This document shows positions 1 to 64,000 of a DNA stretch of 64,000 nucleotides, one piece after another; position 1 is the stretch's first letter; each line of letters starts with the position of its first letter. The notes under the pieces were generated by a model, which saw only the letters and a program-made list of their open reading frames with translations, did not search any database and had not been told where the DNA came from. The DNA lies in the NCBI GenBank assembly GCA_963712745.1, contig CAVQJC010000001.1, positions 192,001 through 256,000 on the forward strand. Reading direction: 5' to 3'. Made by a program: the position numbers and the translations under genes. The stretch is from an uncultured Chloroflexia bacterium. Lineage in GTDB: Bacteria; Chloroflexota; Limnocylindria; Limnocylindrales; CSP1-4.

Positions 1-196
1 CTCATCTTCGGTGGCCCCGGCGGGCACCGCCGACGCGACCATGAGCCCGGGACAGCAGCCCGAGCACGCGCAGCCCAAGGTCTCGACGGACCCTGGCACT
101 AGTGCAGCCGTTGGCGATGTCGACACGATGTCGTCATCGCGTGGCTTGCGAGGGCCGCAGCTGGTCGCCTAGGCGCGCCTGTCGCAGAATGGCCGA

Positions 197-607
197 GTGA
201 AACGCGAAGCGCCGTCCGCAGAAGCCGACGAACGATCAGGGCGCCCCTCCTGGCGTTCCCTGCCCCGTCGTGCCCTGGGCTTCCGTGTCGCTCACATCGC
301 CTGGGGCGTCATCGAACTCGGAGCCCTGACCCATGTATGGGGCAGCGCTCTGCTGCGACGTCGAGACCGCTACCTGTGGGCCTCGATGCTGCTGTTGCTG
401 TTACAGGGCGCAGCACTCGTGGTGGGTCGAGGCAACTGCCCGTTCGGACCCGTCCAGCGGCAGCTGGGCGATCCCGTGCCGATGTTCGAGCTGGCCCTGC
501 CCCCGCGAGCAGCCAAAGCCGCGATCCCCGTCCTCTTCGTGGTCGCGGTGGCTGGGATCATCGCCGCGATCGTGCGATCCCCGGCGCGACCGTCCTCGCT
601 GAGCTGA
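197..607 (+). CDS. small membrane protein (DUF2784-like)
   Basis: 136-aa ORF, three hydrophobic stretches, H-x-x-W and GNCP motifs; CAGAAT (-10-like) 6 nt upstream of the GTG. Confidence 0.55.
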   Translation: MKREAPSAEADERSGRPSWRSLPRRALGFRVAHIAWGVIELGALTHVWGSALLRRRDRYLWASMLLLLLQGAALVVGRGNCPFGPVQRQLGDPVPMFELALPPRAAKAAIPVLFVVAVAGIIAAIVRSPARPSSLS

Positions 608-634
608 CCGAGGGTCCCGGACGCTCCCCTGGCG

Positions 635-1633
635 CTACGGTGCGACGCGACCTGTTCGCGCCTGCATCACGGGCGCGATCTGCACCAGGACCACGCCGCC
701 CATGGCCAGCACGATCCCGACGATCTGTGCGATATCGAGGCCTTCACCGAGCACGACCCACCCGAGCAGTGCGATCTGCACGATGGTCAGGTCGCCGAGG
801 ACGCTCGACTCTACGGCTCGGAGCGAGCGCTGCGACTGGGCCCAGAGCGTGTAGGTCAAGGCGGTGTTGACCACAGCCAGCCAGACGATGAGCAGCCAGG
901 CGGTGGGGCTGAACGTGGGCACGCCCTCGACCAGCAGCGCGAGCACCAGGGTCATGGCCGCGCCGAAGAGCATGGCGATGGCGGTCATGCTCGCCGGTCC
1001 TCCGTAACTGCTCGAGTCCACCGCGACACGGCGACCGAGGACCGCGGCTCCACCCACCACGATCGGGATGGACACGGCCGCGAGCAGTCCGGGCGTGGCA
1101 CCGCCGGAGGGTGCCTCCAGCCCGAAGTAGACGAGGATCCCCGCGATCAGGACGGCGATGCCGCCGAGCTGGAGCGGGCTTGCGCGCTCGCGCCTGCTGC
1201 GCAGCGCCACCGCTGCGGTGACCACGGGGGCCAGGCCCATGAAGAGGCCGACCGTCGAGGCCTCCAGCTGCCCGAGCGCCACGTAGAAGCCCACTTGGGC
1301 GAGGCCGAAGAGCAACAGGCCGTAGATGGCCACGCCGGACAGCCACCGACGGCTTCCGTGCCAGGTAGGAGCAGCCCGGATCCCTGGCAGTGCGAGGGGC
1401 AGCAGCAGCATCGCCGCCACTGCGAACCGTGTGCCCGCGAAACCGATGGGCTGGATGTCCTCGTCACTCACGCCGATGCGGATCAGCACCACCGACGTCG
1501 CCCACAGGAAGGTGACGACGACGCCGATGGTGACAGCCACTCGTCGACTCGAAGCCGGCCTGTCCAGCCATCGACCGGGCAGGTCCGCCCGTTGCTCCGT
1601 CATGCGGCTCCACGGTAGCCGACGCGCGTTCAC
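635..1633 (-). CDS. DMT/EamA family transporter
   Basis: About 10 TM segments in two EamA repeats (FLWATS...RF; LGWVVLGE...QIVG); start may be ~30 nt downstream. Confidence 0.85.
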   Translation of the reverse strand: MNARRLPWSRMTEQRADLPGRWLDRPASSRRVAVTIGVVVTFLWATSVVLIRIGVSDEDIQPIGFAGTRFAVAAMLLLPLALPGIRAAPTWHGSRRWLSGVAIYGLLLFGLAQVGFYVALGQLEASTVGLFMGLAPVVTAAVALRSRRERASPLQLGGIAVLIAGILVYFGLEAPSGGATPGLLAAVSIPIVVGGAAVLGRRVAVDSSSYGGPASMTAIAMLFGAAMTLVLALLVEGVPTFSPTAWLLIVWLAVVNTALTYTLWAQSQRSLRAVESSVLGDLTIVQIALLGWVVLGEGLDIAQIVGIVLAMGGVVLVQIAPVMQARTGRVAP

Positions 1634-1729
1634 TCATGGCCAGCAGATGCGAGGGTCGTCCGCTCAGCGTCAGTCAGATCGGATCGGGCCGTCGCGACAC
1701 CGTCGACCGGCACATGGCCGACGACACGG

Positions 1730-2761
1730 TCAGCTGGGCCGATAGCCCAGACCGTCGGCCAGGGCCAGACGCTCGCTGACCGTGCCGATGCCGTCCGACG
1801 TGTGCGCATCTCGGATGCACGCTGCGGCCGCAGCGGCGCCAAGTCGGAGGCAGGCCTCCACGGACCAGCTCTCGTGCAGCCCGTAGATGACGCCCGCAGC
1901 GAACGCGTCGCCGGCGCCAGTCGTGCTGATGACCTGATCCGGGGCCAGGCGTACGGAACCTTGCCGCCACACCTGCCCATCCGGCATCGCCGCAACGGCG
2001 CCGGCGGGGAAGTGCACGACCGCGAGCGAGGAGACACCACGCTCGATCAGCCCGCGCGCCAGCTCTTCCATGGCCGCCCAATCCACCGGCGCATCCGCGT
2101 CCGGCGCTGACGCACGGATGCCGGTCAGGGCACTGGCCTCCAGCTCGTTGATGATGACCGAATCGAGGTACGGCAGGCACGGGCCGACCACTCGCTCCAG
2201 GCGCTCCGGCGCCAGCGTGGCGAGCTCGAGATTGGCGTGTATGCCCGCCGCCCGAGCAGCCGCCAGCAGCCGCGACCATCCGCTGGAACCGTCCGATTCG
2301 GTCTGCTCCATGAGCGGATGGAAGCCAAGATTGCCGACATGCAGGATGCGCGCCTCGAACTCCACGAGCGCGCTGGGCTCGACTTCGAGCAGGCCGTTCG
2401 TTCCGAGGTAGGTGAAGAACGTGCGCCGGCCACCTTCGCGCTCCACCATCACGTCCGTGAAGGCGGTGGTGGCCCCGTCGCGGACCCTGACTCGCCCGGT
2501 CTCGATGGCATCGCCGGCGCAGGCCTCCAGGATGAATGCGCCGTCGGCATCATCAGCAACACACCCAAGGAGCTCGACCGGGAATGCCGCCCCGAGTCGC
2601 CGCAGGTCCCGTGACAGGTTGAGTGCAGCGCCGCCCGTGCTCCGGGAGATGTCCTCGATCGTGGCGAGGGCGTCGATGGGCGGGTAGGCGTCAATGGTCT
2701 TGCCGTAGTCGACGAGCGCCGATCCGATGCAGAGGACCCCGCTCCGCTCCGCGCCAGTCAT
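1730..2761 (-). CDS. PfkB family carbohydrate kinase
   Basis: GGAALN N-terminal motif, NELEA, STTGAGDAFAAG signature. Confidence 0.9.
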   Translation of the reverse strand: MTGAERSGVLCIGSALVDYGKTIDAYPPIDALATIEDISRSTGGAALNLSRDLRRLGAAFPVELLGCVADDADGAFILEACAGDAIETGRVRVRDGATTAFTDVMVEREGGRRTFFTYLGTNGLLEVEPSALVEFEARILHVGNLGFHPLMEQTESDGSSGWSRLLAAARAAGIHANLELATLAPERLERVVGPCLPYLDSVIINELEASALTGIRASAPDADAPVDWAAMEELARGLIERGVSSLAVVHFPAGAVAAMPDGQVWRQGSVRLAPDQVISTTGAGDAFAAGVIYGLHESWSVEACLRLGAAAAAACIRDAHTSDGIGTVSERLALADGLGYRPS

Positions 2762-3831
2762 TCGGAACGCAGCACCGGGTCTGTCAGCTCCAGGTCCTCG
2801 TCAAGGGTCCGGCGCGGTCGCACATCTGCCCGCGCGAGGGCCTCGTGGTACGCCCGCACTGCGTCTGCCGAGCTCAGCTCGCCGCGCAGCACCGGGCGTA
2901 GCAGGTCGACCAGGTCGAGCTGGGATTCCGCATGCTGGATCTTGCGGCCGAAGAGCGCCACCCGAGCGCCGTGCTCATGCGCTCGATGCAGCAGCTCGAA
3001 GGTGTCACGGGTGGTGCCCACGGCACCGCCGTAGACCCCGACGACCAGCGACGGATCGTGCTCGGTGAGCTCCAGCAAGGCATCCGCACCGTTGTAGCCC
3101 AGCTTGAGGAAGACCGGTCGTTGCGCCTGCGTGACTCCGGCGAGCGCTCGCACGATCGAGTCATTGACGAACGAGGCCATCTGCTCCGGCTCCAGGCGGC
3201 TCGGCGCATTGGGATTGAACACCTCCAGGAAGTGGCGCATGCCGATCGATGCGGCCTCGCGGCGGAACGCGGCGTACGCCTCCAGCGAGACCAGGTCCGC
3301 CTCGAGGTCATTGTTGAAGGTGATGGAGTACAGGACCAAGTCGCAGAACGGCCGGATGGCGGCCAGGTCCACGGTCCGGAACGGGCGGGACGGCATGGAC
3401 GCGTATCCGGCTCCGCGCCCGACCCACACGTCGCTGGTGTCATTGGCGCGGATGGCCAGGGTGATGTCCGCCGGCAGGGAGCCATCGGCCGCGAGGCGCT
3501 CGCCGTTGGGGGCCGAGGTCAGCAGGATGTCGATGACGCCGCGATCGGCCTGGGCGCGCATGTCCTCGAGGTACCGCGCCCGGGTCCGGGAGCGACCCGG
3601 GCCGAGCACTCCATCGGGCGCCTCGTCGACGGGCCCAGCGGCAGTGAGCCCGAAGCCCATGTCCGCGTCCTTGGCGTCTGCGATCACGAAATCGTCCGGC
3701 GTGTATCGCCCCTCCGCCATGGCACGGAGCTTGCGGTCAAGTCTGCGGTCGAGTTCGATCACGCTTTGGCTCCGGGGCAGCTGTTCGGTGGCAGGGTCGA
3801 TGAGAGCGGTAGCGCAACGCGCGGATCTCAC
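2758..3831 (-). CDS. conserved hypothetical protein, class I aldolase-like TIM barrel
   Basis: 357-aa ORF coupled to PfkB (ATGA overlap); HFLEVFNP, FLKLGY (candidate Schiff-base Lys), ALFGRKI phosphate-binding-like motif; start uncertain. Confidence 0.6.
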   Translation of the reverse strand: MRSARCATALIDPATEQLPRSQSVIELDRRLDRKLRAMAEGRYTPDDFVIADAKDADMGFGLTAAGPVDEAPDGVLGPGRSRTRARYLEDMRAQADRGVIDILLTSAPNGERLAADGSLPADITLAIRANDTSDVWVGRGAGYASMPSRPFRTVDLAAIRPFCDLVLYSITFNNDLEADLVSLEAYAAFRREAASIGMRHFLEVFNPNAPSRLEPEQMASFVNDSIVRALAGVTQAQRPVFLKLGYNGADALLELTEHDPSLVVGVYGGAVGTTRDTFELLHRAHEHGARVALFGRKIQHAESQLDLVDLLRPVLRGELSSADAVRAYHEALARADVRPRRTLDEDLELTDPVLRSE

Positions 3832-3922
3832 CGGTCGTCATCTCGACCGGACCCTGCTAGCGAAGCTGACCTCGCGACGTGCACGCGATCCCTGGCCCAG
3901 GCAGCGTCGTCAAGCCAGCACC

Positions 3923-3950
3923 ACGGCCAATCGGTTGACAGCCGCCCGCT
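3923..3950 (-). repeat. degenerate tRNA-Asn fragment (att-like relic)
   Basis: acggccaatcggttgacagccgcccgct matches the tRNA segment acgaccaatcggttaacagccgaccgct at 25/28, same orientation, intergenic. Confidence 0.65.
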
Positions 3951-4090
3951 GCGCCAGCAGCGCCAGCAGGTCTCGCTCGGCACCAGGATGCTGTCTGCGA
4001 GGCTGGCTCGCCGAGCCAGGTCCGGTCCTGATGGCCCTTGTGCCTCACGGTCGCCGGGTGCAGCGTGTGCTCCGCAGCACGGGGTAAGGC

Positions 4091-5608
4091 GTGATGAAGC
4101 TACAGTTCGTGGGAGCGGCCACCACGGTCACCGGCTCCCAGTTCCTCCTCACCACCGACCAGGCTCGAGTGCTCGTCGACTGCGGTATGTTCCAAGGCCT
4201 GCCCTCGGACGTGGAGCGTAACCGCGCGGCCCTCCCCTACGACCCTGCCTCGTTGGACGCGGTGCTCCTCACGCATGCCCACCTGGACCACTGCGGCTAC
4301 CTGCCGGTGGTCGTGCGGGACGGATTCGATGGTCCCGTCGTCCTCACCTCCGCAACCGCCGACCTGACGATGCTGATCCTGACCGACAGCGCGAAGATCC
4401 AGCTGGAGCGGGCCCGCCGTCGCGATCGCCGCAAGCACCACCGCTCGCATGACGCTGACGCGCGTCCCGATCAGAGGGGCGAGCGCCAACAGGACGAGGA
4501 GGCACTTCTGCGGGCACAGCCCCCTGAAGTCAGGTTGCGCGACGACGAGCCGCTCTACGACCTCGGCGACGTCCTCGAAGCGTCGCAGCGATTCCGGACG
4601 GTCCGCTACGGCGAGCCGAGAGCAGTGGCACCCGGCGTCACAGCCACGTTCGAAGATGCCGGCCACATCCTCGGCTCGGCCATCATCGTGCTCGAGGTCG
4701 AGGAGGCCGGGCGCTCGTGGCGGCTCGTGTTCTCGGGGGATCTGGGACGCCCCGGCACGCCCATCATCGAGGATCCGACGCCCATCACCGCCGGCGCCGA
4801 CTTCGTCATCACCGAATCGACGTATGGGGGACGCCACCACGAGCCGGCCGCCGAGGCGGTCGAGCAACTGGCCGATGCGGTGCGGGAGACCGTCGATGGT
4901 CACGGAGTGCTACTCATCCCCTCCTTCGCGGTGGGCCGGACCCAGGAGATCGTGTGGCACCTGGACCGCCTGCTGAGCGCCGGCGAGATCCCACACGTGC
5001 CGCTCTACCTCGACTCGCCGATGGCGTCGCTCGCGAGTGACATCTACCGCAAGCATCCGGGCTACTACGATGAGGAGACGCGCCACCTGCTGGAGACCGG
5101 GGAGACGCCGCTCGACTACCCCGGTGCGGTCGTCGCGGACACCGCCCGCCGCTCACGTGCCATCGCCACGGCGCCACGGCCGATGATCATCGTGGCCTCC
5201 AGCGGCATGCTCACCGGCGGGCGCGTACTCAACCACCTCGCCGACCTCGTCGATGACCCGGCCATGACGCTGCTCTTCGTGGGCTACCAGGGTCAGGGCA
5301 CGCTGGGCGCGCACATCCAGGGCGGTGCCCGAGCGGTGAAGCTCGATGGCGCCCAGCGGGAGGTCCACTGCCGCATCCGCACCATCGACGGGTTCTCCGC
5401 GCATGCAGACGAGACGGAGCTGCTCGACTGGCTGGCCCACTTCGCTCGCGCCGAGCGGAAGCCGCAGCGGGTCTTCCTCGTGCACGGCGACCCGGAGGCA
5501 TCGGCAGCGCTGGAGCCCAAGGTCCGGGCGCTTGGCCTCGAGACCTATCGACCGGGCTGGCGAGAGGAAGTGGTCCTGAGCGAACCACCGCGGGAGGCCG
5601 ACGGCTGA
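4091..5608 (+). CDS. MBL-fold beta-CASP ribonuclease (YSH1/TTHA0252-like)
   Basis: THAHLDHCG, AGHILGS, FSGDLG, ESTYG, FSAHAD and VHGD motifs. Confidence 0.9.
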   Translation: MMKLQFVGAATTVTGSQFLLTTDQARVLVDCGMFQGLPSDVERNRAALPYDPASLDAVLLTHAHLDHCGYLPVVVRDGFDGPVVLTSATADLTMLILTDSAKIQLERARRRDRRKHHRSHDADARPDQRGERQQDEEALLRAQPPEVRLRDDEPLYDLGDVLEASQRFRTVRYGEPRAVAPGVTATFEDAGHILGSAIIVLEVEEAGRSWRLVFSGDLGRPGTPIIEDPTPITAGADFVITESTYGGRHHEPAAEAVEQLADAVRETVDGHGVLLIPSFAVGRTQEIVWHLDRLLSAGEIPHVPLYLDSPMASLASDIYRKHPGYYDEETRHLLETGETPLDYPGAVVADTARRSRAIATAPRPMIIVASSGMLTGGRVLNHLADLVDDPAMTLLFVGYQGQGTLGAHIQGGARAVKLDGAQREVHCRIRTIDGFSAHADETELLDWLAHFARAERKPQRVFLVHGDPEASAALEPKVRALGLETYRPGWREEVVLSEPPREADG

Positions 5609-5642
5609 GCGGCTGCTGGTCGTAGCTCTGGTGGCCCGGGTG

Positions 5643-6422
5643 TCAGGGAGCGGTGGGTCGTCCCCCGTGGGAGGCGATGAAGCGTCGCACGGCCGACCAT
5701 GCATCCGTCGCAGCCTCGGCGTGGTCTGCCTGGGCGCGGTCGAAGAACGAATGCGGCGCGTTCTCATACGTTCGGATGTCGTGCTCGACCGACGCGGCTG
5801 CGAGCGCCTTCCTGAACGACTCCACATCGGTCGCAGGGATCTTCTGGTCCGCTCCGCCGAAGATGCGGAGCACCGGCGACTCCAACTTGCCCGCGACCGC
5901 AGCCGGCGCGGGTGTGTCATTGAGGAACGGGCCCACCGGCCAGCCGTAGAACCCGATGACGCCGGCCATCCGCAGCGCTGGCAGCGAGCCCAGCAGGAAT
6001 GACACGCGACCGCCGAAGCAGAAGCCGATGGAGAAGAGGGACTCGACGTGTCGGCGCATCCTCAGATGAGCGGCCGCGGCCGTGACGTCGGCCTGCAGCT
6101 CCGTCCACTTCGTCTGGCCAGCGAGTCGCTGAGGCTCGAACGAGGCGTCGCGTGGCGGTGGCCCGGCGATGCGGTCGTAGTAGTCGATGGCCACGGCATC
6201 GATGCCGTCCTCCGCGAAGCGCAGCGCCAGCTCGCGGTAGAAGCCGGTGAGCCCGTTGTAGTCGGGCAGCACGATGATGCCGATGCCTGTGGGTCGGGCT
6301 GCGTCGGCCTGATAGGCGGTACAGCGGCTACCGTCCTCGACGATGAGGCCGATCTCGTGACCGCTGGCCGAGCTGTGGGCGGCAGGGTCGATCGGAGGGT
6401 GGCTGTCAGGATCCGAGCACAT
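5643..6422 (-). CDS. dienelactone hydrolase family protein
   Basis: GFCFGG nucleophile motif, FGGAD, APHSFF. Confidence 0.9.
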   Translation of the reverse strand: MCSDPDSHPPIDPAAHSSASGHEIGLIVEDGSRCTAYQADAARPTGIGIIVLPDYNGLTGFYRELALRFAEDGIDAVAIDYYDRIAGPPPRDASFEPQRLAGQTKWTELQADVTAAAAHLRMRRHVESLFSIGFCFGGRVSFLLGSLPALRMAGVIGFYGWPVGPFLNDTPAPAAVAGKLESPVLRIFGGADQKIPATDVESFRKALAAASVEHDIRTYENAPHSFFDRAQADHAEAATDAWSAVRRFIASHGGRPTAP

Positions 6423-6539
6423 CGTTGGGGTCTCCTGTCGCTAGGACACCACGCTATCAGCGCGCGCCAGAGGCCGGCTGACGGCAGCCACGCACCGGGA
6501 CCTCGTTCGCTGATCGACGAGCACGGCGCCGCTGGCTAA

Positions 6540-6564
6540 AACCTACGACCAATCGGTTAACAGC
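6540..6564 (-). repeat. att-like exact copy of tRNA-Asn anticodon-to-T-loop segment
   Basis: aacctacgaccaatcggttaacagc is identical (25/25) to 26369-26393; preceded by tggct like the tRNA CCA end. Confidence 0.85.
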
Positions 6565-6695
6565 GTCCACGCTCGCGACCACATGGCTAGCAGCCCAAGC
6601 GCTCGCGGGACGTCTCCACGTTAGTCACCGGATACCACGCCCGCGTTTGGCAATGCATCCGCTCTGAGTCCGTGCCATCGCCACACGGTGACGAG

Positions 6696-7346
6696 CTACC
6701 GTGTGGACAGGCGGCCCAGTGCAACCCGGCCATCGGCTGCAGCGGGGATCCCCACCCATGCTTCGTGGCCTGGATCTGTCAGGACGGACTGCCTGCGCAA
6801 GTAGCCGCGCTCGCGGGAGGTCAGCTCTTCACGCATGGACCCGGGGTCGGGTACCAACACCAGCAGCCGCGCGAGATCACGGTGGTCTCGAGTCGTCCGC
6901 GACGGTGAGGTGGCGGCACGGGCCTTCATCACGATAGCCCCCGCGAGCGACGGGACCGGCACTTCGAACGTGATGTTTTTGGCAGAGACAGTCACGGTCC
7001 GTTTCCGCTGGAGGGCTTGTCTGCCGCCGGGGGCCTCGATCGTCTCGCCGGGTGGAACCGTGACGATGTCTGCTCGTTCGCCGAGATGGTCGGGCGCCAT
7101 CACATCAACGCTGTCCGAGCCACGTACGAACCGGTAGGTGGCCTCCGTCTCTCTGCTCGGCTCGTACCCCACCTCGACCAAACGCTGCGCCGCGACGCGC
7201 GGAGAACTGAAGACCCCGTTGACGCCCACGACGATGTCGACGTCGGTGGTAGTCCTGCCTACGATCCCGCCGAACTCGGCCTCGAGAACAGCGACCATCT
7301 GACCGCCGACGAGCACCCAGTCGACGTCCGCCAGAAGTCCGCACAC
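6696..7346 (-). CDS. nucleotidyltransferase toxin, AbiEii/MenT-like (type IV TA)
   Basis: LVGG...RTTTDVDIVV NTase motif, KARA, RDHRDLA; frame stays open upstream to a CTG overlapping the antitoxin stop (~7409). Confidence 0.7.
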   Translation of the reverse strand: MCGLLADVDWVLVGGQMVAVLEAEFGGIVGRTTTDVDIVVGVNGVFSSPRVAAQRLVEVGYEPSRETEATYRFVRGSDSVDVMAPDHLGERADIVTVPPGETIEAPGGRQALQRKRTVTVSAKNITFEVPVPSLAGAIVMKARAATSPSRTTRDHRDLARLLVLVPDPGSMREELTSRERGYLRRQSVLTDPGHEAWVGIPAAADGRVALGRLSTR

Positions 7347-7405
7347 CTCAGCGGTGGCTGCCCACAGGCGCTCGTCCTGGTCGGTCAGGACCGGGACCGA
7401 GATGC

Positions 7406-8089
7406 TCAGTGCTCGTACTCCGACAGGACCGCCTCACCGACCGATCGAGCCCTCGGGTCGCGATCGCTCGCGAGGTCTAGTGCGACTGCCGATCGCGGGG
7501 CGATGGGCCGGGCCTTCCACTGATGGCCCAGGTCGGGAAGTTGGCGGAGGACTGCATTCCCCTCGCGGCTTGGCTCGAGTGCGTATTTGCCGACAAGGTC
7601 ACGGATCCTCTCGGCCGAGGCATACGCGTCGAGTCGATCGGGATCCGTGAGGCCCATGGACAACTGCGCGGCAGCAGACCCCCCTGAGAGCATCAGGTCT
7701 GGCTCTCGTGCCAGCCGGGCGATATCGGACGGATGGGCTCGGTACCTGTGAGGTTGACCGCGCGTATCCAGGCGTGATGACAGCTCGTTGATCGACCGAC
7801 GCTTCAGGTGCGAGCGCAGTTTGCTGACGCTGACGTTGTCGAGCCACGGCGCGCCGAGGCCATCCGCTAGGAATAGCAGGCCCCAAGCACGCGCAGGTGA
7901 AAAGTGTCTTCCGCTCTTGACCCTGCTTCGGGCACGGTCCTCCAGGGAGGCGACGTCCACGACCCAACTGTTGCCGATCCGCTGAGCTCCAAGCCTTCCG
8001 TCAGCTATCAGCATGAGGACCCGTCGATGAGTCAGACCGAGCCTCTCGGCCGCGTCTGAAACACTGATGACGCGCTGCTTGTTTGCCAT
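7406..8089 (-). CDS. excisionase-type HTH plus AbiEi-like antitoxin
   Basis: ISVSDAAERLGLTHRRVLMLIADGRLGA HTH_17-like N-terminus; SGGSAA...DAY...VALDL...DPR C-terminal domain; start placed at MANKQ from promoter and GAGG. Confidence 0.7.
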   Translation of the reverse strand: MANKQRVISVSDAAERLGLTHRRVLMLIADGRLGAQRIGNSWVVDVASLEDRARSRVKSGRHFSPARAWGLLFLADGLGAPWLDNVSVSKLRSHLKRRSINELSSRLDTRGQPHRYRAHPSDIARLAREPDLMLSGGSAAAQLSMGLTDPDRLDAYASAERIRDLVGKYALEPSREGNAVLRQLPDLGHQWKARPIAPRSAVALDLASDRDPRARSVGEAVLSEYEH

Positions 8090-8116
8090 GTCAATTGCCT
8101 CAACCATTCCTATAAG

Positions 8117-8145
8117 AGAATAGTTGTGGCAATCATGGGTGTCAA
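8117..8145 (-). promoter_or_regulatory. sigma70-type promoter of the TA operon
   Basis: Minus strand TTGACA-17 nt-TATTCT. Confidence 0.75.
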
Positions 8146-8432
8146 GGCTCGGGACGGGCGTTCGACCGTATCGCACCTCTTGACACTTGCGAGATCGTTC
8201 GATCGCAAGTGGTCAGATCCAAACTGATAGCCAGACGGCTAGCAGCCGACGGGGTCGAGGAACTCTCCGAGCGTGCGGAAGAGACCGCGCAGCGGGCTCG
8301 TCTAGCTCCCCTATCTGTCAGGCTGAGGTGCGCATTCGGGTGGAGCTATCTGGCTAGGAACCGGCCCGCGGCCAGCAACAGCCTCTGGCGCCCCGGTACC
8401 CGGACCCACCCGGCGAGGCCGCCGTCGGGCCG

Positions 8433-8588
8433 ATAGCGCCCATGGCGATGGGCCGCCTCGACGAAGGCGTGCATGTTGTCGGCCGGCGTCTCGGGCGGCA
8501 GAGCGCAGCCGTGCCCGATGGTGAGCCCGCCACCGGGCGCAAGCACCGACAGCTCTTCGCGCACTGGCTCGATAAGGCCGTCACCCAC
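8433..8588 (-). pseudogene. C-terminal remnant of a URO-D/MtaA-family methyltransferase
   Basis: VREELSVLAPGGGLTIGHGCALPPETPADNMHAFVEAAHRHGRY aligns to the C-terminus of 22970-24002. Confidence 0.7.
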
Positions 8589-8726
8589 GCTTGGGCTAGC
8601 GATCGTTCGGTGCGTCCGGCGCGAGGTGGATGGGGAGGAGACGACTTGAGTAGCGGGGTCAGCTGTCGCCTTTGAACAGTTCGCCGAGTGCGGCGCTGGT
8701 CGGCGGAGACAGAAGCCGGTACCCCA

Positions 8727-9792
8727 TCAGCGGACCTCGCCGTCTTCGTCGATACCATTGATGCGGTCGCGATCGTCGTACGCCACGGCGATGAGGCGCG
8801 ACTCGAGCCTGCCCTCCGCGGGGAGGGTCACGGCGCTGCCGTTGTCGATCGCTTCTAGCAGCCCAGAGTCTGGCCAGCTGGTCCACGGCTCGAGCGCACA
8901 CGTGTACTCGCGGCCCCACCAGGGTGCATCCGGCTCTCCCCCCCACACCTGCCAGAACCAGAGGTACGGGAAGAGCGACGCATCCCACCGCAGTCCGAAG
9001 CCGACTCGCTTTCGGCCGCTGGTGATGCCGTACCAGCCCTCGTCGAAGCCACGAAGACAGACCCACTCGGAGCGACGGGCGTCCACGGACGGCACCACAC
9101 TGAGGTCGAGCGTGCCGCCATCGGCCAGCCGGGCATGGGGCCAGCGGAACTCATGGTCGAACTCAAGTGTGCTCGTCGGCAGCGGGCCTGATCGCCGCGT
9201 GCTCCCCTGGCATTCGGGCAAGTCGATGCGGCAGCTGTCGTCGAGGAAGGGTGCCCCGAACGCCGGGTGCTGCCCCCACATCAACTGGATGGGCACCATT
9301 GAGAGGTTGTTCACTGTCTCGTCGATGATCAGCGCAGACGATCCCGCACGAAGCGACAATCGCTTCTCCACCCGGAACGGCGTGAGCGGGGTCTCGACAG
9401 ACAGTGCGATCGTGACTAGCTCGGGCCTGTCGACCTCGACAACGGCATTCCAGCGGGAGGACCATAGCTCACCGTGGAATGGGGTACTCAGCACCGCGGT
9501 ACGTGACGCCCGGGCCGCCGTTGGGCAGGCATTCCTGCCAACCGCCCTCCCACTCGTCGAGGAAAGCGAAGACGCCCGAGGCTGACCGGCGACCGCCCGG
9601 CATCGGTGGCTGCAGTCCAGCAGAGCTTCGCCACAGGAAGTCCGTATCGGATGGCTTGTGCACGAAGGACGTGACATCGGAGCCTTTATCCGGCAGAAGC
9701 TCCACCCGGACCACCTCGTTCTCGAGTGAGAGGACGCGGCGGCCGGCTTCGACGTAGTCGCGAATCCGAGCGCCGAAGTGACGCGCAACCAT
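8727..9792 (-). CDS. aldose 1-epimerase-like (galactose mutarotase fold / DUF4432) protein, one frameshift
   Basis: N-part MVARHFG...GGWQECLPN joins PFHGELW...WGQHPAFG...ALEPWT through a C-run indel near 9480; TGATG overlap with the corrinoid gene. Confidence 0.8.
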
Positions 9793-10427
9793 CAGATGCT
9801 CATGCCCAAGGCACGTTGCACCACGTCGACGGCCCGAGCCGCGTCGGGCGCAAACCCGTCCGCACCGATCTGCCTCGCGTACTCCTCGGTGACCGGGGCG
9901 CCACCGACGACGATCTTGGTGTCGGCGATGTCGCTGGCACGCACCGCATCGACGACATCGGCCATGGCAGTCATGGTCGTCGTCAACAGGGCCGATAGAC
10001 CGATGACGGCGGCATTGTTCTCGCGGGCTGCGTCGACGAACCGTTGGGCCGGGACGTTCGTGCCCAGGTCGACGACTTCGAGGTTGGCGCCCTTCCACAT
10101 CATCGAGACAAGGCCCTTGCCGATGTCGTGCAGGTCGCCCTGGACCGTTCCGATTACGACTGTGTGCACCGGCTGGATGCCGGATTCGACGAGCGCCGGC
10201 TCGAGTTCGGCGAGCGCCTCTTTCATGGCTCGCGCCGCGATGAGCATGCCCGAGACGTAGACGTCTCCGGCCTGGAAGCGATCGCCGATTGCGGCCATGG
10301 ACGCGGTCATTGCGCCCAGGATCTCTGGGGCAGGGTAACCCTCCGCGAGTGCTTCACGGGTGAGCGACCGCGCGGCATTGGCGTCGCCGTCTTCGATGGC
10401 GGTGCCCAGTGAGGCGAGATCGGTCAT
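9792..10427 (-). CDS. corrinoid (B12-binding) methyltransferase protein, MtaC/MttC-like
   Basis: GDLHDIGK (DxHxxG), SALLTTTM, GGAPVT, cap-domain MLIAARAM. Confidence 0.92.
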   Translation of the reverse strand: MTDLASLGTAIEDGDANAARSLTREALAEGYPAPEILGAMTASMAAIGDRFQAGDVYVSGMLIAARAMKEALAELEPALVESGIQPVHTVVIGTVQGDLHDIGKGLVSMMWKGANLEVVDLGTNVPAQRFVDAARENNAAVIGLSALLTTTMTAMADVVDAVRASDIADTKIVVGGAPVTEEYARQIGADGFAPDAARAVDVVQRALGMSI

Positions 10428-11635
10428 GGCGTTGTGCTTCTCCCTTCGTATGCCTCGATCAGGTACTCGTATACCTCGCGCGGGCTGTCGGTGCGGCGAT
10501 CGGGGACCGGCTCATACCGTCCGTCCGCAAGCAGGCCGAGGATGGGCGAGTAGTCCTGCAGGAAAGCGACCCCTCGCAGCTCGATCGAGTCCGCCATGCG
10601 GTCGAAATACGATCGGTAGTCGAGCGGGGTGAAATCGCCGATGAAGAGCACCAGGCGGTCCTTGACACGCTCGTGCAACTCCACCAGTGCATCAAAGTCG
10701 TGCAGGGTGAACACGTTCAGGCCCTTCAGCCCGTCCATGGCTAGGAAGCTTTCGGCGTGATGGCTAGCGTCGCCGCAGTAGTGGACGATGCCGCCATCGA
10801 ATGCTTTGAGGATGCGGGAGTTGTAGGGCACCACGTACTCGCGGTACAGGTCGGCGTCGATGAGGACGGCGTCGTCGTCGGACAACCACACTCCGATGTT
10901 CTCGCCGGTGTACATCGACTGGTTGGCGATGCAATAGCCGGGAGGATCACCAATCACTTCTTTCTGGGCCTGGACCCAAGTGATAAGACCGTCGGTGATG
11001 ATGTCCATCAACTGGTGCATGGCCACCGGGTCATCCATCATGAGATAGATGAGTTTGTCGTAGCCCATCAACTGGTTGGCGGTCGTGAGCGGACCCTGGT
11101 GGTCGGTGAAGCCGACCGGCAGGTCGCTGTTCTCCTTCATGTAGCGCAGGTACTCGAGCACGGTGGGCATCAAGCCATCGCGCTCGGGATCTGGGACACG
11201 CAGTCGGCGGATGTCATCCGGACCCTGCACGGGGTAGTACGTGGGATCAGCAGCCGGATCCTGGCCGGGGTGGAACTCCACGCGACAACCGAAGGCGGAG
11301 GCCGCCACGACCGTGCCGAACCACGGCATCAGGTAGGGCACCCAGTCGTCGTCGACGTTGCGGAGATGGTTCAGGTACCAGCGCTCCTGGGCACTGACTG
11401 CCGCGGCGGGGTCGGTATAGAACGCATCCGGGATGGTCTCCGGCGCATGCCCGAATACCCAAGCCACGGCGTCGGTCACCGAAGCGACTGGCCGCTCGAG
11501 GGGCTCGAAGGCGAACACCGCGTCCATGCGTGGTTTGGTGCGAGCGAGCCGCTCCTCGTACCGGCGCCGCAGCTCGGCACGCTCTGCCGCTTCGAGCGGC
11601 ACCCCGTAGTCCTGCTGGTCGTTTGGATGGTTCAT
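10424..11635 (-). CDS. uroporphyrinogen decarboxylase-fold methyltransferase (putative substrate:corrinoid MT1)
   Basis: PWFGT...SAFGC, DHQGPLTTA, YVVPYN...HYCG; RBS agggaggga before ATG; coupled to the corrinoid gene. Confidence 0.75.
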   Translation of the reverse strand: MNHPNDQQDYGVPLEAAERAELRRRYEERLARTKPRMDAVFAFEPLERPVASVTDAVAWVFGHAPETIPDAFYTDPAAAVSAQERWYLNHLRNVDDDWVPYLMPWFGTVVAASAFGCRVEFHPGQDPAADPTYYPVQGPDDIRRLRVPDPERDGLMPTVLEYLRYMKENSDLPVGFTDHQGPLTTANQLMGYDKLIYLMMDDPVAMHQLMDIITDGLITWVQAQKEVIGDPPGYCIANQSMYTGENIGVWLSDDDAVLIDADLYREYVVPYNSRILKAFDGGIVHYCGDASHHAESFLAMDGLKGLNVFTLHDFDALVELHERVKDRLVLFIGDFTPLDYRSYFDRMADSIELRGVAFLQDYSPILGLLADGRYEPVPDRRTDSPREVYEYLIEAYEGRSTTP

Positions 11636-11705
11636 TTGCGTTTGGTCCCTCCCTGTCGACGGCCTCGTTGGTTCCGTACCTTGCCGCCGACCTCCATGCC
11701 ACATG

Positions 11706-12590
11706 TCATCCGGCGAACTCGTTCGTGGCCAGTCCTGTGACGCCGGGCCGACAGACGAAAGTGGCGCCCGCGAGCGGCTGGTCCCGAAGGGCATCGGCAT
11801 CCAAGGCATACGCTGCGGACGTGATGTATAGATCCCCGAGGTCAGGACCACCGAAGCACACGCTCGTCGGCTGCTTGACTGGGAGGCCGATGCTGCCCCG
11901 CAGAACACCGTCGGGCCCGTAGCAGCGCACTTCGCCTCCGTAGAAGAGCGCCACCCAGACATTGCCCTCTGCATCGACTGTCAATCCATCTGGCATTCCC
12001 TCGTCCTGCGCGAACGTGACGAGCCGGGATGGTTCACCGAGTGCACCACTCGTGGCGTCAAACGGGAAGGCATCGATCGCGTAGTTGCCCGAGTCGATGA
12101 AGTACATGACGTCGCCGCTGGGGCTCCAGCCCAAGCCGTTGGCGATCGTGAGGTCGGGGAGGACGCGAGTCACCGAGTGATCCACGTCCACGCGATACAG
12201 GGAGGCGGCGCCCGCCGCGAAGTCGAACGACATCGTCCCCGCCCAGAGCCGGCCCTGCGGGTCGCACTTGGCATCATTCATCCGGTTCCCGGGGTTGTCA
12301 CCTTCGATCGGGGCGAAGATCCGAACGGCGCCATCGGAGTCTCCAAGGAAGCCGATCCCGTCCCGCATGGCGACCACGAGCCCACCCTGAGCTCGCGGGA
12401 TCACAGCTCCCACTTCCTGACCAACGCTGATCGTGTCGAGCGATCCACTCGCCGGATCGAGGCGGTAGATCAGCCCCGGCGACACATCCACGAACAGCAA
12501 CGTGCCGGTCCGCGCATCCCACGATGGACCTTCGCCCACGTCGGCACCGACCTCAGCGACCGGGGCCACCTTCACATCGTCGAACACCAT
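11706..12590 (-). CDS. SMP-30/gluconolactonase family lactonase
   Basis: GEGPSWD, RMNDAKCDPQGRLW, IANGLGWSP, PDGLTVDAEG. Confidence 0.92.
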   Translation of the reverse strand: MVFDDVKVAPVAEVGADVGEGPSWDARTGTLLFVDVSPGLIYRLDPASGSLDTISVGQEVGAVIPRAQGGLVVAMRDGIGFLGDSDGAVRIFAPIEGDNPGNRMNDAKCDPQGRLWAGTMSFDFAAGAASLYRVDVDHSVTRVLPDLTIANGLGWSPSGDVMYFIDSGNYAIDAFPFDATSGALGEPSRLVTFAQDEGMPDGLTVDAEGNVWVALFYGGEVRCYGPDGVLRGSIGLPVKQPTSVCFGGPDLGDLYITSAAYALDADALRDQPLAGATFVCRPGVTGLATNEFAG

Positions 12591-12607
12591 CTCGCTTCTC
12601 TCCGGGA

Positions 12608-13357
12608 CTAGAAGTTGCCCAGCGAAGAGCCGCCGTCGACCAGGTACGTCGACCCGGTCACACTGGCTGCCGCCGGGGTACACAGGAAGAGCATCACTGC
12701 CGCCACGTCTTCGGGTTCCTGGAGCATCCCCAGGGGTACGGCCTTGGCGGCCCGGGCTGCGTACTCGGGATTGCGCTCAGCCTCGGCCCGTGCCAGTCCC
12801 GCATTCACGATGCCCGGCGCGACAAGGTTGCAGCGGATGCCGTCCTTCGCGTGTTCCAAGGCGATCGACCGCGCCAACATCTGAAGCGCGGCCTTCGAGC
12901 TCGAATAAGGAGCGATCTCCGGCCACGGTCGCTCGCCCACCCATGACCCGTTCAGCACGATGGAGCCCTTGGTCCTGTCGCGCAGGAACCGGCGGACAGC
13001 CGCCTGGGTGACGTGGAAGTTGCCGGTCAGGTTGACATCGATCTGACGCCGCCAAGAGTCGACCGTGACATCGACGAACGGGGCCGGCTCGACGATCCCG
13101 GCGTTGCCGATGACGAAGTCCAATCGGGCCGCTCCCTCGATCGCAGCATCGACTGCCGGGCGGTCGGTCACGTCAGCGGTCACGTAGCTGATCTGATTGG
13201 CTGGCAGGCCTTCGAGCAGTGCCCGCGCGTCATCGGCGCTCGACCGACCCACCGCGATGACATCTGCCCCCGCTTCGATGAATGCCCGGCAGACGGCGCG
13301 TCCGATGTCGCCGGCTGCACCAGTCACCAGCACGGTCTTGCCTCTCAAGTCACTCAC
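12608..13357 (-). CDS. SDR family oxidoreductase (sugar dehydrogenase-like)
   Basis: TGAAGDIG, NAGI, YSSSK, VDGG. Confidence 0.9.
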   Translation of the reverse strand: MSDLRGKTVLVTGAAGDIGRAVCRAFIEAGADVIAVGRSSADDARALLEGLPANQISYVTADVTDRPAVDAAIEGAARLDFVIGNAGIVEPAPFVDVTVDSWRRQIDVNLTGNFHVTQAAVRRFLRDRTKGSIVLNGSWVGERPWPEIAPYSSSKAALQMLARSIALEHAKDGIRCNLVAPGIVNAGLARAEAERNPEYAARAAKAVPLGMLQEPEDVAAVMLFLCTPAAASVTGSTYLVDGGSSLGNF

Positions 13358-14531
13358 GAGACGCCTCCATAGTCGACTCCGGCCGGAGGTCCACGACCTC
13401 CATGATCGAGTTTGCGCTGAACAGGGCCGGGTCGATAGGCTCGTACGGGTGCTGTGAGATCGCGGCGTGGTCGAGTTCGACGCCCAGGCCCGGCGCCTCG
13501 GAGACATCGACATGGCCGTCGGTCACGCGCGGCGCTCCGACCACGACCTCGTGTCGCCAAGGCACATCCCAGGGCTCAAGCATCTCCTGGATCTGGAAGT
13601 TGGGACTCACGACGTCAACGGCGAGGGTGGCAGCGGTGGCGACGGCGCCGTTGGGATTGTGCGGCGCGATCTGGACGAACCAGGTCGCGGCCATGGCCGC
13701 GATGTCGCGAGCCTCGGCGATGCCGCCCACGTGCAGGATGTCGGGTTGGAGGATGTGGACCGCACCGAGCTCGAGCAGTCGTCGCACCTCAAGTCGGGAG
13801 TAGCAGCGCTCGCCAGCCGCGATGGGCACTCGGCTGTGCTCGGCCACGTGCCGCATCGCCTCAGGATTGCCCGGCGGGACCGGCTCCTCGAAGAAGAAGG
13901 GGTCGAAAGGCTCGAGGCGGCCGGCGATGGTCCGCGCCGCGTGAACGCTGAAGCGGCCGTGTCCCTCGATCAGCAGCGCCACTTTGGGTCCCAGCTCCCG
14001 TCGGAGCGCGGCTACGACCTCGACCGCTGCATCGCTCTCCGCGACCGTCGGCGCCAGGTCCGCTCGCCCGAAGGGGTCGAACTTCAGCGCCCGATAACCC
14101 AGTTCCACGACCTCGCCGGCTCGTTCGACCCACTCATCGACCGTCTGGACCCCGAAGTACCAGCCGTTGGCATAGACCGGCATCGGGCCGTGAACACGCC
14201 CTCCGAGCAAGCGCCATACCGGCTGGCCGAGCTGCTTGCCCATGATGTCCCACAGGGCGATCTCGACGGCAGCCAAGCCCGTGCCGGCAACATACCCACC
14301 GACCCAGAACGGGTCGCGGGTGAGCAGGCGACGGACTCCGGAGATGGAGGTGGCGTCTGCTCCGACAAGCACGCGCTTGAGGTCCTCAAGGTGGCCCTGG
14401 ATCGTGAGTTCACGGCCTTCGAGCGTGGCCTCACCAAGGCCGATGATGCCGTTGTCGGTCTCGACTTCGACGAAGACCCAGTTTCGCCACCCGGCGTGGC
14501 ATGGGTAGCAGCGGATGTCAGCGATTCTCAT
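13350..14531 (-). CDS. mandelate racemase/enolase superfamily sugar-acid dehydratase (galactonate dehydratase-like)
   Basis: RNWVFVEVETD...GEATLEG, YANGW, KFDPFG, EGHGR, EEP, GER, PHNPNG. Confidence 0.88.
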   Translation of the reverse strand: MRIADIRCYPCHAGWRNWVFVEVETDNGIIGLGEATLEGRELTIQGHLEDLKRVLVGADATSISGVRRLLTRDPFWVGGYVAGTGLAAVEIALWDIMGKQLGQPVWRLLGGRVHGPMPVYANGWYFGVQTVDEWVERAGEVVELGYRALKFDPFGRADLAPTVAESDAAVEVVAALRRELGPKVALLIEGHGRFSVHAARTIAGRLEPFDPFFFEEPVPPGNPEAMRHVAEHSRVPIAAGERCYSRLEVRRLLELGAVHILQPDILHVGGIAEARDIAAMAATWFVQIAPHNPNGAVATAATLAVDVVSPNFQIQEMLEPWDVPWRHEVVVGAPRVTDGHVDVSEAPGLGVELDHAAISQHPYEPIDPALFSANSIMEVVDLRPESTMEASRE

Positions 14532-15606
14532 TCGCGCCTCCGGGTGGGGGTGCGTCATCAGCGGCGACACCGGCTACCGACTGGCGGAACATCCGCCTCT
14601 TTCGAACTTGGTCCAGCGCGGCAGCAAGGATGACGACAGCGCCGACGAAGAGGTTCTGGAGCGTGGGATCGACCCTTAGCAGGATGAGTCCTGTGGTCAG
14701 GACGCTCAGCAGGATGGCTCCCATGACCGTGCCCCGGATGGTCCCGATGGAGCCGCCGATGCTGGTGCCGCCGATGACGACGGCTGCGATCACCTGAAGC
14801 TCGAAGCCTGCCCCGAACGAGGGAGACCCCGAGCTGAGCCGGGAGGCCATCAGCACGCCGGCGAAGGCGGCGAGGCCGCCCCCGAGCATGTATGTGGCGG
14901 TCGAGACCCTGCGCACGTTGATTCCGAAACGGCGAGATCCCTCACGGTTGCCGCCGACAGCACGGATGGTCCAGCCGATCTTCGTCTTCTCGAGCAGGAT
15001 GTCCATCAGTATCGCCACGATCGCAGCGATGACAATCAGGAGCGGGATGCCAAGGATCTCGCCTTGGCCGATGTCCGTGAATTCATCGGGTAAGGGTCCG
15101 ATCGGATTGCCGCCCGAAAGGGCGACGACGAGCGAGCGCACGGCGAACAACGTCCCAAGCGTGACGATGATGGGCGAGATGTCCAAGTAGTTCACGAGGG
15201 CGCCGTTGAGGAGGCCCACGACGATCCCGACCGAAATCCCGAAGAGGAACACAGCTGGGACGATCCAGCCGGCGTCGGCCGCCCACGCCGCGCTGACCGC
15301 CCCCGCAGCGAAGACCGACCCGATCGAGAGGTCGAGACCGCCACCAACCATGACCACGGTTGAGCCTGTTCCTACGATGATGAGGAAGACAGCGTTGCGG
15401 AGGATGTTTGTCCAGGTCTGCTGGTCGAGAAAGCGCTCGTTCTGTGTCGCGCCGAGCACGACGAAGAGCACGATGACCACGATCAGGCCGCTGGCCGTGC
15501 TACCGAGGATGCGGCGCCAGGGGGACTGCGAGACGGAGGCGAGGTCGACCTCGGCAACGTCCGTGGCTCCGCCCACTGCGTCGTTGGTCACGGCACCACC
15601 GTTCAT
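14518..15606 (-). CDS. sugar ABC transporter permease (RbsC-like)
   Basis: GGLDLSIGS, IVTLGT, AVGGNREG, ELQVIAAVVIGGTS. Confidence 0.92.
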   Translation of the reverse strand: MNGGAVTNDAVGGATDVAEVDLASVSQSPWRRILGSTASGLIVVIVLFVVLGATQNERFLDQQTWTNILRNAVFLIIVGTGSTVVMVGGGLDLSIGSVFAAGAVSAAWAADAGWIVPAVFLFGISVGIVVGLLNGALVNYLDISPIIVTLGTLFAVRSLVVALSGGNPIGPLPDEFTDIGQGEILGIPLLIVIAAIVAILMDILLEKTKIGWTIRAVGGNREGSRRFGINVRRVSTATYMLGGGLAAFAGVLMASRLSSGSPSFGAGFELQVIAAVVIGGTSIGGSIGTIRGTVMGAILLSVLTTGLILLRVDPTLQNLFVGAVVILAAALDQVRKRRMFRQSVAGVAADDAPPPGGANENR

Positions 15607-16424
15607 TCCGGGCTTCCGTCGTGCTCAGCCCCACCTGCATGGTCACCAGGGATGGCGCCGGTGATGAGCCCCACAAGCTCTTCGGGCGTCGTGCGCGCAA
15701 CATCTCTGATGCCCTGTACCCGCCCCAGACGCATGACTTGGACGCGGTCGGCGACATCGAACACGAACGAAACGTCGTGGCTGATAAGGACCACAGCCTT
15801 GCCCTGCGACCGCAGCTGGCCCACGATCTCTCCCACCTGACGAGTCTCTCTTACACCCAGAGCTGCAGTCGGCTCGTCCATCATCACGATAGGGTTGTCA
15901 TCCCTGATGGCCCGCGCGATGGCGACGCCCTGGCGCTGGCCTCCGGAAAGCTCACCCACGGGCACGCGCACGGAAGGCAAGCGGACCTTCAGGCTTTGCA
16001 CGGTCCTGGCGGACTCCTCGATCATCCTCCGTCGGTCGGCGAAGAAGCGCCACCGACTCAGTTGGGCGCCGAGGAACATGTTCGCCGCCACGTCGAGCGT
16101 CTCGATGAGCGCCAGGTCCTGGAAGACCACGGAGACTCCCATCGCCCGAGCCAGGTGAGGGTCGCTGCCGGGCAAGACCTTGCCGCGGATCCGGACCTCA
16201 CCCCGGTCGAGCGCGTAGACGCCCGAGATGACCTTGACCATCGTCGACTTGCCGGCTCCGTTGTCCCCGACGACCGCCAGGACCTCACCGGGCCAGGCGC
16301 TCATCGAGACGTCACGAAGCGCGACGACGTGACCGAAGGACTTCCAGGCCCCCGCCAGCTCGAGTGCTGGCGGGGCGTCCTGGCGATCGGCCGGCTGAGT
16401 CGCCGGGTGTGACTGGACTGACAC
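15603..16424 (-). CDS. sugar ABC transporter ATP-binding protein (single NBD)
   Basis: GDNGAGKST, LSGGQRQ, MDEPTAAL, ISH; start approximate. Confidence 0.9.
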   Translation of the reverse strand: MSVQSHPATQPADRQDAPPALELAGAWKSFGHVVALRDVSMSAWPGEVLAVVGDNGAGKSTMVKVISGVYALDRGEVRIRGKVLPGSDPHLARAMGVSVVFQDLALIETLDVAANMFLGAQLSRWRFFADRRRMIEESARTVQSLKVRLPSVRVPVGELSGGQRQGVAIARAIRDDNPIVMMDEPTAALGVRETRQVGEIVGQLRSQGKAVVLISHDVSFVFDVADRVQVMRLGRVQGIRDVARTTPEELVGLITGAIPGDHAGGAEHDGSPE

Positions 16425-16435
16425 GTCGGGAGCTC

Positions 16436-17419
16436 TTACTCCTCGCTGGCCAGGCTTGGGATGATGTCCGTTGGGCAGCCGGCATACGGCAGGCGGTCGG
16501 CGGTCACTGGATCGACGTCGATCGGCCAAAGCGTCTGCTCGGGGCCCTCACCGGCCTGAGCGGCCTTGATGAGCTCAGCGGCGAACGGCGAGGCCCAGAA
16601 GTAGCACTGGTTCAACGTCGTCGTGATCCACCCGTCCTCGATGGCGGCCAGTGTGGGGTCCAGAGCGTCGATCGAGAGCACGAACACGTCGCCGGGGGAC
16701 TTGCCTGCCTCGGCGAAGGCCTGAGGCACGACGCCGGGAGCAGCACCCTCGATGAGCCACAGCGCGTCCATCTCAGGGTAGGCAAGGCTGATGGCCCCGA
16801 GCTTCTCTGCCGCCTCACCGGGGTCGGAGTTATCGGTCTCCCAGGCGAGCTCGGTCATGTCGGGGTACTTCTCGGCCACCTGAGCCCGGAAAGCCTCGAC
16901 CTGGGCTACCTGGTTGGGAGTTTCCCGGGCGGTGCCCAGGATGACCACATTGGCTTCCGGGCCGACCTCTTCGGCGATGATGTCAGCGGAGAGCCGGCCG
17001 TATGCCACGTTGTCTGTGCCGACCGTGTAGTCCGCCTGCTCATCGATGCAGCCGATTGAGACGACGGTGATGCCGGCCTCCTGCGCCTGTCCGATGACAC
17101 CGCCGAAGGCGGCAGGATCAAGGCTGCAGGTGATGATGCCGTCGGCCTCGTCGGCGATGGCCTCCTCCATCATCGCGACCATGGCAGGGATGTCGATCGT
17201 GTTAGGCCCCACGATCGTCGGGTCGTACCCGATACGGTCAGCCGCCTCGGCGAAAGCGTCGTTCGACTGGCCCCAGGCCTGGAAGCTCGGTAGCGGGTTC
17301 ACATACCAGATGTTCAGCGCCTCCCCGTCATCCTGGGCCTGGACAGGCCCCACTGCGGCAGCCGCCAGGGTCACGCTTGCCAGCGCAGCGACCATCTTGG
17401 AGCGTGCACGTCGTTGCAT
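16436..17419 (-). CDS. sugar ABC transporter substrate-binding protein
   Basis: Signal peptide ending VQA-QDD; ADGII, VGTDNVAYG, IEDGWITTTLNQ (PBP type 1). Confidence 0.88.
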   Translation of the reverse strand: MQRRARSKMVAALASVTLAAAAVGPVQAQDDGEALNIWYVNPLPSFQAWGQSNDAFAEAADRIGYDPTIVGPNTIDIPAMVAMMEEAIADEADGIITCSLDPAAFGGVIGQAQEAGITVVSIGCIDEQADYTVGTDNVAYGRLSADIIAEEVGPEANVVILGTARETPNQVAQVEAFRAQVAEKYPDMTELAWETDNSDPGEAAEKLGAISLAYPEMDALWLIEGAAPGVVPQAFAEAGKSPGDVFVLSIDALDPTLAAIEDGWITTTLNQCYFWASPFAAELIKAAQAGEGPEQTLWPIDVDPVTADRLPYAGCPTDIIPSLASEE

Positions 17420-17470
17420 TGGTTCCCAGACCTCCCCGTTCTGCTCCGATGCACCGAGTATTCTCGGCGT

Positions 17471-17585
17471 GACATATGATGTCGTATCTCATGATGCTCT
17501 ACCGTGTCAATCCCTCCTGATGGAGCGCCGCGGACTTGCCGCTCCCAGTGCGAACTCGAGTGCGTTGCCAGCACATGTATGATGT
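17471..17585. promoter_or_regulatory. divergent promoter region with GntR/FadR-type operators
   Basis: ACATATGATGT (17472), CATGATG and ACATGTATGATGT (~17573); TTGACA on minus at 17505-17510; TATGAT 6 nt before an in-frame GTG at 17590. Confidence 0.5.
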
Positions 17586-17589
17586 CCCG

Positions 17590-18360
17590 GTGAACGTCCG
17601 CGAGAGACCCGGCGGCCCTCGACCACGAACCACCGACCAGCGCCTGATGGCAGATGCCGGCGGGTCGCGCACCGAGATACTCATAAGCCAGCTCATCGAC
17701 CGGATCATCAGCGGTGTCTACGCTCCCGGCGACACGATCCCCACCGAAGCGCAGCTGGGAGATGCGTTCGGGGTCAGCCGCACGGTCGTGCGAGAGGCAA
17801 TCAAGGTGCTGGCCGAGAAGCAGCTCGTGCGCGTCGACCGTGGGCGCGGGACCGTCGTGCGACCCCGCCGTGAATGGCGGATGCTGGATGCCGCCAACCT
17901 CTCGGCCCAGATCCGCCACGGCGACCGAGAGGTGGTCATCCGTGAGTTGATTTTGATGCGCAAGGGCATCGAGCCGGAGCTGGCAGCGATCGCCGCCGCA
18001 TCAGCGACACCGGAAGCGGTCGCATCGATCGGTGCGCGCGTCGATGCTCTCGCGCGTGCAGTCGACGACGAGCCGGCGTATCACATCGCTGATGGCCAGT
18101 TTCACGAGGCGATCGCCGAGACGGCTGGTGTCTCCATCGCCGTCGAGTTCCTTCAAGTGATGCGCGAGCCCCTCGACCTCGCTCGGCAGCTCACGGACCG
18201 AATCCCGGACGCCATCCTCAGCGCTCATCGGCATCACCTCGACGTGTTCACAGCCATCGCTCAGCGAGACCCAGATGGGGCTCGAAGCGCGATGCGACGC
18301 CATCTCGAGTGGGCGGAGGAGCGGCTCGGACTCGCATTCGACCCTAAGCGCGCGGGATGA
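17590..18360 (+). CDS. GntR/FadR family transcriptional regulator
   Basis: PTEAQLGDAFGVSRTVVREA wHTH; FCD domain (ADGQFHEAI...HHLDVF...AMRRHL); start 17590 or 17647. Confidence 0.9.
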   Translation: MNVRERPGGPRPRTTDQRLMADAGGSRTEILISQLIDRIISGVYAPGDTIPTEAQLGDAFGVSRTVVREAIKVLAEKQLVRVDRGRGTVVRPRREWRMLDAANLSAQIRHGDREVVIRELILMRKGIEPELAAIAAASATPEAVASIGARVDALARAVDDEPAYHIADGQFHEAIAETAGVSIAVEFLQVMREPLDLARQLTDRIPDAILSAHRHHLDVFTAIAQRDPDGARSAMRRHLEWAEERLGLAFDPKRAG

Positions 18361-19019
18361 GAGACGCCAAGGCTCTCGAGCTGGTCGAAACCCTCCGGCG
18401 TGTCGGATACAGCGCCGTCGTTTCTGACTGTTGCGATCAAGTCGGACTGCGCGACCAGACGATGTCGGCGGGAATCACCCCCGTGTCGGGTGGTCCGGGT
18501 GTCTTGGTCGGCTTTGCCCGGCCCGTGCTGAGCGTCGCCGTGGACGGGATTCCGGACGAGCCCTATCGCGCAGAGATCGACTTCATCGACTCGCTTGGCC
18601 CGGACGACGTGGTGGCCGCAACGGTCGAGGCTCCGGGGGCGTTCTGGGGAGAGCTCTTCTCAACCGCTGCCAAGGCTCGTGGCGCGGCCGGTGTCGTAGT
18701 CGATGGTCTGGTGCGAGATCAGACACGCATCAGGCAACTGGGGTTCCCCGTCTATGCACGTGGCGCCCGGCCGACCGATAGCCTCGGCCGCATCTCCATC
18801 GGCGCATGCGATACCGCCACCCTCATCGGCGGGATCAGTGTGGGCCCGGGGGACCTTGTGGTGGCCGACGTCGACGGCGTGACGGTGGTGCCCGTGGATG
18901 CGATCGAGGAGGTCGCAACACGCGCGATTGAGAAAGCGACCACTGAGAACCACGCTCGCGAGATGCTGGAGGGCGGTGCGTTGCTGCGCGATGCGTGGGA
19001 CCGGTTCCGGGTGTTGTGA
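18357..19019 (+). CDS. RraA family / HMG-CHA aldolase-like protein
   Basis: WGELFSTAA, DGLVRD, PGDLVVADVDGV. Confidence 0.85.
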   Translation: MRDAKALELVETLRRVGYSAVVSDCCDQVGLRDQTMSAGITPVSGGPGVLVGFARPVLSVAVDGIPDEPYRAEIDFIDSLGPDDVVAATVEAPGAFWGELFSTAAKARGAAGVVVDGLVRDQTRIRQLGFPVYARGARPTDSLGRISIGACDTATLIGGISVGPGDLVVADVDGVTVVPVDAIEEVATRAIEKATTENHAREMLEGGALLRDAWDRFRVL

Positions 19020-19897
19020 CGGGCCTCGCCGGGATCTACGCCCCGATCTGCACGCCGTTCCTTCCCGACGAGGAGCTCGATCTCAGGGGCCTGCGCGCGA
19101 ACCTCGAGCGCTACGCGGATACGGGGGTCCATGGTCTGCTCGCGCTGGGCAGCAACGGCGAGAACCGAAGCCTGGACGAGGCCGAGCGCCTGAAGGTGCT
19201 CGACGCGGTGGTGTGTCACAAGGGCCGCGACCAGGCCGTGATGGCCGGCGCTACCTACGACGCACAGCGTTCCGCGGAGCGGTTCCTGGCCGCTGCTGCC
19301 GACCTCGGCGCCGACTACGGACTGGTCCTCTCACCCGGCTACCACCGCAAGCAGATGACCGAGGAGGTCCTGTACCGCTTCTTCTCGACCCTCGCGGACG
19401 TGTCGGCGATTCCGCTGATCGTATACAACGCCCCCGGCTTCAACGGCATCACGCTCACGCCCGAGTTGGTCGGGCGGCTGTCGGAACACCCCAACATCGC
19501 TGGGCTCAAGGACAGCGCCGCGGCCGGGTTCGAGCACTTCCTGCCCCTCCAGCGTCCGGACTTCGCCGTGCTCGCGGGCTCCGCCGACTTCCTCTTCGCG
19601 GCCATGATCGGCGGCGCACCCGGCGGCACGGTCTCGCTGGCGAACTCGTTCCCAGCACTCGCGTTGGCGTTGTACGAGCTGGGACGGTCGCGCAACTCGG
19701 AGGACGGAACCGTCCTGCAGGAGCGGGTGAGCCGCATCAACCGCGCCATCTCCGGGGCCTTTGGCGTAGCCGGGGTCAAGGCGGCCATGGATCTGGCCGG
19801 ACTCGTGGGCGGCATCCCTCGACGACCACTGCTCCCCTTGACCGAGAACGAGCGCCAGCAGTTGCGTGCCACCCTGGAGGCGGAAGGGCTCATCTGA
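19016..19897 (+). CDS. DHDPS/NAL family aldolase (2-keto-3-deoxy acid aldolase-like)
   Basis: GSNGE, YNAP, GLKDS Schiff-base lysine; GTGA overlap. Confidence 0.88.
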   Translation: MTGLAGIYAPICTPFLPDEELDLRGLRANLERYADTGVHGLLALGSNGENRSLDEAERLKVLDAVVCHKGRDQAVMAGATYDAQRSAERFLAAAADLGADYGLVLSPGYHRKQMTEEVLYRFFSTLADVSAIPLIVYNAPGFNGITLTPELVGRLSEHPNIAGLKDSAAAGFEHFLPLQRPDFAVLAGSADFLFAAMIGGAPGGTVSLANSFPALALALYELGRSRNSEDGTVLQERVSRINRAISGAFGVAGVKAAMDLAGLVGGIPRRPLLPLTENERQQLRATLEAEGLI

Positions 19898-21264
19898 TGG
19901 GCACCGACATCCTGGCACTCGACGTGGGAACGAGTGGGCTTAAGGCAGGGGTCTATACCTCGGATCTGCGGCTCGAGCGCGCGGTAACCCACGGGTACGA
20001 GCCGGACATCAGTGCCGGCGGCCAGGCGGACATATGGCCCGAACGGTGGTGGTCGGCCATCACCGCTGCCTGCGCCGAGCTTGGGTCCTCCCTTGCGGAC
20101 GTCAGCGTCATCAGCCTGGGCGTGACCACTCCTGGCCTGACGCCGATGGCAGCGGATGGCACCGCCCTGGGTCCGGCCATCCTGATGATGGACGGACGCT
20201 CGCGGAACCAGGCGGCGGCCATTCGCAAAGCCGTGGGCGAGGAACGCTTCCTGGCACAGGCCTGCAACTTGCCGGTGTCAGGCGGATCGTCGCTCGCGAG
20301 CATCCTCTGGATCCGCGACGAGCGTCCCGAGGTCTGGGCCAAGGCCGCGATCTTCGGACACACCAACACGTACGTGGTAAAGCGGCTGACGGGGCAGTGG
20401 GCCATCGACCCGTCCACGACATCGATCACCGGCCTGTACGCAACCGCGCGCAACGATCTGACCTGGATTGCCGAGGTGCTCGAGGCGGCCCATCTCGACC
20501 CTGCGAGACTGCCGCCTCTGATGCACTCGTTCGACCCGGTCGGGCGGATCTTACCAGCGGTCGCCGATGCGCTCGGATTGCCTCGCGAGGCGGTGGTGTT
20601 GTGCGGTGCGAATGACGCAGCCCTCGCAGCATGGTCAGGCGGGCTGTCCGAGCCCGGTGATGCCAACATCATCAGCGGTACCACCGACATCGCCAATGTC
20701 TGTACCGACGCGCCCGTGGCCTCGCCAGACTTCAACGTCCGCTGTCATGTCGTCCCCGGGCGCTGGCTCACGTTCTTCGTGCTCAACACCGGTGGCGTGG
20801 CCTATGACTGGTTCCGGCGCACCTTCTGCCGCGAGTTTGCGGTTGACGACTTCTACGCCGAGTACCTACCCGGCGTGTTAGAGGGCTTCCTCGGCGATCC
20901 CGCGGTCGATGGGCGAGAGGCCGAGCTGCCGACCTACCTGCCCTTCCTCGCCGGCAGCCGCTACTCGACCGAGCCACTTACGGCGTCATTCTCCGGTATC
21001 GGGCTCCAGACCACGCGAGAAGACCTGCTCCTGGCCATCGTGTGCGGCAACCTGCAGTACCTCGGCCAGCACCTCGAGCAGGTCGCCGCGCACGTACGCG
21101 TCAACCCGACGGTCGGCATCTCCGGTGGCGCAGCCCGGATCAGGGGCATGCTCGAAGCACGTCGGCGCTGGACGGGTGACTTCGAGTACGTCTTCCAGGA
21201 CCAATCGTCGCTGCTCGGGGCGGCCATGCTCGGGCAGGTGTATCAGCGTGGTGGCGCGGTATGA
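19897..21264 (+). CDS. FGGY family carbohydrate kinase
   Basis: LDVGTSGLK, DGRS, GANDAA, SGTTD, SGGAA; TGATG overlap. Confidence 0.88.
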   Translation: MGTDILALDVGTSGLKAGVYTSDLRLERAVTHGYEPDISAGGQADIWPERWWSAITAACAELGSSLADVSVISLGVTTPGLTPMAADGTALGPAILMMDGRSRNQAAAIRKAVGEERFLAQACNLPVSGGSSLASILWIRDERPEVWAKAAIFGHTNTYVVKRLTGQWAIDPSTTSITGLYATARNDLTWIAEVLEAAHLDPARLPPLMHSFDPVGRILPAVADALGLPREAVVLCGANDAALAAWSGGLSEPGDANIISGTTDIANVCTDAPVASPDFNVRCHVVPGRWLTFFVLNTGGVAYDWFRRTFCREFAVDDFYAEYLPGVLEGFLGDPAVDGREAELPTYLPFLAGSRYSTEPLTASFSGIGLQTTREDLLLAIVCGNLQYLGQHLEQVAAHVRVNPTVGISGGAARIRGMLEARRRWTGDFEYVFQDQSSLLGAAMLGQVYQRGGAV

Positions 21265-21280
21265 GGCAGGCAAGGAGCGT

Positions 21281-22135
21281 GTGATAGCGATGGCAGCGAC
21301 CAGAACCATGGTGGCCACGGCCATGCAGGGCGGCTACGCCGTGCCGGCGATCAACGTCGTCGACCAGCTGTCCATGGAAGCGGTGCTGGCGGCGGCCCAG
21401 GAGCTGCGCAGCCCGGTCATCGTGCAGACCTCGGTCAAGACCGTGCGCTCCATCGGCCTCGAGGTGCTGAAGGCGATGTGGGACACGACGGCCGCCTCGG
21501 TCGACGTGCCCGTGGCGCTGCACCTGGACCACTGCCCCGACCGAGGGGTCATCAGCGACTGCCTCGCCGCAGGCTGGGACTCGGTGCTGTTCGATGCACA
21601 CGAGCTCTCGGTCGAGGAGAACGAGCGCCAGTGCATCGAGGTCGTGGCCGAGGCGCGGCGCCACGGTGCCGACGTGGAGGGCGAGATCGAGGGCATCCGC
21701 GGCGTGGAGGACGGCATCGGTTCCGACGTTGCCAGCGTCATCCGGTCGCTCGAGGTCGCCGTCGGATTCATCGAGCGCACGGGCGTGGATATCTTCGCCC
21801 CGGCCATCGGCAACGCCCACGGCATGTACGCCGCACAGCCGACGCTCGACCACCAGCGCATCAGCGACCTCGTCGCGGCCACCGGCATCCCCATGGCGCT
21901 GCACGGCGGCACCGGCCTCAGCCCCGAGCAGTTCCGCGACCTGATCGCCCGCGGCTGCGCCAAGGTCAACGTCTCGACCGCCCTGAAGATGGCCTACATC
22001 GAGGCCAGCCGGGCCTACCTCGATGAGCACCCCGACGCGGCCGACCCGCCCAGGCTCTTCGCCCACGTGCGCGAGGCAGTGATGGAGATGACGCGGGCAC
22101 ACATCCGCATGTTCGGCTCGGAGGGGAGGGCATGA
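21281..22135 (+). CDS. class II fructose/tagatose-bisphosphate aldolase
   Basis: LHLDH, VEGEI, AIGNAHG, LHGGTG, KVNVST; aaggag RBS. Confidence 0.9.
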   Translation: MIAMAATRTMVATAMQGGYAVPAINVVDQLSMEAVLAAAQELRSPVIVQTSVKTVRSIGLEVLKAMWDTTAASVDVPVALHLDHCPDRGVISDCLAAGWDSVLFDAHELSVEENERQCIEVVAEARRHGADVEGEIEGIRGVEDGIGSDVASVIRSLEVAVGFIERTGVDIFAPAIGNAHGMYAAQPTLDHQRISDLVAATGIPMALHGGTGLSPEQFRDLIARGCAKVNVSTALKMAYIEASRAYLDEHPDAADPPRLFAHVREAVMEMTRAHIRMFGSEGRA

Positions 22136-23019
22136 GCGCGCTCCTCTTCGACTGCGACGGCGTCCTCGCCGACACCGAGCGCCACGGGCACCTGCCCGCC
22201 TTCAACCGGGCCTTCGCCGAGTTCGGGTTGCCCGTCCGCTGGTCGGAGGAGGAATACGGCAGGGCCCTGCATATCGGTGGCGGCAAGGAGCGCCTGGCCT
22301 CCCTGCTCACCCCCGAGCTCGTGGCCGAGGCTGGTCTGCCGACCGACCCGGAGGGCCAGGCTGTCGAGGTCGCGAGGTGGCACCGGCGCAAGACCGAGCT
22401 GTATGTCGAGCTGGTCCGCGCGGGCCGGCTGCCACCGCGCCCTGGCATCGCCCGCATCGTGGACGAAGCGCGCGTCGCAGGATGGCAGCTCGCGGTCTGC
22501 TCGACCTCGGCCGAGCCCTCGGTCCGCGCCATCCTGGAGACGGCGGTCGGGACCGACGCGGCGGCGGACTTCCTCGTGCTGGCCGGGGACATCGTGGCGG
22601 CCAAGAAGCCGGCGCCGGACATCTACGAGCTCGCGCTCGAGCGGCTCGGCATCGAGCCTGAGGAGGCGGTCGTCGTCGAGGACTCGCGCAACGGGCTGCT
22701 CGCAGCCCACGCCGCTGGGCTGGCCACCGTCGTCACTGTCAACGGCTACACCCGCGACCAGGACTTCGGCGAGGCCGCCCTCGTGGTCTCGTCACTGGGC
22801 GACCCTGGGGCTGAGCCTATCGAGGTGCTGGCCGATCGGGCAGGAGTGGGGGCAGGAGCCTACCTGACGCTGCCGGACCTCCAGGCATGCCGTCCGTGCC
22901 AGCCGAAGCAGCGGGCCCGAAACCTCATCCCAGAAGTACATCCGGTCCATGCAGCGAAGGGAGCATCACATGAACTCGATCGAACGTGTCGCAGCGGCGA
23001 TCGAACTGCGGAACCCTGA
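22132..23019 (+). CDS. HAD-IA hydrolase, CbbY-like sugar phosphatase
   Basis: FDCDGVLADTERHGH, GGGKER, KKPAPDIY, EDSRNG. Confidence 0.88.
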   Translation: MSALLFDCDGVLADTERHGHLPAFNRAFAEFGLPVRWSEEEYGRALHIGGGKERLASLLTPELVAEAGLPTDPEGQAVEVARWHRRKTELYVELVRAGRLPPRPGIARIVDEARVAGWQLAVCSTSAEPSVRAILETAVGTDAAADFLVLAGDIVAAKKPAPDIYELALERLGIEPEEAVVVEDSRNGLLAAHAAGLATVVTVNGYTRDQDFGEAALVVSSLGDPGAEPIEVLADRAGVGAGAYLTLPDLQACRPCQPKQRARNLIPEVHPVHAAKGASHELDRTCRSGDRTAEP

Positions 23020-24002
23020 CCGGGTTCCCGTAGATCTACACAACTTCCTGCCTGCTGCGCAGGCATTTGGACGCCCGTTCACGGAGACGTTCAGGGACGG
23101 GGAGTTGCTGGCCCAGGCCATGCTGGACGCGTGGCGCGAGTTCGGCCACGACATGATCCTCCTCGAGAACGGGACCGGCTGCAATGCCGAGGCCTGCGGG
23201 GCCGAGGTCAGCTATCGCGATGATGCCTCGCCCGTGGCCGAGAAGCCGCTCATCTCATCGCTCGACCAAGTCGCAGATCTGGTCGTGCCGGACCCTGAGA
23301 CGACCTTCCCACAGAATGAGATCCTCAAGGCCACGAGCGATCCTGTCCAAGGAAATCGGGGACCAAGCCTGGATCGTGGCGCGAGCGGACCAGGGACCGT
23401 TCGACCTTGCCGCCCAGCTCTTCGGGATGGAGGACCTGATGATGGCCATGGCCATGGGCGAGACCGAGGGCGTGAAGACGCTGCTCTCCTACTGCCGTGA
23501 GGTCACCACTCGCTACGCCTACGCATTGCTGGACGCAGGCGGTCGCTCGACGTCGATCGGAGAGCCGGTCTCCGGTCCCGGCCTCATCTCGCCGAAGGAC
23601 TACCAGCGCTTCGCGATGCCGCAGCAGCGCCAGCTCGTGGAGGACGTCACAGCCCACGGTGGCATCGTCGCTAACCACATCTGCGGCGACACGATCCCGA
23701 TCTTCGACGACTTCATGGCCACAGGTGCCCAGATCCTGGAGATCGACCACGTCACCGACAAGCAGGCGGCCAAGGACCTCGCTCGTGGCCGCACCTGTCT
23801 GCTCGGTACGCTCGACACCAACACCATCACCATGGGCACGCCCGCCGAGGTCGAGGACGAAGTGCGTGAAGCGATCGCCATCCTGGCACCCGATAGCGGC
23901 TTCATCATCGGTCCGGGCTGCGCGCTCGGGCCGGAGACCCCGGCGGACAACATCCATGCGCTGATTGAGGCTGCGCGCAAGTACGGGACCTATCCAGTCT
24001 GA
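22970..24002 (+). CDS. URO-D/MtaA-family methyltransferase with Zn motif (putative MT2), one frameshift
   Basis: MNSIERV...PDRVPV...EACGA joins ILSKEIG...QGPFDLA through an indel near 23338; HIC...GPGC (H-x-C-x78-C). Confidence 0.8.
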
Positions 24003-24171
24003 CCCGGTCACGGCGAGAGGACTGCTCACTCGGCAAGTCAGTCGGCAGGGCCAGAGCGATGGAACTCACGCCTAGGATGCGAAGACTGCTCCCGTCAATC
24101 AACCTCGACCGGCATCAGCTCGGCGGACCCATCCAGGTTCGGACAATCTGCAAGGAGGAGGGACACGATCC

Positions 24172-24804
24172 ATGGCTGACCTGACCGCACTGACCGCGGC
24201 CGTCGAAGCGGGCAACCGGGCCGAGGCGGTGAGCCTCACCCAGGCCGCCATCGACGCGGGTACCCCACCCCAGGAGATCCTCGACGCCATGACGACGGCG
24301 ATGACCGAGGTCGGCCGCAAGTTCGCCTGCAACGAGGGCGTGTACGTGCCCGAGATGCTCATCAGCGCCCACGCCATGAAGGAAGCCAGTGCGCTGCTCG
24401 AGCCGCTGCTGGCCGCCTCGGGTATCAAGCCCGAGCACACCGCCGTCATCGGCACGGTGCAGGGCGACCTCCACGACATCGGCAAGAACCTCGTGGGCAT
24501 GATGCTGAAAGGCGCCAACTTCGAGATCGTGGACCTGGGCACCAACGTCAGCCCCGAGGCCTTCGCCGAGGCGGCGGTGGAGCACGGCGCCACCATCGTC
24601 GGCATCAGCGCCCTGCTGACGACCACGATGGTGGGCATGAAGGCCGCCGTGGAGGCCATCCGGGCGGCCGACCCCAAGGCCAAGATCCTCGTCGGCGGGG
24701 CGCCCGTGACCGACGAGTTCGCCGCCGAGATCGGCGCCGACGGCTTCGCCAAGGACGCCGCCACCGCGGCCAACGTGGCCCAGGCACTGCTGGCGGCGCG
24801 GTAG
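24172..24804 (+). CDS. corrinoid (B12-binding) methyltransferase protein, second copy
   Basis: YVPEML, GDLHDIGKN, SALLTTTM, GGAPVT; strong RBS. Confidence 0.92.
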   Translation: MADLTALTAAVEAGNRAEAVSLTQAAIDAGTPPQEILDAMTTAMTEVGRKFACNEGVYVPEMLISAHAMKEASALLEPLLAASGIKPEHTAVIGTVQGDLHDIGKNLVGMMLKGANFEIVDLGTNVSPEAFAEAAVEHGATIVGISALLTTTMVGMKAAVEAIRAADPKAKILVGGAPVTDEFAAEIGADGFAKDAATAANVAQALLAAR

Positions 24805-24908
24805 GGCAGCGAGCAGCACATAGCGCGTGCCCTGGTGGGGCTCCTGAGCAAGTGCCCGATCCGCACGATGCCGCGGGTTCGCCCAGATAGGCACCAACTG
24901 GCCAAATC

Positions 24909-24932
24909 CAGTCAGTCACGCAGTCAGTCACG
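24909..24932. repeat. perfect 12-bp tandem repeat (cagtcagtcacg x2), possible integrase arm site
   Basis: Seen directly, ~70 bp from the displaced tRNA 3' end at 25000. Confidence 0.5.
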
Positions 24933-25015
24933 GAACCCGAAAACGGGGTCGTCCGGAGTGGGACGGAGTCGCCCGTAGAGGGCATTCCACGAGGGAAAGG
25001 TGGCTCCGGCGGTAG

Positions 25016-26346
25016 TGTCTGAGTTCAGGACATAGGTGACACCTGATAGGTCACAGGTGAGTCGGGACATCGGTGACAGTCCGGTGCATGTCGAAGCATC
25101 GGGTGGCCGTCCTGAAGGTCCTCACGCATCAGTCGTCCGTCACCGCTGCCGCAGCCGAGGTGGGCCTGAGTCGGGGCTACCTGCAGCGACTCCTGCGCCG
25201 CTGCCGCGAGGGCGGACTCGAGGCGCTCGAGCCACGGTCGCGGCGGCCACGTACCAGCCCCGGCCGCATACCCGAGGCGGTCCGCGAGCGCATCGTCGCG
25301 TTGCGCACCGAGCTCACCGCCCAGGGCCTCGATGCCGGCCCCGTCACGATCGTTTGGCACCTCGAGCGCGAAGGGCTCCGCGTGCCTTCGGACTCGACGA
25401 TCCGGCGGGTCCTCCATGCCGCGGGCCTCGTCGTGCCCGAGCCGCGCAAGCGCCCGCGCAGCTCGTGGCACCGCTTCGAGGCCACGATGCCCAACGAGCT
25501 GTGGCAGTCGGACGTGACCCACTGGCGGCTCGCCGATGGGAGCGAGGTCGAGATCTGCTCCTGGCTCGACGACCACGCCCGCTACCTGCTCGACTGCACG
25601 GCCTTCCGACACGTCGACGGTGACGACGTGGTGGCCTCGTTCTGCGCCGCGGGCGAGGCCCACGGTTGGCCCGCGGCCACGCTCACCGACAACGCCGCGG
25701 TCTACACCTCGCGCTTCACGGGCGGGCGCAACGCCTTCGAGTACCTGCTCGCCTACCTCGGTATCCAGCAGAAGAACGGGGCGCCCGGCCATCCCCAGAC
25801 GCAGGGCAAGATCGAGCGCTTCCACCAGACCTTGAAGCGCTGGCTCGCACAGCGAGCCCGCCGCACGGACCATCCCTGAGCTGCAGGCGCAGCTCGATGC
25901 CTTCCGGGCGACCTACGACGAGGAGCGTCCGCACCGGGCCATCGGCCGACGCACCCCGGCCGAGGCCTACCGGGCGAGCCCGAAGGCCCACCCCGCCGGG
26001 CGCGGCGCCCCAGGGCATCTGCGCCTGCGCTACGACCTGGTCGACAAGGGCGGCCGCATCACGTTGCGCCGGGCCGGTCGCCTGCACCACCTGGGGATCG
26101 GGGCCGCCCATGCCCGCAAGCGCGTCCTGGCCATCGTCGATGAGCGCGCGGTCACGGTCGTCGACCTCGGGACCGGCGAGGTCCTCTCAAGCCATCTGAT
26201 CGCGCCCGATCGCGACTACTGGCGCAACCAACGACGAGACCCCGGCCGGTGGCCGGGGTCCCAAGCGACTCGATGACGTCTGAGCTGGTTCATCGGTTGT
26301 CACCGATGTCCCGACTCATCTGTCACCTATGTCGCGACTCATGACA
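25016..26346 (+). mobile_element. IS481-family insertion sequence
   Basis: TGT...ACA ends, imperfect 26-bp IRs with internal repeats (gacataggtgaca / gacatcggtgaca), flanked by 16-bp direct repeats gtggctccggcggtag at 25000-25015 and 26347-26362. Confidence 0.9.
25088..26276 (+). CDS. IS481-family DDE transposase, frameshift near 25856
   Basis: PNELWQSD, LDDHAR, TDN, QGKIERFHQTLK, then ELQAQLD...RPHRAI...TP in the next frame. Confidence 0.88.
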
Positions 26347-26347
26347 G

Positions 26348-26422
26348 TGGCTCCGGCGGTAGGATTCGAACCTACGACCAATCGGTTAACAGCCGACCGC
26401 TCTACCACTGAGCTACGCCGGA
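26348..26422 (-). tRNA. tRNA-Asn (GTT)
   Basis: 75 nt TCCGGCG...CTGTTAA...GGTTCGAATCC...CGCCGGAGCCA; full cloverleaf, encoded CCA. Confidence 0.97.
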
Positions 26423-26606
26423 ACGGGTCCTGGTCGCACGTCGGATGGACCCGGACGTGCCGACACAAACACCACGCGACTGGTGGTGCCGGAAGAGGAT
26501 AGCACCTCCACGCTCGAGCCCCGCTCTGCCGAGGTCCCCGACCTTGCCGCGGGAGTACTTCCGGACCCCTTTCGTGGTGCGTCGCCGCGCCAGTAGCATC
26601 GCGAGC

Positions 26607-27707
26607 GTGGACGACGACATCTTCACGCCCTGGCTGCTGCTCGTCGCGGCCGGCCTCGTCGGCGGCATCGTGCTGTTCGTGCGCGGCTTGGTGGCGTACC
26701 GGCGCGACCGCCTCATCTCCTCGGTGGCCACCTCCAGCCTCGACGGCATCGCCGCGGGCGAGGTCCGCGTCACCGGCCTGGTCGAGCCCATCGAGCAGAC
26801 GCTCATCTCGCCGCTCCAGTCGAAGCCCTGCGTCTGGTACCGGGCACGCGTCGAGACCACCGGTGACAACAGCCGCGTCCTGCTCGACGAGGAGAAGTCG
26901 CAGGAGTTCCGCATCCGCAACGAGAGCGGTGAGATCCGCGTGGTCCCCCGCGGCGCACGCTGGGAGATCGGCACGGCCTACGACGAGTCGACCAGCATGT
27001 TCGGCGACGAACCCCCGGGGCTGGACCGTCGCCGAGGTGCGGTCTACGCCAGCGTGCTCCAGCGCGACCCCGAGCACATGACCGACATCGAGCGCGAGAC
27101 CGCGGCCCAGGCCCTGCTGACCGTGCAGCAGCCGGAGCCATCGAGCTGGGATGCCGGCGATCCGAGCGTGGTCGACTTCGGGGCACCCTTGGGCAAGGAG
27201 ACCGGCCGGCGCTATCGCGAAGCCCGCCTGGAGCCCGGCCAGACCATCACCGTCCTCGGCCAGGCCTGGCCCTGGGGCGAGGTGTGCGAGGTGCTGCTCA
27301 CCTGGACTCCCAGCAGCAACGTCGAGGCAGATATGGCCGGCGATCTGGCCTATGCCCGGGAGATGGGCATCCTCGCGGCCAGCCCGGAGGAGGCCTGGGG
27401 TAACGCCGCCATCCCCGGCTTCGGCATCGGCCAACCGACCGCCGCCCCGGAGCTCGACCCGCGAGCCAACGCCCCCGAGGTGCCCGAGGACGAATCGATC
27501 CACCGCGACGCGCTCGAGAAGTACGACATCCCCGACGAGGAGCTGGTCCTCTCGCGGGGGCTCAAGGGCGGCCTGGCCATCTACGCGGGCAACCCGGCCG
27601 AGGCCACGCAACACCACGACTTCGACTTCATGCTCGGGGTGATCGGGGCGGTGATGGCAGCACTCTGCGCCTTCGGACTCGGCGCCCTGCTCACCGGTAC
27701 GCTGTAG
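26607..27707 (+). CDS. two-TM membrane protein with GIDE-like domain
   Basis: N- and C-terminal TM helices; GEVRVTG...LISPLQSKPCVWY...YREARLEPG; TAGCAT 7 nt before the GTG; upstream of lemA. Confidence 0.65.
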   Translation: MDDDIFTPWLLLVAAGLVGGIVLFVRGLVAYRRDRLISSVATSSLDGIAAGEVRVTGLVEPIEQTLISPLQSKPCVWYRARVETTGDNSRVLLDEEKSQEFRIRNESGEIRVVPRGARWEIGTAYDESTSMFGDEPPGLDRRRGAVYASVLQRDPEHMTDIERETAAQALLTVQQPEPSSWDAGDPSVVDFGAPLGKETGRRYREARLEPGQTITVLGQAWPWGEVCEVLLTWTPSSNVEADMAGDLAYAREMGILAASPEEAWGNAAIPGFGIGQPTAAPELDPRANAPEVPEDESIHRDALEKYDIPDEELVLSRGLKGGLAIYAGNPAEATQHHDFDFMLGVIGAVMAALCAFGLGALLTGTL

Positions 27708-27709
27708 CC

Positions 27710-28285
27710 ATGGCCATCCAGCTCGCCCTGACGGTCGGTGTCGTGCTCGCCATCGTGCTCGTCGTGTTCCTCGTGGTCATCACCTACAACACCGTGGTCG
27801 CACTCCAGCGTCGCTGCCAGCGGGCGTGGGCCAACATCGACGTGGCCCTCAAGCAGCGCCACGACCAGCTGCCCAACCTCGTCTCCGCAGTGCGGGGCGT
27901 CATGGCCTTCGAGGAGCAGGTGCTCGAGGAGGTCACGCGCGCTCGCGCGGCCTACTCGCCCGACGCCTCGATCCACGACCAGGCCGTCGTCTCCGAGCAG
28001 ACCTCGGAAGCGGTGCGCTCGCTGTTCGCCGTGGTCGAGGACTACCCCGACCTCAAGTCACACGCCAACGTCATGGCTCTGCAGGAGGAGATCGAGCGAG
28101 TCGAGACGCTCATCGCCCGCCGCCGGGAGCTCTTCAACAACCAGGTCTATCAGTACAACGTGAGCATCAAGACCGTCCCCGGCACTCTCATCCGGCCCCT
28201 GTTCGGATGGCGCGAGGTCGACATGTTCGAGGCTACGGAGGAGGAGCGGGTCAAGCCCGAGACGGTGTTGTACGAGGCGCACTAG
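27710..28285 (+). CDS. lemA: LemA family protein
   Basis: YN...AWANIDVALKQRHDQLPNLV, EDYPDLK, RRELFN. Confidence 0.92.
   Translation: MAIQLALTVGVVLAIVLVVFLVVITYNTVVALQRRCQRAWANIDVALKQRHDQLPNLVSAVRGVMAFEEQVLEEVTRARAAYSPDASIHDQAVVSEQTSEAVRSLFAVVEDYPDLKSHANVMALQEEIERVETLIARRRELFNNQVYQYNVSIKTVPGTLIRPLFGWREVDMFEATEEERVKPETVLYEAH
28166..28265 (+). repeat. lemA 3' segment, duplicated at 32073-32171
   Basis: Last 60 bp match 59/60; upstream ~40 bp match with a few substitutions and a 1-nt gap. Confidence 0.9.
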
Positions 28286-28648
28286 CGGCCCCGCCCCCGA
28301 GGCCGGTGACCACGCCGCCCCGAGCGCCCTGAAGGGCGCCACTTGCTGAGCACGAGATACCCTCCTCCTCGGCTGCGAGGGCAGGAGCGACCGTAGCCCA
28401 ACGCAGTCCTCGCGCGGCTGATGTACCGAGGACGTGCCTAGTGACCCACGCTACCCGAGGAATGTGCTCCGGGACTGCCATCTCGCGCAAGAGGCAGGGG
28501 TCACGTCCACACTACGCAGCGATGGTCTGGGCCTGCGGCCGTCCCTCGCATCGCGCCACATGTGCGAACGCTGCTGTCGGGCCGTCTGGCTCTTGATGCG
28601 CCCGCCTTGGCCCGGGGAGCATGCTGCCCATCAGCCAGGGAGTCGGAC

Positions 28649-29692
28649 GTGACAGAACACCACCGCGTCGTCGTGTCTCACCACGGCGGGCCGGATGTGT
28701 TGCAGGTCGTGGAAGAGAAGCTCCCCGAGCCCGGGGCCGGCGAGGTCCGGGTGAGGGTCCTGGCCGCCGGGGTCTCTGCCTTCGATCTCATGTACCGCCG
28801 ATCGGGTCGGCTCCCAGGTTCGGCGAAGGTGCCGTTCACGCTGGGTGAGGACATCGTCGGCGTCGTGGACGAACTGGGCGATGGGGTGTCGGGACTCGAA
28901 CCGGCCCAGATGGTCGCCGGCGGGACGTGGGTACTCGGCCTCGGTGGGGGCTATGCCGAGTACGTCTGCCTGCCCGCAGGCGAGTTGGTGCCTGTCCCTG
29001 ACGGAGTGGATCCTGCCCAAGCCGTCTGCCTGGTGGCGAACTACCTCACCGCGCACCTGCACCTCCACGGTTGCGCCGATGTTCGGTCCGGCGAGCGCGT
29101 CCTCATCCACGGTGCGGCTGGAGGCATCGGCACGGCCCTGTTGGAGCTCGGCGGCCTGGCCGGGCTGGAGGTGTACGGCACGGCATCCGCGCGCAACCAG
29201 GAGCTCGTGGCCAGTCTCGGGGCCACGCCGATCGACTACCGCGCAGAGGACTTCGTCGAGCGCATCCACAGCCTGACCGGCGATGGAGTGGATGCCGTGA
29301 TCGACCCCGTCGGCGGCGCTCGCCAGCTGTGGCGCTCATGGCGGACCCTGCGCCGCGGCGGGCGGCTGGTGTGGCTGGGCTCGGCCGCAACGAAGGGGCG
29401 GACACCTTGGGCCGGTCTGCTGAGCTTGCCGATGATCGGCCTTCTCAGACTGATCCCGGATGGCAGGCGAGTGCCGCTCTGTCCGGACCTGGGCAAGTTC
29501 GCGAAGGCGCACCACGATTGGTACCGCGAGACCCTGGCTGGACTGCTCGACTCGCTGGCCGCGGGCGCGATCAAGCCGGTCGTGGCGGAGCGCATCCCTT
29601 TGGCCGAGGCCGCTCGTGCTCACGAACTGCTCGAGCGCGGCGGCCACGCCGGCAAGGTGGTCCTCGTGACCAGCGCCTGGTCGCAGAGGTAG
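28649..29692 (+). CDS. MDR family quinone oxidoreductase-like protein
   Basis: GGPDVLQ, GGYAEY, IHGAAGGIG, GKVVL. Confidence 0.88.
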   Translation: MTEHHRVVVSHHGGPDVLQVVEEKLPEPGAGEVRVRVLAAGVSAFDLMYRRSGRLPGSAKVPFTLGEDIVGVVDELGDGVSGLEPAQMVAGGTWVLGLGGGYAEYVCLPAGELVPVPDGVDPAQAVCLVANYLTAHLHLHGCADVRSGERVLIHGAAGGIGTALLELGGLAGLEVYGTASARNQELVASLGATPIDYRAEDFVERIHSLTGDGVDAVIDPVGGARQLWRSWRTLRRGGRLVWLGSAATKGRTPWAGLLSLPMIGLLRLIPDGRRVPLCPDLGKFAKAHHDWYRETLAGLLDSLAAGAIKPVVAERIPLAEAARAHELLERGGHAGKVVLVTSAWSQR

Positions 29693-29880
29693 CCACCGAC
29701 CATCACCAAGCCCCCACCGCCCTCGACGTAGTCGCGGATCGCCAGGAGACGATCCGACATTCACCACCGAGCGCTCGAACGTCTCTGGATGGAGCAGGAG
29801 CGTATTGGCACCGATGTCGCTGAGGACGACCACGTCCCAGGCTTGCAGCGCCTCGGGCGTGCCGGGGAACTCGGCCGAGC
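29687..29880 (-). pseudogene. fragment of a glutamine amidotransferase-like (DUF1355/GATase1_like) gene
   Basis: EFPGTPEALQAWDVVVLSDIGANTLLLHPETF, frameshift, then RLLAIRDYVEGGGGLVMVGGYL; no start or end. Confidence 0.65.
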
Positions 29881-29923
29881 GGAGGGCCCCACGCCATTGC
29901 GCGTTCGTGTGCGGGTTGCGGCC

Positions 29924-29974
29924 CCGCTTCAGGTCCGCTTCAGGTCCGCTTCAGGTCCGCTTCAGGTCCGCTTC
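29924..29974. repeat. 11-bp tandem repeat (ccgcttcaggt x4.6) spanning the hydrolase stop codon
   Basis: Seen directly; the unit contains the TGA of 29962-30834. Confidence 0.9.
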
Positions 29975-30834
29975 GAGCGGATGTAGGCGGCTGCCTCGTC
30001 CGGGTACCAGTAGAGCGCATGGCCGACCACCTCGATGCTGTCAGCGTCGGACCCGCGCACCGCGGCCAGGTGCGCGGCGATCTGCCGGAAGAGCGGGATC
30101 GAGGCTGCCCCGTAGGAGAAGCGGATGTCGGTCGGCGTCGACGACAAGCGTCGCTCGTCGAGGACCTCACGGGTGAGGATCGGGATGTCGTCACGCACGA
30201 AGGCCTCGGCGTTCGATCGCTCGCGCCCCGCGTACCACTCCTTCCCCGGGGGTGGGGCAAGGAAGCCGTGATCATCGGTCAACCCCGGTCCCGCGACCGC
30301 ACGCAGGAAGGCGTCGTAGGCCCCCGGCCAATCACCAGGGTGCTCGGTCAGGTACCGGGCGACCGCGTCGGCCGCGGGTCGGGCGAAACTCGCACCACCG
30401 GGGACGTTCCCGAAGTAGCCGGGCTCGAACACGAGGGCCAGTCGGATCCGGGACGGGTAGCGCAGCGCCAACTCCACCGCCACGATCCCGGCCGAGCTGC
30501 CACCGAAGACCACCGCATCATCGATCCCGAGTGCGTCGAGCAGCGCGGCGGCATCATCGGCATGCTGCATGGACCCTCGGCCGGGCCAGTCGTCCCTCCC
30601 GCTGCGCAGGGTGCCCCTGCGGTCATAGGTGACGACGAGGTGGCCCGGCAGTCGTTCGGCGACCGGCCGCCACCCTTCCGCGTCCTCGGCACCACCGGGG
30701 ATGATGAGGATGGCCGGGCCGTCGCCTCGGACCTCGGCGTAGATCTCGGTCCCACCCATCCGGACCCGCTCGACGCGAGGGCGTGGGGCGTCGGGCACTG
30801 CCTCAGGATTCGTCCGCCAGTCATCGGTCCTCAT
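29962..30834 (-). CDS. alpha/beta fold hydrolase
   Basis: YDRRG, GSSAG nucleophile elbow, C-terminal GH. Confidence 0.85.
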   Translation of the reverse strand: MRTDDWRTNPEAVPDAPRPRVERVRMGGTEIYAEVRGDGPAILIIPGGAEDAEGWRPVAERLPGHLVVTYDRRGTLRSGRDDWPGRGSMQHADDAAALLDALGIDDAVVFGGSSAGIVAVELALRYPSRIRLALVFEPGYFGNVPGGASFARPAADAVARYLTEHPGDWPGAYDAFLRAVAGPGLTDDHGFLAPPPGKEWYAGRERSNAEAFVRDDIPILTREVLDERRLSSTPTDIRFSYGAASIPLFRQIAAHLAAVRGSDADSIEVVGHALYWYPDEAAAYIRSKRT

Positions 30835-31064
30835 CGGTGAAGTCTACGAACGTCAGCCTGGCGGGGCAGGCAGGGGCTCGACCAGGCGCGGACTGCCGCT
30901 GGACGATGGTTCGTCCAGTCGGCCCATCCACCCACCAATCACAGCGTCGTGCTGGTCCCAGCTTGGGCGGGTCGCGGGCTCGAGGCCCGATTCGATCTGT
31001 TGACAGATGAGGATCGCACGAGACCGCCGACGTGACGCGAGCGATCGAGTGTGCGCAAGGTCGT

Positions 31065-31961
31065 TCAGCCTCCCCGGGCGAGCATCGCCTTCTGCGGATC
31101 GAGTCGGTCGCCGAGGGAGTCTGCGAGACCACGGAGCTGGTCGAGGTCGGAGCCGACCGGAACGAAGATGAGCTCGTCCGCCCCGGCCGCCTCGAACGCG
31201 TCTGTTGAGGCCCGCAACTCGGCGGCGTCGGCGGGGATGCCCTGGGCCATCCCTGGTCCCCAGTCGCCGTAGTAGTCCGACAGGTAGGTCGTGGCCCTCT
31301 CGCGGCCGCCCTCACCGAGCACGAAGTACGTGAGCGCCCAGAGCTTGGGTGCACCCTCGCGACCCGCGGCCATCCAGGCGGCGCGCGCCTGCTCGAAGAG
31401 GTCCTTGGCCTGAACCGGGCTCCCTCCACCGGCAGTGAAGCCGACGCCGTGAGCGGCGACGCGCCTGAAGGCAGCGGCAGCGGTGCCGCCGAAGGCCATC
31501 GGCACCGAGCGGCCGTCGGTCGGCGTCGGCGTCAGACCCTTCGTGGCACCCTCGACGAGCTCGCCGCGCCAGGCGCGCAGCATGTACTCGATCGCCTCGT
31601 CGAAGCGCTTGCCGCGCTCGCCATAGGCCTTGCCGGCGATCGTGAAGTCCTCCTCCCGCCAGCCGACGGCGAGACCCATCGTGAAGCGGCCCTCCGAGAT
31701 CTGGTCAAGGCCTGCTGCGAGCTTGGCCAGCAACGCCTTGTCGTAGACGGGGCCGATGGCCGTGTTCGTGAAGAGCTCGATGCGCTCGGTGACGGCCGCG
31801 GCCGCAGTGAGTGCCTGGAATTCCTCGTAGGTCGGGAAGACGAGGCGGCCGATCGTCGCGAGTGTCGAGAAGCCGAGTCCCTCCGCCTCCCTCGCCCATT
31901 CGACGAGACGGCGACCTGGGGTGTCTGGGATCGTGTTGGGCAGGCCGACTCCGATGCGCAC
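31065..31961 (-). CDS. LLM class flavin-dependent oxidoreductase
   Basis: AREAEGLGF, AAAVTERIEL, LDQISEGRFTMGLAVGWRE; GTG start after aaggga. Confidence 0.88.
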   Translation of the reverse strand: MRIGVGLPNTIPDTPGRRLVEWAREAEGLGFSTLATIGRLVFPTYEEFQALTAAAAVTERIELFTNTAIGPVYDKALLAKLAAGLDQISEGRFTMGLAVGWREEDFTIAGKAYGERGKRFDEAIEYMLRAWRGELVEGATKGLTPTPTDGRSVPMAFGGTAAAAFRRVAAHGVGFTAGGGSPVQAKDLFEQARAAWMAAGREGAPKLWALTYFVLGEGGRERATTYLSDYYGDWGPGMAQGIPADAAELRASTDAFEAAGADELIFVPVGSDLDQLRGLADSLGDRLDPQKAMLARGG

Positions 31962-32072
31962 GTCAGGGTCCCTTTCGTCGCAGATGTGGTTCATGGCGAT
32001 GACATCAGACCGCAGGGGCCGACGCGGATTGGTTGCGTCCGCAAGGATAGTCGACCGCAGCTTTGCCTGCCA

Positions 32073-32182
32073 ATCAAGACCATCCCCGCACTCTCATCTG
32101 GCCCCTGATCCGATGGCGCGAGGTCGACATGTTCGAGGCTACGGACGAGGAGCGGGTCAAGCCCGAGACGGCCCTCGCCTGA
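32073..32182 (+). pseudogene. displaced lemA 3' end with its own stop codon
   Basis: Encodes ...WREVDMFEATDEERVKPETALA* versus ...VKPETVLYEAH* in the intact gene. Confidence 0.75.
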
Positions 32183-32380
32183 CCGGGCTCAGGAGCGGCG
32201 CGGTGCTGAGCCGTTCGGCACTTGACCGCTTCGACCCGGAGCCCAAGGATGGTCCCCGCGAGGCGGCGGTGCGCATGCTCTCGATGGTCGCTTCTGCGGG
32301 AAAGGCCACGGGATCGATGGCCACCCGGCAGGCGGCATGGTGGGGGCGGCCGCGGACCTCCGAGTTCGGAGGACTCTCAG

Positions 32381-33178
32381 ATGGGCTCCAGGCGATCCCT
32401 CGGATCCTTGCTTGCGTGTGCGACGGCTGTTTCGATGTTGGCTGTGCTCATCAGCGCGGGCCCAGTCTCTGCCGCTGCACCGGGGAATGACGACCGCGCA
32501 TCAGCGACGGTCGTCGGAGGGCTGCCCTTCCGCGACAGGCCCGATACCTCCGAGGCCACACGCCAGGCGTCGGACCCCGACTGCTTCGCGGAGGGGAACA
32601 ACCACTCGGTGTGGTACTCGTTCACGCCGAAGAGGAGCGGCTACTACCTCGCCCGCACGGCCAAGCCCGAGTACTGGGCCACGCTCACCCTCTCCGAGGT
32701 GAAGGCTGGCGGTGGCCTCCGCATCCTCGACTGCCAGGACTACGGCTGGAACGATCTGACCTGGAAGGCACGGGCAGGGACCACGTACCTGTTCATGGTG
32801 GGAGCCGCGTACGGCGAACCTGGCGGCAGAGTGGTGTTCCGGGTCATGCGGACCCCGCCGCCGCCGACCGTCAGTGTGGTGCTCACGAAGCGTCCGCGAC
32901 TGACCGACACGGGGTGGGTCAGGTTGCAGGGCGAGGTCCGGTGCACCGGCGTCGAGTACGCGGAGCTCTCCGCCAAGGCACGCCAGTATTGGGGGCGGTT
33001 CATCATCCGAGCCCACGGGTCGAAGACTGTCTCGTGCGGGTCAACGTGGCGTATGTCGCTGCGCGGCGACCTCCTCAAGTTCGGCCCCGGCAGGGTCAAG
33101 GTCACGGTCAAGGCGGGCGCCTGCAACATCGTGGGCTGCGACTCCGACAGGATCGTCCGCCGCGTCCCGCTCAGGTAG
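32381..33178 (+). CDS. secreted protein with PPC-like beta-sandwich domain
   Basis: Signal peptide, PGNDDRASA, SVWYSFTP, AGTTYLFMVG. Confidence 0.65.
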   Translation: MGSRRSLGSLLACATAVSMLAVLISAGPVSAAAPGNDDRASATVVGGLPFRDRPDTSEATRQASDPDCFAEGNNHSVWYSFTPKRSGYYLARTAKPEYWATLTLSEVKAGGGLRILDCQDYGWNDLTWKARAGTTYLFMVGAAYGEPGGRVVFRVMRTPPPPTVSVVLTKRPRLTDTGWVRLQGEVRCTGVEYAELSAKARQYWGRFIIRAHGSKTVSCGSTWRMSLRGDLLKFGPGRVKVTVKAGACNIVGCDSDRIVRRVPLR

Positions 33179-33400
33179 GCAGCACGACTTCATGGTCAGT
33201 CGCGGAGTGAGAGCGCCCGCACGCAACGGATCTGCACGGAGTCGTGAGGCCGCGAAGCCTCGCCAAGCGCACCGGCACATGGGCAACTTCCACGGAGCCT
33301 AAGTCCAGATCCCGTCGAGCCGGTCGAGCCCGTTCCCTACGCCAGCGACCATCAGGACCGCGCGAGGATGGCCGGCGTCATGCGGGCTCTGGAAACAAGA

Positions 33401-33432
33401 ATAGAGACCGGCCGTCTCCGGCCGGTCTCTAT
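33401..33432. terminator. hairpin terminator between convergent genes
   Basis: atagagaccggccg-tctc-cggccggtctctat, 14-bp perfect stem. Confidence 0.75.
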
Positions 33433-33450
33433 GTAGCGGATGTGAAGTGG

Positions 33451-34176
33451 CTAGGTGATGATGTCGAGGGCAGTGCGGAAGAACACCAGACTGAAGTTGC
33501 TGGGATCGCTCCCTACGGCCACGTAGTGGTTGATCTTGCCAGCCTTGGTGGCCCGGTACACAGGGCCGATGATCGGCTTGATGGTGCCGGGTGCAGCGAT
33601 CCAGGTGGACCACTGCGTGGGCGGAGCGAAGAGACCCACTGCGGTGCCCCTGCGCAGGCCCTCGACCGTGGGCGTGGGCGAGCTGGGAGCCACGACGACG
33701 GTGGCGGCGTAGACATCGACCTTGCCAGCGCGTGCAGCATGGGTTGCGATGATGGCCGAGGTCGTCCCGATGGACGTGCTGACCGGGCTGACGCCGAGCG
33801 AAGCTGCGTGGTCGAAGATGCGGAGGCCGGGCTTACCGTTCTTGAAGCCGGCCACGACCGTCAGATTCTCGGTCCCGGTCAGAGCGGTCTTGAGCTTGAG
33901 CAGGGTCTCACCCTTGCAGGGCTTGGCGCCAACAGCTTGCTTCACCGTGACCTTGTACTTGCCGGCGGGGAGCGCATTGTCCAGAACGATCTTCTGGGCG
34001 TACTTGAAGTCCTTCTGGAGGACGCCGCCGTTGACGCAGACGTCGACCTTCACCCCTGGGATGCCATGGACGATAGCGAGCGTTGCCGCCGGAGCGGCTG
34101 CAGCCGGCGCGCCCATGGCGCCGATGACCAGGGCCATGGCGGCCGACGCCATCATCAGGTTTCGCAAACGCTTCAT
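33451..34176 (-). CDS. secreted DUF4397-like protein (paralog 1)
   Basis: Signal peptide; VHGIPGVKVDVCVNG, HAARAGKVDVY. Confidence 0.75.
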   Translation of the reverse strand: MKRLRNLMMASAAMALVIGAMGAPAAAAPAATLAIVHGIPGVKVDVCVNGGVLQKDFKYAQKIVLDNALPAGKYKVTVKQAVGAKPCKGETLLKLKTALTGTENLTVVAGFKNGKPGLRIFDHAASLGVSPVSTSIGTTSAIIATHAARAGKVDVYAATVVVAPSSPTPTVEGLRRGTAVGLFAPPTQWSTWIAAPGTIKPIIGPVYRATKAGKINHYVAVGSDPSNFSLVFFRTALDIIT

Positions 34177-34238
34177 CTTGTTGTATGTCCTCTTTGCGAC
34201 GAGTAGGTCTCGTCTGTCGTAGCCACAGGTTAACTGTT

Positions 34239-34266
34239 TGTCCAAAGTATGTCAAAACTATGTCTA
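34239..34266. promoter_or_regulatory. three 11-bp-phased TGTCNA boxes (OmpR/PhoB-type site)
   Basis: tgtcca-aagta-tgtcaa-aacta-tgtcta in an AT-rich patch ~65 bp upstream of paralog 1. Confidence 0.45.
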
Positions 34267-34367
34267 ATATCGGGAGGATCGGAGCGTGGGCTCGACCTCA
34301 CCCTCGACGGTCTGGAACGCCGCCTTGCCGCTTCGACCGACCGAGCGATCAACCTGTGAGGCAGACG

Positions 34368-34457
34368 AACACGCGCCGGGTCGGCCCCGTGGGGCCAGCC
34401 CGGCGCGTGTTGCTGAACCGGCGCGTGCGGCTGAACCGGCGCGTGTTGCTGAACCGG
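34368..34457. repeat. terminator hairpin whose arm is expanded into an 18-bp tandem repeat (x3)
   Basis: aacacgcgccggg...cccggcgcgtgtt stem; ccggcgcgtgttgctgaa-type units at 34400, 34418, 34436. Confidence 0.75.
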
Positions 34458-34472
34458 TTCGGACAGCAACGA

Positions 34473-35171
34473 CTAGAAATCTGGCCAGCGATAGAACTTG
34501 AGCCTCATGTTCTTCCGCGTGTCGCCCATGAAGACGAGCTGGTAGCCCCAGCCTGCGTCGAGGTTCCTGGCCGTGGACTCCGAGGACCACTTCCGCGACA
34601 CCGCGGTCGGGAAGACCGAAGCCACCGTGTAGCGCTCCTTGACGACGATGTCCTTGCTGACGTTGCCCTTGCGCAGGGTGTCGACCGTCGGGCCGAGCTT
34701 GATCGCGGCCGGTGCCGGGACCGCCTGCCAGAGCCAGACATCGATGGCATTGGCCTTGGCCGCGTGCACGACCTTCACTGCCGCCTCATCGGCTGCGAGC
34801 GCCACGGGCTTGTTCTGGTAGATCCGCATCTTGACGACCGACTTGGGCATGCTGTACACGATGGTGTACGTGGCTCCCTCCGCGAAGTCGAACGAGAACG
34901 TAGCCAGGCGCTTGCCCGTGCACTTGCCGGGAGCCGCCTTCTTGATCTTCCAGGTGGTGGGGCCCGGGACGATCGTATCCCGGCGCGCGGACTTGCCGTA
35001 GCGGAAGTTGCTCAGATACTCCTTGCCGCCCGCGCAGATGTCGATCGCGGTGCCGGGGATGGCGTTGATCTCGAGCGCCCTTGCCGGCTCGGGAGCCGCG
35101 GATGCCGGTACCGCCAGGATGCCCAGGGCCAGGGTCGCGCCCACGGCCGCAAGCACCAGCTTTCGAAGCAT
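34473..35171 (-). CDS. secreted DUF4397-like protein (paralog 2, diverged)
   Basis: Signal peptide; INAIPGTAIDICAGG, VHAAKANAIDVW. Confidence 0.7.
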   Translation of the reverse strand: MLRKLVLAAVGATLALGILAVPASAAPEPARALEINAIPGTAIDICAGGKEYLSNFRYGKSARRDTIVPGPTTWKIKKAAPGKCTGKRLATFSFDFAEGATYTIVYSMPKSVVKMRIYQNKPVALAADEAAVKVVHAAKANAIDVWLWQAVPAPAAIKLGPTVDTLRKGNVSKDIVVKERYTVASVFPTAVSRKWSSESTARNLDAGWGYQLVFMGDTRKNMRLKFYRWPDF

Positions 35172-35353
35172 TGGTATCCCCCTTCTGCGATCACTCGCGG
35201 CCCCGTTCGGGGTCGTATGCCGTGGATGGTGCGCTCGTGATCCCCCCATTGCAAGTGACCTCCGGCCTGGCGACAGAGGGGACTACGCGGCGGAGAAGCA
35301 TCGGTGAAGGCCCACGGAAGTGAGCATGAAGACGGAGCCGCCATCCTCGGGCC

Positions 35354-36007
35354 ATGGCAGCCCACGAGAAGCGAACCGACCGGGCAGAACGCAAGGCGCA
35401 GCGCGCGCTCACGGACCTGGGCCGGGAGCTTCGACTCGCCCGGCTCAACCACGACCTCAGCCAGACGACGGCGGGCGACGCTGCCCGCCTCTCGCACGCT
35501 ACCTGGAGTCGCATCGAGCGCGGCGCCGCCATGGGACTGGGCGTGGTCGACCTCGCCCGTGCGCTTTCCGTGGTCGGGCTCGATCTGCACATCCGGGCAT
35601 TTCCGGATGGGGCCGTCGTTCGGGATGCTGCGCACGTCCGGCTGCTCGAGAAGTTGCGCCGATGCTTGGGCCCAGGTGCCGGCTGGGCGACCGAGGTTCC
35701 GCTACCCGTGCCAGGTGACCGACGTTCCTGGGATGCCGTCGTGAAGATGGCACCGATCCGCGTCGGCATCGAGGCGGAGACGCGGGCGCGTGACAGCCAG
35801 GAGTTGCAGCGACGGGTGAACGGGAAGCGCCGGGACGGCGGAGTCGACCGCGTGGTCCTCTTGCTCGCGGATACCCGGCACAACCGGGCGTTCCTGCGTG
35901 CCGCCGGCGAGGGCTTCCGGTCCGACTACCCGGTGGACGGCCACGAGGCGCTACGGCGCCTGGCCGTGCCGCGCGACCCTGGCGGCGACTCGATCATCCT
36001 GCTCTGA
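35354..36007 (+). CDS. XRE-type HTH fused to a PD-(D/E)XK-like nuclease domain
   Basis: LRLARLNHDLSQ...WSRIERG HTH; EVPL...WDAVV...IEAETR catalytic-like pattern; CATCCT 6 nt before the ATG. Confidence 0.65.
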   Translation: MAAHEKRTDRAERKAQRALTDLGRELRLARLNHDLSQTTAGDAARLSHATWSRIERGAAMGLGVVDLARALSVVGLDLHIRAFPDGAVVRDAAHVRLLEKLRRCLGPGAGWATEVPLPVPGDRRSWDAVVKMAPIRVGIEAETRARDSQELQRRVNGKRRDGGVDRVVLLLADTRHNRAFLRAAGEGFRSDYPVDGHEALRRLAVPRDPGGDSIILL

Positions 36008-36508
36008 AGTCCCGAGCGCTGCTCGCCACGCGAGCGATCGCGACGTGTCCGCAGCTCCATCAGCGGTTCGTGCTCCTCACGTGAGCAGCGGTGTCAGCAC
36101 CGATCACCTGGAGAGCAGGACCGGCAAGTCCCGGAGCCGTGGAGTCGAGATCGCTCGCGGGGTGAGCACGGACCGGTGGCGGGAAGGAGCGGCAAGACCG
36201 GCGGGAGGGAACGGCGGATCCAGAACGGATCAGGCAGCGAAGCGGCCGCGCCACTGCTGCCGAATACGCCCCGGCCCGGGGCTACTCCAGGTAGTGCCAA
36301 AGCGTGTTCGCGGGTGTCCATCTACCTACGGATCATGCTCAAGCCGGGCCGGACGGGTGTCGGTATAGGGTGCCAGCTAGCCGACAGCGGGTTGAGGCCA
36401 CGACCGCATCGCGCGGTTGGCAATGAAGGTCTTGTTTCGAGCTCGAACAAGCGCTAGCGTTGCTCCCAGAGGGAGAACCCCTTGTCATCGGAGGAAGGAG
36501 AGTCGCAT

Positions 36509-37237
36509 ATGCAACGACTTCGGAGTCTGGCCATCGGGTTGGCGGCCACGGCCTTGCTGATCGGCGCCATGGGTGCGCCCGCGACAGCCGCCACGGGAGC
36601 AACGGTCGCGGTGGTCCATGGCATCCCTGGCGTGAAGGTCGATGTCTGCGTCAACGGCGCGGTGCTAGTGAAGGACTTCAAGTACGCTCAGAAGGTCGTC
36701 CTCGACAACGCGCTCCCCGCGGGCAAGTACAAGTTCGTGGTCAAGCTCGCGAAGAACGCGAAGACCTGCCAGGGCGCGACCGTGATCAAGCAGAAGGTGA
36801 CCCTGACCGGTGCGGAGAACCTCACCGTCGTGGCAGCCTACGTGAAGGGTGAGCCCGGCTTCCGCATCTTCGACCATCTCGATGCACTGGCCGCCAGCCC
36901 CGTCAGCACATCGGTTGATATCTCGGGCATCATCATGGCCCACGCCTCGCGGGCCGGCAAGGTCGATGCCTTCGCCTCCCTCATCATCCCCGAAGCGTTT
37001 CCTGCCTCCAAGGCCACCTTCCCCGGCCTGAAGCGGGGCAAATCGGACGGGCTGGTCATCGGAGGACCCACGTACGACTGGGTCACGTGGTTCTCAGAGC
37101 CCGGCAAGACCAAGCCGTTCATCGGCCCCAAGTACAAGAACACGAGGTCTGGCCAGCTCAACCACTATGTGCTGGTCGGCGACGCGGCCAGCAACTACAC
37201 GATCGTCTTCTTCCGCACGGTCTTCGACCTCGACTAG
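36509..37237 (+). CDS. secreted DUF4397-like protein (paralog 3)
   Basis: Long identical blocks shared with paralog 1 (VHGIPGVKVDVCVNG, KDFKYAQK, LDNALPAGKYK); strong RBS. Confidence 0.78.
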   Translation: MQRLRSLAIGLAATALLIGAMGAPATAATGATVAVVHGIPGVKVDVCVNGAVLVKDFKYAQKVVLDNALPAGKYKFVVKLAKNAKTCQGATVIKQKVTLTGAENLTVVAAYVKGEPGFRIFDHLDALAASPVSTSVDISGIIMAHASRAGKVDAFASLIIPEAFPASKATFPGLKRGKSDGLVIGGPTYDWVTWFSEPGKTKPFIGPKYKNTRSGQLNHYVLVGDAASNYTIVFFRTVFDLD

Positions 37238-37257
37238 CGCCGACACGCTCGCACCAG

Positions 37258-37285
37258 GAAGGCCGGCCGGCAACGGCCGGTCTTC
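37258..37285 (+). terminator. intrinsic terminator
   Basis: gaaggccggccg-gcaa-cggccggtcttc GNRA hairpin. Confidence 0.7.
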
Positions 37286-37516
37286 TCGTATCTGCGCGAT
37301 CTGCGCGGTCCGTGGTCTCGTCGGAGGCTGGGACCGGCTAGCGGCCCCATCACCCTTGCGGGCTCTGGGCTTGGTGGTAGCCTCCGTCATGGTCGCTGGC
37401 CTCCTGGCTAGGCTTGCGTCCTTGGACGGCCCCGGTGTCTGCCGGTGGCCATCCGTCTATGAAGGGATACTCCGAGATAGAGTGCCAGATAAGGTGTCCG
37501 TGCTGAGTGATAGGCG

Positions 37517-39371
<1,855 letters not shown>

Positions 39372-39382
<11 letters not shown>

Positions 39383-41327
39383 GTGCTACCTCCACTTGAT
39401 CCGTTTCCTTCGGATGGATACGTCGTTTGGCGAGCAGGGACGTGTCGTCCACCGCCCGGTCGAGCTCGAGACGCCTGCGCTGGAGGTCGAGGACCTCACG
39501 CTGCAGGCGCTGCAGCTCGGGTTCATCGTGGGCCGCCTCTGCATCTGCGAGGCGAGCACGGGTGTACTCGATGCGCTCCGAGAGTCGCGCCCGCTCGAGG
39601 GTCAGCAGGCTCTGATCGATGGCCTGCTGGATGTGGGCGTCGTCGACGGGAAGCGGGTCGGTGCGGGCCATGAGGGTCTGGGCCACGGCCTTCAAGGTGG
39701 CATCGAGCTCGGCCACGAAGGCCGCCCGGTCGAAGTGGTCAGAACCCGCCTGCCTGAGTGCCTGGCCTAGCGCCTTCCACAGCTCACGGGCGGGCGTGGT
39801 CACGAAGGGATCGCCATCGAGCCTGGCGGTGGTGGCATGGAAGCGACTCGGATAGCGCAGCATCAGCCGCAGCAGGGTCGCCTCCGCCGGCTCGATGGCC
39901 CGCTCGACGGCCCGGGGATCGAGCGCGTCCGGCTGGGTCATGACCGCCTCGAGATTGATGCGGCTGCCCACCTGGGCGCTATCACGAGCGCCTCCGGGTG
40001 GGCCCGGGTCGCGGCGGCGCAGGGCCTCCAGCAGGGTGCGCTCCTCCACGCCCGACCGGCGCGCCAGCAGCTGCAGATAGCCATCACGACGCACCGGGTC
40101 GCCGATCGTCCGCAGGGTGGGCAGCACCGCGGCCACCAGCTTCTCGCGACCGGACACGGTCGACTGGTCGAAGCGCGCGGCCGCCCGGTCGATGAGGAAC
40201 TCCATGATCGGCTGCGGGTTCTCGGTGGCGGCGCGCCAGGTGTCGGGATCGTCGCGGATGATCTCGTCGGGGTCACGGTCGTCGGGCAGGCGCACGACGT
40301 CGACATCAGTGAGACGACCACGGTAGGGTGAGCGCTCGATCTCGCCCACCAGCGCGGTCAGCTCGGTGGCGCCGAAGGCGGCGGCCCCCTGCCCTGCCGC
40401 ATCGACGTCGTAGGCCAGTGCGATGCGCGGGGCGTAGCGGGTGAGCAGCTCCACCTGGCCGGCCGTCAGCGCGGTGCCCATGGAGCAGACGACGTTCTCG
40501 AAGCCGGCCTGGTGGGCCATGAGCGCGTCGGTATTGCCCTCGACCAGCACGGCCACGCCCGACTTGCGGATGGCCGTCTTGGCCTTGTCGATGAGGTACA
40601 GCGTGCGACCCTTGTCGAACAACGGGGTCTGGGGCGTGTTCAGGTACTTGGGCCCGGTGTCTTCGCCCTGCGGCCCGAGGATGCGGCCGGTCATGCCGGT
40701 GGCACCGCCGGAGGCGTCGCGGATGGGGAAGATGACGCGCGCCCGGAAGCGGTCGTACACGCCGCGACCCGAGCGGCGGCGGCTGACGAGCCCGGCGGCT
40801 TCGAGGTCCGCCTGGGCGATCTGGCGCTTGCCGCTGAGGGCCTTGGTCATGGCATCCCAGGCATCGGGCGCCCAGCCGAGGTTGAAGCGCTCGATGGTCT
40901 CATCGTCGAACCCACGATCGTGCAGGTAGGCGAGTGCGGCCGCTCCGCTTGCGTGACTGGTCAGCACCTGGTGGTAGAAGGAGATGGCAGCATCGAGTGC
41001 CTCACGCAGGCGCTTGCGCTGAGCATCCTCGCGCGAGGTGCGTTCGCTGAGCTCGACGCCGGCGCGGCCCGCCAGGGACCGCAGCGCGGTGGGGAAGTCC
41101 ACGCCGTCACGCTCCATGACGAAGTTGAAGATGTCCCCGCCCCGGCCGCAGCCGAAGCAGTGCCAGCGCTCACGCGTGGGCGTGACCGTGAACGAGGGGG
41201 TCTTCTCGCCATGGAAGGGGCAGAGGCCCTTGAACGTGGTCCCGGCCTTCTTGAGCTGGACGGTCTCGCCGATGAGCTCGACGATGTCCAGCTTCTCCTT
41301 GATGGTGGCGGCAGCGCCGATGGACAA
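39372..41327 (-). CDS. dnaG: DNA primase
   Basis: [11 protein letters not shown]...HCFGC Zn ribbon, KYLNTP, TOPRIM EG...D.D; precedes rpoD. Confidence 0.96.
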
Positions 41328-41448
41328 TCCGGATGTGCCTCTTCTTCCCCGGTGCCCGCTGCGCCATTGACCCTTGGCCGATCCTGGTCAGCGGATCGCC
41401 CTGCCCGGGTCACGTCCGCCGGCGCAGGTCCTGACGGGCACACGTCTG

Positions 41449-41575
41449 GCCTTGTCAAGTCTTGACAAGGCGCTGGAACTACATTCTAGGGTCTTGACAA
41501 GGGGTTGACAAGGGGGTCCTGAGCACGGTTTCGGCAAGTCAAGTGGCCGCAAGGGGGTTGACAAAGGGGTTGACA
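41449..41575. promoter_or_regulatory. array of TTGACA boxes upstream of dnaG-rpoD
   Basis: Plus-strand TTGACA at 41462, 41494, 41505, 41558, 41570; minus-strand at 41453-41458; palindrome gccttgtcaag-t-cttgacaaggc. Confidence 0.7.
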
Positions 41576-41728
41576 GGACCGCGCCGTCCCTCCGAGCAGG
41601 GCCCCTCCACCCGGTCGGGCAGCAGACCGATGCCAGGCTGCCGACCGACGCCCGGTGGACGTGGCCGCGATGGCACGCCCGACCCCCGACACGTACCATC
41701 GACGTCCACCCGCCGCTGGAGACCACCT

Positions 41729-42463
41729 GTGCGCCTAGCCCCGTCCCTGCACCGTCTTGGCCAAGATGAGGTCGCCTGCTACCTCGTCGAAGAAGCCGGC
41801 GAGGTCACCGTCGTCGATGCTGGCGTACCGGCCTACTACGGCGACCTGCTCGACGAGCTGGCTGCGATGGGCCGCACTATCGACGATGTCCGGGCCGTGG
41901 TCCTCACACACGGGCACTCCGACCATATCGGCTTCGCTGAGCGTGTCCGCGACGAGCACGGCATCGCGGTCAGCGTGCACGAGCTCGATGCAGCCCTGGC
42001 GCGCGGCGAAGTCCCCAACCCCAGCGCCGGCCTGGGCCAGCGCAAGCTGGGTTCGCTGCTGGGTTTCCTGGCCTGGGGTGCGCGACACGGCGCACTCCGG
42101 ACCAAGACGCTGACCGAGGTGAGCACGTTCGGCTCGGGCGCGACGCTCGACGTGCCGGGCGCACTCCAGGTCATCCACACACCCGGGCACACCCAGGGCA
42201 ACACCGCCTTGCACGCACCCAGCCTCGACGCCCTGTTCGTGGGCGACACGCTCTCCACGCTGGCGGTGCCCACCGGCCGCCGAGGTCCACAGATCTCGCC
42301 CTTCAGCGCCGACCCCGACGAGGCCCTGGCCTCGCTTGCTCGCATCGAGTCGGTCGAGGCGCGCTGGCTGCTGCCCGGACACGGGGCACCCTGGGCCGAC
42401 GGCGTGGCCAAAGCGGTCGCCGCCGCCCGGGACGTGGGCGTGGCGCACCTGGCCCGGCCGTGA
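41729..42463 (+). CDS. MBL fold metallo-hydrolase
   Basis: THGHSDHIG, TPGHT, GD, PGHG; ggag RBS. Confidence 0.88.
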   Translation: MRLAPSLHRLGQDEVACYLVEEAGEVTVVDAGVPAYYGDLLDELAAMGRTIDDVRAVVLTHGHSDHIGFAERVRDEHGIAVSVHELDAALARGEVPNPSAGLGQRKLGSLLGFLAWGARHGALRTKTLTEVSTFGSGATLDVPGALQVIHTPGHTQGNTALHAPSLDALFVGDTLSTLAVPTGRRGPQISPFSADPDEALASLARIESVEARWLLPGHGAPWADGVAKAVAAARDVGVAHLARP

Positions 42464-43182
42464 TCGCTCGCGCACCGGTGGGCATCCTGTGCGCGCTGCC
42501 CCAGGAGCAGGAACTGCTGGTGGCAGCACTGGGCGACCCGTCTCCCCTGCCGGGCGCGGGCCTCGAGGCGCGACGCGGGCGACTCGACGGGCGGGAGGTC
42601 GTGGTCGCGGCATCAGGCGTGGGCAAGGTCAAGGCCGCCACTACCGCCACGCTGCTGGTCGAGCGTCTGGGATGCGGGGCGCTGGTGTTGAGTGGCGTGG
42701 CCGGCGGCCTGGGCGACCTTGCGATCGGTGACATCGTCATCGCCGAGCGCGTCATCGACATCGACTACGGCCGGCTGACCGACGAGGGACGCATCGTCTA
42801 CCAGCCGGGCACGCTGCCGATCCCGGAGGAGAAGCCCGATCCGGGCTACCACATGCCGGCCGACCGCCTGGTGCGGATCCGGCGCCGGCTGGCCGAGACC
42901 GGGCTCCAGGCCACGCTGGGCACCATCGTCACCGGTGACGCCTTCCTGGCCTCGGCACGCGTGCGCGAGGGCCTGGCCGACGAATGGGACGCGCTGGCCA
43001 TCGAGATGGAAGGATCGGCCCTCTGTGGCGTGGCCGAGCGGTTCGACGTGCCCTGGCTCGTCGTGCGTGCCCTGTCGGACCGTGCGGGCGAGGACTCGCT
43101 CACCGACTTCGGGGCGTTCGTGGCCTCGGCCGCGGCCAGCTCCGCGCGCCTGGTGCGGGAGCTGCTGCCCGTCCTCGACTGA
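42460..43182 (+). CDS. mtnN: 5'-methylthioadenosine/S-adenosylhomocysteine nucleosidase
   Basis: SGVGKVKAA, GVAGG, TGDAF, EMEG, RALSD. Confidence 0.88.
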   Translation: MIARAPVGILCALPQEQELLVAALGDPSPLPGAGLEARRGRLDGREVVVAASGVGKVKAATTATLLVERLGCGALVLSGVAGGLGDLAIGDIVIAERVIDIDYGRLTDEGRIVYQPGTLPIPEEKPDPGYHMPADRLVRIRRRLAETGLQATLGTIVTGDAFLASARVREGLADEWDALAIEMEGSALCGVAERFDVPWLVVRALSDRAGEDSLTDFGAFVASAAASSARLVRELLPVLD

Positions 43183-43500
43183 CCTGCGGTCAAGTCCCAG
43201 GATGTGACGCACTAGCACAGCACCATGCCAGATGTCGCCCGTGGAGCCGTAAGGCACATGGACCGGCCGACCTCCTAGGCGACCATGCATATCCAAGCGT
43301 CCGATATGCATGAGGACCCACTTCATGCAAGACCGTCGCATCGACATGCATCCAAGGGGTGTCCGACCGTCGCAGACGCCGGCTAACGGCGCCCGGGCCG
43401 ACATCTGGCATGAAGGATGCTTCAGCAACGTCTCACCGAGGCAAGCATCCCATCATGGCCGCGGCCAGCTCCGCACGCCTGGTGCGGGAGCTGCTGCCCG
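43128..43500. repeat. structured ~285-bp insert flanked by a 44-bp duplication of the mtnN 3' end
   Basis: 43128-43171 and 43457-43500 match 43/44; internal IRs at 43224-43237/43399-43412, 43284-43293/43303-43312, 43415-43422/43443-43450. Confidence 0.8.
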
Positions 43501-43523
43501 CCCTGCCTACGACCGCCCTGCCC

Positions 43524-44299
43524 TTAGTGGGTCAGGATCTGCGAGAGGAAGAGCTTGGTGCGGTCGTGCTGCGGGTTCTCGAAGATCTGCTCGGGCGGCC
43601 CCTCCTCCACGATGTTGCCCTCGTCGAAGAAGACCATGCGGTCGGCCGCGGCCTTGGCGAAACCCATCTCGTGCGTGACCACGAGCATGGTCATGCCCGA
43701 CTCGGCCAGCTCGCGCATGACATCGAGGACCTCGCTGATCATCTCCGGGTCGAGTGCGGAGGTGGGCTCGTCGAAGAGCATGATCTTGGGATCCATCGCC
43801 AGTGCGCGCGCGATGGCCACACGCTGCTGCTGGCCGCCCGAGAGCTGCGCGGGGTACTTCAGCGCCTGCTCGGGGATGCCCACGCGGTTGAGCAGCTGCA
43901 TCGCTCGCTCTTCCGCCAGTTCGCGGCGGATCTTGCGAACGCGGATGGGCCCCAGCGTGATGTTCTGGAGGCACGGTCAGGTGCGGGAAGAGGTTGAACG
44001 ACTGGAAGACCATGCCGATCTCGGATGCGGATGGCAGCGATGTTACGGATGTCGTTGGAGAGCTCGATGCCGTCGACGATGATGTCGCCGCGCTGGTGCT
44101 CCTCGAGCCGGTTGATGGTGCGGATGAAGGTCGACTTGCCCGAGCCCGACGGTCCCGCGATGACCAGCACCTCGCCGTGGCTTGACGGTCAGATCTGATG
44201 CCGTGTGAGCACGTGCAGCTCGCCGAACCACTTGTGCACGTCTCGACAGACGATGATCTCCTCGTTACCGGCCTCGGCCACGGGCGCAGTATCAGTCAT
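43524..44299 (-). CDS. amino acid ABC transporter ATP-binding protein (AapP-like), frameshifted
   Basis: [48 protein letters not shown] across frames. Confidence 0.85.
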
Positions 44300-45530
44300 C
44301 GTTCACCTATCCCAAGTTCCTTCTCAAGACGATAGCTTGCCTGCGAGAGTGTGTAGCTGAGGACGAAGAACACGGCGGCCACGAAGACAGTAGACCTCGA
44401 ACGAGCGCGCCCAGCCACTCCGGCTGCGCCAGCACCTGCCGCCCGACGCCCAGGATCTCGAGCAGGCCGATGATGACGACCAGCGTGGTGTCCTTCATCA
44501 GGCTGATGAACTGACCCACGTTGGCCGGGATCGTGATGCGCAGCGCCTGCGGCAGCACGATGTATATGTTGATCTGCCAGCCACGCAGGCCGATGGCCTG
44601 AGGCCGCCTCGATCCTGACCCGCGGGAATGGCCTGCAGGCCACCGCGCACGTTCTCGGCCACGTAGGCCGCGGTGAAGACGGTGAGTGCCGCCATGGCGC
44701 GGAGGACGTTGTCGATGCGGATGTTCTCGGGCAGGAACAATGGGCACCAGGAGCGGTGGCCATGAAGAGGATGGTGATCAGCGGAACCGCCCGGACGACT
44801 TCGATGAAGGCTGTGCTCAGAGCGCCTGACCACCGGCAGCGAGCTGCGACGACCGACCGCCAGGGCCACGCCGATCGGGAATGAGAGCAGGATGCCCACG
44901 ACCGAGAGCGTGATCGTCAGCAGCAGTCCGCCCCAGACGCGCGGCGAGACGGTCGGCAGCGGTCGTGCCTCACCGAAGCCATAGAGCAGCACGACGCACC
45001 AGGACGGTCGAGGCCAACCAGCCCATCGACGAGCCACCGTCGCGGGACGGGCCAGCGTTCGGCCACGAACATCAGACCGACAGACGAGGACCGCGTTGGC
45101 GACGAGCGCCAGGGCGCCCACCATCGCCCAAGGCCAGAGATAACGGCCAGACAGGGCGATGGTCAGCTGGCCGGCAGCTCAGCATGATGGCCAGGATGCG
45201 GATCGGACCGAGCCCTCGATGTGCCGGCCGAGAGGCCCGACGAGCACCGATAGCACGACCATCGTCGACCCAGACACGCCAGATCTCGTCCGGGGGTACA
45301 GGCCCACCAGGAAGAGCCGCATGTTCGTGCGTGATGACGCCCCAGCGAGCGTCGTAGACGGCCCAGCGTCAGCGCGAGCCAGATGGACCAGCACCAGGAT
45401 GGTGCCGATAACGATGGTGACGACGGCCGCTGGACTTGCTGTTGAAGAGGTTGTGCTTCAGCCAGCCGAGGACACCGACCTCGGTGCTGGGCGGCTGGAT
45501 CTCCTGCGCTGCTGTGCTCGGGGTCGTCAT
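44296..45530 (-). CDS. amino acid ABC transporter permease (AapM-like), multiple frameshifts
   Basis: WGGLLLT, AAYVAENVRGGLQAIP, IVLPQALR, ISLMKDTTL. Confidence 0.8.
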
Positions 45531-45536
45531 CCGGTG

Positions 45537-46746
45537 CTATCGCTGCTGGATCTGAACGGTTCGGTTGTAGATGTTCATGAGAACCGAGGTCACGAGGCTG
45601 ATGACCAGGTAGACGGCCATGACGATGACGATGACGGCGACAGGCTGGCCGGTCTGCTCGGAGATCGTGCGGCTGACGTTGAAGAGGTCGGCGTAGCCGA
45701 TGGCCAAGCGCCAGGCTGGAGTTCTTGATGAGGCTCAGGTACTGGCTCGTGAGCGGCGGGATGATGATGCGCAGCGCCTGCGGCAGGACCACCAGGCGGA
45801 GGGTCTGGCCCTCCTTGAGCCCGATCGCTCGCGCGGCTTCGAGCTGGCCCTTGCTCACGGCCTCGATGCCACCGCGGATGATCTCGGCGATGAAGGCGGC
45901 GGTGATAGAGCGCCAGCCCAAGCGTCAGGGCCGCGAACTCGGGCGTGAAGTTCAGGCCGCCACTGAGGTTGAACGCGCCCAGCTCCGGCACTCTCGAAGG
46001 TGACCGGTCCCACCTGAGTCAGGAACCAGGCCACGACGGGCAGCACCGAAGAGCGCCAGCCAGCGAGCCAGCGCAGGCCGTGCGATAGGACGGCCCGCTT
46101 CATCACGGCGGCCGGCGATGAACCAGTCAGCCCGAGCGATGACGATGGCGACCACGACGACAGCGAGCCAGATGGCGCCGTCTCGGCCAGCTCCGGACGG
46201 GCGTGTAGACGCCGCGCTGGCTCAGGTAGATGCCACCGGGCAGCGTGATGGAGTCGCGCACGCCGGGCATCTGCAGGAAGACGACGAAGTAGATGACGAA
46301 GCAGCTGGACCAGCAGCGGCGTGTTGCGGAAGAGCTCGACGTAGCCCAGGGCCAGTCTTGCTGACCAGCCAGTTCCTCGAGAGGCGAGCGACGCCGACGA
46401 TGAGGCCGAGGACCGTGGCCAGGAAGATGCCCACGATGCTGACCCAGAGCGTGTTCAGCAGGCCGACCAGCAGCGCCTCGCGCGTACGTGTTCGATGGCG
46501 GTCGTAGGGGACGATCTTCTCGGAGATCTCGAAGCCCGCACGCAGGCCCAGGAATTCGAGGTGTCGGGAGGATGCCGCGCTGGTCCGATGGCGATGATCA
46601 TCTGTCAGCAGGACCCCCCCGACGAGCAGCACGACCGCCAGGACGATGATCTGGCTGATGACGGCCAGCACTCGCACGTCCCGATAGAACGGGACGGATG
46701 CGCGCTGGCTGCCCCTTGCGCTCGGGCGGCCGGGCTCGTCAGTCAT
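45537..46746 (-). CDS. amino acid ABC transporter permease (AapQ-like), multiple frameshifts
   Basis: FYRDVRV, VGLLNTL, ARLSRNWLV, AFIAEIIRGGI, LIKNSSLA. Confidence 0.8.
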
Positions 46747-46782
46747 CGGAACCGACTGCTCGGTGGTGCCATTGCACGAAGA

Positions 46783-46816
46783 ACCCCGGGGCGGCGGTCG
46801 GCCGCTGCCCCGGGGT
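46783..46816 (-). terminator. intercistronic hairpin after the binding-protein gene
   Basis: accccggggcggcgg-tcgg-ccgctgccccggggt. Confidence 0.6.
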
Positions 46817-46833
46817 GCGGGTCTAGCGCTCTG

Positions 46834-47876
46834 CTAGCGGAAGGGAGGCGAGTACATCAGGCCACCGTTCGGTCCACAGCTCGTTGGGCCCACGCTCGCG
46901 GGGAGGTCCAGCGCCGTGTCAGGACCGAAGGCGCGATCGAAGATCTCGCCGTAGTTGCCCACGGCGGAGATGACGTCGACGACGAAGTCGTTCTCCAGGC
47001 CCAGCGCGGTACCGAGGTCACCGGTCTCGCCCAGGAAACGCTGCGACCACCGGGTTGGCGCTGACCGGCGAAGTCGCCGATGTTCGTCTGTGGTGATGCC
47101 CAGCTCTTCGGCTTCGATGGTGGCGTTGACGACCCAGCGTCACGCACGTCGTCCCATTGGTTGTCACCGAGTCGCGGTCGACGGGGCCAGCGGCTCCTTG
47201 GACATGACCTCGTCAAGAATGACGTGATCGTCCGGGTTCGCGAGAGCCGATTGCCGACCCGCGAGCTGGGACCGGTCGCTGGTGACTGCGTCACAGCGGC
47301 CTTGCCTCGTATTGGCCGTAGACGGTGTCGGTCTCGGCAGCCACGACCGGATTGTAGTCCAGGCCGAGCCAGGCGAACTGGTCGGTCAGGTTCAGCTCCG
47401 TGGTGGTGCCGGAGGTCACGCAGATGTCTGCGCCGTCGAGCTCCTCGAGCGTGGTGATGCCCGTACTCGACCGGAACCATCATGCCCTGGCCGTCGTAGA
47501 AGATGGTCGGACCGAAGTCGCCCCAGGCACGCGTCACGGCGTGAGCGTGTTGCGTGGTGTTGCGGAAGATGACGTCGACCTCTCCGGTCTGGATGGCGGT
47601 GGCGCGCTGGTCGGCGGTCAGAGTACTCCAGGTGACAGCGGTCGGGTCGCCGAGGACAGCGGCGGCCACGGCGCGACAGTAGTCGCGCGTCCATGCCGTC
47701 GATATTCGCTGGTCTCCGGGTTGAGGACGCTCATGCCCGGCAGACGCTCCGTTGATCAGGCAGACCACGCTGCCGCGCTCCTTGACGGCTGCCAGGGTGC
47801 CACCGTCCTGGGCGGCGACAGCCGACGAGCCGAGGACGAGGGCTCCGATGACGAGCCCGGGTACGAGTTTCTTCAA
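46834..47876 (-). CDS. general L-amino acid ABC substrate-binding protein (AapJ/BztA-like), multiple frameshifts
   Basis: TLAAVKERG, DYCRAVAAAVLGD, FYDGQG, C-terminal MYSPPFR*; ggagg RBS before TTG. Confidence 0.82.
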
Positions 47877-48103
47877 GATCGTTCCTCCTTTGGATACCCG
47901 TGTGCACACGAGGGGCATTCCGGGCCCATCGCGATCGAGGCGCAGCGGACTCGAACGGCCCCCAGGTCGCGTCGGCGCAGGATACCAATTCTTACGAACG
48001 CGAGCTCGCCGTCGGAGGGGTCTCGCGCACGCTCCGAGCACAGATGTGACCGAACCGCAACCACGATGGTGCGCGGAGGCACCGCAGTTCGCACGGTCGG
48101 GCG

Positions 48104-48964
48104 TCAGACCAGGCGATAGACGCGTTCGGCGGTCCCACCCCGGATCTCGGCCAGTTCGTGTCCCGGCAGCTCCGCCAGCAGATAGCGCACCGCGTCGATG
48201 GCGTCGCTGTAGGAGCCGGCCAGCAGGCAGGTCGGCCAGTCGGAAGCCAGCATCAGCCGACGCGGCCCGAAGGCGTCGACCGCCAGCTCCACCGGGTGGC
48301 GCACGTCATCGATGGACCAGGTGAGCCAGTCGGCCTCGGTGACCAGCCCGCTGAGCTTGGCGTTGACGTTGGGCAGCTCCGCCAGGGGCAGCAGGGCCCG
48401 GCCCCACGCCGACAGGTCCCCGCTGGTGAGGGGCGGGCCGGCCAGGTGGTCGAGCACGAACCGCAGCTCCCCTATGGCCCGGCACGTGTCGTAGGCCGCC
48501 GCCAGCTCGCGGGTGCGTACCTGCAGGTCGAACGCCAGCCCGGCGGCTGCTACCGCGGCCAGCCCTCGCCGCACGTCGTCGCGTCGCAGCCAGTCGGGAT
48601 CAGGCTCGTCGTGGACGCGGTGCCGCAGGCCGACCAGCAGCTCTCCGCCACGGCCCGCGCGCAGGGTCTCGATGCCGGCGGCCAGATGGGCGGATGTGAG
48701 GTCGACCCAGCCCACGACGCCCCGGACGAAGGGCACCTCGAGGGCGATCGCGAGCAGCTCGGAGGTCTCCTCGGTCGAGGGCAGGGTCCCGACCAGTACC
48801 GAACCGGTCATCCCCTGCAGCGCTAGCTCGGGTGCGAGGTCGGCCGGTCCGTACGCCCGGCGCAAGGGCGCGAACGCCCCGCTCAGCCAGGGATAGTCGC
48901 GCAGCGCCGGATCCCAGAAGCTGTGGTGCGCGTCGATGACAGGTGGAGTCAGCATGTGGTCCAT
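48104..48964 (-). CDS. amidohydrolase family lactonase (L-fuconolactonase-like)
   Basis: IDAHH.FW, GVVGWVDL, VLDHL, KLSGL, SDWP. Confidence 0.85.
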   Translation of the reverse strand: MDHMLTPPVIDAHHSFWDPALRDYPWLSGAFAPLRRAYGPADLAPELALQGMTGSVLVGTLPSTEETSELLAIALEVPFVRGVVGWVDLTSAHLAAGIETLRAGRGGELLVGLRHRVHDEPDPDWLRRDDVRRGLAAVAAAGLAFDLQVRTRELAAAYDTCRAIGELRFVLDHLAGPPLTSGDLSAWGRALLPLAELPNVNAKLSGLVTEADWLTWSIDDVRHPVELAVDAFGPRRLMLASDWPTCLLAGSYSDAIDAVRYLLAELPGHELAEIRGGTAERVYRLV

Positions 48965-49179
48965 CTCCCGGAGCAGCGCCCGCATCCGTGGCGCCACTCC
49001 CGCGCTACCCCGACGGCATCACATCCTCTCCTGCCGCGCGACCGCCTGCCGCGCCCATCGTCTGCCGTTGCCCAGTAGCCTAGCGCCGCCGTCTAGCACC
49101 CATGCTGCCGATCGCGACCCGTAGCGCGTGTATGCGCGTGGGCCACCCGGGGTCTTCCCCCATGCGAGACACTTGGCCC

Positions 49180-50199
49180 ATGACGACCGGGGGCGAATCC
49201 ATCGGCGTGGCGGTGCTGGGCGCCGGCCGCATGGGCCAGACACACATCCGCAACCTGGCAGCCATCCCCGACGCCAGGGTCGTGGCCGTTGCCGACCCCG
49301 ACGCCCACGCGGCCGCGGTCGGGCGGGAGCTGGCGCGGGCCGAGCACTCGTTCACCGACCCACGCGATGCCATCAAGGCCGACGGCGTGGATGCCGTGGT
49401 GATCGTGACTCCCACCAGCACTCACGCCTCGCTCATCGAGGCCGCCGTGAACGCCGGCAAGGCCGTCTGGAGCGAGAAGCCCATCGCCCTCGAACTGGCC
49501 GAGACGGCACGCGTGGTCGACGTCGTGGAGCGGACAGGCAGACCGGTCCAGCTGGGCTTCATGCGCCGCTTCGACCCTGGGTACGCCGCGGCCAGGACGC
49601 GCATCGAGGCAGGCGAGCTGGGGCGGATCGAGCAGTTCCGGGCGCTCTCGCGTGACACCTACCCGCCGTCGGTGGAGTTCCTCCACCACGCCGGCGGCAT
49701 CTTCCTCGACATGGCCGTGCACGACCTCGATCTCGCGCGCTTCCTGGTGGGCGAGGTGGTGGAGGTCAACGCCTGGGCCGCCGTGCTGGCCGAGCCACGG
49801 TTCGCCGAGGCCGGCGACTTCGACACCGCCCTTGCCATGCTGCGCTTCGAGAACGGCGCCATGGGCGTGGTCGAGACCGCGCGACACAGCCCCTGGGGCT
49901 ACGACATCCGCACCGAGGTCGCAGGTTCGGCGGGCAAGGTCGTCATCGAGGATATGCAGAAGACGGCCGCCATCTTCAGCCACGACTTCGGCTTCCATGG
50001 CGAACATTTCGAGTCATTCCCCGACCGCTTCGAAGCGGCCTTCCGCCTCGAGCTGGAAGCGTTCATCGAGGCGGTCCGCGTTGGACGTCAGCCGACGCCC
50101 GGACCGCAGGACGCGCTCGAAACGCTGCGCCTGGCGATCGCCTGCACGCGTAGCCGAGCGGAGGGACGTCCGGTCGAGCTGGCGGAGGTCAGACCCTAG
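49180..50199 (+). CDS. Gfo/Idh/MocA oxidoreductase, inositol 2-dehydrogenase-like
   Basis: GAGRMG, EKPI, GFMRRFD, DMAVHD, GYDIRTE. Confidence 0.85.
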   Translation: MTTGGESIGVAVLGAGRMGQTHIRNLAAIPDARVVAVADPDAHAAAVGRELARAEHSFTDPRDAIKADGVDAVVIVTPTSTHASLIEAAVNAGKAVWSEKPIALELAETARVVDVVERTGRPVQLGFMRRFDPGYAAARTRIEAGELGRIEQFRALSRDTYPPSVEFLHHAGGIFLDMAVHDLDLARFLVGEVVEVNAWAAVLAEPRFAEAGDFDTALAMLRFENGAMGVVETARHSPWGYDIRTEVAGSAGKVVIEDMQKTAAIFSHDFGFHGEHFESFPDRFEAAFRLELEAFIEAVRVGRQPTPGPQDALETLRLAIACTRSRAEGRPVELAEVRP

Positions 50200-50447
50200 G
50201 ACACTCGCAGAGCGGCCCTGGCCCTGAGCCACGGGGTCGGCCAGCCAGGAGATGTCCCAGAGGCAAGAGGTCGCAAGGCGCGGTACCCTGTGCCGGTCAC
50301 AGTCAGGCGTCGCCCCAGCGATCGCCGAACAGCACGATGGACGGATGCGGCCGGTGCCCGGCCCTGAGCCCCAGCTCAGCCGCCCACACAACGACACGAC
50401 GGAGGCCCGCCGTTGATGAACGCCGTGCGGCAGCGGAGCGCTGCCGA

Positions 50448-51044
50448 ATGACGCGCAGTATCGCGCGCACCCACATCGCCGTCGCCGGCCTGATGACGCT
50501 GTTGCTGATCGCTTTCTCGGCCGTACCGGCCGCTGGCGCCCAGGTCCAGCGAGGACACAAGGCCGAACACCTGGCCTTTCGCCTTGCCAACTGCATCCGC
50601 ACCGGTGGATGGGTCATGAAGGACGGGAGGTGCAAGGACAAGGGCAGCGGCAAGCACTCCAAGTACGTCAAGCCGCTCCATCGCAGCAAGAGGATCACGA
50701 ACCAGGTCGCCTGGCCGTGGGCCAAACGCTCGGCCCTGGTCTACGGCCAACGCCGCTGCTGGATCGGGCATGCCCGCAACGGATCCACGGTGAACAAGCG
50801 GTTCCGGTCGGTCGGGCTGAAGGCCAAGGTCAACGGCGAGAGCATGGGTTGCGGCTTCTACGGCGGGAAGGCTACGACCATCCGGCTGCTTCGCATGTGG
50901 CAGGCCGAGAAGGCCTATCGCGGCTGGCACTGGCGCAACCTCAAGGATCCCGACTTCAAGAGCGCCGGCGTCGGTGTGGCCAGGCTCGGCCCGCGCAAGG
51001 CCATGCTCATCTTCGACTTCTACAGCAGATCGTCGGTCAGCTGA
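50448..51044 (+). CDS. secreted CAP/SCP-domain-like basic protein
   Basis: Signal peptide; GH...GE...W...HWRNLKDPDFKSAGVGV. Confidence 0.6.
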   Translation: MTRSIARTHIAVAGLMTLLLIAFSAVPAAGAQVQRGHKAEHLAFRLANCIRTGGWVMKDGRCKDKGSGKHSKYVKPLHRSKRITNQVAWPWAKRSALVYGQRRCWIGHARNGSTVNKRFRSVGLKAKVNGESMGCGFYGGKATTIRLLRMWQAEKAYRGWHWRNLKDPDFKSAGVGVARLGPRKAMLIFDFYSRSSVS

Positions 51045-51363
51045 ACGACGACCGGCCTGGTCTCGCCATGGGCGGGCACGGTCGACCAAACCCCCAGCGC
51101 CATCGGCATGCCTGCGCCGCCACCCGCATCCGCCAACGGACCCCGGCCTCGCGCGTGTCAAGGGGGCCTGCCGGCGACCGTCTGGGAGGCCTGCGATAAC
51201 GGGCCGAATGGCATGCGCTCGGTTGCGAAGCGGTGGCCAAGATGACGGCAAGCAATAGTAAAGTCCTGAGTATTCGCTACCAGTGGGGTGGCGAGCACGG
51301 CCTTCGGGACGACCAGCCGCGCGGTCTAAGGACGCGGCCACGTAGAGAAGGGAGCCCCCACCT

Positions 51364-52106
51364 ATGGGATCACGGCTGCGCATCCTAGGCGTAGTGCTCA
51401 TCATCGTCGGTATCGTCGGCCTCGGCGCTGCTGGATACGCCTACATGAAGTATCAGGACGGCGCAGCTGCGCTGGAGGGCTTCAGCAAGGCCCAGAACGT
51501 CACGCTTGCCTACAACGACGACGGCCAGCTCATCGACCGCGGCACCGTCGAGGGCGGTGACGCCGTCCTGGAGCTGCTGGGCGAGACCTGGGGCTGGCCC
51601 ATCGCCGCCGGGGAGCTCGACCCGAAAAACACGCTGGTCAACACCGCCACCGAGTACATGACCCAGATGGCCACCATCGCTTACCACACGCTCGAGGGTA
51701 GCCAGACCATCGTGCTGCCCGAGCGAGTCGAGTGGGACGGCGACGGTGATGGCACGGTGGCCACCGATGCGACCGTCTACACCGGCGGCGAGTGGGATCC
51801 TCGACCGCGGATGAGGATGCCATCTTCATGCCGGGCACCTACCAGGTCCCGGTGGCCGAGCGCTACTGGACCGGCTTCAACCGGTTGCACCCGCTCGACG
51901 GCCCGGCCCGCGAGCAGGCCTGGAACGGCACCGTGCACGGGCTCTTCGCCGAGCTCGGCGTCGGCGCTACCACCGCCTCCAGCCTGCAGCTCGCTCTCGG
52001 CGTCGTGGCCGTGACCGCGCTCATGGGCCTCGGCTTCCTCATCGTCGGTGGCGGCCTCGTCTGGGTCGGTGGTGCCGCTCGCAAGGAAGAGGAGCCTGCC
52101 TCTTAG
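51364..52106 (+). CDS. membrane protein (N- and C-terminal TM), frameshift near 51800
   Basis: ORFs 51364-52014 and 51792-52106 join at a C-run; RBS aaggga. Confidence 0.65.
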
Positions 52107-52147
52107 GGATCCTTCCGCGGGCGAAGCCCCGTCGATCCAGCCCCCGC

Positions 52148-52183
52148 AAGGCCGCCGGTCGCAAGACCGGCGGCCTTTCTTCT
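52148..52183 (+). terminator. intrinsic terminator
   Basis: aaggccgccggtc-gcaa-gaccggcggcctt followed by a T-rich tail. Confidence 0.75.
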
Positions 52184-52236
52184 GTATGTTCAGGAGCGGC
52201 CTTGGGCGAGCGTCCACGGACCGCCCGGCGTCGTGC

Positions 52237-53232
52237 TCAGGACCGGCCGGACCGAACGGGCCTGAAATGCCGATCGAACCACTGCTGGACCTCGGCCACG
52301 CGGGGCGTGATGGTGTAGGTCCCAGGCAGCTGTCGCGCGAAGCGACCGGGCTCGAGCACGACCGACTTGACCTTCTCGAGGTCGGCCTTCGCGGCCAGCT
52401 CCATCAGCGCCGGCACCGCCCGCCAGGGCATGTCGGTGGCGATCTTCTTGCGGGCCACCTCGACCAGGCCCGCGAGGGGGTCGAGGCCACGCTTGCGCAC
52501 CTTCTCCGCGGACGCGGCGAGGACCTGGTGCTGGCGCCGCGAGCGGTCGTAGTCGCTGTCGCTGTGACGGGAACGGGAGAATGCGAGGGTGGTCATGCCG
52601 TCGAGGTGACGCCGGCCGGCTCTGAGCTTCAGGCCATTCTTGCCCAGGTGCATGGTGGGGTCGACGAGGCGCTCCTCGAGCTCGACGTCGATGCCGCCGA
52701 TGCGGTTGACCAGGCGCACGAGACCGCTGAATCCGACGAGCGCGTAGTAGTCGATCTCGGTGCCGAAGGCGTAGGCCAGCGCCTTCTTGGCCTTGGCCAG
52801 CGCCTTCTTCTTCTTGCCGGTCTGGCGCTCGAAGTCCCAGAGCAGGGAGTTGATGCGGTCGCGATAGGCCACGCCGGGAGCGATGGGTACGTTGACCGTG
52901 TCGCGCGGGAGGCTGACCATGGCCACCTTGCCTGAGCTGGGGTCGATGGTGGCCATGATGATGGCGTCGGTGCGCTCACCGATGACCCCTTCGCGCGCGT
53001 CGCTGCCGAGGATGAGCACGGTCAAGCGGCCGTCGCTGCCCAGCAGGTCCTCCACGCGCAGCGGCGGCTGGGTCGGTTCGGGGGTGGGCTCGGGGGTGGG
53101 CGTGGGCTTGGCGGACTTGGCCTGCTTGCCGCCGGCGGCACTACTGCTCTCGGACCCCGCGGTCAGCTCGCCACAGCCGGCAAGGGTGAACACGAGGACG
53201 ACACTGATCAGGCCCAGCAGGACTCGGCTCAT
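52237..53232 (-). CDS. LCP (LytR-CpsA-Psr) family lipoprotein
   Basis: LAGC lipobox; LILGSD.R, RTDAI, SLPRDT, SRSRHSDSDYDRSRRQ. Confidence 0.9.
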   Translation of the reverse strand: MSRVLLGLISVVLVFTLAGCGELTAGSESSSAAGGKQAKSAKPTPTPEPTPEPTQPPLRVEDLLGSDGRLTVLILGSDAREGVIGERTDAIIMATIDPSSGKVAMVSLPRDTVNVPIAPGVAYRDRINSLLWDFERQTGKKKKALAKAKKALAYAFGTEIDYYALVGFSGLVRLVNRIGGIDVELEERLVDPTMHLGKNGLKLRAGRRHLDGMTTLAFSRSRHSDSDYDRSRRQHQVLAASAEKVRKRGLDPLAGLVEVARKKIATDMPWRAVPALMELAAKADLEKVKSVVLEPGRFARQLPGTYTITPRVAEVQQWFDRHFRPVRSGRS

Positions 53233-53411
53233 GCGGGGGACGGCTCTCCTATCGGGTCGTGCGACGACTTCGTCACGGCCGGACGGGATCTGGGCACTCC
53301 CCCCGAAGGAGGGACCCCGCGCCGATGTGTGGTCGGTCCGAGTCTAGCGTTCGGCGGACCTTCCTGCCGGGGGTGTTGCCTCCACGCACCGGGCCGCTAC
53401 CATCAGGCACC

Positions 53412-53625
53412 ATGTGCCGTTCCATCAAGACCCTTCGGGGCGCCCCCGGGCCAGTCACCGACGAAGACGTGCGAGCTGCCGCGCTGCAATACGTGCGCAA
53501 GCTCAGCGGCTATCGCAAGCCGGCTCGACGCAACGAGGCCGTCTTCGAAGCCGCCGTCGACGAGATCGCCGCCGCCACCCAGCGCCTGCTCGACGGGATC
53601 GTCGTGCGCTCCTCTGCCGCCCTAG
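53412..53625 (+). CDS. DUF2277 family small protein
   Basis: MCRSIKTLR...AAALQYVRKLSG...F..AVDEIAAAT..LL; stop TAG is 1 nt out of frame after a C-run. Confidence 0.75.
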
Positions 53626-56600
53626 CCGGCGGGCATGCCCTCGGCGTCCGCCGCCTCCTCCCGGGGCCCTCCGCCGAGGCGCTCGCGGAACCCGACCTTG
53701 GCGCCATCCACGAGCGAGTAGAGCACCGGGATGACGATGAGGGTCAGGAACGTCGAGGTGAACAGGCCGCCGATGACGACCACGGCCAGCTCTTCCGCGA
53801 TGACGGACCCGTGAGCCATGCCCGCCGCCACCGGGGTCAGCGCCAGGATGGTGGCGATGGCGGTCATCAGGATGGGCCGCACGCGGACGCGGCCGCCGCC
53901 GATGAGCGCGTCGTATGTCGACTTGCCCTTCGCGCGCAGCTGCTCCACGAAGTCGAGCAGCACGATGGCGTTGGTGACCACGATGCCGATGAGCATGAGG
54001 AAGCCGACCATGGCGCTGATGCCCAGGGGGTTGCCGCTGATGAGCAGCGCCGGGATGGCACCGATGAGCGCCAGCGGCAGGCTGAAGAGGATGATGAAGG
54101 GCGTGATGAGCGAGCCCAGGGCCAGCACCATCACGATGTAGACCACGAGGATGGCGACGCCCATCGAGAAGAACAGCGACCCGAAGGCCTCGGTCATCTC
54201 GGCCGTGGTCCCTGCGAAGGTGGTCTCGATGGAAACGGGGATCTGCTGCTCTTCGTACAGGGCATCGATGCGTTCCTGGGCCTCCCGCGAGACCGCACCG
54301 GTGTCCTCCGAGGTGATGTCGGCGGTGACGGTGGCGGCTGGTGAGCCGTTCACCCGGGTCACCGTGCCACGCACCTCGACCACCTCGACAGCGGCGACTT
54401 TGCCCAGCGGCGCGCTGCCGGCCATGCCGCTGACGGGCATCTGGCGCAGGCCCTCTACCGAGTCCACTCCCGCATCCGACACGCGCAGCCGCGTCTCGAG
54501 CGGGCTGCCGTCCTCGAGCGTATAGGTGCCGATGGATTGGCCGACCAGCACGCTTCGGATCTCGGTGCCGACCTGGGCGGTGGTGGATCCGATCATCATG
54601 GCCGCGTTGGGATCGACCGCGACCGAGATCTGTGGGGCAGCCGCCACCGCGTCACTGGCCACGTTGTCGATGCCGCCCATGGTCGCCAGGTCGGCCACGA
54701 TGACGTCGCTGGCGGCCTTGATCTCCTCGGGGTCGGTGCCGCTCACCACGATGGCCAGGCCGGTACCGCCCATCAGGTCCTGCTGGGCCACGACCACGTC
54801 GTAGCCGTCGGTCGAGAGGTGCTCAAGGTCGGTCTTGATCCGCTCACGGCTGGCCTCGAGGTCGGAGTCCTCGGCCAGGCGCACGGTCATCACCGCACTG
54901 TTGGGCGCGCGACCGGCGAAGGCAGCCTGCACGGCCTGCGAGCCGGTGTCGGCTTCACCCGGGATGGTGGACATGACCATCTCCACGCCGTCGGTGTCCA
55001 TCAGGACCCGCTCGGCCTCGAGGGCCTTGTCCTGGACGCCGGCCGTGGATCCGCCCTGGGGCGGCGAGATGGTCACCTGGACGAGGTTCTCTCCGCCGGT
55101 ATCGATGAAGGCCGTAGGCAGGCCGGCGGCGAGGCCCATGGCCACCACGAAGAGGGCGGTGGCGACGGCCAGCGTCACCCACTTGGTGAGGCGACCGCGC
55201 AGCGCCAGCATCAGGACCGGCGTGTAGAGGCGTTGCCAGATGGTCTCCGGCAGCTCACCGTCGGGCCCCAGCTGGACCTTGACCTTGTCGATGAAGAGGT
55301 ATGCCAGCACCGGAATCACGGTCAGGGCCACGATGAGCGAGGCCAGCAGGGCGAAGGTCACGGCCAACCCGAAGTCGAGGAAGAACTGGCTGACCAGGCC
55401 ACCCACGAACCCGATGGGCAGGAATACCGCCACCGTGGTGACGGTGCTGGCGGTGATGGCCTTGGCCACCTCCCTGGTGCCGTTGATGACGGCGTCGCCG
55501 GTCTCGTCCCCCAGGCCCTTGTGGCGATAGATGTTCTCGAGGACGACGATGGAGTCGTCCACGACCCGGCCCACCGCGACCGTCAAGCCGCTCAGGGTCA
55601 GGATGTTGATGGTCAGGCCGAAGAGGCCGAAGGTGGCGATGGCGGTGAAGAGGGAGAGCGGGATGCTGATGGCCGCCACCAGCGTGGTGCGCACGCTGCG
55701 CAGGAAGACGAAGATGACGAGGATGGCGAAGAGCCCGCCCAGCAGGCCCTCCTGCAACAGACCTGCTACCGACTCGGTGATGAAGACCGCCTGGTCGGTG
55801 ATGGTCTCGATGACGATGACCTCTCCGTGCTCCGCAAGAGCCTTCTTGAAGACGGCCTCGACGTCAGCCGAGAGCTGGACGGTGTTGGCCCCGGATGACT
55901 TGGAGACGCTCAGCGTGAGCGACGGCTGCCCGTTGGTGCGGGCGTAGCCGGAGGTATTGACCGCTCGCTCCTCGATGGTGGCGATGTCGGCCAGCGTGAT
56001 GGGCAGGGGAATACTCGCCAGCGCCTCGGTCAGGCTGCTCAGGTCAGGCAGGGAGAAGAGTCCGCCCGCCGGCGCCTTGTCCTCTTCGGCCGGTGGCTCC
56101 TGTGTCGGCTCAGCTGCCGGCTCCTCCGGTACCGCTTGCTCCTCGCGCACGGCGGGCGTGCGCGCGCCCACGACCTGACGCTCCAGTTCGGCCACGGAGG
56201 TATAGGCGTGCTGGGTCGATACCGGCAAGCGCAGTTCGCCGTCATCGATGGAGCCCGAAGGCAGGGTGATCTGGTTGGCCAGCAGGATGCCCTGGACCTG
56301 CTGGAGCGAGATGCCGTTCTCGGCCATGGCCACGGGGTCGAGCACGATGTCGAGCAGGGGCGTAGATCCGCCGGTGAGTTCGGCGGCTGAGACGCCGTCG
56401 ATGCCCTGGAGCGCAGGCAGGATCTCTTCGCGAGCGATGCGCGCCGCCTCGACCGCATCGCCACCTTCGGCGGCGCCGATGGTGGCCGTGACCACCGGCA
56501 GGTCGTCGATGCCGAAGGAGTTCACGGTCGGTGACACGCCCTCCGGCAGCCGCACCGCGTCGACCGCTCGTTCCACCTCGGCGGTGGCTTCCTTGATATC

Positions 56601-56900
56601 GGTGCCGAAGTCGAACTCGGCGAACACCAGGGACATCGAGTTGGCCGAGGACGACTGCGTCCCCTCGAGGCGGGGCACGTTCACCAGCGCCCGCTCCACC
56701 GGCTCGGTCACCTGCGTGGCCACGTCCTCCGCGCCGGCCCCCGGCATGGGCGTGATGACCATCACGAAGGGCAGCTCCATGTCCGGGATCAGCTCCTGCT
56801 TGAGGCTGGTCCACGAGAACGCGCCGGCCAGGAAGATGCCGATCGCCAGCAGGATGACGACGCTCTTCTGCTTGAGCGAGAACTCGGTCAGGCGGATCAT
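53622..56900 (-). CDS. RND efflux permease (AcrB/SwrC-like), copy 1
   Basis: 1092 aa; VGRVVDDSIVVLENI, GIVVTNAIVL, RVRPILMT. Confidence 0.93.
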   Translation of the reverse strand: MIRLTEFSLKQKSVVILLAIGIFLAGAFSWTSLKQELIPDMELPFVMVITPMPGAGAEDVATQVTEPVERALVNVPRLEGTQSSSANSMSLVFAEFDFGTDIKEATAEVERAVDAVRLPEGVSPTVNSFGIDDLPVVTATIGAAEGGDAVEAARIAREEILPALQGIDGVSAAELTGGSTPLLDIVLDPVAMAENGISLQQVQGILLANQITLPSGSIDDGELRLPVSTQHAYTSVAELERQVVGARTPAVREEQAVPEEPAAEPTQEPPAEEDKAPAGGLFSLPDLSSLTEALASIPLPITLADIATIEERAVNTSGYARTNGQPSLTLSVSKSSGANTVQLSADVEAVFKKALAEHGEVIVIETITDQAVFITESVAGLLQEGLLGGLFAILVIFVFLRSVRTTLVAAISIPLSLFTAIATFGLFGLTINILTLSGLTVAVGRVVDDSIVVLENIYRHKGLGDETGDAVINGTREVAKAITASTVTTVAVFLPIGFVGGLVSQFFLDFGLAVTFALLASLIVALTVIPVLAYLFIDKVKVQLGPDGELPETIWQRLYTPVLMLALRGRLTKWVTLAVATALFVVAMGLAAGLPTAFIDTGGENLVQVTISPPQGGSTAGVQDKALEAERVLMDTDGVEMVMSTIPGEADTGSQAVQAAFAGRAPNSAVMTVRLAEDSDLEASRERIKTDLEHLSTDGYDVVVAQQDLMGGTGLAIVVSGTDPEEIKAASDVIVADLATMGGIDNVASDAVAAAPQISVAVDPNAAMMIGSTTAQVGTEIRSVLVGQSIGTYTLEDGSPLETRLRVSDAGVDSVEGLRQMPVSGMAGSAPLGKVAAVEVVEVRGTVTRVNGSPAATVTADITSEDTGAVSREAQERIDALYEEQQIPVSIETTFAGTTAEMTEAFGSLFFSMGVAILVVYIVMVLALGSLITPFIILFSLPLALIGAIPALLISGNPLGISAMVGFLMLIGIVVTNAIVLLDFVEQLRAKGKSTYDALIGGGRVRVRPILMTAIATILALTPVAAGMAHGSVIAEELAVVVIGGLFTSTFLTLIVIPVLYSLVDGAKVGFRERLGGGPREEAADAEGMPAG

Positions 56901-57403
56901 GCGGGTGTCCTTTCGTGGGTGGCGCTGGCATGGCTGGACCGGTCGGCGCGGCCGGCTTGGCGTTCGAGCGCGGCGATGCCCACGAGGAGCGCCTCGAGCT
57001 CGGGTATGGAGAGACCGCCGAGCAGCTCGGCAAGTCGGTCGGCGCTGAACTGGCGGAAGCGTTCGATGACCTCGCCACCGGCCTCGGTCACCGAGACCAG
57101 CTGCTGGCGACGGTCATGGGCGTCCTCGCGACGGGCCAGGTAGCCGTGCTCTACCAGGCGGTCGACGAGGGCGCTGGCGGCGGAGGGCCCGACGTGGAGC
57201 TGGGCCGCCAGCCCGGACATGGATATGCCGGGGTGGAGCGAGCTCACGAAGAGGCACTTGGCCTGCGACATGGTCACGTCGATGCCGAGGATGCCCGGCT
57301 CCTGCCACAGCGCCGCCTGGCGCATGAAGGAGCGGAAGTGATCGAGGATCGCGTCGACCGTATCGGCGACGTCCGCGTCGGTCACGCCAGAGGTTCTCTT
57401 CAT
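56897..57403 (-). CDS. MarR family regulator, copy 1
   Basis: VTMSQ...VDRLVEHGYLARREDAHDRR. Confidence 0.9.
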   Translation of the reverse strand: MKRTSGVTDADVADTVDAILDHFRSFMRQAALWQEPGILGIDVTMSQAKCLFVSSLHPGISMSGLAAQLHVGPSAASALVDRLVEHGYLARREDAHDRRQQLVSVTEAGGEVIERFRQFSADRLAELLGGLSIPELEALLVGIAALERQAGRADRSSHASATHERTPA

Positions 57404-57406
57404 CTA

Positions 57407-57449
57407 TACAGTTCTAGCTTTGCGAATACTTCGCATCGTTCGAACTGTA
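57407..57449. promoter_or_regulatory. nested palindrome, putative MarR operator
   Basis: tacagttc...gaactgta and tgcgaa-tac-ttcgca share one centre (57428), directly upstream of marR. Confidence 0.6.
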
Positions 57450-57562
57450 CTCAGCAGACGAATGACCTGCACCGGGCCGGACGTCCCTTTTCGAGCGGGC
57501 CGCAGGTACCACAAGGCCCGGTCGCTCCAGGCGACCGGGCCCTGGCTGCCGTTGCGAGGTGG

Positions 57563-57623
57563 GGCTGGCGTCAACCTCCGGCTGGCGTCAACCTCCGGCT
57601 GGCATCAACCTCCGGCTGGCATC
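57563..57623. repeat. 17-bp tandem repeat (ggctggcRtcaacctcc x3.6) spanning the RND stop codon
   Basis: Seen directly; the unit contains the TGA at 57605. Confidence 0.9.
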
Positions 57624-60600
57624 GGCTCGGCGGGTGCCTCGGACGGATCCTCGTCGTCGGGACCGCTGCGCATGAAGCGCTGGCGGAAACCGTCCTTGCC
57701 ACCGTCCACGAGGGAGTAGATGACCGGCACCACCATCAGCGTCAGGAACGTCGAGCTGAACAGGCCGCCGATGACGACCGTGGCCAGCTCTTCCGCGATG
57801 ATCGAGCCGTGGGCGAAGCCGATGGCCACCGGCGAGAGGGCCAGGATGGTGGCGATGGCGGTCATCAGGATGGGCCGCACGCGGGTGTTGGCGCCACGCA
57901 CGAGGGCGTCGTGGTTGGAGTGGCCCTGCTTCTTGAGCTGCTCCACGAAGTCGAGCAGCACGATGGCGTTGGTGACCACGATGCCGATGAGCATGAGGAA
58001 GCCGATCAGGGCGCTGATGCCCAGGGGGTTGCCGCTGATGAGCAGCGCCGGGATGGCGCCGATGATCGCCAGTGGCAGGCTGAAGAGGATGATGAAGGGC
58101 GTGATGAGCGAGCCCAGGGCCAGCACCATCACGATGTAGACCACGAGGATGGCCACGCCCATCGAGAAGAACAGGCCACCAAAGGCCTCAGCCTGCTCGG
58201 CCGTGGCACCGGCGAAGGTGACTTCCACCCCTTCGGGGATCTGGCCCTCTTCCTCCAGAGCCTTGATGTGGGACTCTGCTTCGGCGGAGACGCCGGCCAG
58301 GTCCGCGCCGATGATGTCCCCCGAGACGGTGGCCGCCGGCGAGCCGTCGACCCGCGTGACCGTGCCTCGCACCTCGACCTGGTCGACCGTGGCGACCTCG
58401 CCCAGCGTGGACATCCCGGCCATGCCGGAGACAGGCATGGCCCGCAGGCCCTCGACACCGTCGACGGTGGCGTCGTCGACGCGCAGGATGGTGGTGACGG
58501 TCGTGCCGTCCTCGAGCTCGTAGGAGCCGATGGGCTGGCCCACCAGCACGTCCCTGATCTGACCTCCGATCTGTGCCGTGGAGGAGCCGATGAGCGCCGC
58601 CTTGTTGGGGTCGACCACGACCGCCACCTGGGGCGTCTCGGAGACCGCGTCGCTCTCCACGTTGTCGAGGTCCTCCATGGTCGAGAGCTCGACCACGATG
58701 GCGTTGGCCGCCTGTTCGATCTCGACCGGGTCCTGCCCGCTGACGACGATCTGCAAGCCGCCCCCGCCGCCGAAGGCGTCCTGTTCCGAGACGGCCACAT
58801 CGAAGCCGTCCGTGGAGATGGGCTGGAGGTCCTCCTTGATCTGCTCGCGGGCAACCTCGAGGTCGATGTCGTCCTTGAGGCGGACCGTGATGATGGCGCT
58901 GTTGGAGGCCCGGCCGGAGAAGGCGGCCTGCAGCGCCTGAGCGCCGGTGTCGGCCTCGCCGGGGATGGTCGACTGGACCAGCTCGACGTCGTCGTTGGCG
59001 AGCAGGATCTCCTCAGCCTCGAGCGTCTTGTCCTGGACACCCGCGGTCGATGCACCCTGTGGCGGCGAGACGGTGATGGTCAGGAAGTTCTCGCCGCCAG
59101 CATCGACGAACGCGGTGGGCAGCAGCGGCGCGAGGGCCATGGCCACCACGAAGAGGGCAGCCGCGATGGCCAAGGTGCCCCACTTGGTGAGGCGGTTCTT
59201 GAGGGCCACCACGAGCACCGGCGTGTAGAGCCGTTGCCAGATGGTCATCTTGGGCTCGCCGGTCTCGTCGAACTCGATGTCGACCTTGTCCACGAACCAG
59301 TAGGCCAGCACCGGGATGACGGTCAGCGCCACCAGTAGCGAGGCCAGCAGGGCAAAAGTCACGGCCAGGCCGAAAGGCAGGAAGAACTGGCTGACGATGC
59401 CGCCGACGAAGCCGATGGGCAGGAAGACCGCGGCGGTGGTCACCGTCGAGCTGGTGATGGCGCCGGCCACCTCCTTGGTGCCGGTGATGACCGAGTCATG
59501 CACCGAATCACCCAGGCCGCGATGACGGTAGATGTTCTCGAGGACGACGATGGAGTCGTCCACGACTCTGCCGACCGCGACCGCCAGACCTCCCAGCGTG
59601 AGGATGTTGATGGTCAGCCCGAACACGCCGAACACGGCGATGGCCAGGAAGATCGACAGGGGGATGCTGATGGCGGCCACCAGCGTGGTGCGCGCGCTGC
59701 GCAGGAAGATGTAGATGACGAGGACCGCGAAGAGGGCTCCCAGCAGGCCTTCCTGGACGAGACCCTGGGTCGACTCCTCGATGAAGATGGCCTGGTTCTG
59801 GATGGTGTTGATGCCGATGACGTCGCCGTTCTCTTCGAGCGCCTTCTTGAAGACCGCCTCGACCTCGTTCGCGACCTCGACGGTGTTGGCCCCCGACTGC
59901 TTGGTGATGCTGAGCGTCAGCGAGGGCTGGCCGTTGGTTCGCGCGTAGCCGGAGACCTGCACCTCCTGCGGCTCGATGGTGGCGATCTCGCCGAGCGTGA
60001 CCGGCTGCGGGATCTGCGCGAGGGCCTGGGCCAGGGAGCCGAGGTCGGGCAGCTCGAAGAGGCTGCCGCTGCCCTCATCCGCAGCGGCTTCCTCGTCCGG
60101 GGGAACCTCTCCCCCACCCTGCCCGACGGGAGGCATGCCCGCGGCTGCGGCGGCTGCCCCCGGGGTGCGCGCGCCGACCACGAGGCCTTCCAGCTCCTCG
60201 ACCGAGGTGAACTCGTGCAGCGTGCTCACCGGCAGGCGCAGGCCGCCCTCGTCGATGGCCCCCGAGGGGATGGTGATCTGGTTGGCGAAGAGGATGCCCT
60301 GGACCTGCTGCAGGCTGATGCCCGTGTCGGCCATGGCCACCGGGTCAAGGACGATGTCGAGGATGGGCGTGGGGCCGCCGGTCAGATCGACCGTGGAGAC
60401 GCCGTCGATGCCCTGTAGCGCCGGCACGACCTCGTTGCGGGCGATCTCCGCCGCTTCGGTGGGATCGGCACCCTCGACGGGGCCGATGGTGGCGACGACG
60501 ATGGGCTGGCTGTTGAAGTCGAAGGAGCTGACCTGGGGCACGCTGCCCTGGGGCAGGTCCAGCTGACCTACCGCCTGCTCGACCTCGGTCAGCGTCTCCC

Positions 60601-60907
60601 TGAGGTCGGTGCCGAAGTCGAACTCGGCAAAGACCAGCGAGAGCGAGCTGCCCGAAGTCGACTGCACCGTCTGCAGCCGCGGGATGTTGGAGATGGCCCC
60701 TTCCACCGGTTCGGTGACCTGGGCCGCCACGTCCTCGGCGCCGGCACCGGGCACGGGCGTGATGATGGTCACGAACGGGAACTCGATGTCGGGCAACAAC
60801 TCCTGGCGGAGGGAGTTCCAGGAGAAGAGGCCGGCAAGCAGCACGCCCACCGCCAGGAGGATGATGACGCTCTTCTCCCTGACGGCGAACTGAGTCAGGC
60901 GGATCAT
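57605..60907 (-). CDS. RND efflux permease (AcrB/SwrC-like), copy 2
   Basis: 1100 aa; same motifs, close paralog of copy 1. Confidence 0.93.
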   Translation of the reverse strand: MIRLTQFAVREKSVIILLAVGVLLAGLFSWNSLRQELLPDIEFPFVTIITPVPGAGAEDVAAQVTEPVEGAISNIPRLQTVQSTSGSSLSLVFAEFDFGTDLRETLTEVEQAVGQLDLPQGSVPQVSSFDFNSQPIVVATIGPVEGADPTEAAEIARNEVVPALQGIDGVSTVDLTGGPTPILDIVLDPVAMADTGISLQQVQGILFANQITIPSGAIDEGGLRLPVSTLHEFTSVEELEGLVVGARTPGAAAAAAGMPPVGQGGGEVPPDEEAAADEGSGSLFELPDLGSLAQALAQIPQPVTLGEIATIEPQEVQVSGYARTNGQPSLTLSITKQSGANTVEVANEVEAVFKKALEENGDVIGINTIQNQAIFIEESTQGLVQEGLLGALFAVLVIYIFLRSARTTLVAAISIPLSIFLAIAVFGVFGLTINILTLGGLAVAVGRVVDDSIVVLENIYRHRGLGDSVHDSVITGTKEVAGAITSSTVTTAAVFLPIGFVGGIVSQFFLPFGLAVTFALLASLLVALTVIPVLAYWFVDKVDIEFDETGEPKMTIWQRLYTPVLVVALKNRLTKWGTLAIAAALFVVAMALAPLLPTAFVDAGGENFLTITVSPPQGASTAGVQDKTLEAEEILLANDDVELVQSTIPGEADTGAQALQAAFSGRASNSAIITVRLKDDIDLEVAREQIKEDLQPISTDGFDVAVSEQDAFGGGGGLQIVVSGQDPVEIEQAANAIVVELSTMEDLDNVESDAVSETPQVAVVVDPNKAALIGSSTAQIGGQIRDVLVGQPIGSYELEDGTTVTTILRVDDATVDGVEGLRAMPVSGMAGMSTLGEVATVDQVEVRGTVTRVDGSPAATVSGDIIGADLAGVSAEAESHIKALEEEGQIPEGVEVTFAGATAEQAEAFGGLFFSMGVAILVVYIVMVLALGSLITPFIILFSLPLAIIGAIPALLISGNPLGISALIGFLMLIGIVVTNAIVLLDFVEQLKKQGHSNHDALVRGANTRVRPILMTAIATILALSPVAIGFAHGSIIAEELATVVIGGLFSSTFLTLMVVPVIYSLVDGGKDGFRQRFMRSGPDDEDPSEAPAEPMPAGG

Positions 60908-61428
60908 GCAGGGGTCCTTTCGGGCTGGGCTTCGCGATCGCTGAGGGGCCGATGTGATGGGCCGGAGTCGTGGTCCCGGCTGGAAGTGTCGTCGAGATGC
61001 TGGACCTCACGGTCGAGCGCAGCGAGGCTGACTCGCAGCGCCTCCAGCTCGCCGGCATCGAGGCCCTTGAGCAGGCGTCGCATCAATCCGGTCTGCAGCT
61101 CGCGCATACGATCGAGGGCCATGGCGCCGGTCGTGGTGATGGTCACGAGCTGCTGGCGGCGGTCCCCGGGATCCTCGCGCCGTTCGACGTAGCCGAGCGT
61201 GACGAGACGGTCGACGAGACCGCTGACAGCAGGTGGCCCGACTCCGAGCCTGGCGGCGATGGCGGACATCGACATGCCCGGGTACAGCGAGACCAGATAG
61301 AGCATCTTCGCCTGCGGCATCGTCACATCGACGTCGAGGAACGCCGGCGTATGCGACTCCGCCGCATGGCGCAGCAAAACCTGGAAGCGGTCGAGGATCT
61401 GGTCCTCTACCGTCGTGGGGAGGGTCAC
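60904..61428 (-). CDS. MarR family regulator, copy 2
   Basis: VTMPQ...VDRLVTLGYVERREDPGDRR; ends ERTPA like copy 1. Confidence 0.9.
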   Translation of the reverse strand: MTLPTTVEDQILDRFQVLLRHAAESHTPAFLDVDVTMPQAKMLYLVSLYPGMSMSAIAARLGVGPPAVSGLVDRLVTLGYVERREDPGDRRQQLVTITTTGAMALDRMRELQTGLMRRLLKGLDAGELEALRVSLAALDREVQHLDDTSSRDHDSGPSHRPLSDREAQPERTPA

Positions 61429-61722
61429 GAGGTTTCGTTACCTGAGTTACTTGCCATTAGTTTACGCGCCACGAAGTGTACGGCCATGTACGTTGCATGT
61501 CTATGGTTTGTCTAGTCCGACTGGCGTGGGCGCTTTCGGGAGACCTTGGGCGCTCCGGCCCGGTTCGGCTGCTGCCACGTGCGCCCGGTGCACGACCTCG
61601 ACCATCCAGCGCCGCAGATCATCGGTTCCCGTTCACGCAGTGCACGTGATCGTCAATCCCGTGCACCAGGCGACCAGAGCCTGCGATCCCGGCGGGTCAG
61701 AGGTCGCGTTCGTGCACTTCTT

Positions 61723-61881
61723 GCACAGGGCAGGTGACGAAGCCACGACCGGCACAGGGCAGGTGACGAAGCCACGACCGGGACAGGACAGCTGACGAAG
61801 CCATGACCGGCACAGGGCAGGTGACGAAGCCACGACCGGGACAGGACAGCTGACGAAGCCATGACCGGGACAGGACAGGTG
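61723..61881. repeat. 29-bp tandem repeat, ~5.5 copies, two unit variants (A A B A B)
   Basis: A=gcacagggcaggtgacgaagccacgaccg, B=ggacaggacagctgacgaagccatgaccg; no spacers. Confidence 0.9.
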
Positions 61882-61969
61882 CCTGAGCCGGCCAGCGACC
61901 CACTCCCCGCCTCCCACCGATCCGCCCCCTCAGCGAATCAGAAGGGGCTGTGCGCTCGCCGTGAACGGA

Positions 61970-62003
61970 AGAGGCCCGGCTGCTCGCTGGCGACCGGGCC
62001 TCT
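61970..62003 (-). terminator. terminator after ppdK
   Basis: agaggcccgg...ccgggcctct stem. Confidence 0.65.
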
Positions 62004-62017
62004 CGTGCGTGGCGGGG

Positions 62018-64000
<1,983 letters not shown>

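Follow-up and report, generated by a model that had tools for sequence, protein, structure and literature searches.

The host of the analyzed DNA, an uncultured Chloroflexota bacterium whose assembly is 84.6% complete, is an anaerobe with B12 methyl-transfer proteins wired into a sugar import and breakdown cluster, where they would probably remove methyl groups from methylated sugars without O2. We assign a rough probability of 0.52 to the reading that the cluster in the window, i.e., the whole 64,000-nucleotide stretch analyzed, is a single regulon for the uptake and use of a methylated carbohydrate and operates through the full route proposed below. Our literature search found no described enzyme for O2-free, B12-dependent demethylation of methyl sugars. 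The features of the cluster are the following.

8727..9788, minus strand: DUF4432 protein, aldose-epimerase-like (called mutarotase-like in the first-pass annotation), last gene of the left arm (PF14486 1.5e-9, over cut-off)
9792..10427, minus strand: CP1, corrinoid protein (B12-binding_2 and B12-binding)
10424..11635, minus strand: U1, divergent 403-aa protein with a URO-D/MtaA fold; candidate methyl-sugar:corrinoid methyltransferase (Pfam URO-D)
11706..12683 (longest frame, to about 12610), minus strand: SMP-30/gluconolactonase-family lactonase (SGL 8.5e-82)
12608..13513 (longest frame, to about 13357), minus strand: SDR oxidoreductase, candidate aldose 1-dehydrogenase (adh_short_C2 1e-51)
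13350..14570 (frame, to about 14531), minus strand: enolase-superfamily acid-sugar dehydratase, D-galactonate-dehydratase-like (MR_MLE_N and MR_MLE_C)
14518..15606, minus strand: CUT2-type sugar permease (BPD_transp_2, Pfam 3e-42)
15603..16529 (longest frame; start probably near 16370), minus strand: ABC ATPase with a single ABC domain (Pfam ABC_tran 2e-27)
16436..17419, minus strand: Peripla_BP_4 periplasmic sugar-type solute-binding protein, first gene of the left operon (Pfam 5e-39)
17420..17647 (228 bp), no strand: control region common to both operons, carrying ACAT(N0-2)ATGATGTC twice, at 17472-17483 and 17573-17586
17648..18360 (longest frame 17536-18360), plus strand: GntR/FCD (FadR-type) regulator (GntR 1.7e-19, FCD 6e-24)
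18357..19019, plus strand: RraA-like protein, candidate pyruvate-forming aldolase (PF03737 2.7e-26; NCBIfam matches all below cut-off)
18995..19897, plus strand: DHDPS-family protein, candidate 2-keto-3-deoxy-sugar-acid aldolase (PF00701 3e-42)
19900..21264 (start approximate), plus strand: FGGY sugar kinase (FGGY_N and FGGY_C; best XylB, 165 bits versus a cut-off of 380)
21290..22135, plus strand: class II ketose-bisphosphate aldolase (PF01116 6e-79; TIGR00167 221.4 versus a cut-off of 215.6)
22132..23019, plus strand: HAD-IA phosphatase or mutase (Pfam Hydrolase/HAD_2; TIGR01509 over cut-off)
22970..24002, plus strand: U2, putative methyltransferase with an MtaA-like URO-D fold, in two frames as assembled (Pfam URO-D)
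24172..24804, plus strand: CP2, second corrinoid protein (B12-binding_2 and B12-binding; DxHxxG present)
25073..25879, plus strand: transposase, outside the pathway and marking the boundary of the right arm (Pfam rve and HTH_32)

The first-pass annotation had placed a FadR-type regulator between two divergent arms whose genes mostly overlap at stop and start codons. Pfam searches bore this out: the regulator has GntR and FCD domains, every gene family named was recovered where it had been placed or close by, and 4-base overlaps join the permease and ATPase, U1 and CP1, GntR and RraA, and aldolase and HAD genes. The regulator likely starts at the ATG at 17648 and, because it overlaps the RraA gene, heads the right operon instead of forming a unit of its own. 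ACAT(N0-2)ATGATGTC has just two matches in the 64-kb window, those in the shared control region, and none in 100 shuffles. Both copies are kept in L001, the closest relative fetched, and the pair is a putative operator. From this region, the GntR/FCD protein would act as a repressor of both divergent operons.

As the first-pass annotation had proposed, neighborhoods that join sugar ABC genes with B12-binding and URO-D genes were sought, and they proved to be conserved. A U1 relative (45 to 89% identity to U1) was present at 39 loci, which belong, by record title, to Chloroflexota, Acidobacteriota, one Acidimicrobiia, and one Pirellulales. Neighbors counted as carbohydrate type were sugar importers, LacI/sugar-sensing regulators, GH3, GH42, GH31, GH78, GH43, GalK, ROK, FGGY, and MR_MLE with SDR; five loci (L004, L014, L021, L023, and L032) had no sugar gene, L004 and L014 being short contigs. 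An intact U2 orthologue lies within about 2.2 kb of U1 at 17 of the 39 loci, a corrinoid protein is encoded at 14, a CUT2 permease at 18, a third URO-D paralogue, U3, at 21, and a CobW/COG0523 metallochaperone at 8; these counts overstate independent events, since kin have common neighborhoods. The association of U2, U1, a corrinoid protein, and a sugar importer recurs across phyla. In L001, the left arm is syntenic, with 75 to 94% protein identity gene by gene (84% for the DUF4432 protein, which has a weaker relative in L033), and no U2 or CP2 was found within 10 kb. Because U2 and U1 adjoin in relatives as partners with one common corrinoid protein, the two corrinoid/URO-D pairs of the window appear to be a split version of one module, not two independent copies. 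On the right, the DHDPS-FGGY-aldolase-HAD block recurs in 8 of the 12 same-genus genomes searched, and U2 adjoins the RraA-to-HAD block, arranged differently, in two more.

The host genome has 18 URO-D-family genes. Some of these paralogues belong to a rhamnose-type cluster or adjoin a galactokinase, and an inositol-like cluster includes a corrinoid protein. There are hints of galactose- or rhamnose-type methyl sugars as substrates. The corrinoid and URO-D genes might nonetheless merely sit beside sugar genes and serve methoxylated aromatics, methanol, methylamines, or chloromethane, the substrates of all characterized systems of this architecture according to published reports (PMC8630106, PMC13222342, and PMC3727330). 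A transposase flanks the right arm, and some chance adjacency of URO-D and CUT2 genes is expected given 18 of the former and 47 CUT2 permease frames. However, 9 of the 18 paralogues lie within 8 kb of a CUT2 permease, versus 11.8% expected from the share of the genome within that distance (binomial 8e-5, with URO-D genes that are not independent, as two pairs have a common transporter). Moreover, U1 and CP1 are tied into the sugar operon by stop/start overlaps, as U2 is to the HAD gene; the regulon has no transporter other than a sugar-type importer; and at least one carbohydrate-type neighbor was found at 34 of the 39 U1 loci, across phyla and with varied importers, regulators, and glycoside hydrolases. 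We consider a noncarbohydrate substrate very unlikely. The comparative data partly support methyl-sugar demethylation, as the first-pass annotation had read the cluster; every chemical step is what we infer, from the substrate and the attachment of the methyl to O rather than S or N to the order of demethylation and oxidation, the MT1/MT2 roles, and the methyl acceptor.

U1 represents a new, very divergent URO-D subfamily. Its Pfam URO-D match is limited to profile positions 72-196, the solved protein closest to it in sequence is MtaA (4ay7, E 1e-4), and profile searches against solved proteins reached a best E of 2e-6 for U1 and 5e-8 for U3. The AlphaFold model of U1 (pLDDT 89.4, pTM 0.90) matches URO-D and MtaA with query-normalized TM scores of 0.55 to 0.63. 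An invariant H285-Y-C287-G...H292-H293 aligns with H-I-C-G of U2; relative to MtaA, H-x-C is kept, whereas the third cysteine of the pattern is missing. Given this great distance from solved proteins, even the putative methyltransferase activity of U1 and U3 is a prediction from fold, genomic context, and a modeled complex. CP1 carries invariant GDLHDIGK and SALLTT, and modeling predicted a U1-CP1 complex with an ipSAE of 0.61, compared to 0.00 for the best of three controls; in the calibration of the tool, 116 of 157 solved complexes and 2 of 215 mismatched pairs attained this ipSAE mark. Contact agreement among runs was at least 56%, with a partner pLDDT of at least 78.

Alternatively, U1 and U3 could be URO-D-fold sugar enzymes that work independently of corrinoids, e.g., in sugar-acid decarboxylation or isomerization, with only U2, together with CP1 and CP2, transferring methyl groups. 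URO-D itself is a cofactor-free decarboxylase, U1 fits the folds of URO-D and MtaA equally well, its missing cysteine points the same way, and in Acidobacteriota the neighbors of U1 are glycoside hydrolases, while its vicinity lacks a corrinoid gene. However, all five such Acidobacteriota genomes tested encode small corrinoid proteins and RACo elsewhere, and a RACo match was found in just 1 of 14 control genomes. In addition, CP1 is predicted to dock at invariant U1 residues 192-200 and 257-263, the U1 and CP1 genes overlap by 4 bases, and U1 lies directly downstream of U2 at 15 loci. Altogether, we regard corrinoid independence of U1 as quite improbable and retain U1 as a candidate partner of CP1.

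The second URO-D-fold protein named in the first-pass annotation, U2, is present, but it is split in the assembly into two frames, 22949-23500 and 23184-24002, that cover URO-D profile positions 3-116 and 128-346. The break consists of one extra base at 23338, through which intact orthologues read. This base is probably an assembly error, since it is absent from all three covering contigs of public runs (X1, X2, and X3, from three studies), which are 151 to 270 bases each and otherwise identical to the window. The window itself may have been assembled from one of these three. U2 matches MtaA (4ay7) at 3e-19 with HICG and PGC aligned, and its orthologues are intact, with H240, C242, and C321 invariant; the H-x-C...C pattern kept in U2 and its orthologues aligns with the zinc ligands of MtaA. 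CP2 is 58% identical to CP1, and both carry invariant DxHxxG and SxL motifs.

Pfam detected neither a methyl-THF-forming MT2 nor an activator in the cluster; genes for both lie in other parts of the genome. The O2-free setting envisaged in the first-pass annotation fits the host, which encodes the Wood-Ljungdahl pathway (ACS/CODH, corrinoid iron-sulfur protein, two CdhD, two MeTr-like proteins, two MTHFR, FolD, and FTHFS) and two RACo-type activators. The ACS/CODH-FTHFS gene set, which includes one RACo, adjoins two URO-D genes and a corrinoid protein, and the second RACo has LacI, arabinose isomerase, and a sugar importer as neighbors. In the route that we propose, U1, a zinc-type enzyme bound to CP1, would move the sugar methyl to Co(I), yielding methyl-Co(III) and free sugar. 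The methyl would be handed on by U2 (with CP2) or by one of the two MeTr-like enzymes, likely to tetrahydrofolate and on into the Wood-Ljungdahl pathway, and a RACo-type activator would repair oxidized cobalt. Points against this proposal include the lack of a THF-type MT2 and of an activator in the cluster, the absence of U2 and CP2 from the vicinity of the left arm in L001, the five loci with no sugar gene, the break in U2 as assembled, and the solute-binding protein, which offers no ligand clue.

Operation in the synthetic direction, i.e., sugar methylation from methyl-THF via the corrinoid, or a role of the corrinoid proteins as B12 sensors or stores, is extremely unlikely. With catechols, methyl transfer via corrinoids can be reversed in vitro (PMC7783988); however, the regulon that holds these genes, with its FadR-type repressor, serves import and catabolism, and at other loci the genes adjoin glycoside hydrolases, not glycosyltransferases or exporters. 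Furthermore, CP1 and CP2 match TIGR02370, below cut-off, and share the cap-plus-Rossmann architecture of corrinoid proteins from methyltransferase systems.

In the catabolic reading, the sugar would enter through the CUT2-type ABC importer and, once demethylated, be oxidized by the SDR. The SMP-30 lactonase would open the lactone, the galactonate-dehydratase-like enzyme would dehydrate the acid, and a DHDPS- or RraA-type aldolase would cleave the product, while the kinase, class II aldolase, and HAD enzyme would handle the fragment or a related ketose. The nearest solved structures to the binding protein, which is 87% identical in L001, are CUT2-type sugar-binding proteins (at most E 8e-15), with no specific ligand match among solved structures. 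The best NCBIfam matches of the ATPase (RbsA/YtfR/AraG halves), the permease (GguB/AraH/MglC/RbsC), and the SDR (glucose 1-dehydrogenase, 186 bits versus 215) are all below cut-off. The dehydratase, 94% identical in L001, scores 297.9 bits against galactonate dehydratase NF010624 (cut-off 311) and best matches 3rr1, a solved putative D-galactonate dehydratase (4.5e-62). The DHDPS-family enzyme reaches no NCBIfam model. Since none of the dehydratase, kinase, and aldolases attains an equivalog cut-off, TIGR00167 being the sole subfamily model passed, the catabolic route is assigned at family level only.

The same chemistry could instead act on an S-methyl (e.g., 5-methylthioribose), an N-methyl, or a methyl ester (e.g., methyl-esterified uronic acids), all easier leaving groups than alkoxide. 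The full H-x-C...C pattern of U2 serves thiol/thioether chemistry in MtaA and MtsA, the importer is of the ribose/arabinose/galactose type, and the oxidative uronate route likewise uses SDR, lactonase, enolase-superfamily, and DHDPS-family enzymes. A preprint also places MtaA-like clusters of bacteria in the metabolism of methyl-sulfur or methyl-selenide compounds (PMC10418091). On the other hand, the dehydratase is much closer to galactonate than to galactarate dehydratase (108.5 bits for the latter), the DHDPS enzyme reaches just 88.5 bits versus a KdgD cut-off of 278, GH42, GH3, GH31, GH78, GalK, and RhaT at other loci point to neutral hexoses/deoxyhexoses, and general Pfam scans of the cluster and its neighbors found no methionine-salvage gene. 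We therefore consider another methyl group unlikely and favor an O-methyl sugar.

Compared with known systems, the proposed chemistry would be distinct. Characterized sugar O-demethylation is oxidative and catalyzed by a cytochrome P450, as the first-pass annotation had stated and in agreement with a published report (PMC6292453). The zinc pattern of U2 is that of MtaA, where it is used for a thiol acceptor, and is a poor fit to THF. A sugar methyl ether has a far worse leaving group than the substrates of known systems (aryl ethers, amines, and halides), and the nearest precedent is the activation of methanol by MtaB with zinc.

The cluster at 8727-24804 lies in DNA with 67% G+C, and the gene families that the first-pass annotation had assigned to this region were all found in Pfam searches. 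Its two arms are transcribed divergently and contain the genes listed below.

Genes of the cluster, from the centre outwards in each arm
Minus strand, left arm: Peripla_BP_4 sugar-binding protein
Minus strand, left arm: single-domain ABC ATPase
Minus strand, left arm: BPD_transp_2 permease
Minus strand, left arm: enolase-superfamily dehydratase
Minus strand, left arm: SDR
Minus strand, left arm: SMP-30 lactonase
10424-11635, minus strand, left arm: U1, divergent URO-D-fold protein, 403 aa, ATG at 11635
9792-10427, minus strand, left arm: CP1, corrinoid protein
Minus strand, left arm: DUF4432 protein
Plus strand, right arm: GntR/FCD regulator
Plus strand, right arm: RraA-like protein
Plus strand, right arm: DHDPS-family enzyme
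Plus strand, right arm: FGGY kinase
Plus strand, right arm: class II ketose-bisphosphate aldolase
Plus strand, right arm: HAD enzyme
22970-24002, plus strand, right arm: U2, MtaA-like URO-D-fold protein
24172-24804, plus strand, right arm: CP2, second corrinoid protein

Overlaps of 4 bases join permease and ATPase, U1 and CP1, regulator and RraA, and aldolase and HAD; the regulator/RraA overlap makes the regulator the first gene of the right operon. This regulator belongs to the FadR subfamily of GntR, with an N-terminal GntR wHTH domain (PF00392, 1.7e-19) and a C-terminal FCD domain (PF07729, 6e-24). A divergent control region of 228 bp separates the binding-protein gene from the probable ATG of the regulator at 17648. 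It contains two copies of ACAT(N0-2)ATGATGTC, at 17472-17483 and 17573-17586; these are the sole matches in the 64 kb, with none in 100 shuffles, and both are conserved in L001, the closest related locus fetched. They represent a candidate operator of the GntR/FCD regulator. An rve transposase gene (25073-25879) bounds the right arm directly beyond CP2, and an excisionase-like HTH_17 gene (7406-8176) lies to the left; with these neighbors, the cluster may be located on or beside mobile DNA. Elsewhere, the window carries three DUF4397 genes (33451-34245, 34473-35249, and 36482-37237) around an HTH_31 regulator gene within 33451-37237; the usual macromolecular-synthesis pair at 37517-41327, in which a primary sigma-70-like gene and dnaG overlap by 11 bases; and, at 53622-61428, a MarR regulator paired with an AcrB-like RND transporter (about 1100 aa), an arrangement that occurs twice in tandem.

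CP1 and CP2, which are 58% identical to each other, combine a helical cap (PF02607) with a Rossmann B12 domain (PF02310), and GDLHDIGK (DxHxxG), SALLTT, and GG are invariant across 12 corrinoid sequences. Judged by sequence, both have the layout and motifs of the small corrinoid proteins of methyltransferase systems. In a match at 3e-19, the C-terminal two thirds of U2 align with MtaA (PDB 4ay7), HICG and PGC included. H240, C242, and C321 of U2 were invariant in 12 orthologues and form the H-x-C...C pattern of the MtaA/CmuA family; we take these residues, shared with MtaA, to be MtaA's zinc ligands. Only pieces of U2 were scored against NCBIfam, the gene being split in the assembly, and the C-terminal piece was below the MtaA/CmuA cut-offs (NF040654, 123.9 versus 400; TIGR01463, 113.2 versus 235.4). 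For HemE proper (TIGR01464), a U2 piece scored 51.9 versus 302.95, and U1 gave no match at 1e-10.

The second URO-D gene claimed by the first-pass annotation is thus present and MtaA-like, but one extra base at about 23338 splits it over two frames as assembled. U2 orthologues are unbroken across this junction. Moreover, public metagenome contigs from three runs in three studies, one of which is possibly the window's own source sample, cover position 23338; each lacks one base there and is otherwise identical to the window across 151 to 270 bases. Both a real pseudogene and a programmed frameshift were rejected, given these three contigs and a site that is not a slippery or homopolymer run. 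Because the contigs lack the extra base, the break is probably an assembly error, and the gene is probably intact in nature. An RNA-library contig is identical to the window at 22852-23007; since DNA can contaminate such libraries, this match is not taken as evidence of expression. A corrinoid gene on contig C20 of the same genome also occupies two adjacent frames (C20:551681-552477), and together the two split genes indicate that the assembly may carry further single-base indel errors.

U1 matched the Pfam URO-D profile at positions 72-196 of 346 only, and it scored 57.2 bits versus the NF004889 cut-off of 244. Its best solved relative had an E value of 1e-4 by sequence and 2e-6 by profile; neither U1 nor U3, a third URO-D paralogue in related loci, matched any solved structure better than E 2e-6. 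The U1 family is large and strongly conserved: more than 120 sequence clusters share 53 to 94% identity with U1, all unnamed or called uroporphyrinogen decarboxylase, and a search of the ESM Atlas returned unnamed URO-D clusters only. The AlphaFold model of U1 (pLDDT, 89.4; pTM, 0.90) gave TM values of about 0.6 against URO-D and MtaA. The invariant residues of U1 include H285-Y-C287-G...H292-H293, with HYCG aligned to HICG of U2; of the H-x-C...C pattern, only H285-x-C287 is kept and the later cysteine is absent, while U3 has H-S-D-G in place of the HICG-type motif. On these comparisons, U1 and U3 constitute new URO-D subfamilies. A rival explanation is that U1 has a role without methyl transfer; the missing later cysteine favors it, and the predicted pairing of U1 with a corrinoid protein speaks against it.

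Prediction of the U1-CP1 complex gave a score of 0.61 (0.61, 0.56, and 0.64 in three runs), compared with 0.00 for the best of three controls. In calibration, 116 of 157 solved complexes attained this mark, as did 2 of 215 mismatched pairs; these counts are only roughly valid because alignments made for this analysis were used. The runs agreed in at least 56% of contacts, with a partner pLDDT of at least 78. In the modelled interface, the invariant U1 segments 192-200 and 257-263 and H292 face residues 56-66 of the CP1 helical cap. As a prediction, the model supports binding of CP1 by U1. Furthermore, all five Acidobacteriota genomes in which U1 lies far from corrinoid genes encode small corrinoid proteins and the reductive activator of corrinoid proteins (RACo) elsewhere, often side by side; among the 14 control genomes, just one had a RACo match.

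Scanning the prokaryotes, with each species represented by a single genome, yielded 39 loci with a U1 relative, all from metagenome-assembled genomes (MAGs). By record title, they are mostly from Chloroflexota, with others from Acidobacteriota and one each from Acidimicrobiia and Pirellulales. The counts listed below are lower bounds, since many contigs are short, and do not represent 39 independent events, since related genomes share neighborhoods. Genes were called in these loci with a simple ORF and GC-position heuristic, which left errors in some start positions and in a few genes (e.g., the corrinoid gene of L007).

Features of the 39 loci with a relative of U1
Intact U2 orthologue, 54-80% identical and at most about 2.2 kb from U1: 17/39
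U2 directly upstream of U1: 15/39
Corrinoid protein near U1: 14/39
CUT2-type sugar importer permease near U1: 18/39
U3 near U1: 21/39
CobW/COG0523 metallochaperone near U1: 8/39

At least one carbohydrate-type neighbor was found in 34/39 loci, the others being L004 and L014, which are short contigs, and L021, L023, and L032. Together with the corrinoid and permease counts, this bears out the linkage of B12-binding, URO-D, and sugar genes that had been expected. The common regulators are of sugar type (LacI and PBP-AraC hybrid kinases). In Chloroflexota the usual order is LacI, corrinoid protein, U2, U1, CobW, and U3, adjoining ATPase, permease, and binding protein; in Acidobacteriota U1 follows GH42, a RhaT-like gene, and U3, or GH3, or GH78; and at the Pirellulales locus an MFS sugar transporter precedes it. 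A non-carbohydrate substrate is a rival explanation, against which the 34 loci with a carbohydrate-type neighbor have to be set. Twelve of the 39 loci also carry a tandem-double Peripla_BP_4 binding protein of about 677 aa, with two full domains in one frame (e.g., L015:5483-7516).

Given this common order, the window is a rearranged version of a conserved module, with U1 and CP1 placed in one arm and U2 and CP2 in the other. In L001, whose U1 is 89% identical, the entire left arm, the regulator, and RraA are syntenic, and no U2 or CP2 was found within 10 kb. Within the same genus, all 12 genomes searched matched some part of the right arm and 8 of the 12 contained the DHDPS-FGGY-aldolase-HAD block; in two further genomes (G005 and G010), the RraA-to-HAD block again has U2 as a neighbor, though the genes are ordered differently.

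The catabolic genes of the cluster (SDR, SMP-30 lactonase, MR_MLE dehydratase, and DHDPS-type aldolase) unite the families of an oxidative non-phosphorylative sugar-acid pathway in one regulon. None of the catabolic enzymes scored above the NCBIfam cut-off for an equivalog. For the dehydratase, the closest family is galactonate dehydratase (297.9 versus a cut-off of 311 bits; PDB 3rr1, 4.5e-62), and the class II aldolase passes the NCBIfam ketose-bisphosphate aldolase subfamily model. A galactose-type substrate is hinted at by the dehydratase, GH42, and a galactokinase gene; GH78, the RhaT-like genes, and a rhamnose-type cluster elsewhere in the genome hint at a rhamnose-type one. The nearest solved relatives of the binding protein gave no informative ligand match. 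A rival to an O-methyl sugar is a substrate whose methyl group is bound to S, to N, or to a carboxylate.

The source MAG is 4.2 Mb in size and 84.6% complete. Its contig C11 encodes ACS/CODH beta, both CdhD-type corrinoid iron-sulfur subunits, RACo, a CooC-like ATPase, two MeTr-like pterin-binding enzymes, two MTHFR genes, FolD, and FTHFS, a set which marks the organism as an anaerobe that can channel methyl-THF into the acetyl-CoA pathway. Directly after these Wood-Ljungdahl genes come two URO-D genes and one for a corrinoid protein. The cluster and the window contain no exit methyltransferase (MT II; methylcorrinoid:THF, of the pterin-binding or MtrH type), the MeTr-like pair being on C11 instead, and the search for MtrH gave no match in this genome at its 84.6% completeness. 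U2 could substitute for MT II, though it is of MtaA type. An ATP-dependent RACo/RamA reductive activator is likewise absent from the window; the genome has two copies elsewhere. The first belongs to the ACS cluster, and the second (L060:6239-7858; C11, about 318.2-319.9 kb) has sugar genes as neighbors, namely, LacI, L-arabinose isomerase, and a Peripla_BP_4/BPD_transp_2 sugar importer.

HMMs of U1, U2, and U3 detected 18 URO-D-family genes in the genome, which also encodes seven or eight corrinoid proteins. For nine of the 18, a CUT2 permease is no more than 8 kb away, compared with 11.8% of the genome that close (binomial, 8e-5, with two pairs of URO-D genes sharing a transporter). One paralogue cluster with a class II aldolase-SDR fusion (presumably RhaEW), DeoR, FGGY, and a sugar importer was read as rhamnose type; another paralogue lies beside galactokinase, and several are beside ROK genes. 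A corrinoid gene on contig C4 (L056:6728-7354) is located among two xylose-isomerase-like TIM barrels, two GFO/IDH/MocA genes, LacI, and IolB/KduI, and this inositol-like cluster could point to methylated cyclitols. At L055:9261-14042 (contig C1, about 144-149 kb), the neighbors of a URO-D paralogue are an MR_MLE enzyme and a glycyl radical enzyme of PFL-like type, the latter together with its radical SAM activase. Cytochrome P450 genes also occur beside URO-D paralogues and a sugar importer on C11 of this Wood-Ljungdahl organism (L050:5006-6457 and L051:2088-2846); the short second frame may be another broken call.

Taken together, these data most likely reflect a regulon that would take up a methylated carbohydrate. 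U1, and in relatives also U3, would serve as the substrate-specific methyltransferase (MT I) that methylates the Co(I) corrinoid protein; the methyl group would exit via either U2 or the MeTr-like enzymes, with THF and the Wood-Ljungdahl pathway as its most plausible destination; RACo would maintain reduced cobalt; and the freed aldose would pass through dehydrogenase, lactonase, dehydratase, and aldolase. MtaB uses zinc to activate methanol. By analogy, the H-x-C(-HH) site of U1 and its frequent CobW neighbor suggest a metal that activates the ether oxygen. The reverse, synthetic direction is a rival explanation, in which the same methyltransferase and corrinoid proteins would have to be reconciled with an importer and a catabolic route in one regulon. 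With every chemical step inferred, we assign the demethylation of a methylated carbohydrate as a whole a probability of about one half. Tentatively, and at somewhat short of an even chance, we further propose that U1 and U3 are the founders of O2-independent, cobalamin- and metal-dependent carbohydrate O-demethylase families that cleave aliphatic methyl ethers of sugars, and perhaps of cyclitols, and pass the methyl group to a corrinoid protein. Anaerobic Chloroflexota could then feed the methyl groups to the Wood-Ljungdahl pathway, and Acidobacteriota and, by record title, one lineage of Planctomycetota and one actinobacterial lineage would use these enzymes beside glycoside hydrolases.

Glycans of plants, algae, fungi, and bacteria contain methylated sugars, which block ordinary sugar catabolism. 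If true, demethylation of this kind would explain how methylated sugars are mineralized in sediments and anoxic soils, and it would provide acetogenic or methyl-oxidizing metabolism with a carbohydrate C1 source, the counterpart of growth on methoxylated aromatics. It would also add aliphatic ethers to the aryl ethers, amines, and halides on which corrinoid methyltransferases act and give a role to large unnamed URO-D-like families now annotated as uroporphyrinogen decarboxylase or hypothetical protein.

The first-pass annotation had held that characterized sugar demethylation is oxidative, and published work agrees: cytochrome P450 demethylates 6-O-methyl-D-galactose in marine Bacteroidetes (PMC6292453, PMC10033563), and the only characterized removal of a sugar methyl group depends on O2 (PMC6292453). 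The proposed system shares with P450 carbohydrate demethylases the net task of freeing a methylated sugar for ordinary catabolism; however, those enzymes need O2 and release formaldehyde, whereas here the reaction would be O2-free with the methyl group kept on the cofactor, and the two have no sequence or fold relationship. Pinitol demethylation is ascribed, in PMC9788770, to fungal P450-type pisatin demethylases and was dispensable in the bacteria studied. Judged by title and abstract, the literature searched, with subscription journals and about 1.7 million PMC articles outside its scope, contained no description of a corrinoid-dependent sugar demethylase and nothing linking 6-O-methyl-galactose to a corrinoid. 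With De Ley-Doudoroff-like galactose and fucose/rhamnose routes, the cluster shares dehydrogenase, lactonase, enolase-superfamily dehydratase, and aldolase families in one regulon; unlike textbook oxidative aldose routes, it has additional FGGY kinase, class II aldolase, HAD, and RraA-like genes and embedded corrinoid genes.

Among corrinoid systems, the cluster resembles the three-component O-demethylases, namely, Odm/Vdm of Acetobacterium, Mtv of Moorella, those of Desulfitobacterium, whose corrinoid protein has been described (PMC3727330), and MtoABCD of Methermicoccus. The shared features are a small cap and Rossmann corrinoid protein with an adjoining TIM-barrel methyltransferase, a genome-encoded RACo/RamA-type activator, a THF-type exit enzyme, and an anaerobic Wood-Ljungdahl host. 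According to PMC8630106, aryl methyl ethers are the methyl donors with which MtoB methylates MtoC, and MtoA hands the methyl group to a pterin. We had considered MtoA a URO-D-type, pterin-using MT II, which was wrong; it is MtrH-like (PMC8630106) and therefore offers no precedent for the use of THF by U2. MtaA, MtbA, and MtsA (4ay7; NF040654, TIGR01463) resemble U2 in the aligned HICG and PGC and U1 and U3 in fold or profile relationship, but no model cut-off was reached, U1 lacks the third cysteine, and the host is bacterial. Coenzyme M is improbable as the acceptor, since nothing in this host points to methanogenesis (no MtrH). CdmBCA, the chloromethane dehalogenase/methyltransferase of Acetobacterium dehalogenans (PMC13222342; PDB 9rui), likewise pairs a URO-D-fold MT I with a corrinoid protein and weakly matches U2 (1.7e-5); however, its substrate is a halide outside any sugar context, and it has no detectable sequence match to U1. 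Unlike the three-component O-demethylases, the cluster lies in a sugar import and sugar-acid context with no aromatic-compound genes, and, chemically, an aliphatic ether would be more difficult to cleave. Relative to known corrinoid systems, the differences are the carbohydrate setting, the new U1 and U3 subfamilies, and the placement of MT II and the activator outside the cluster.
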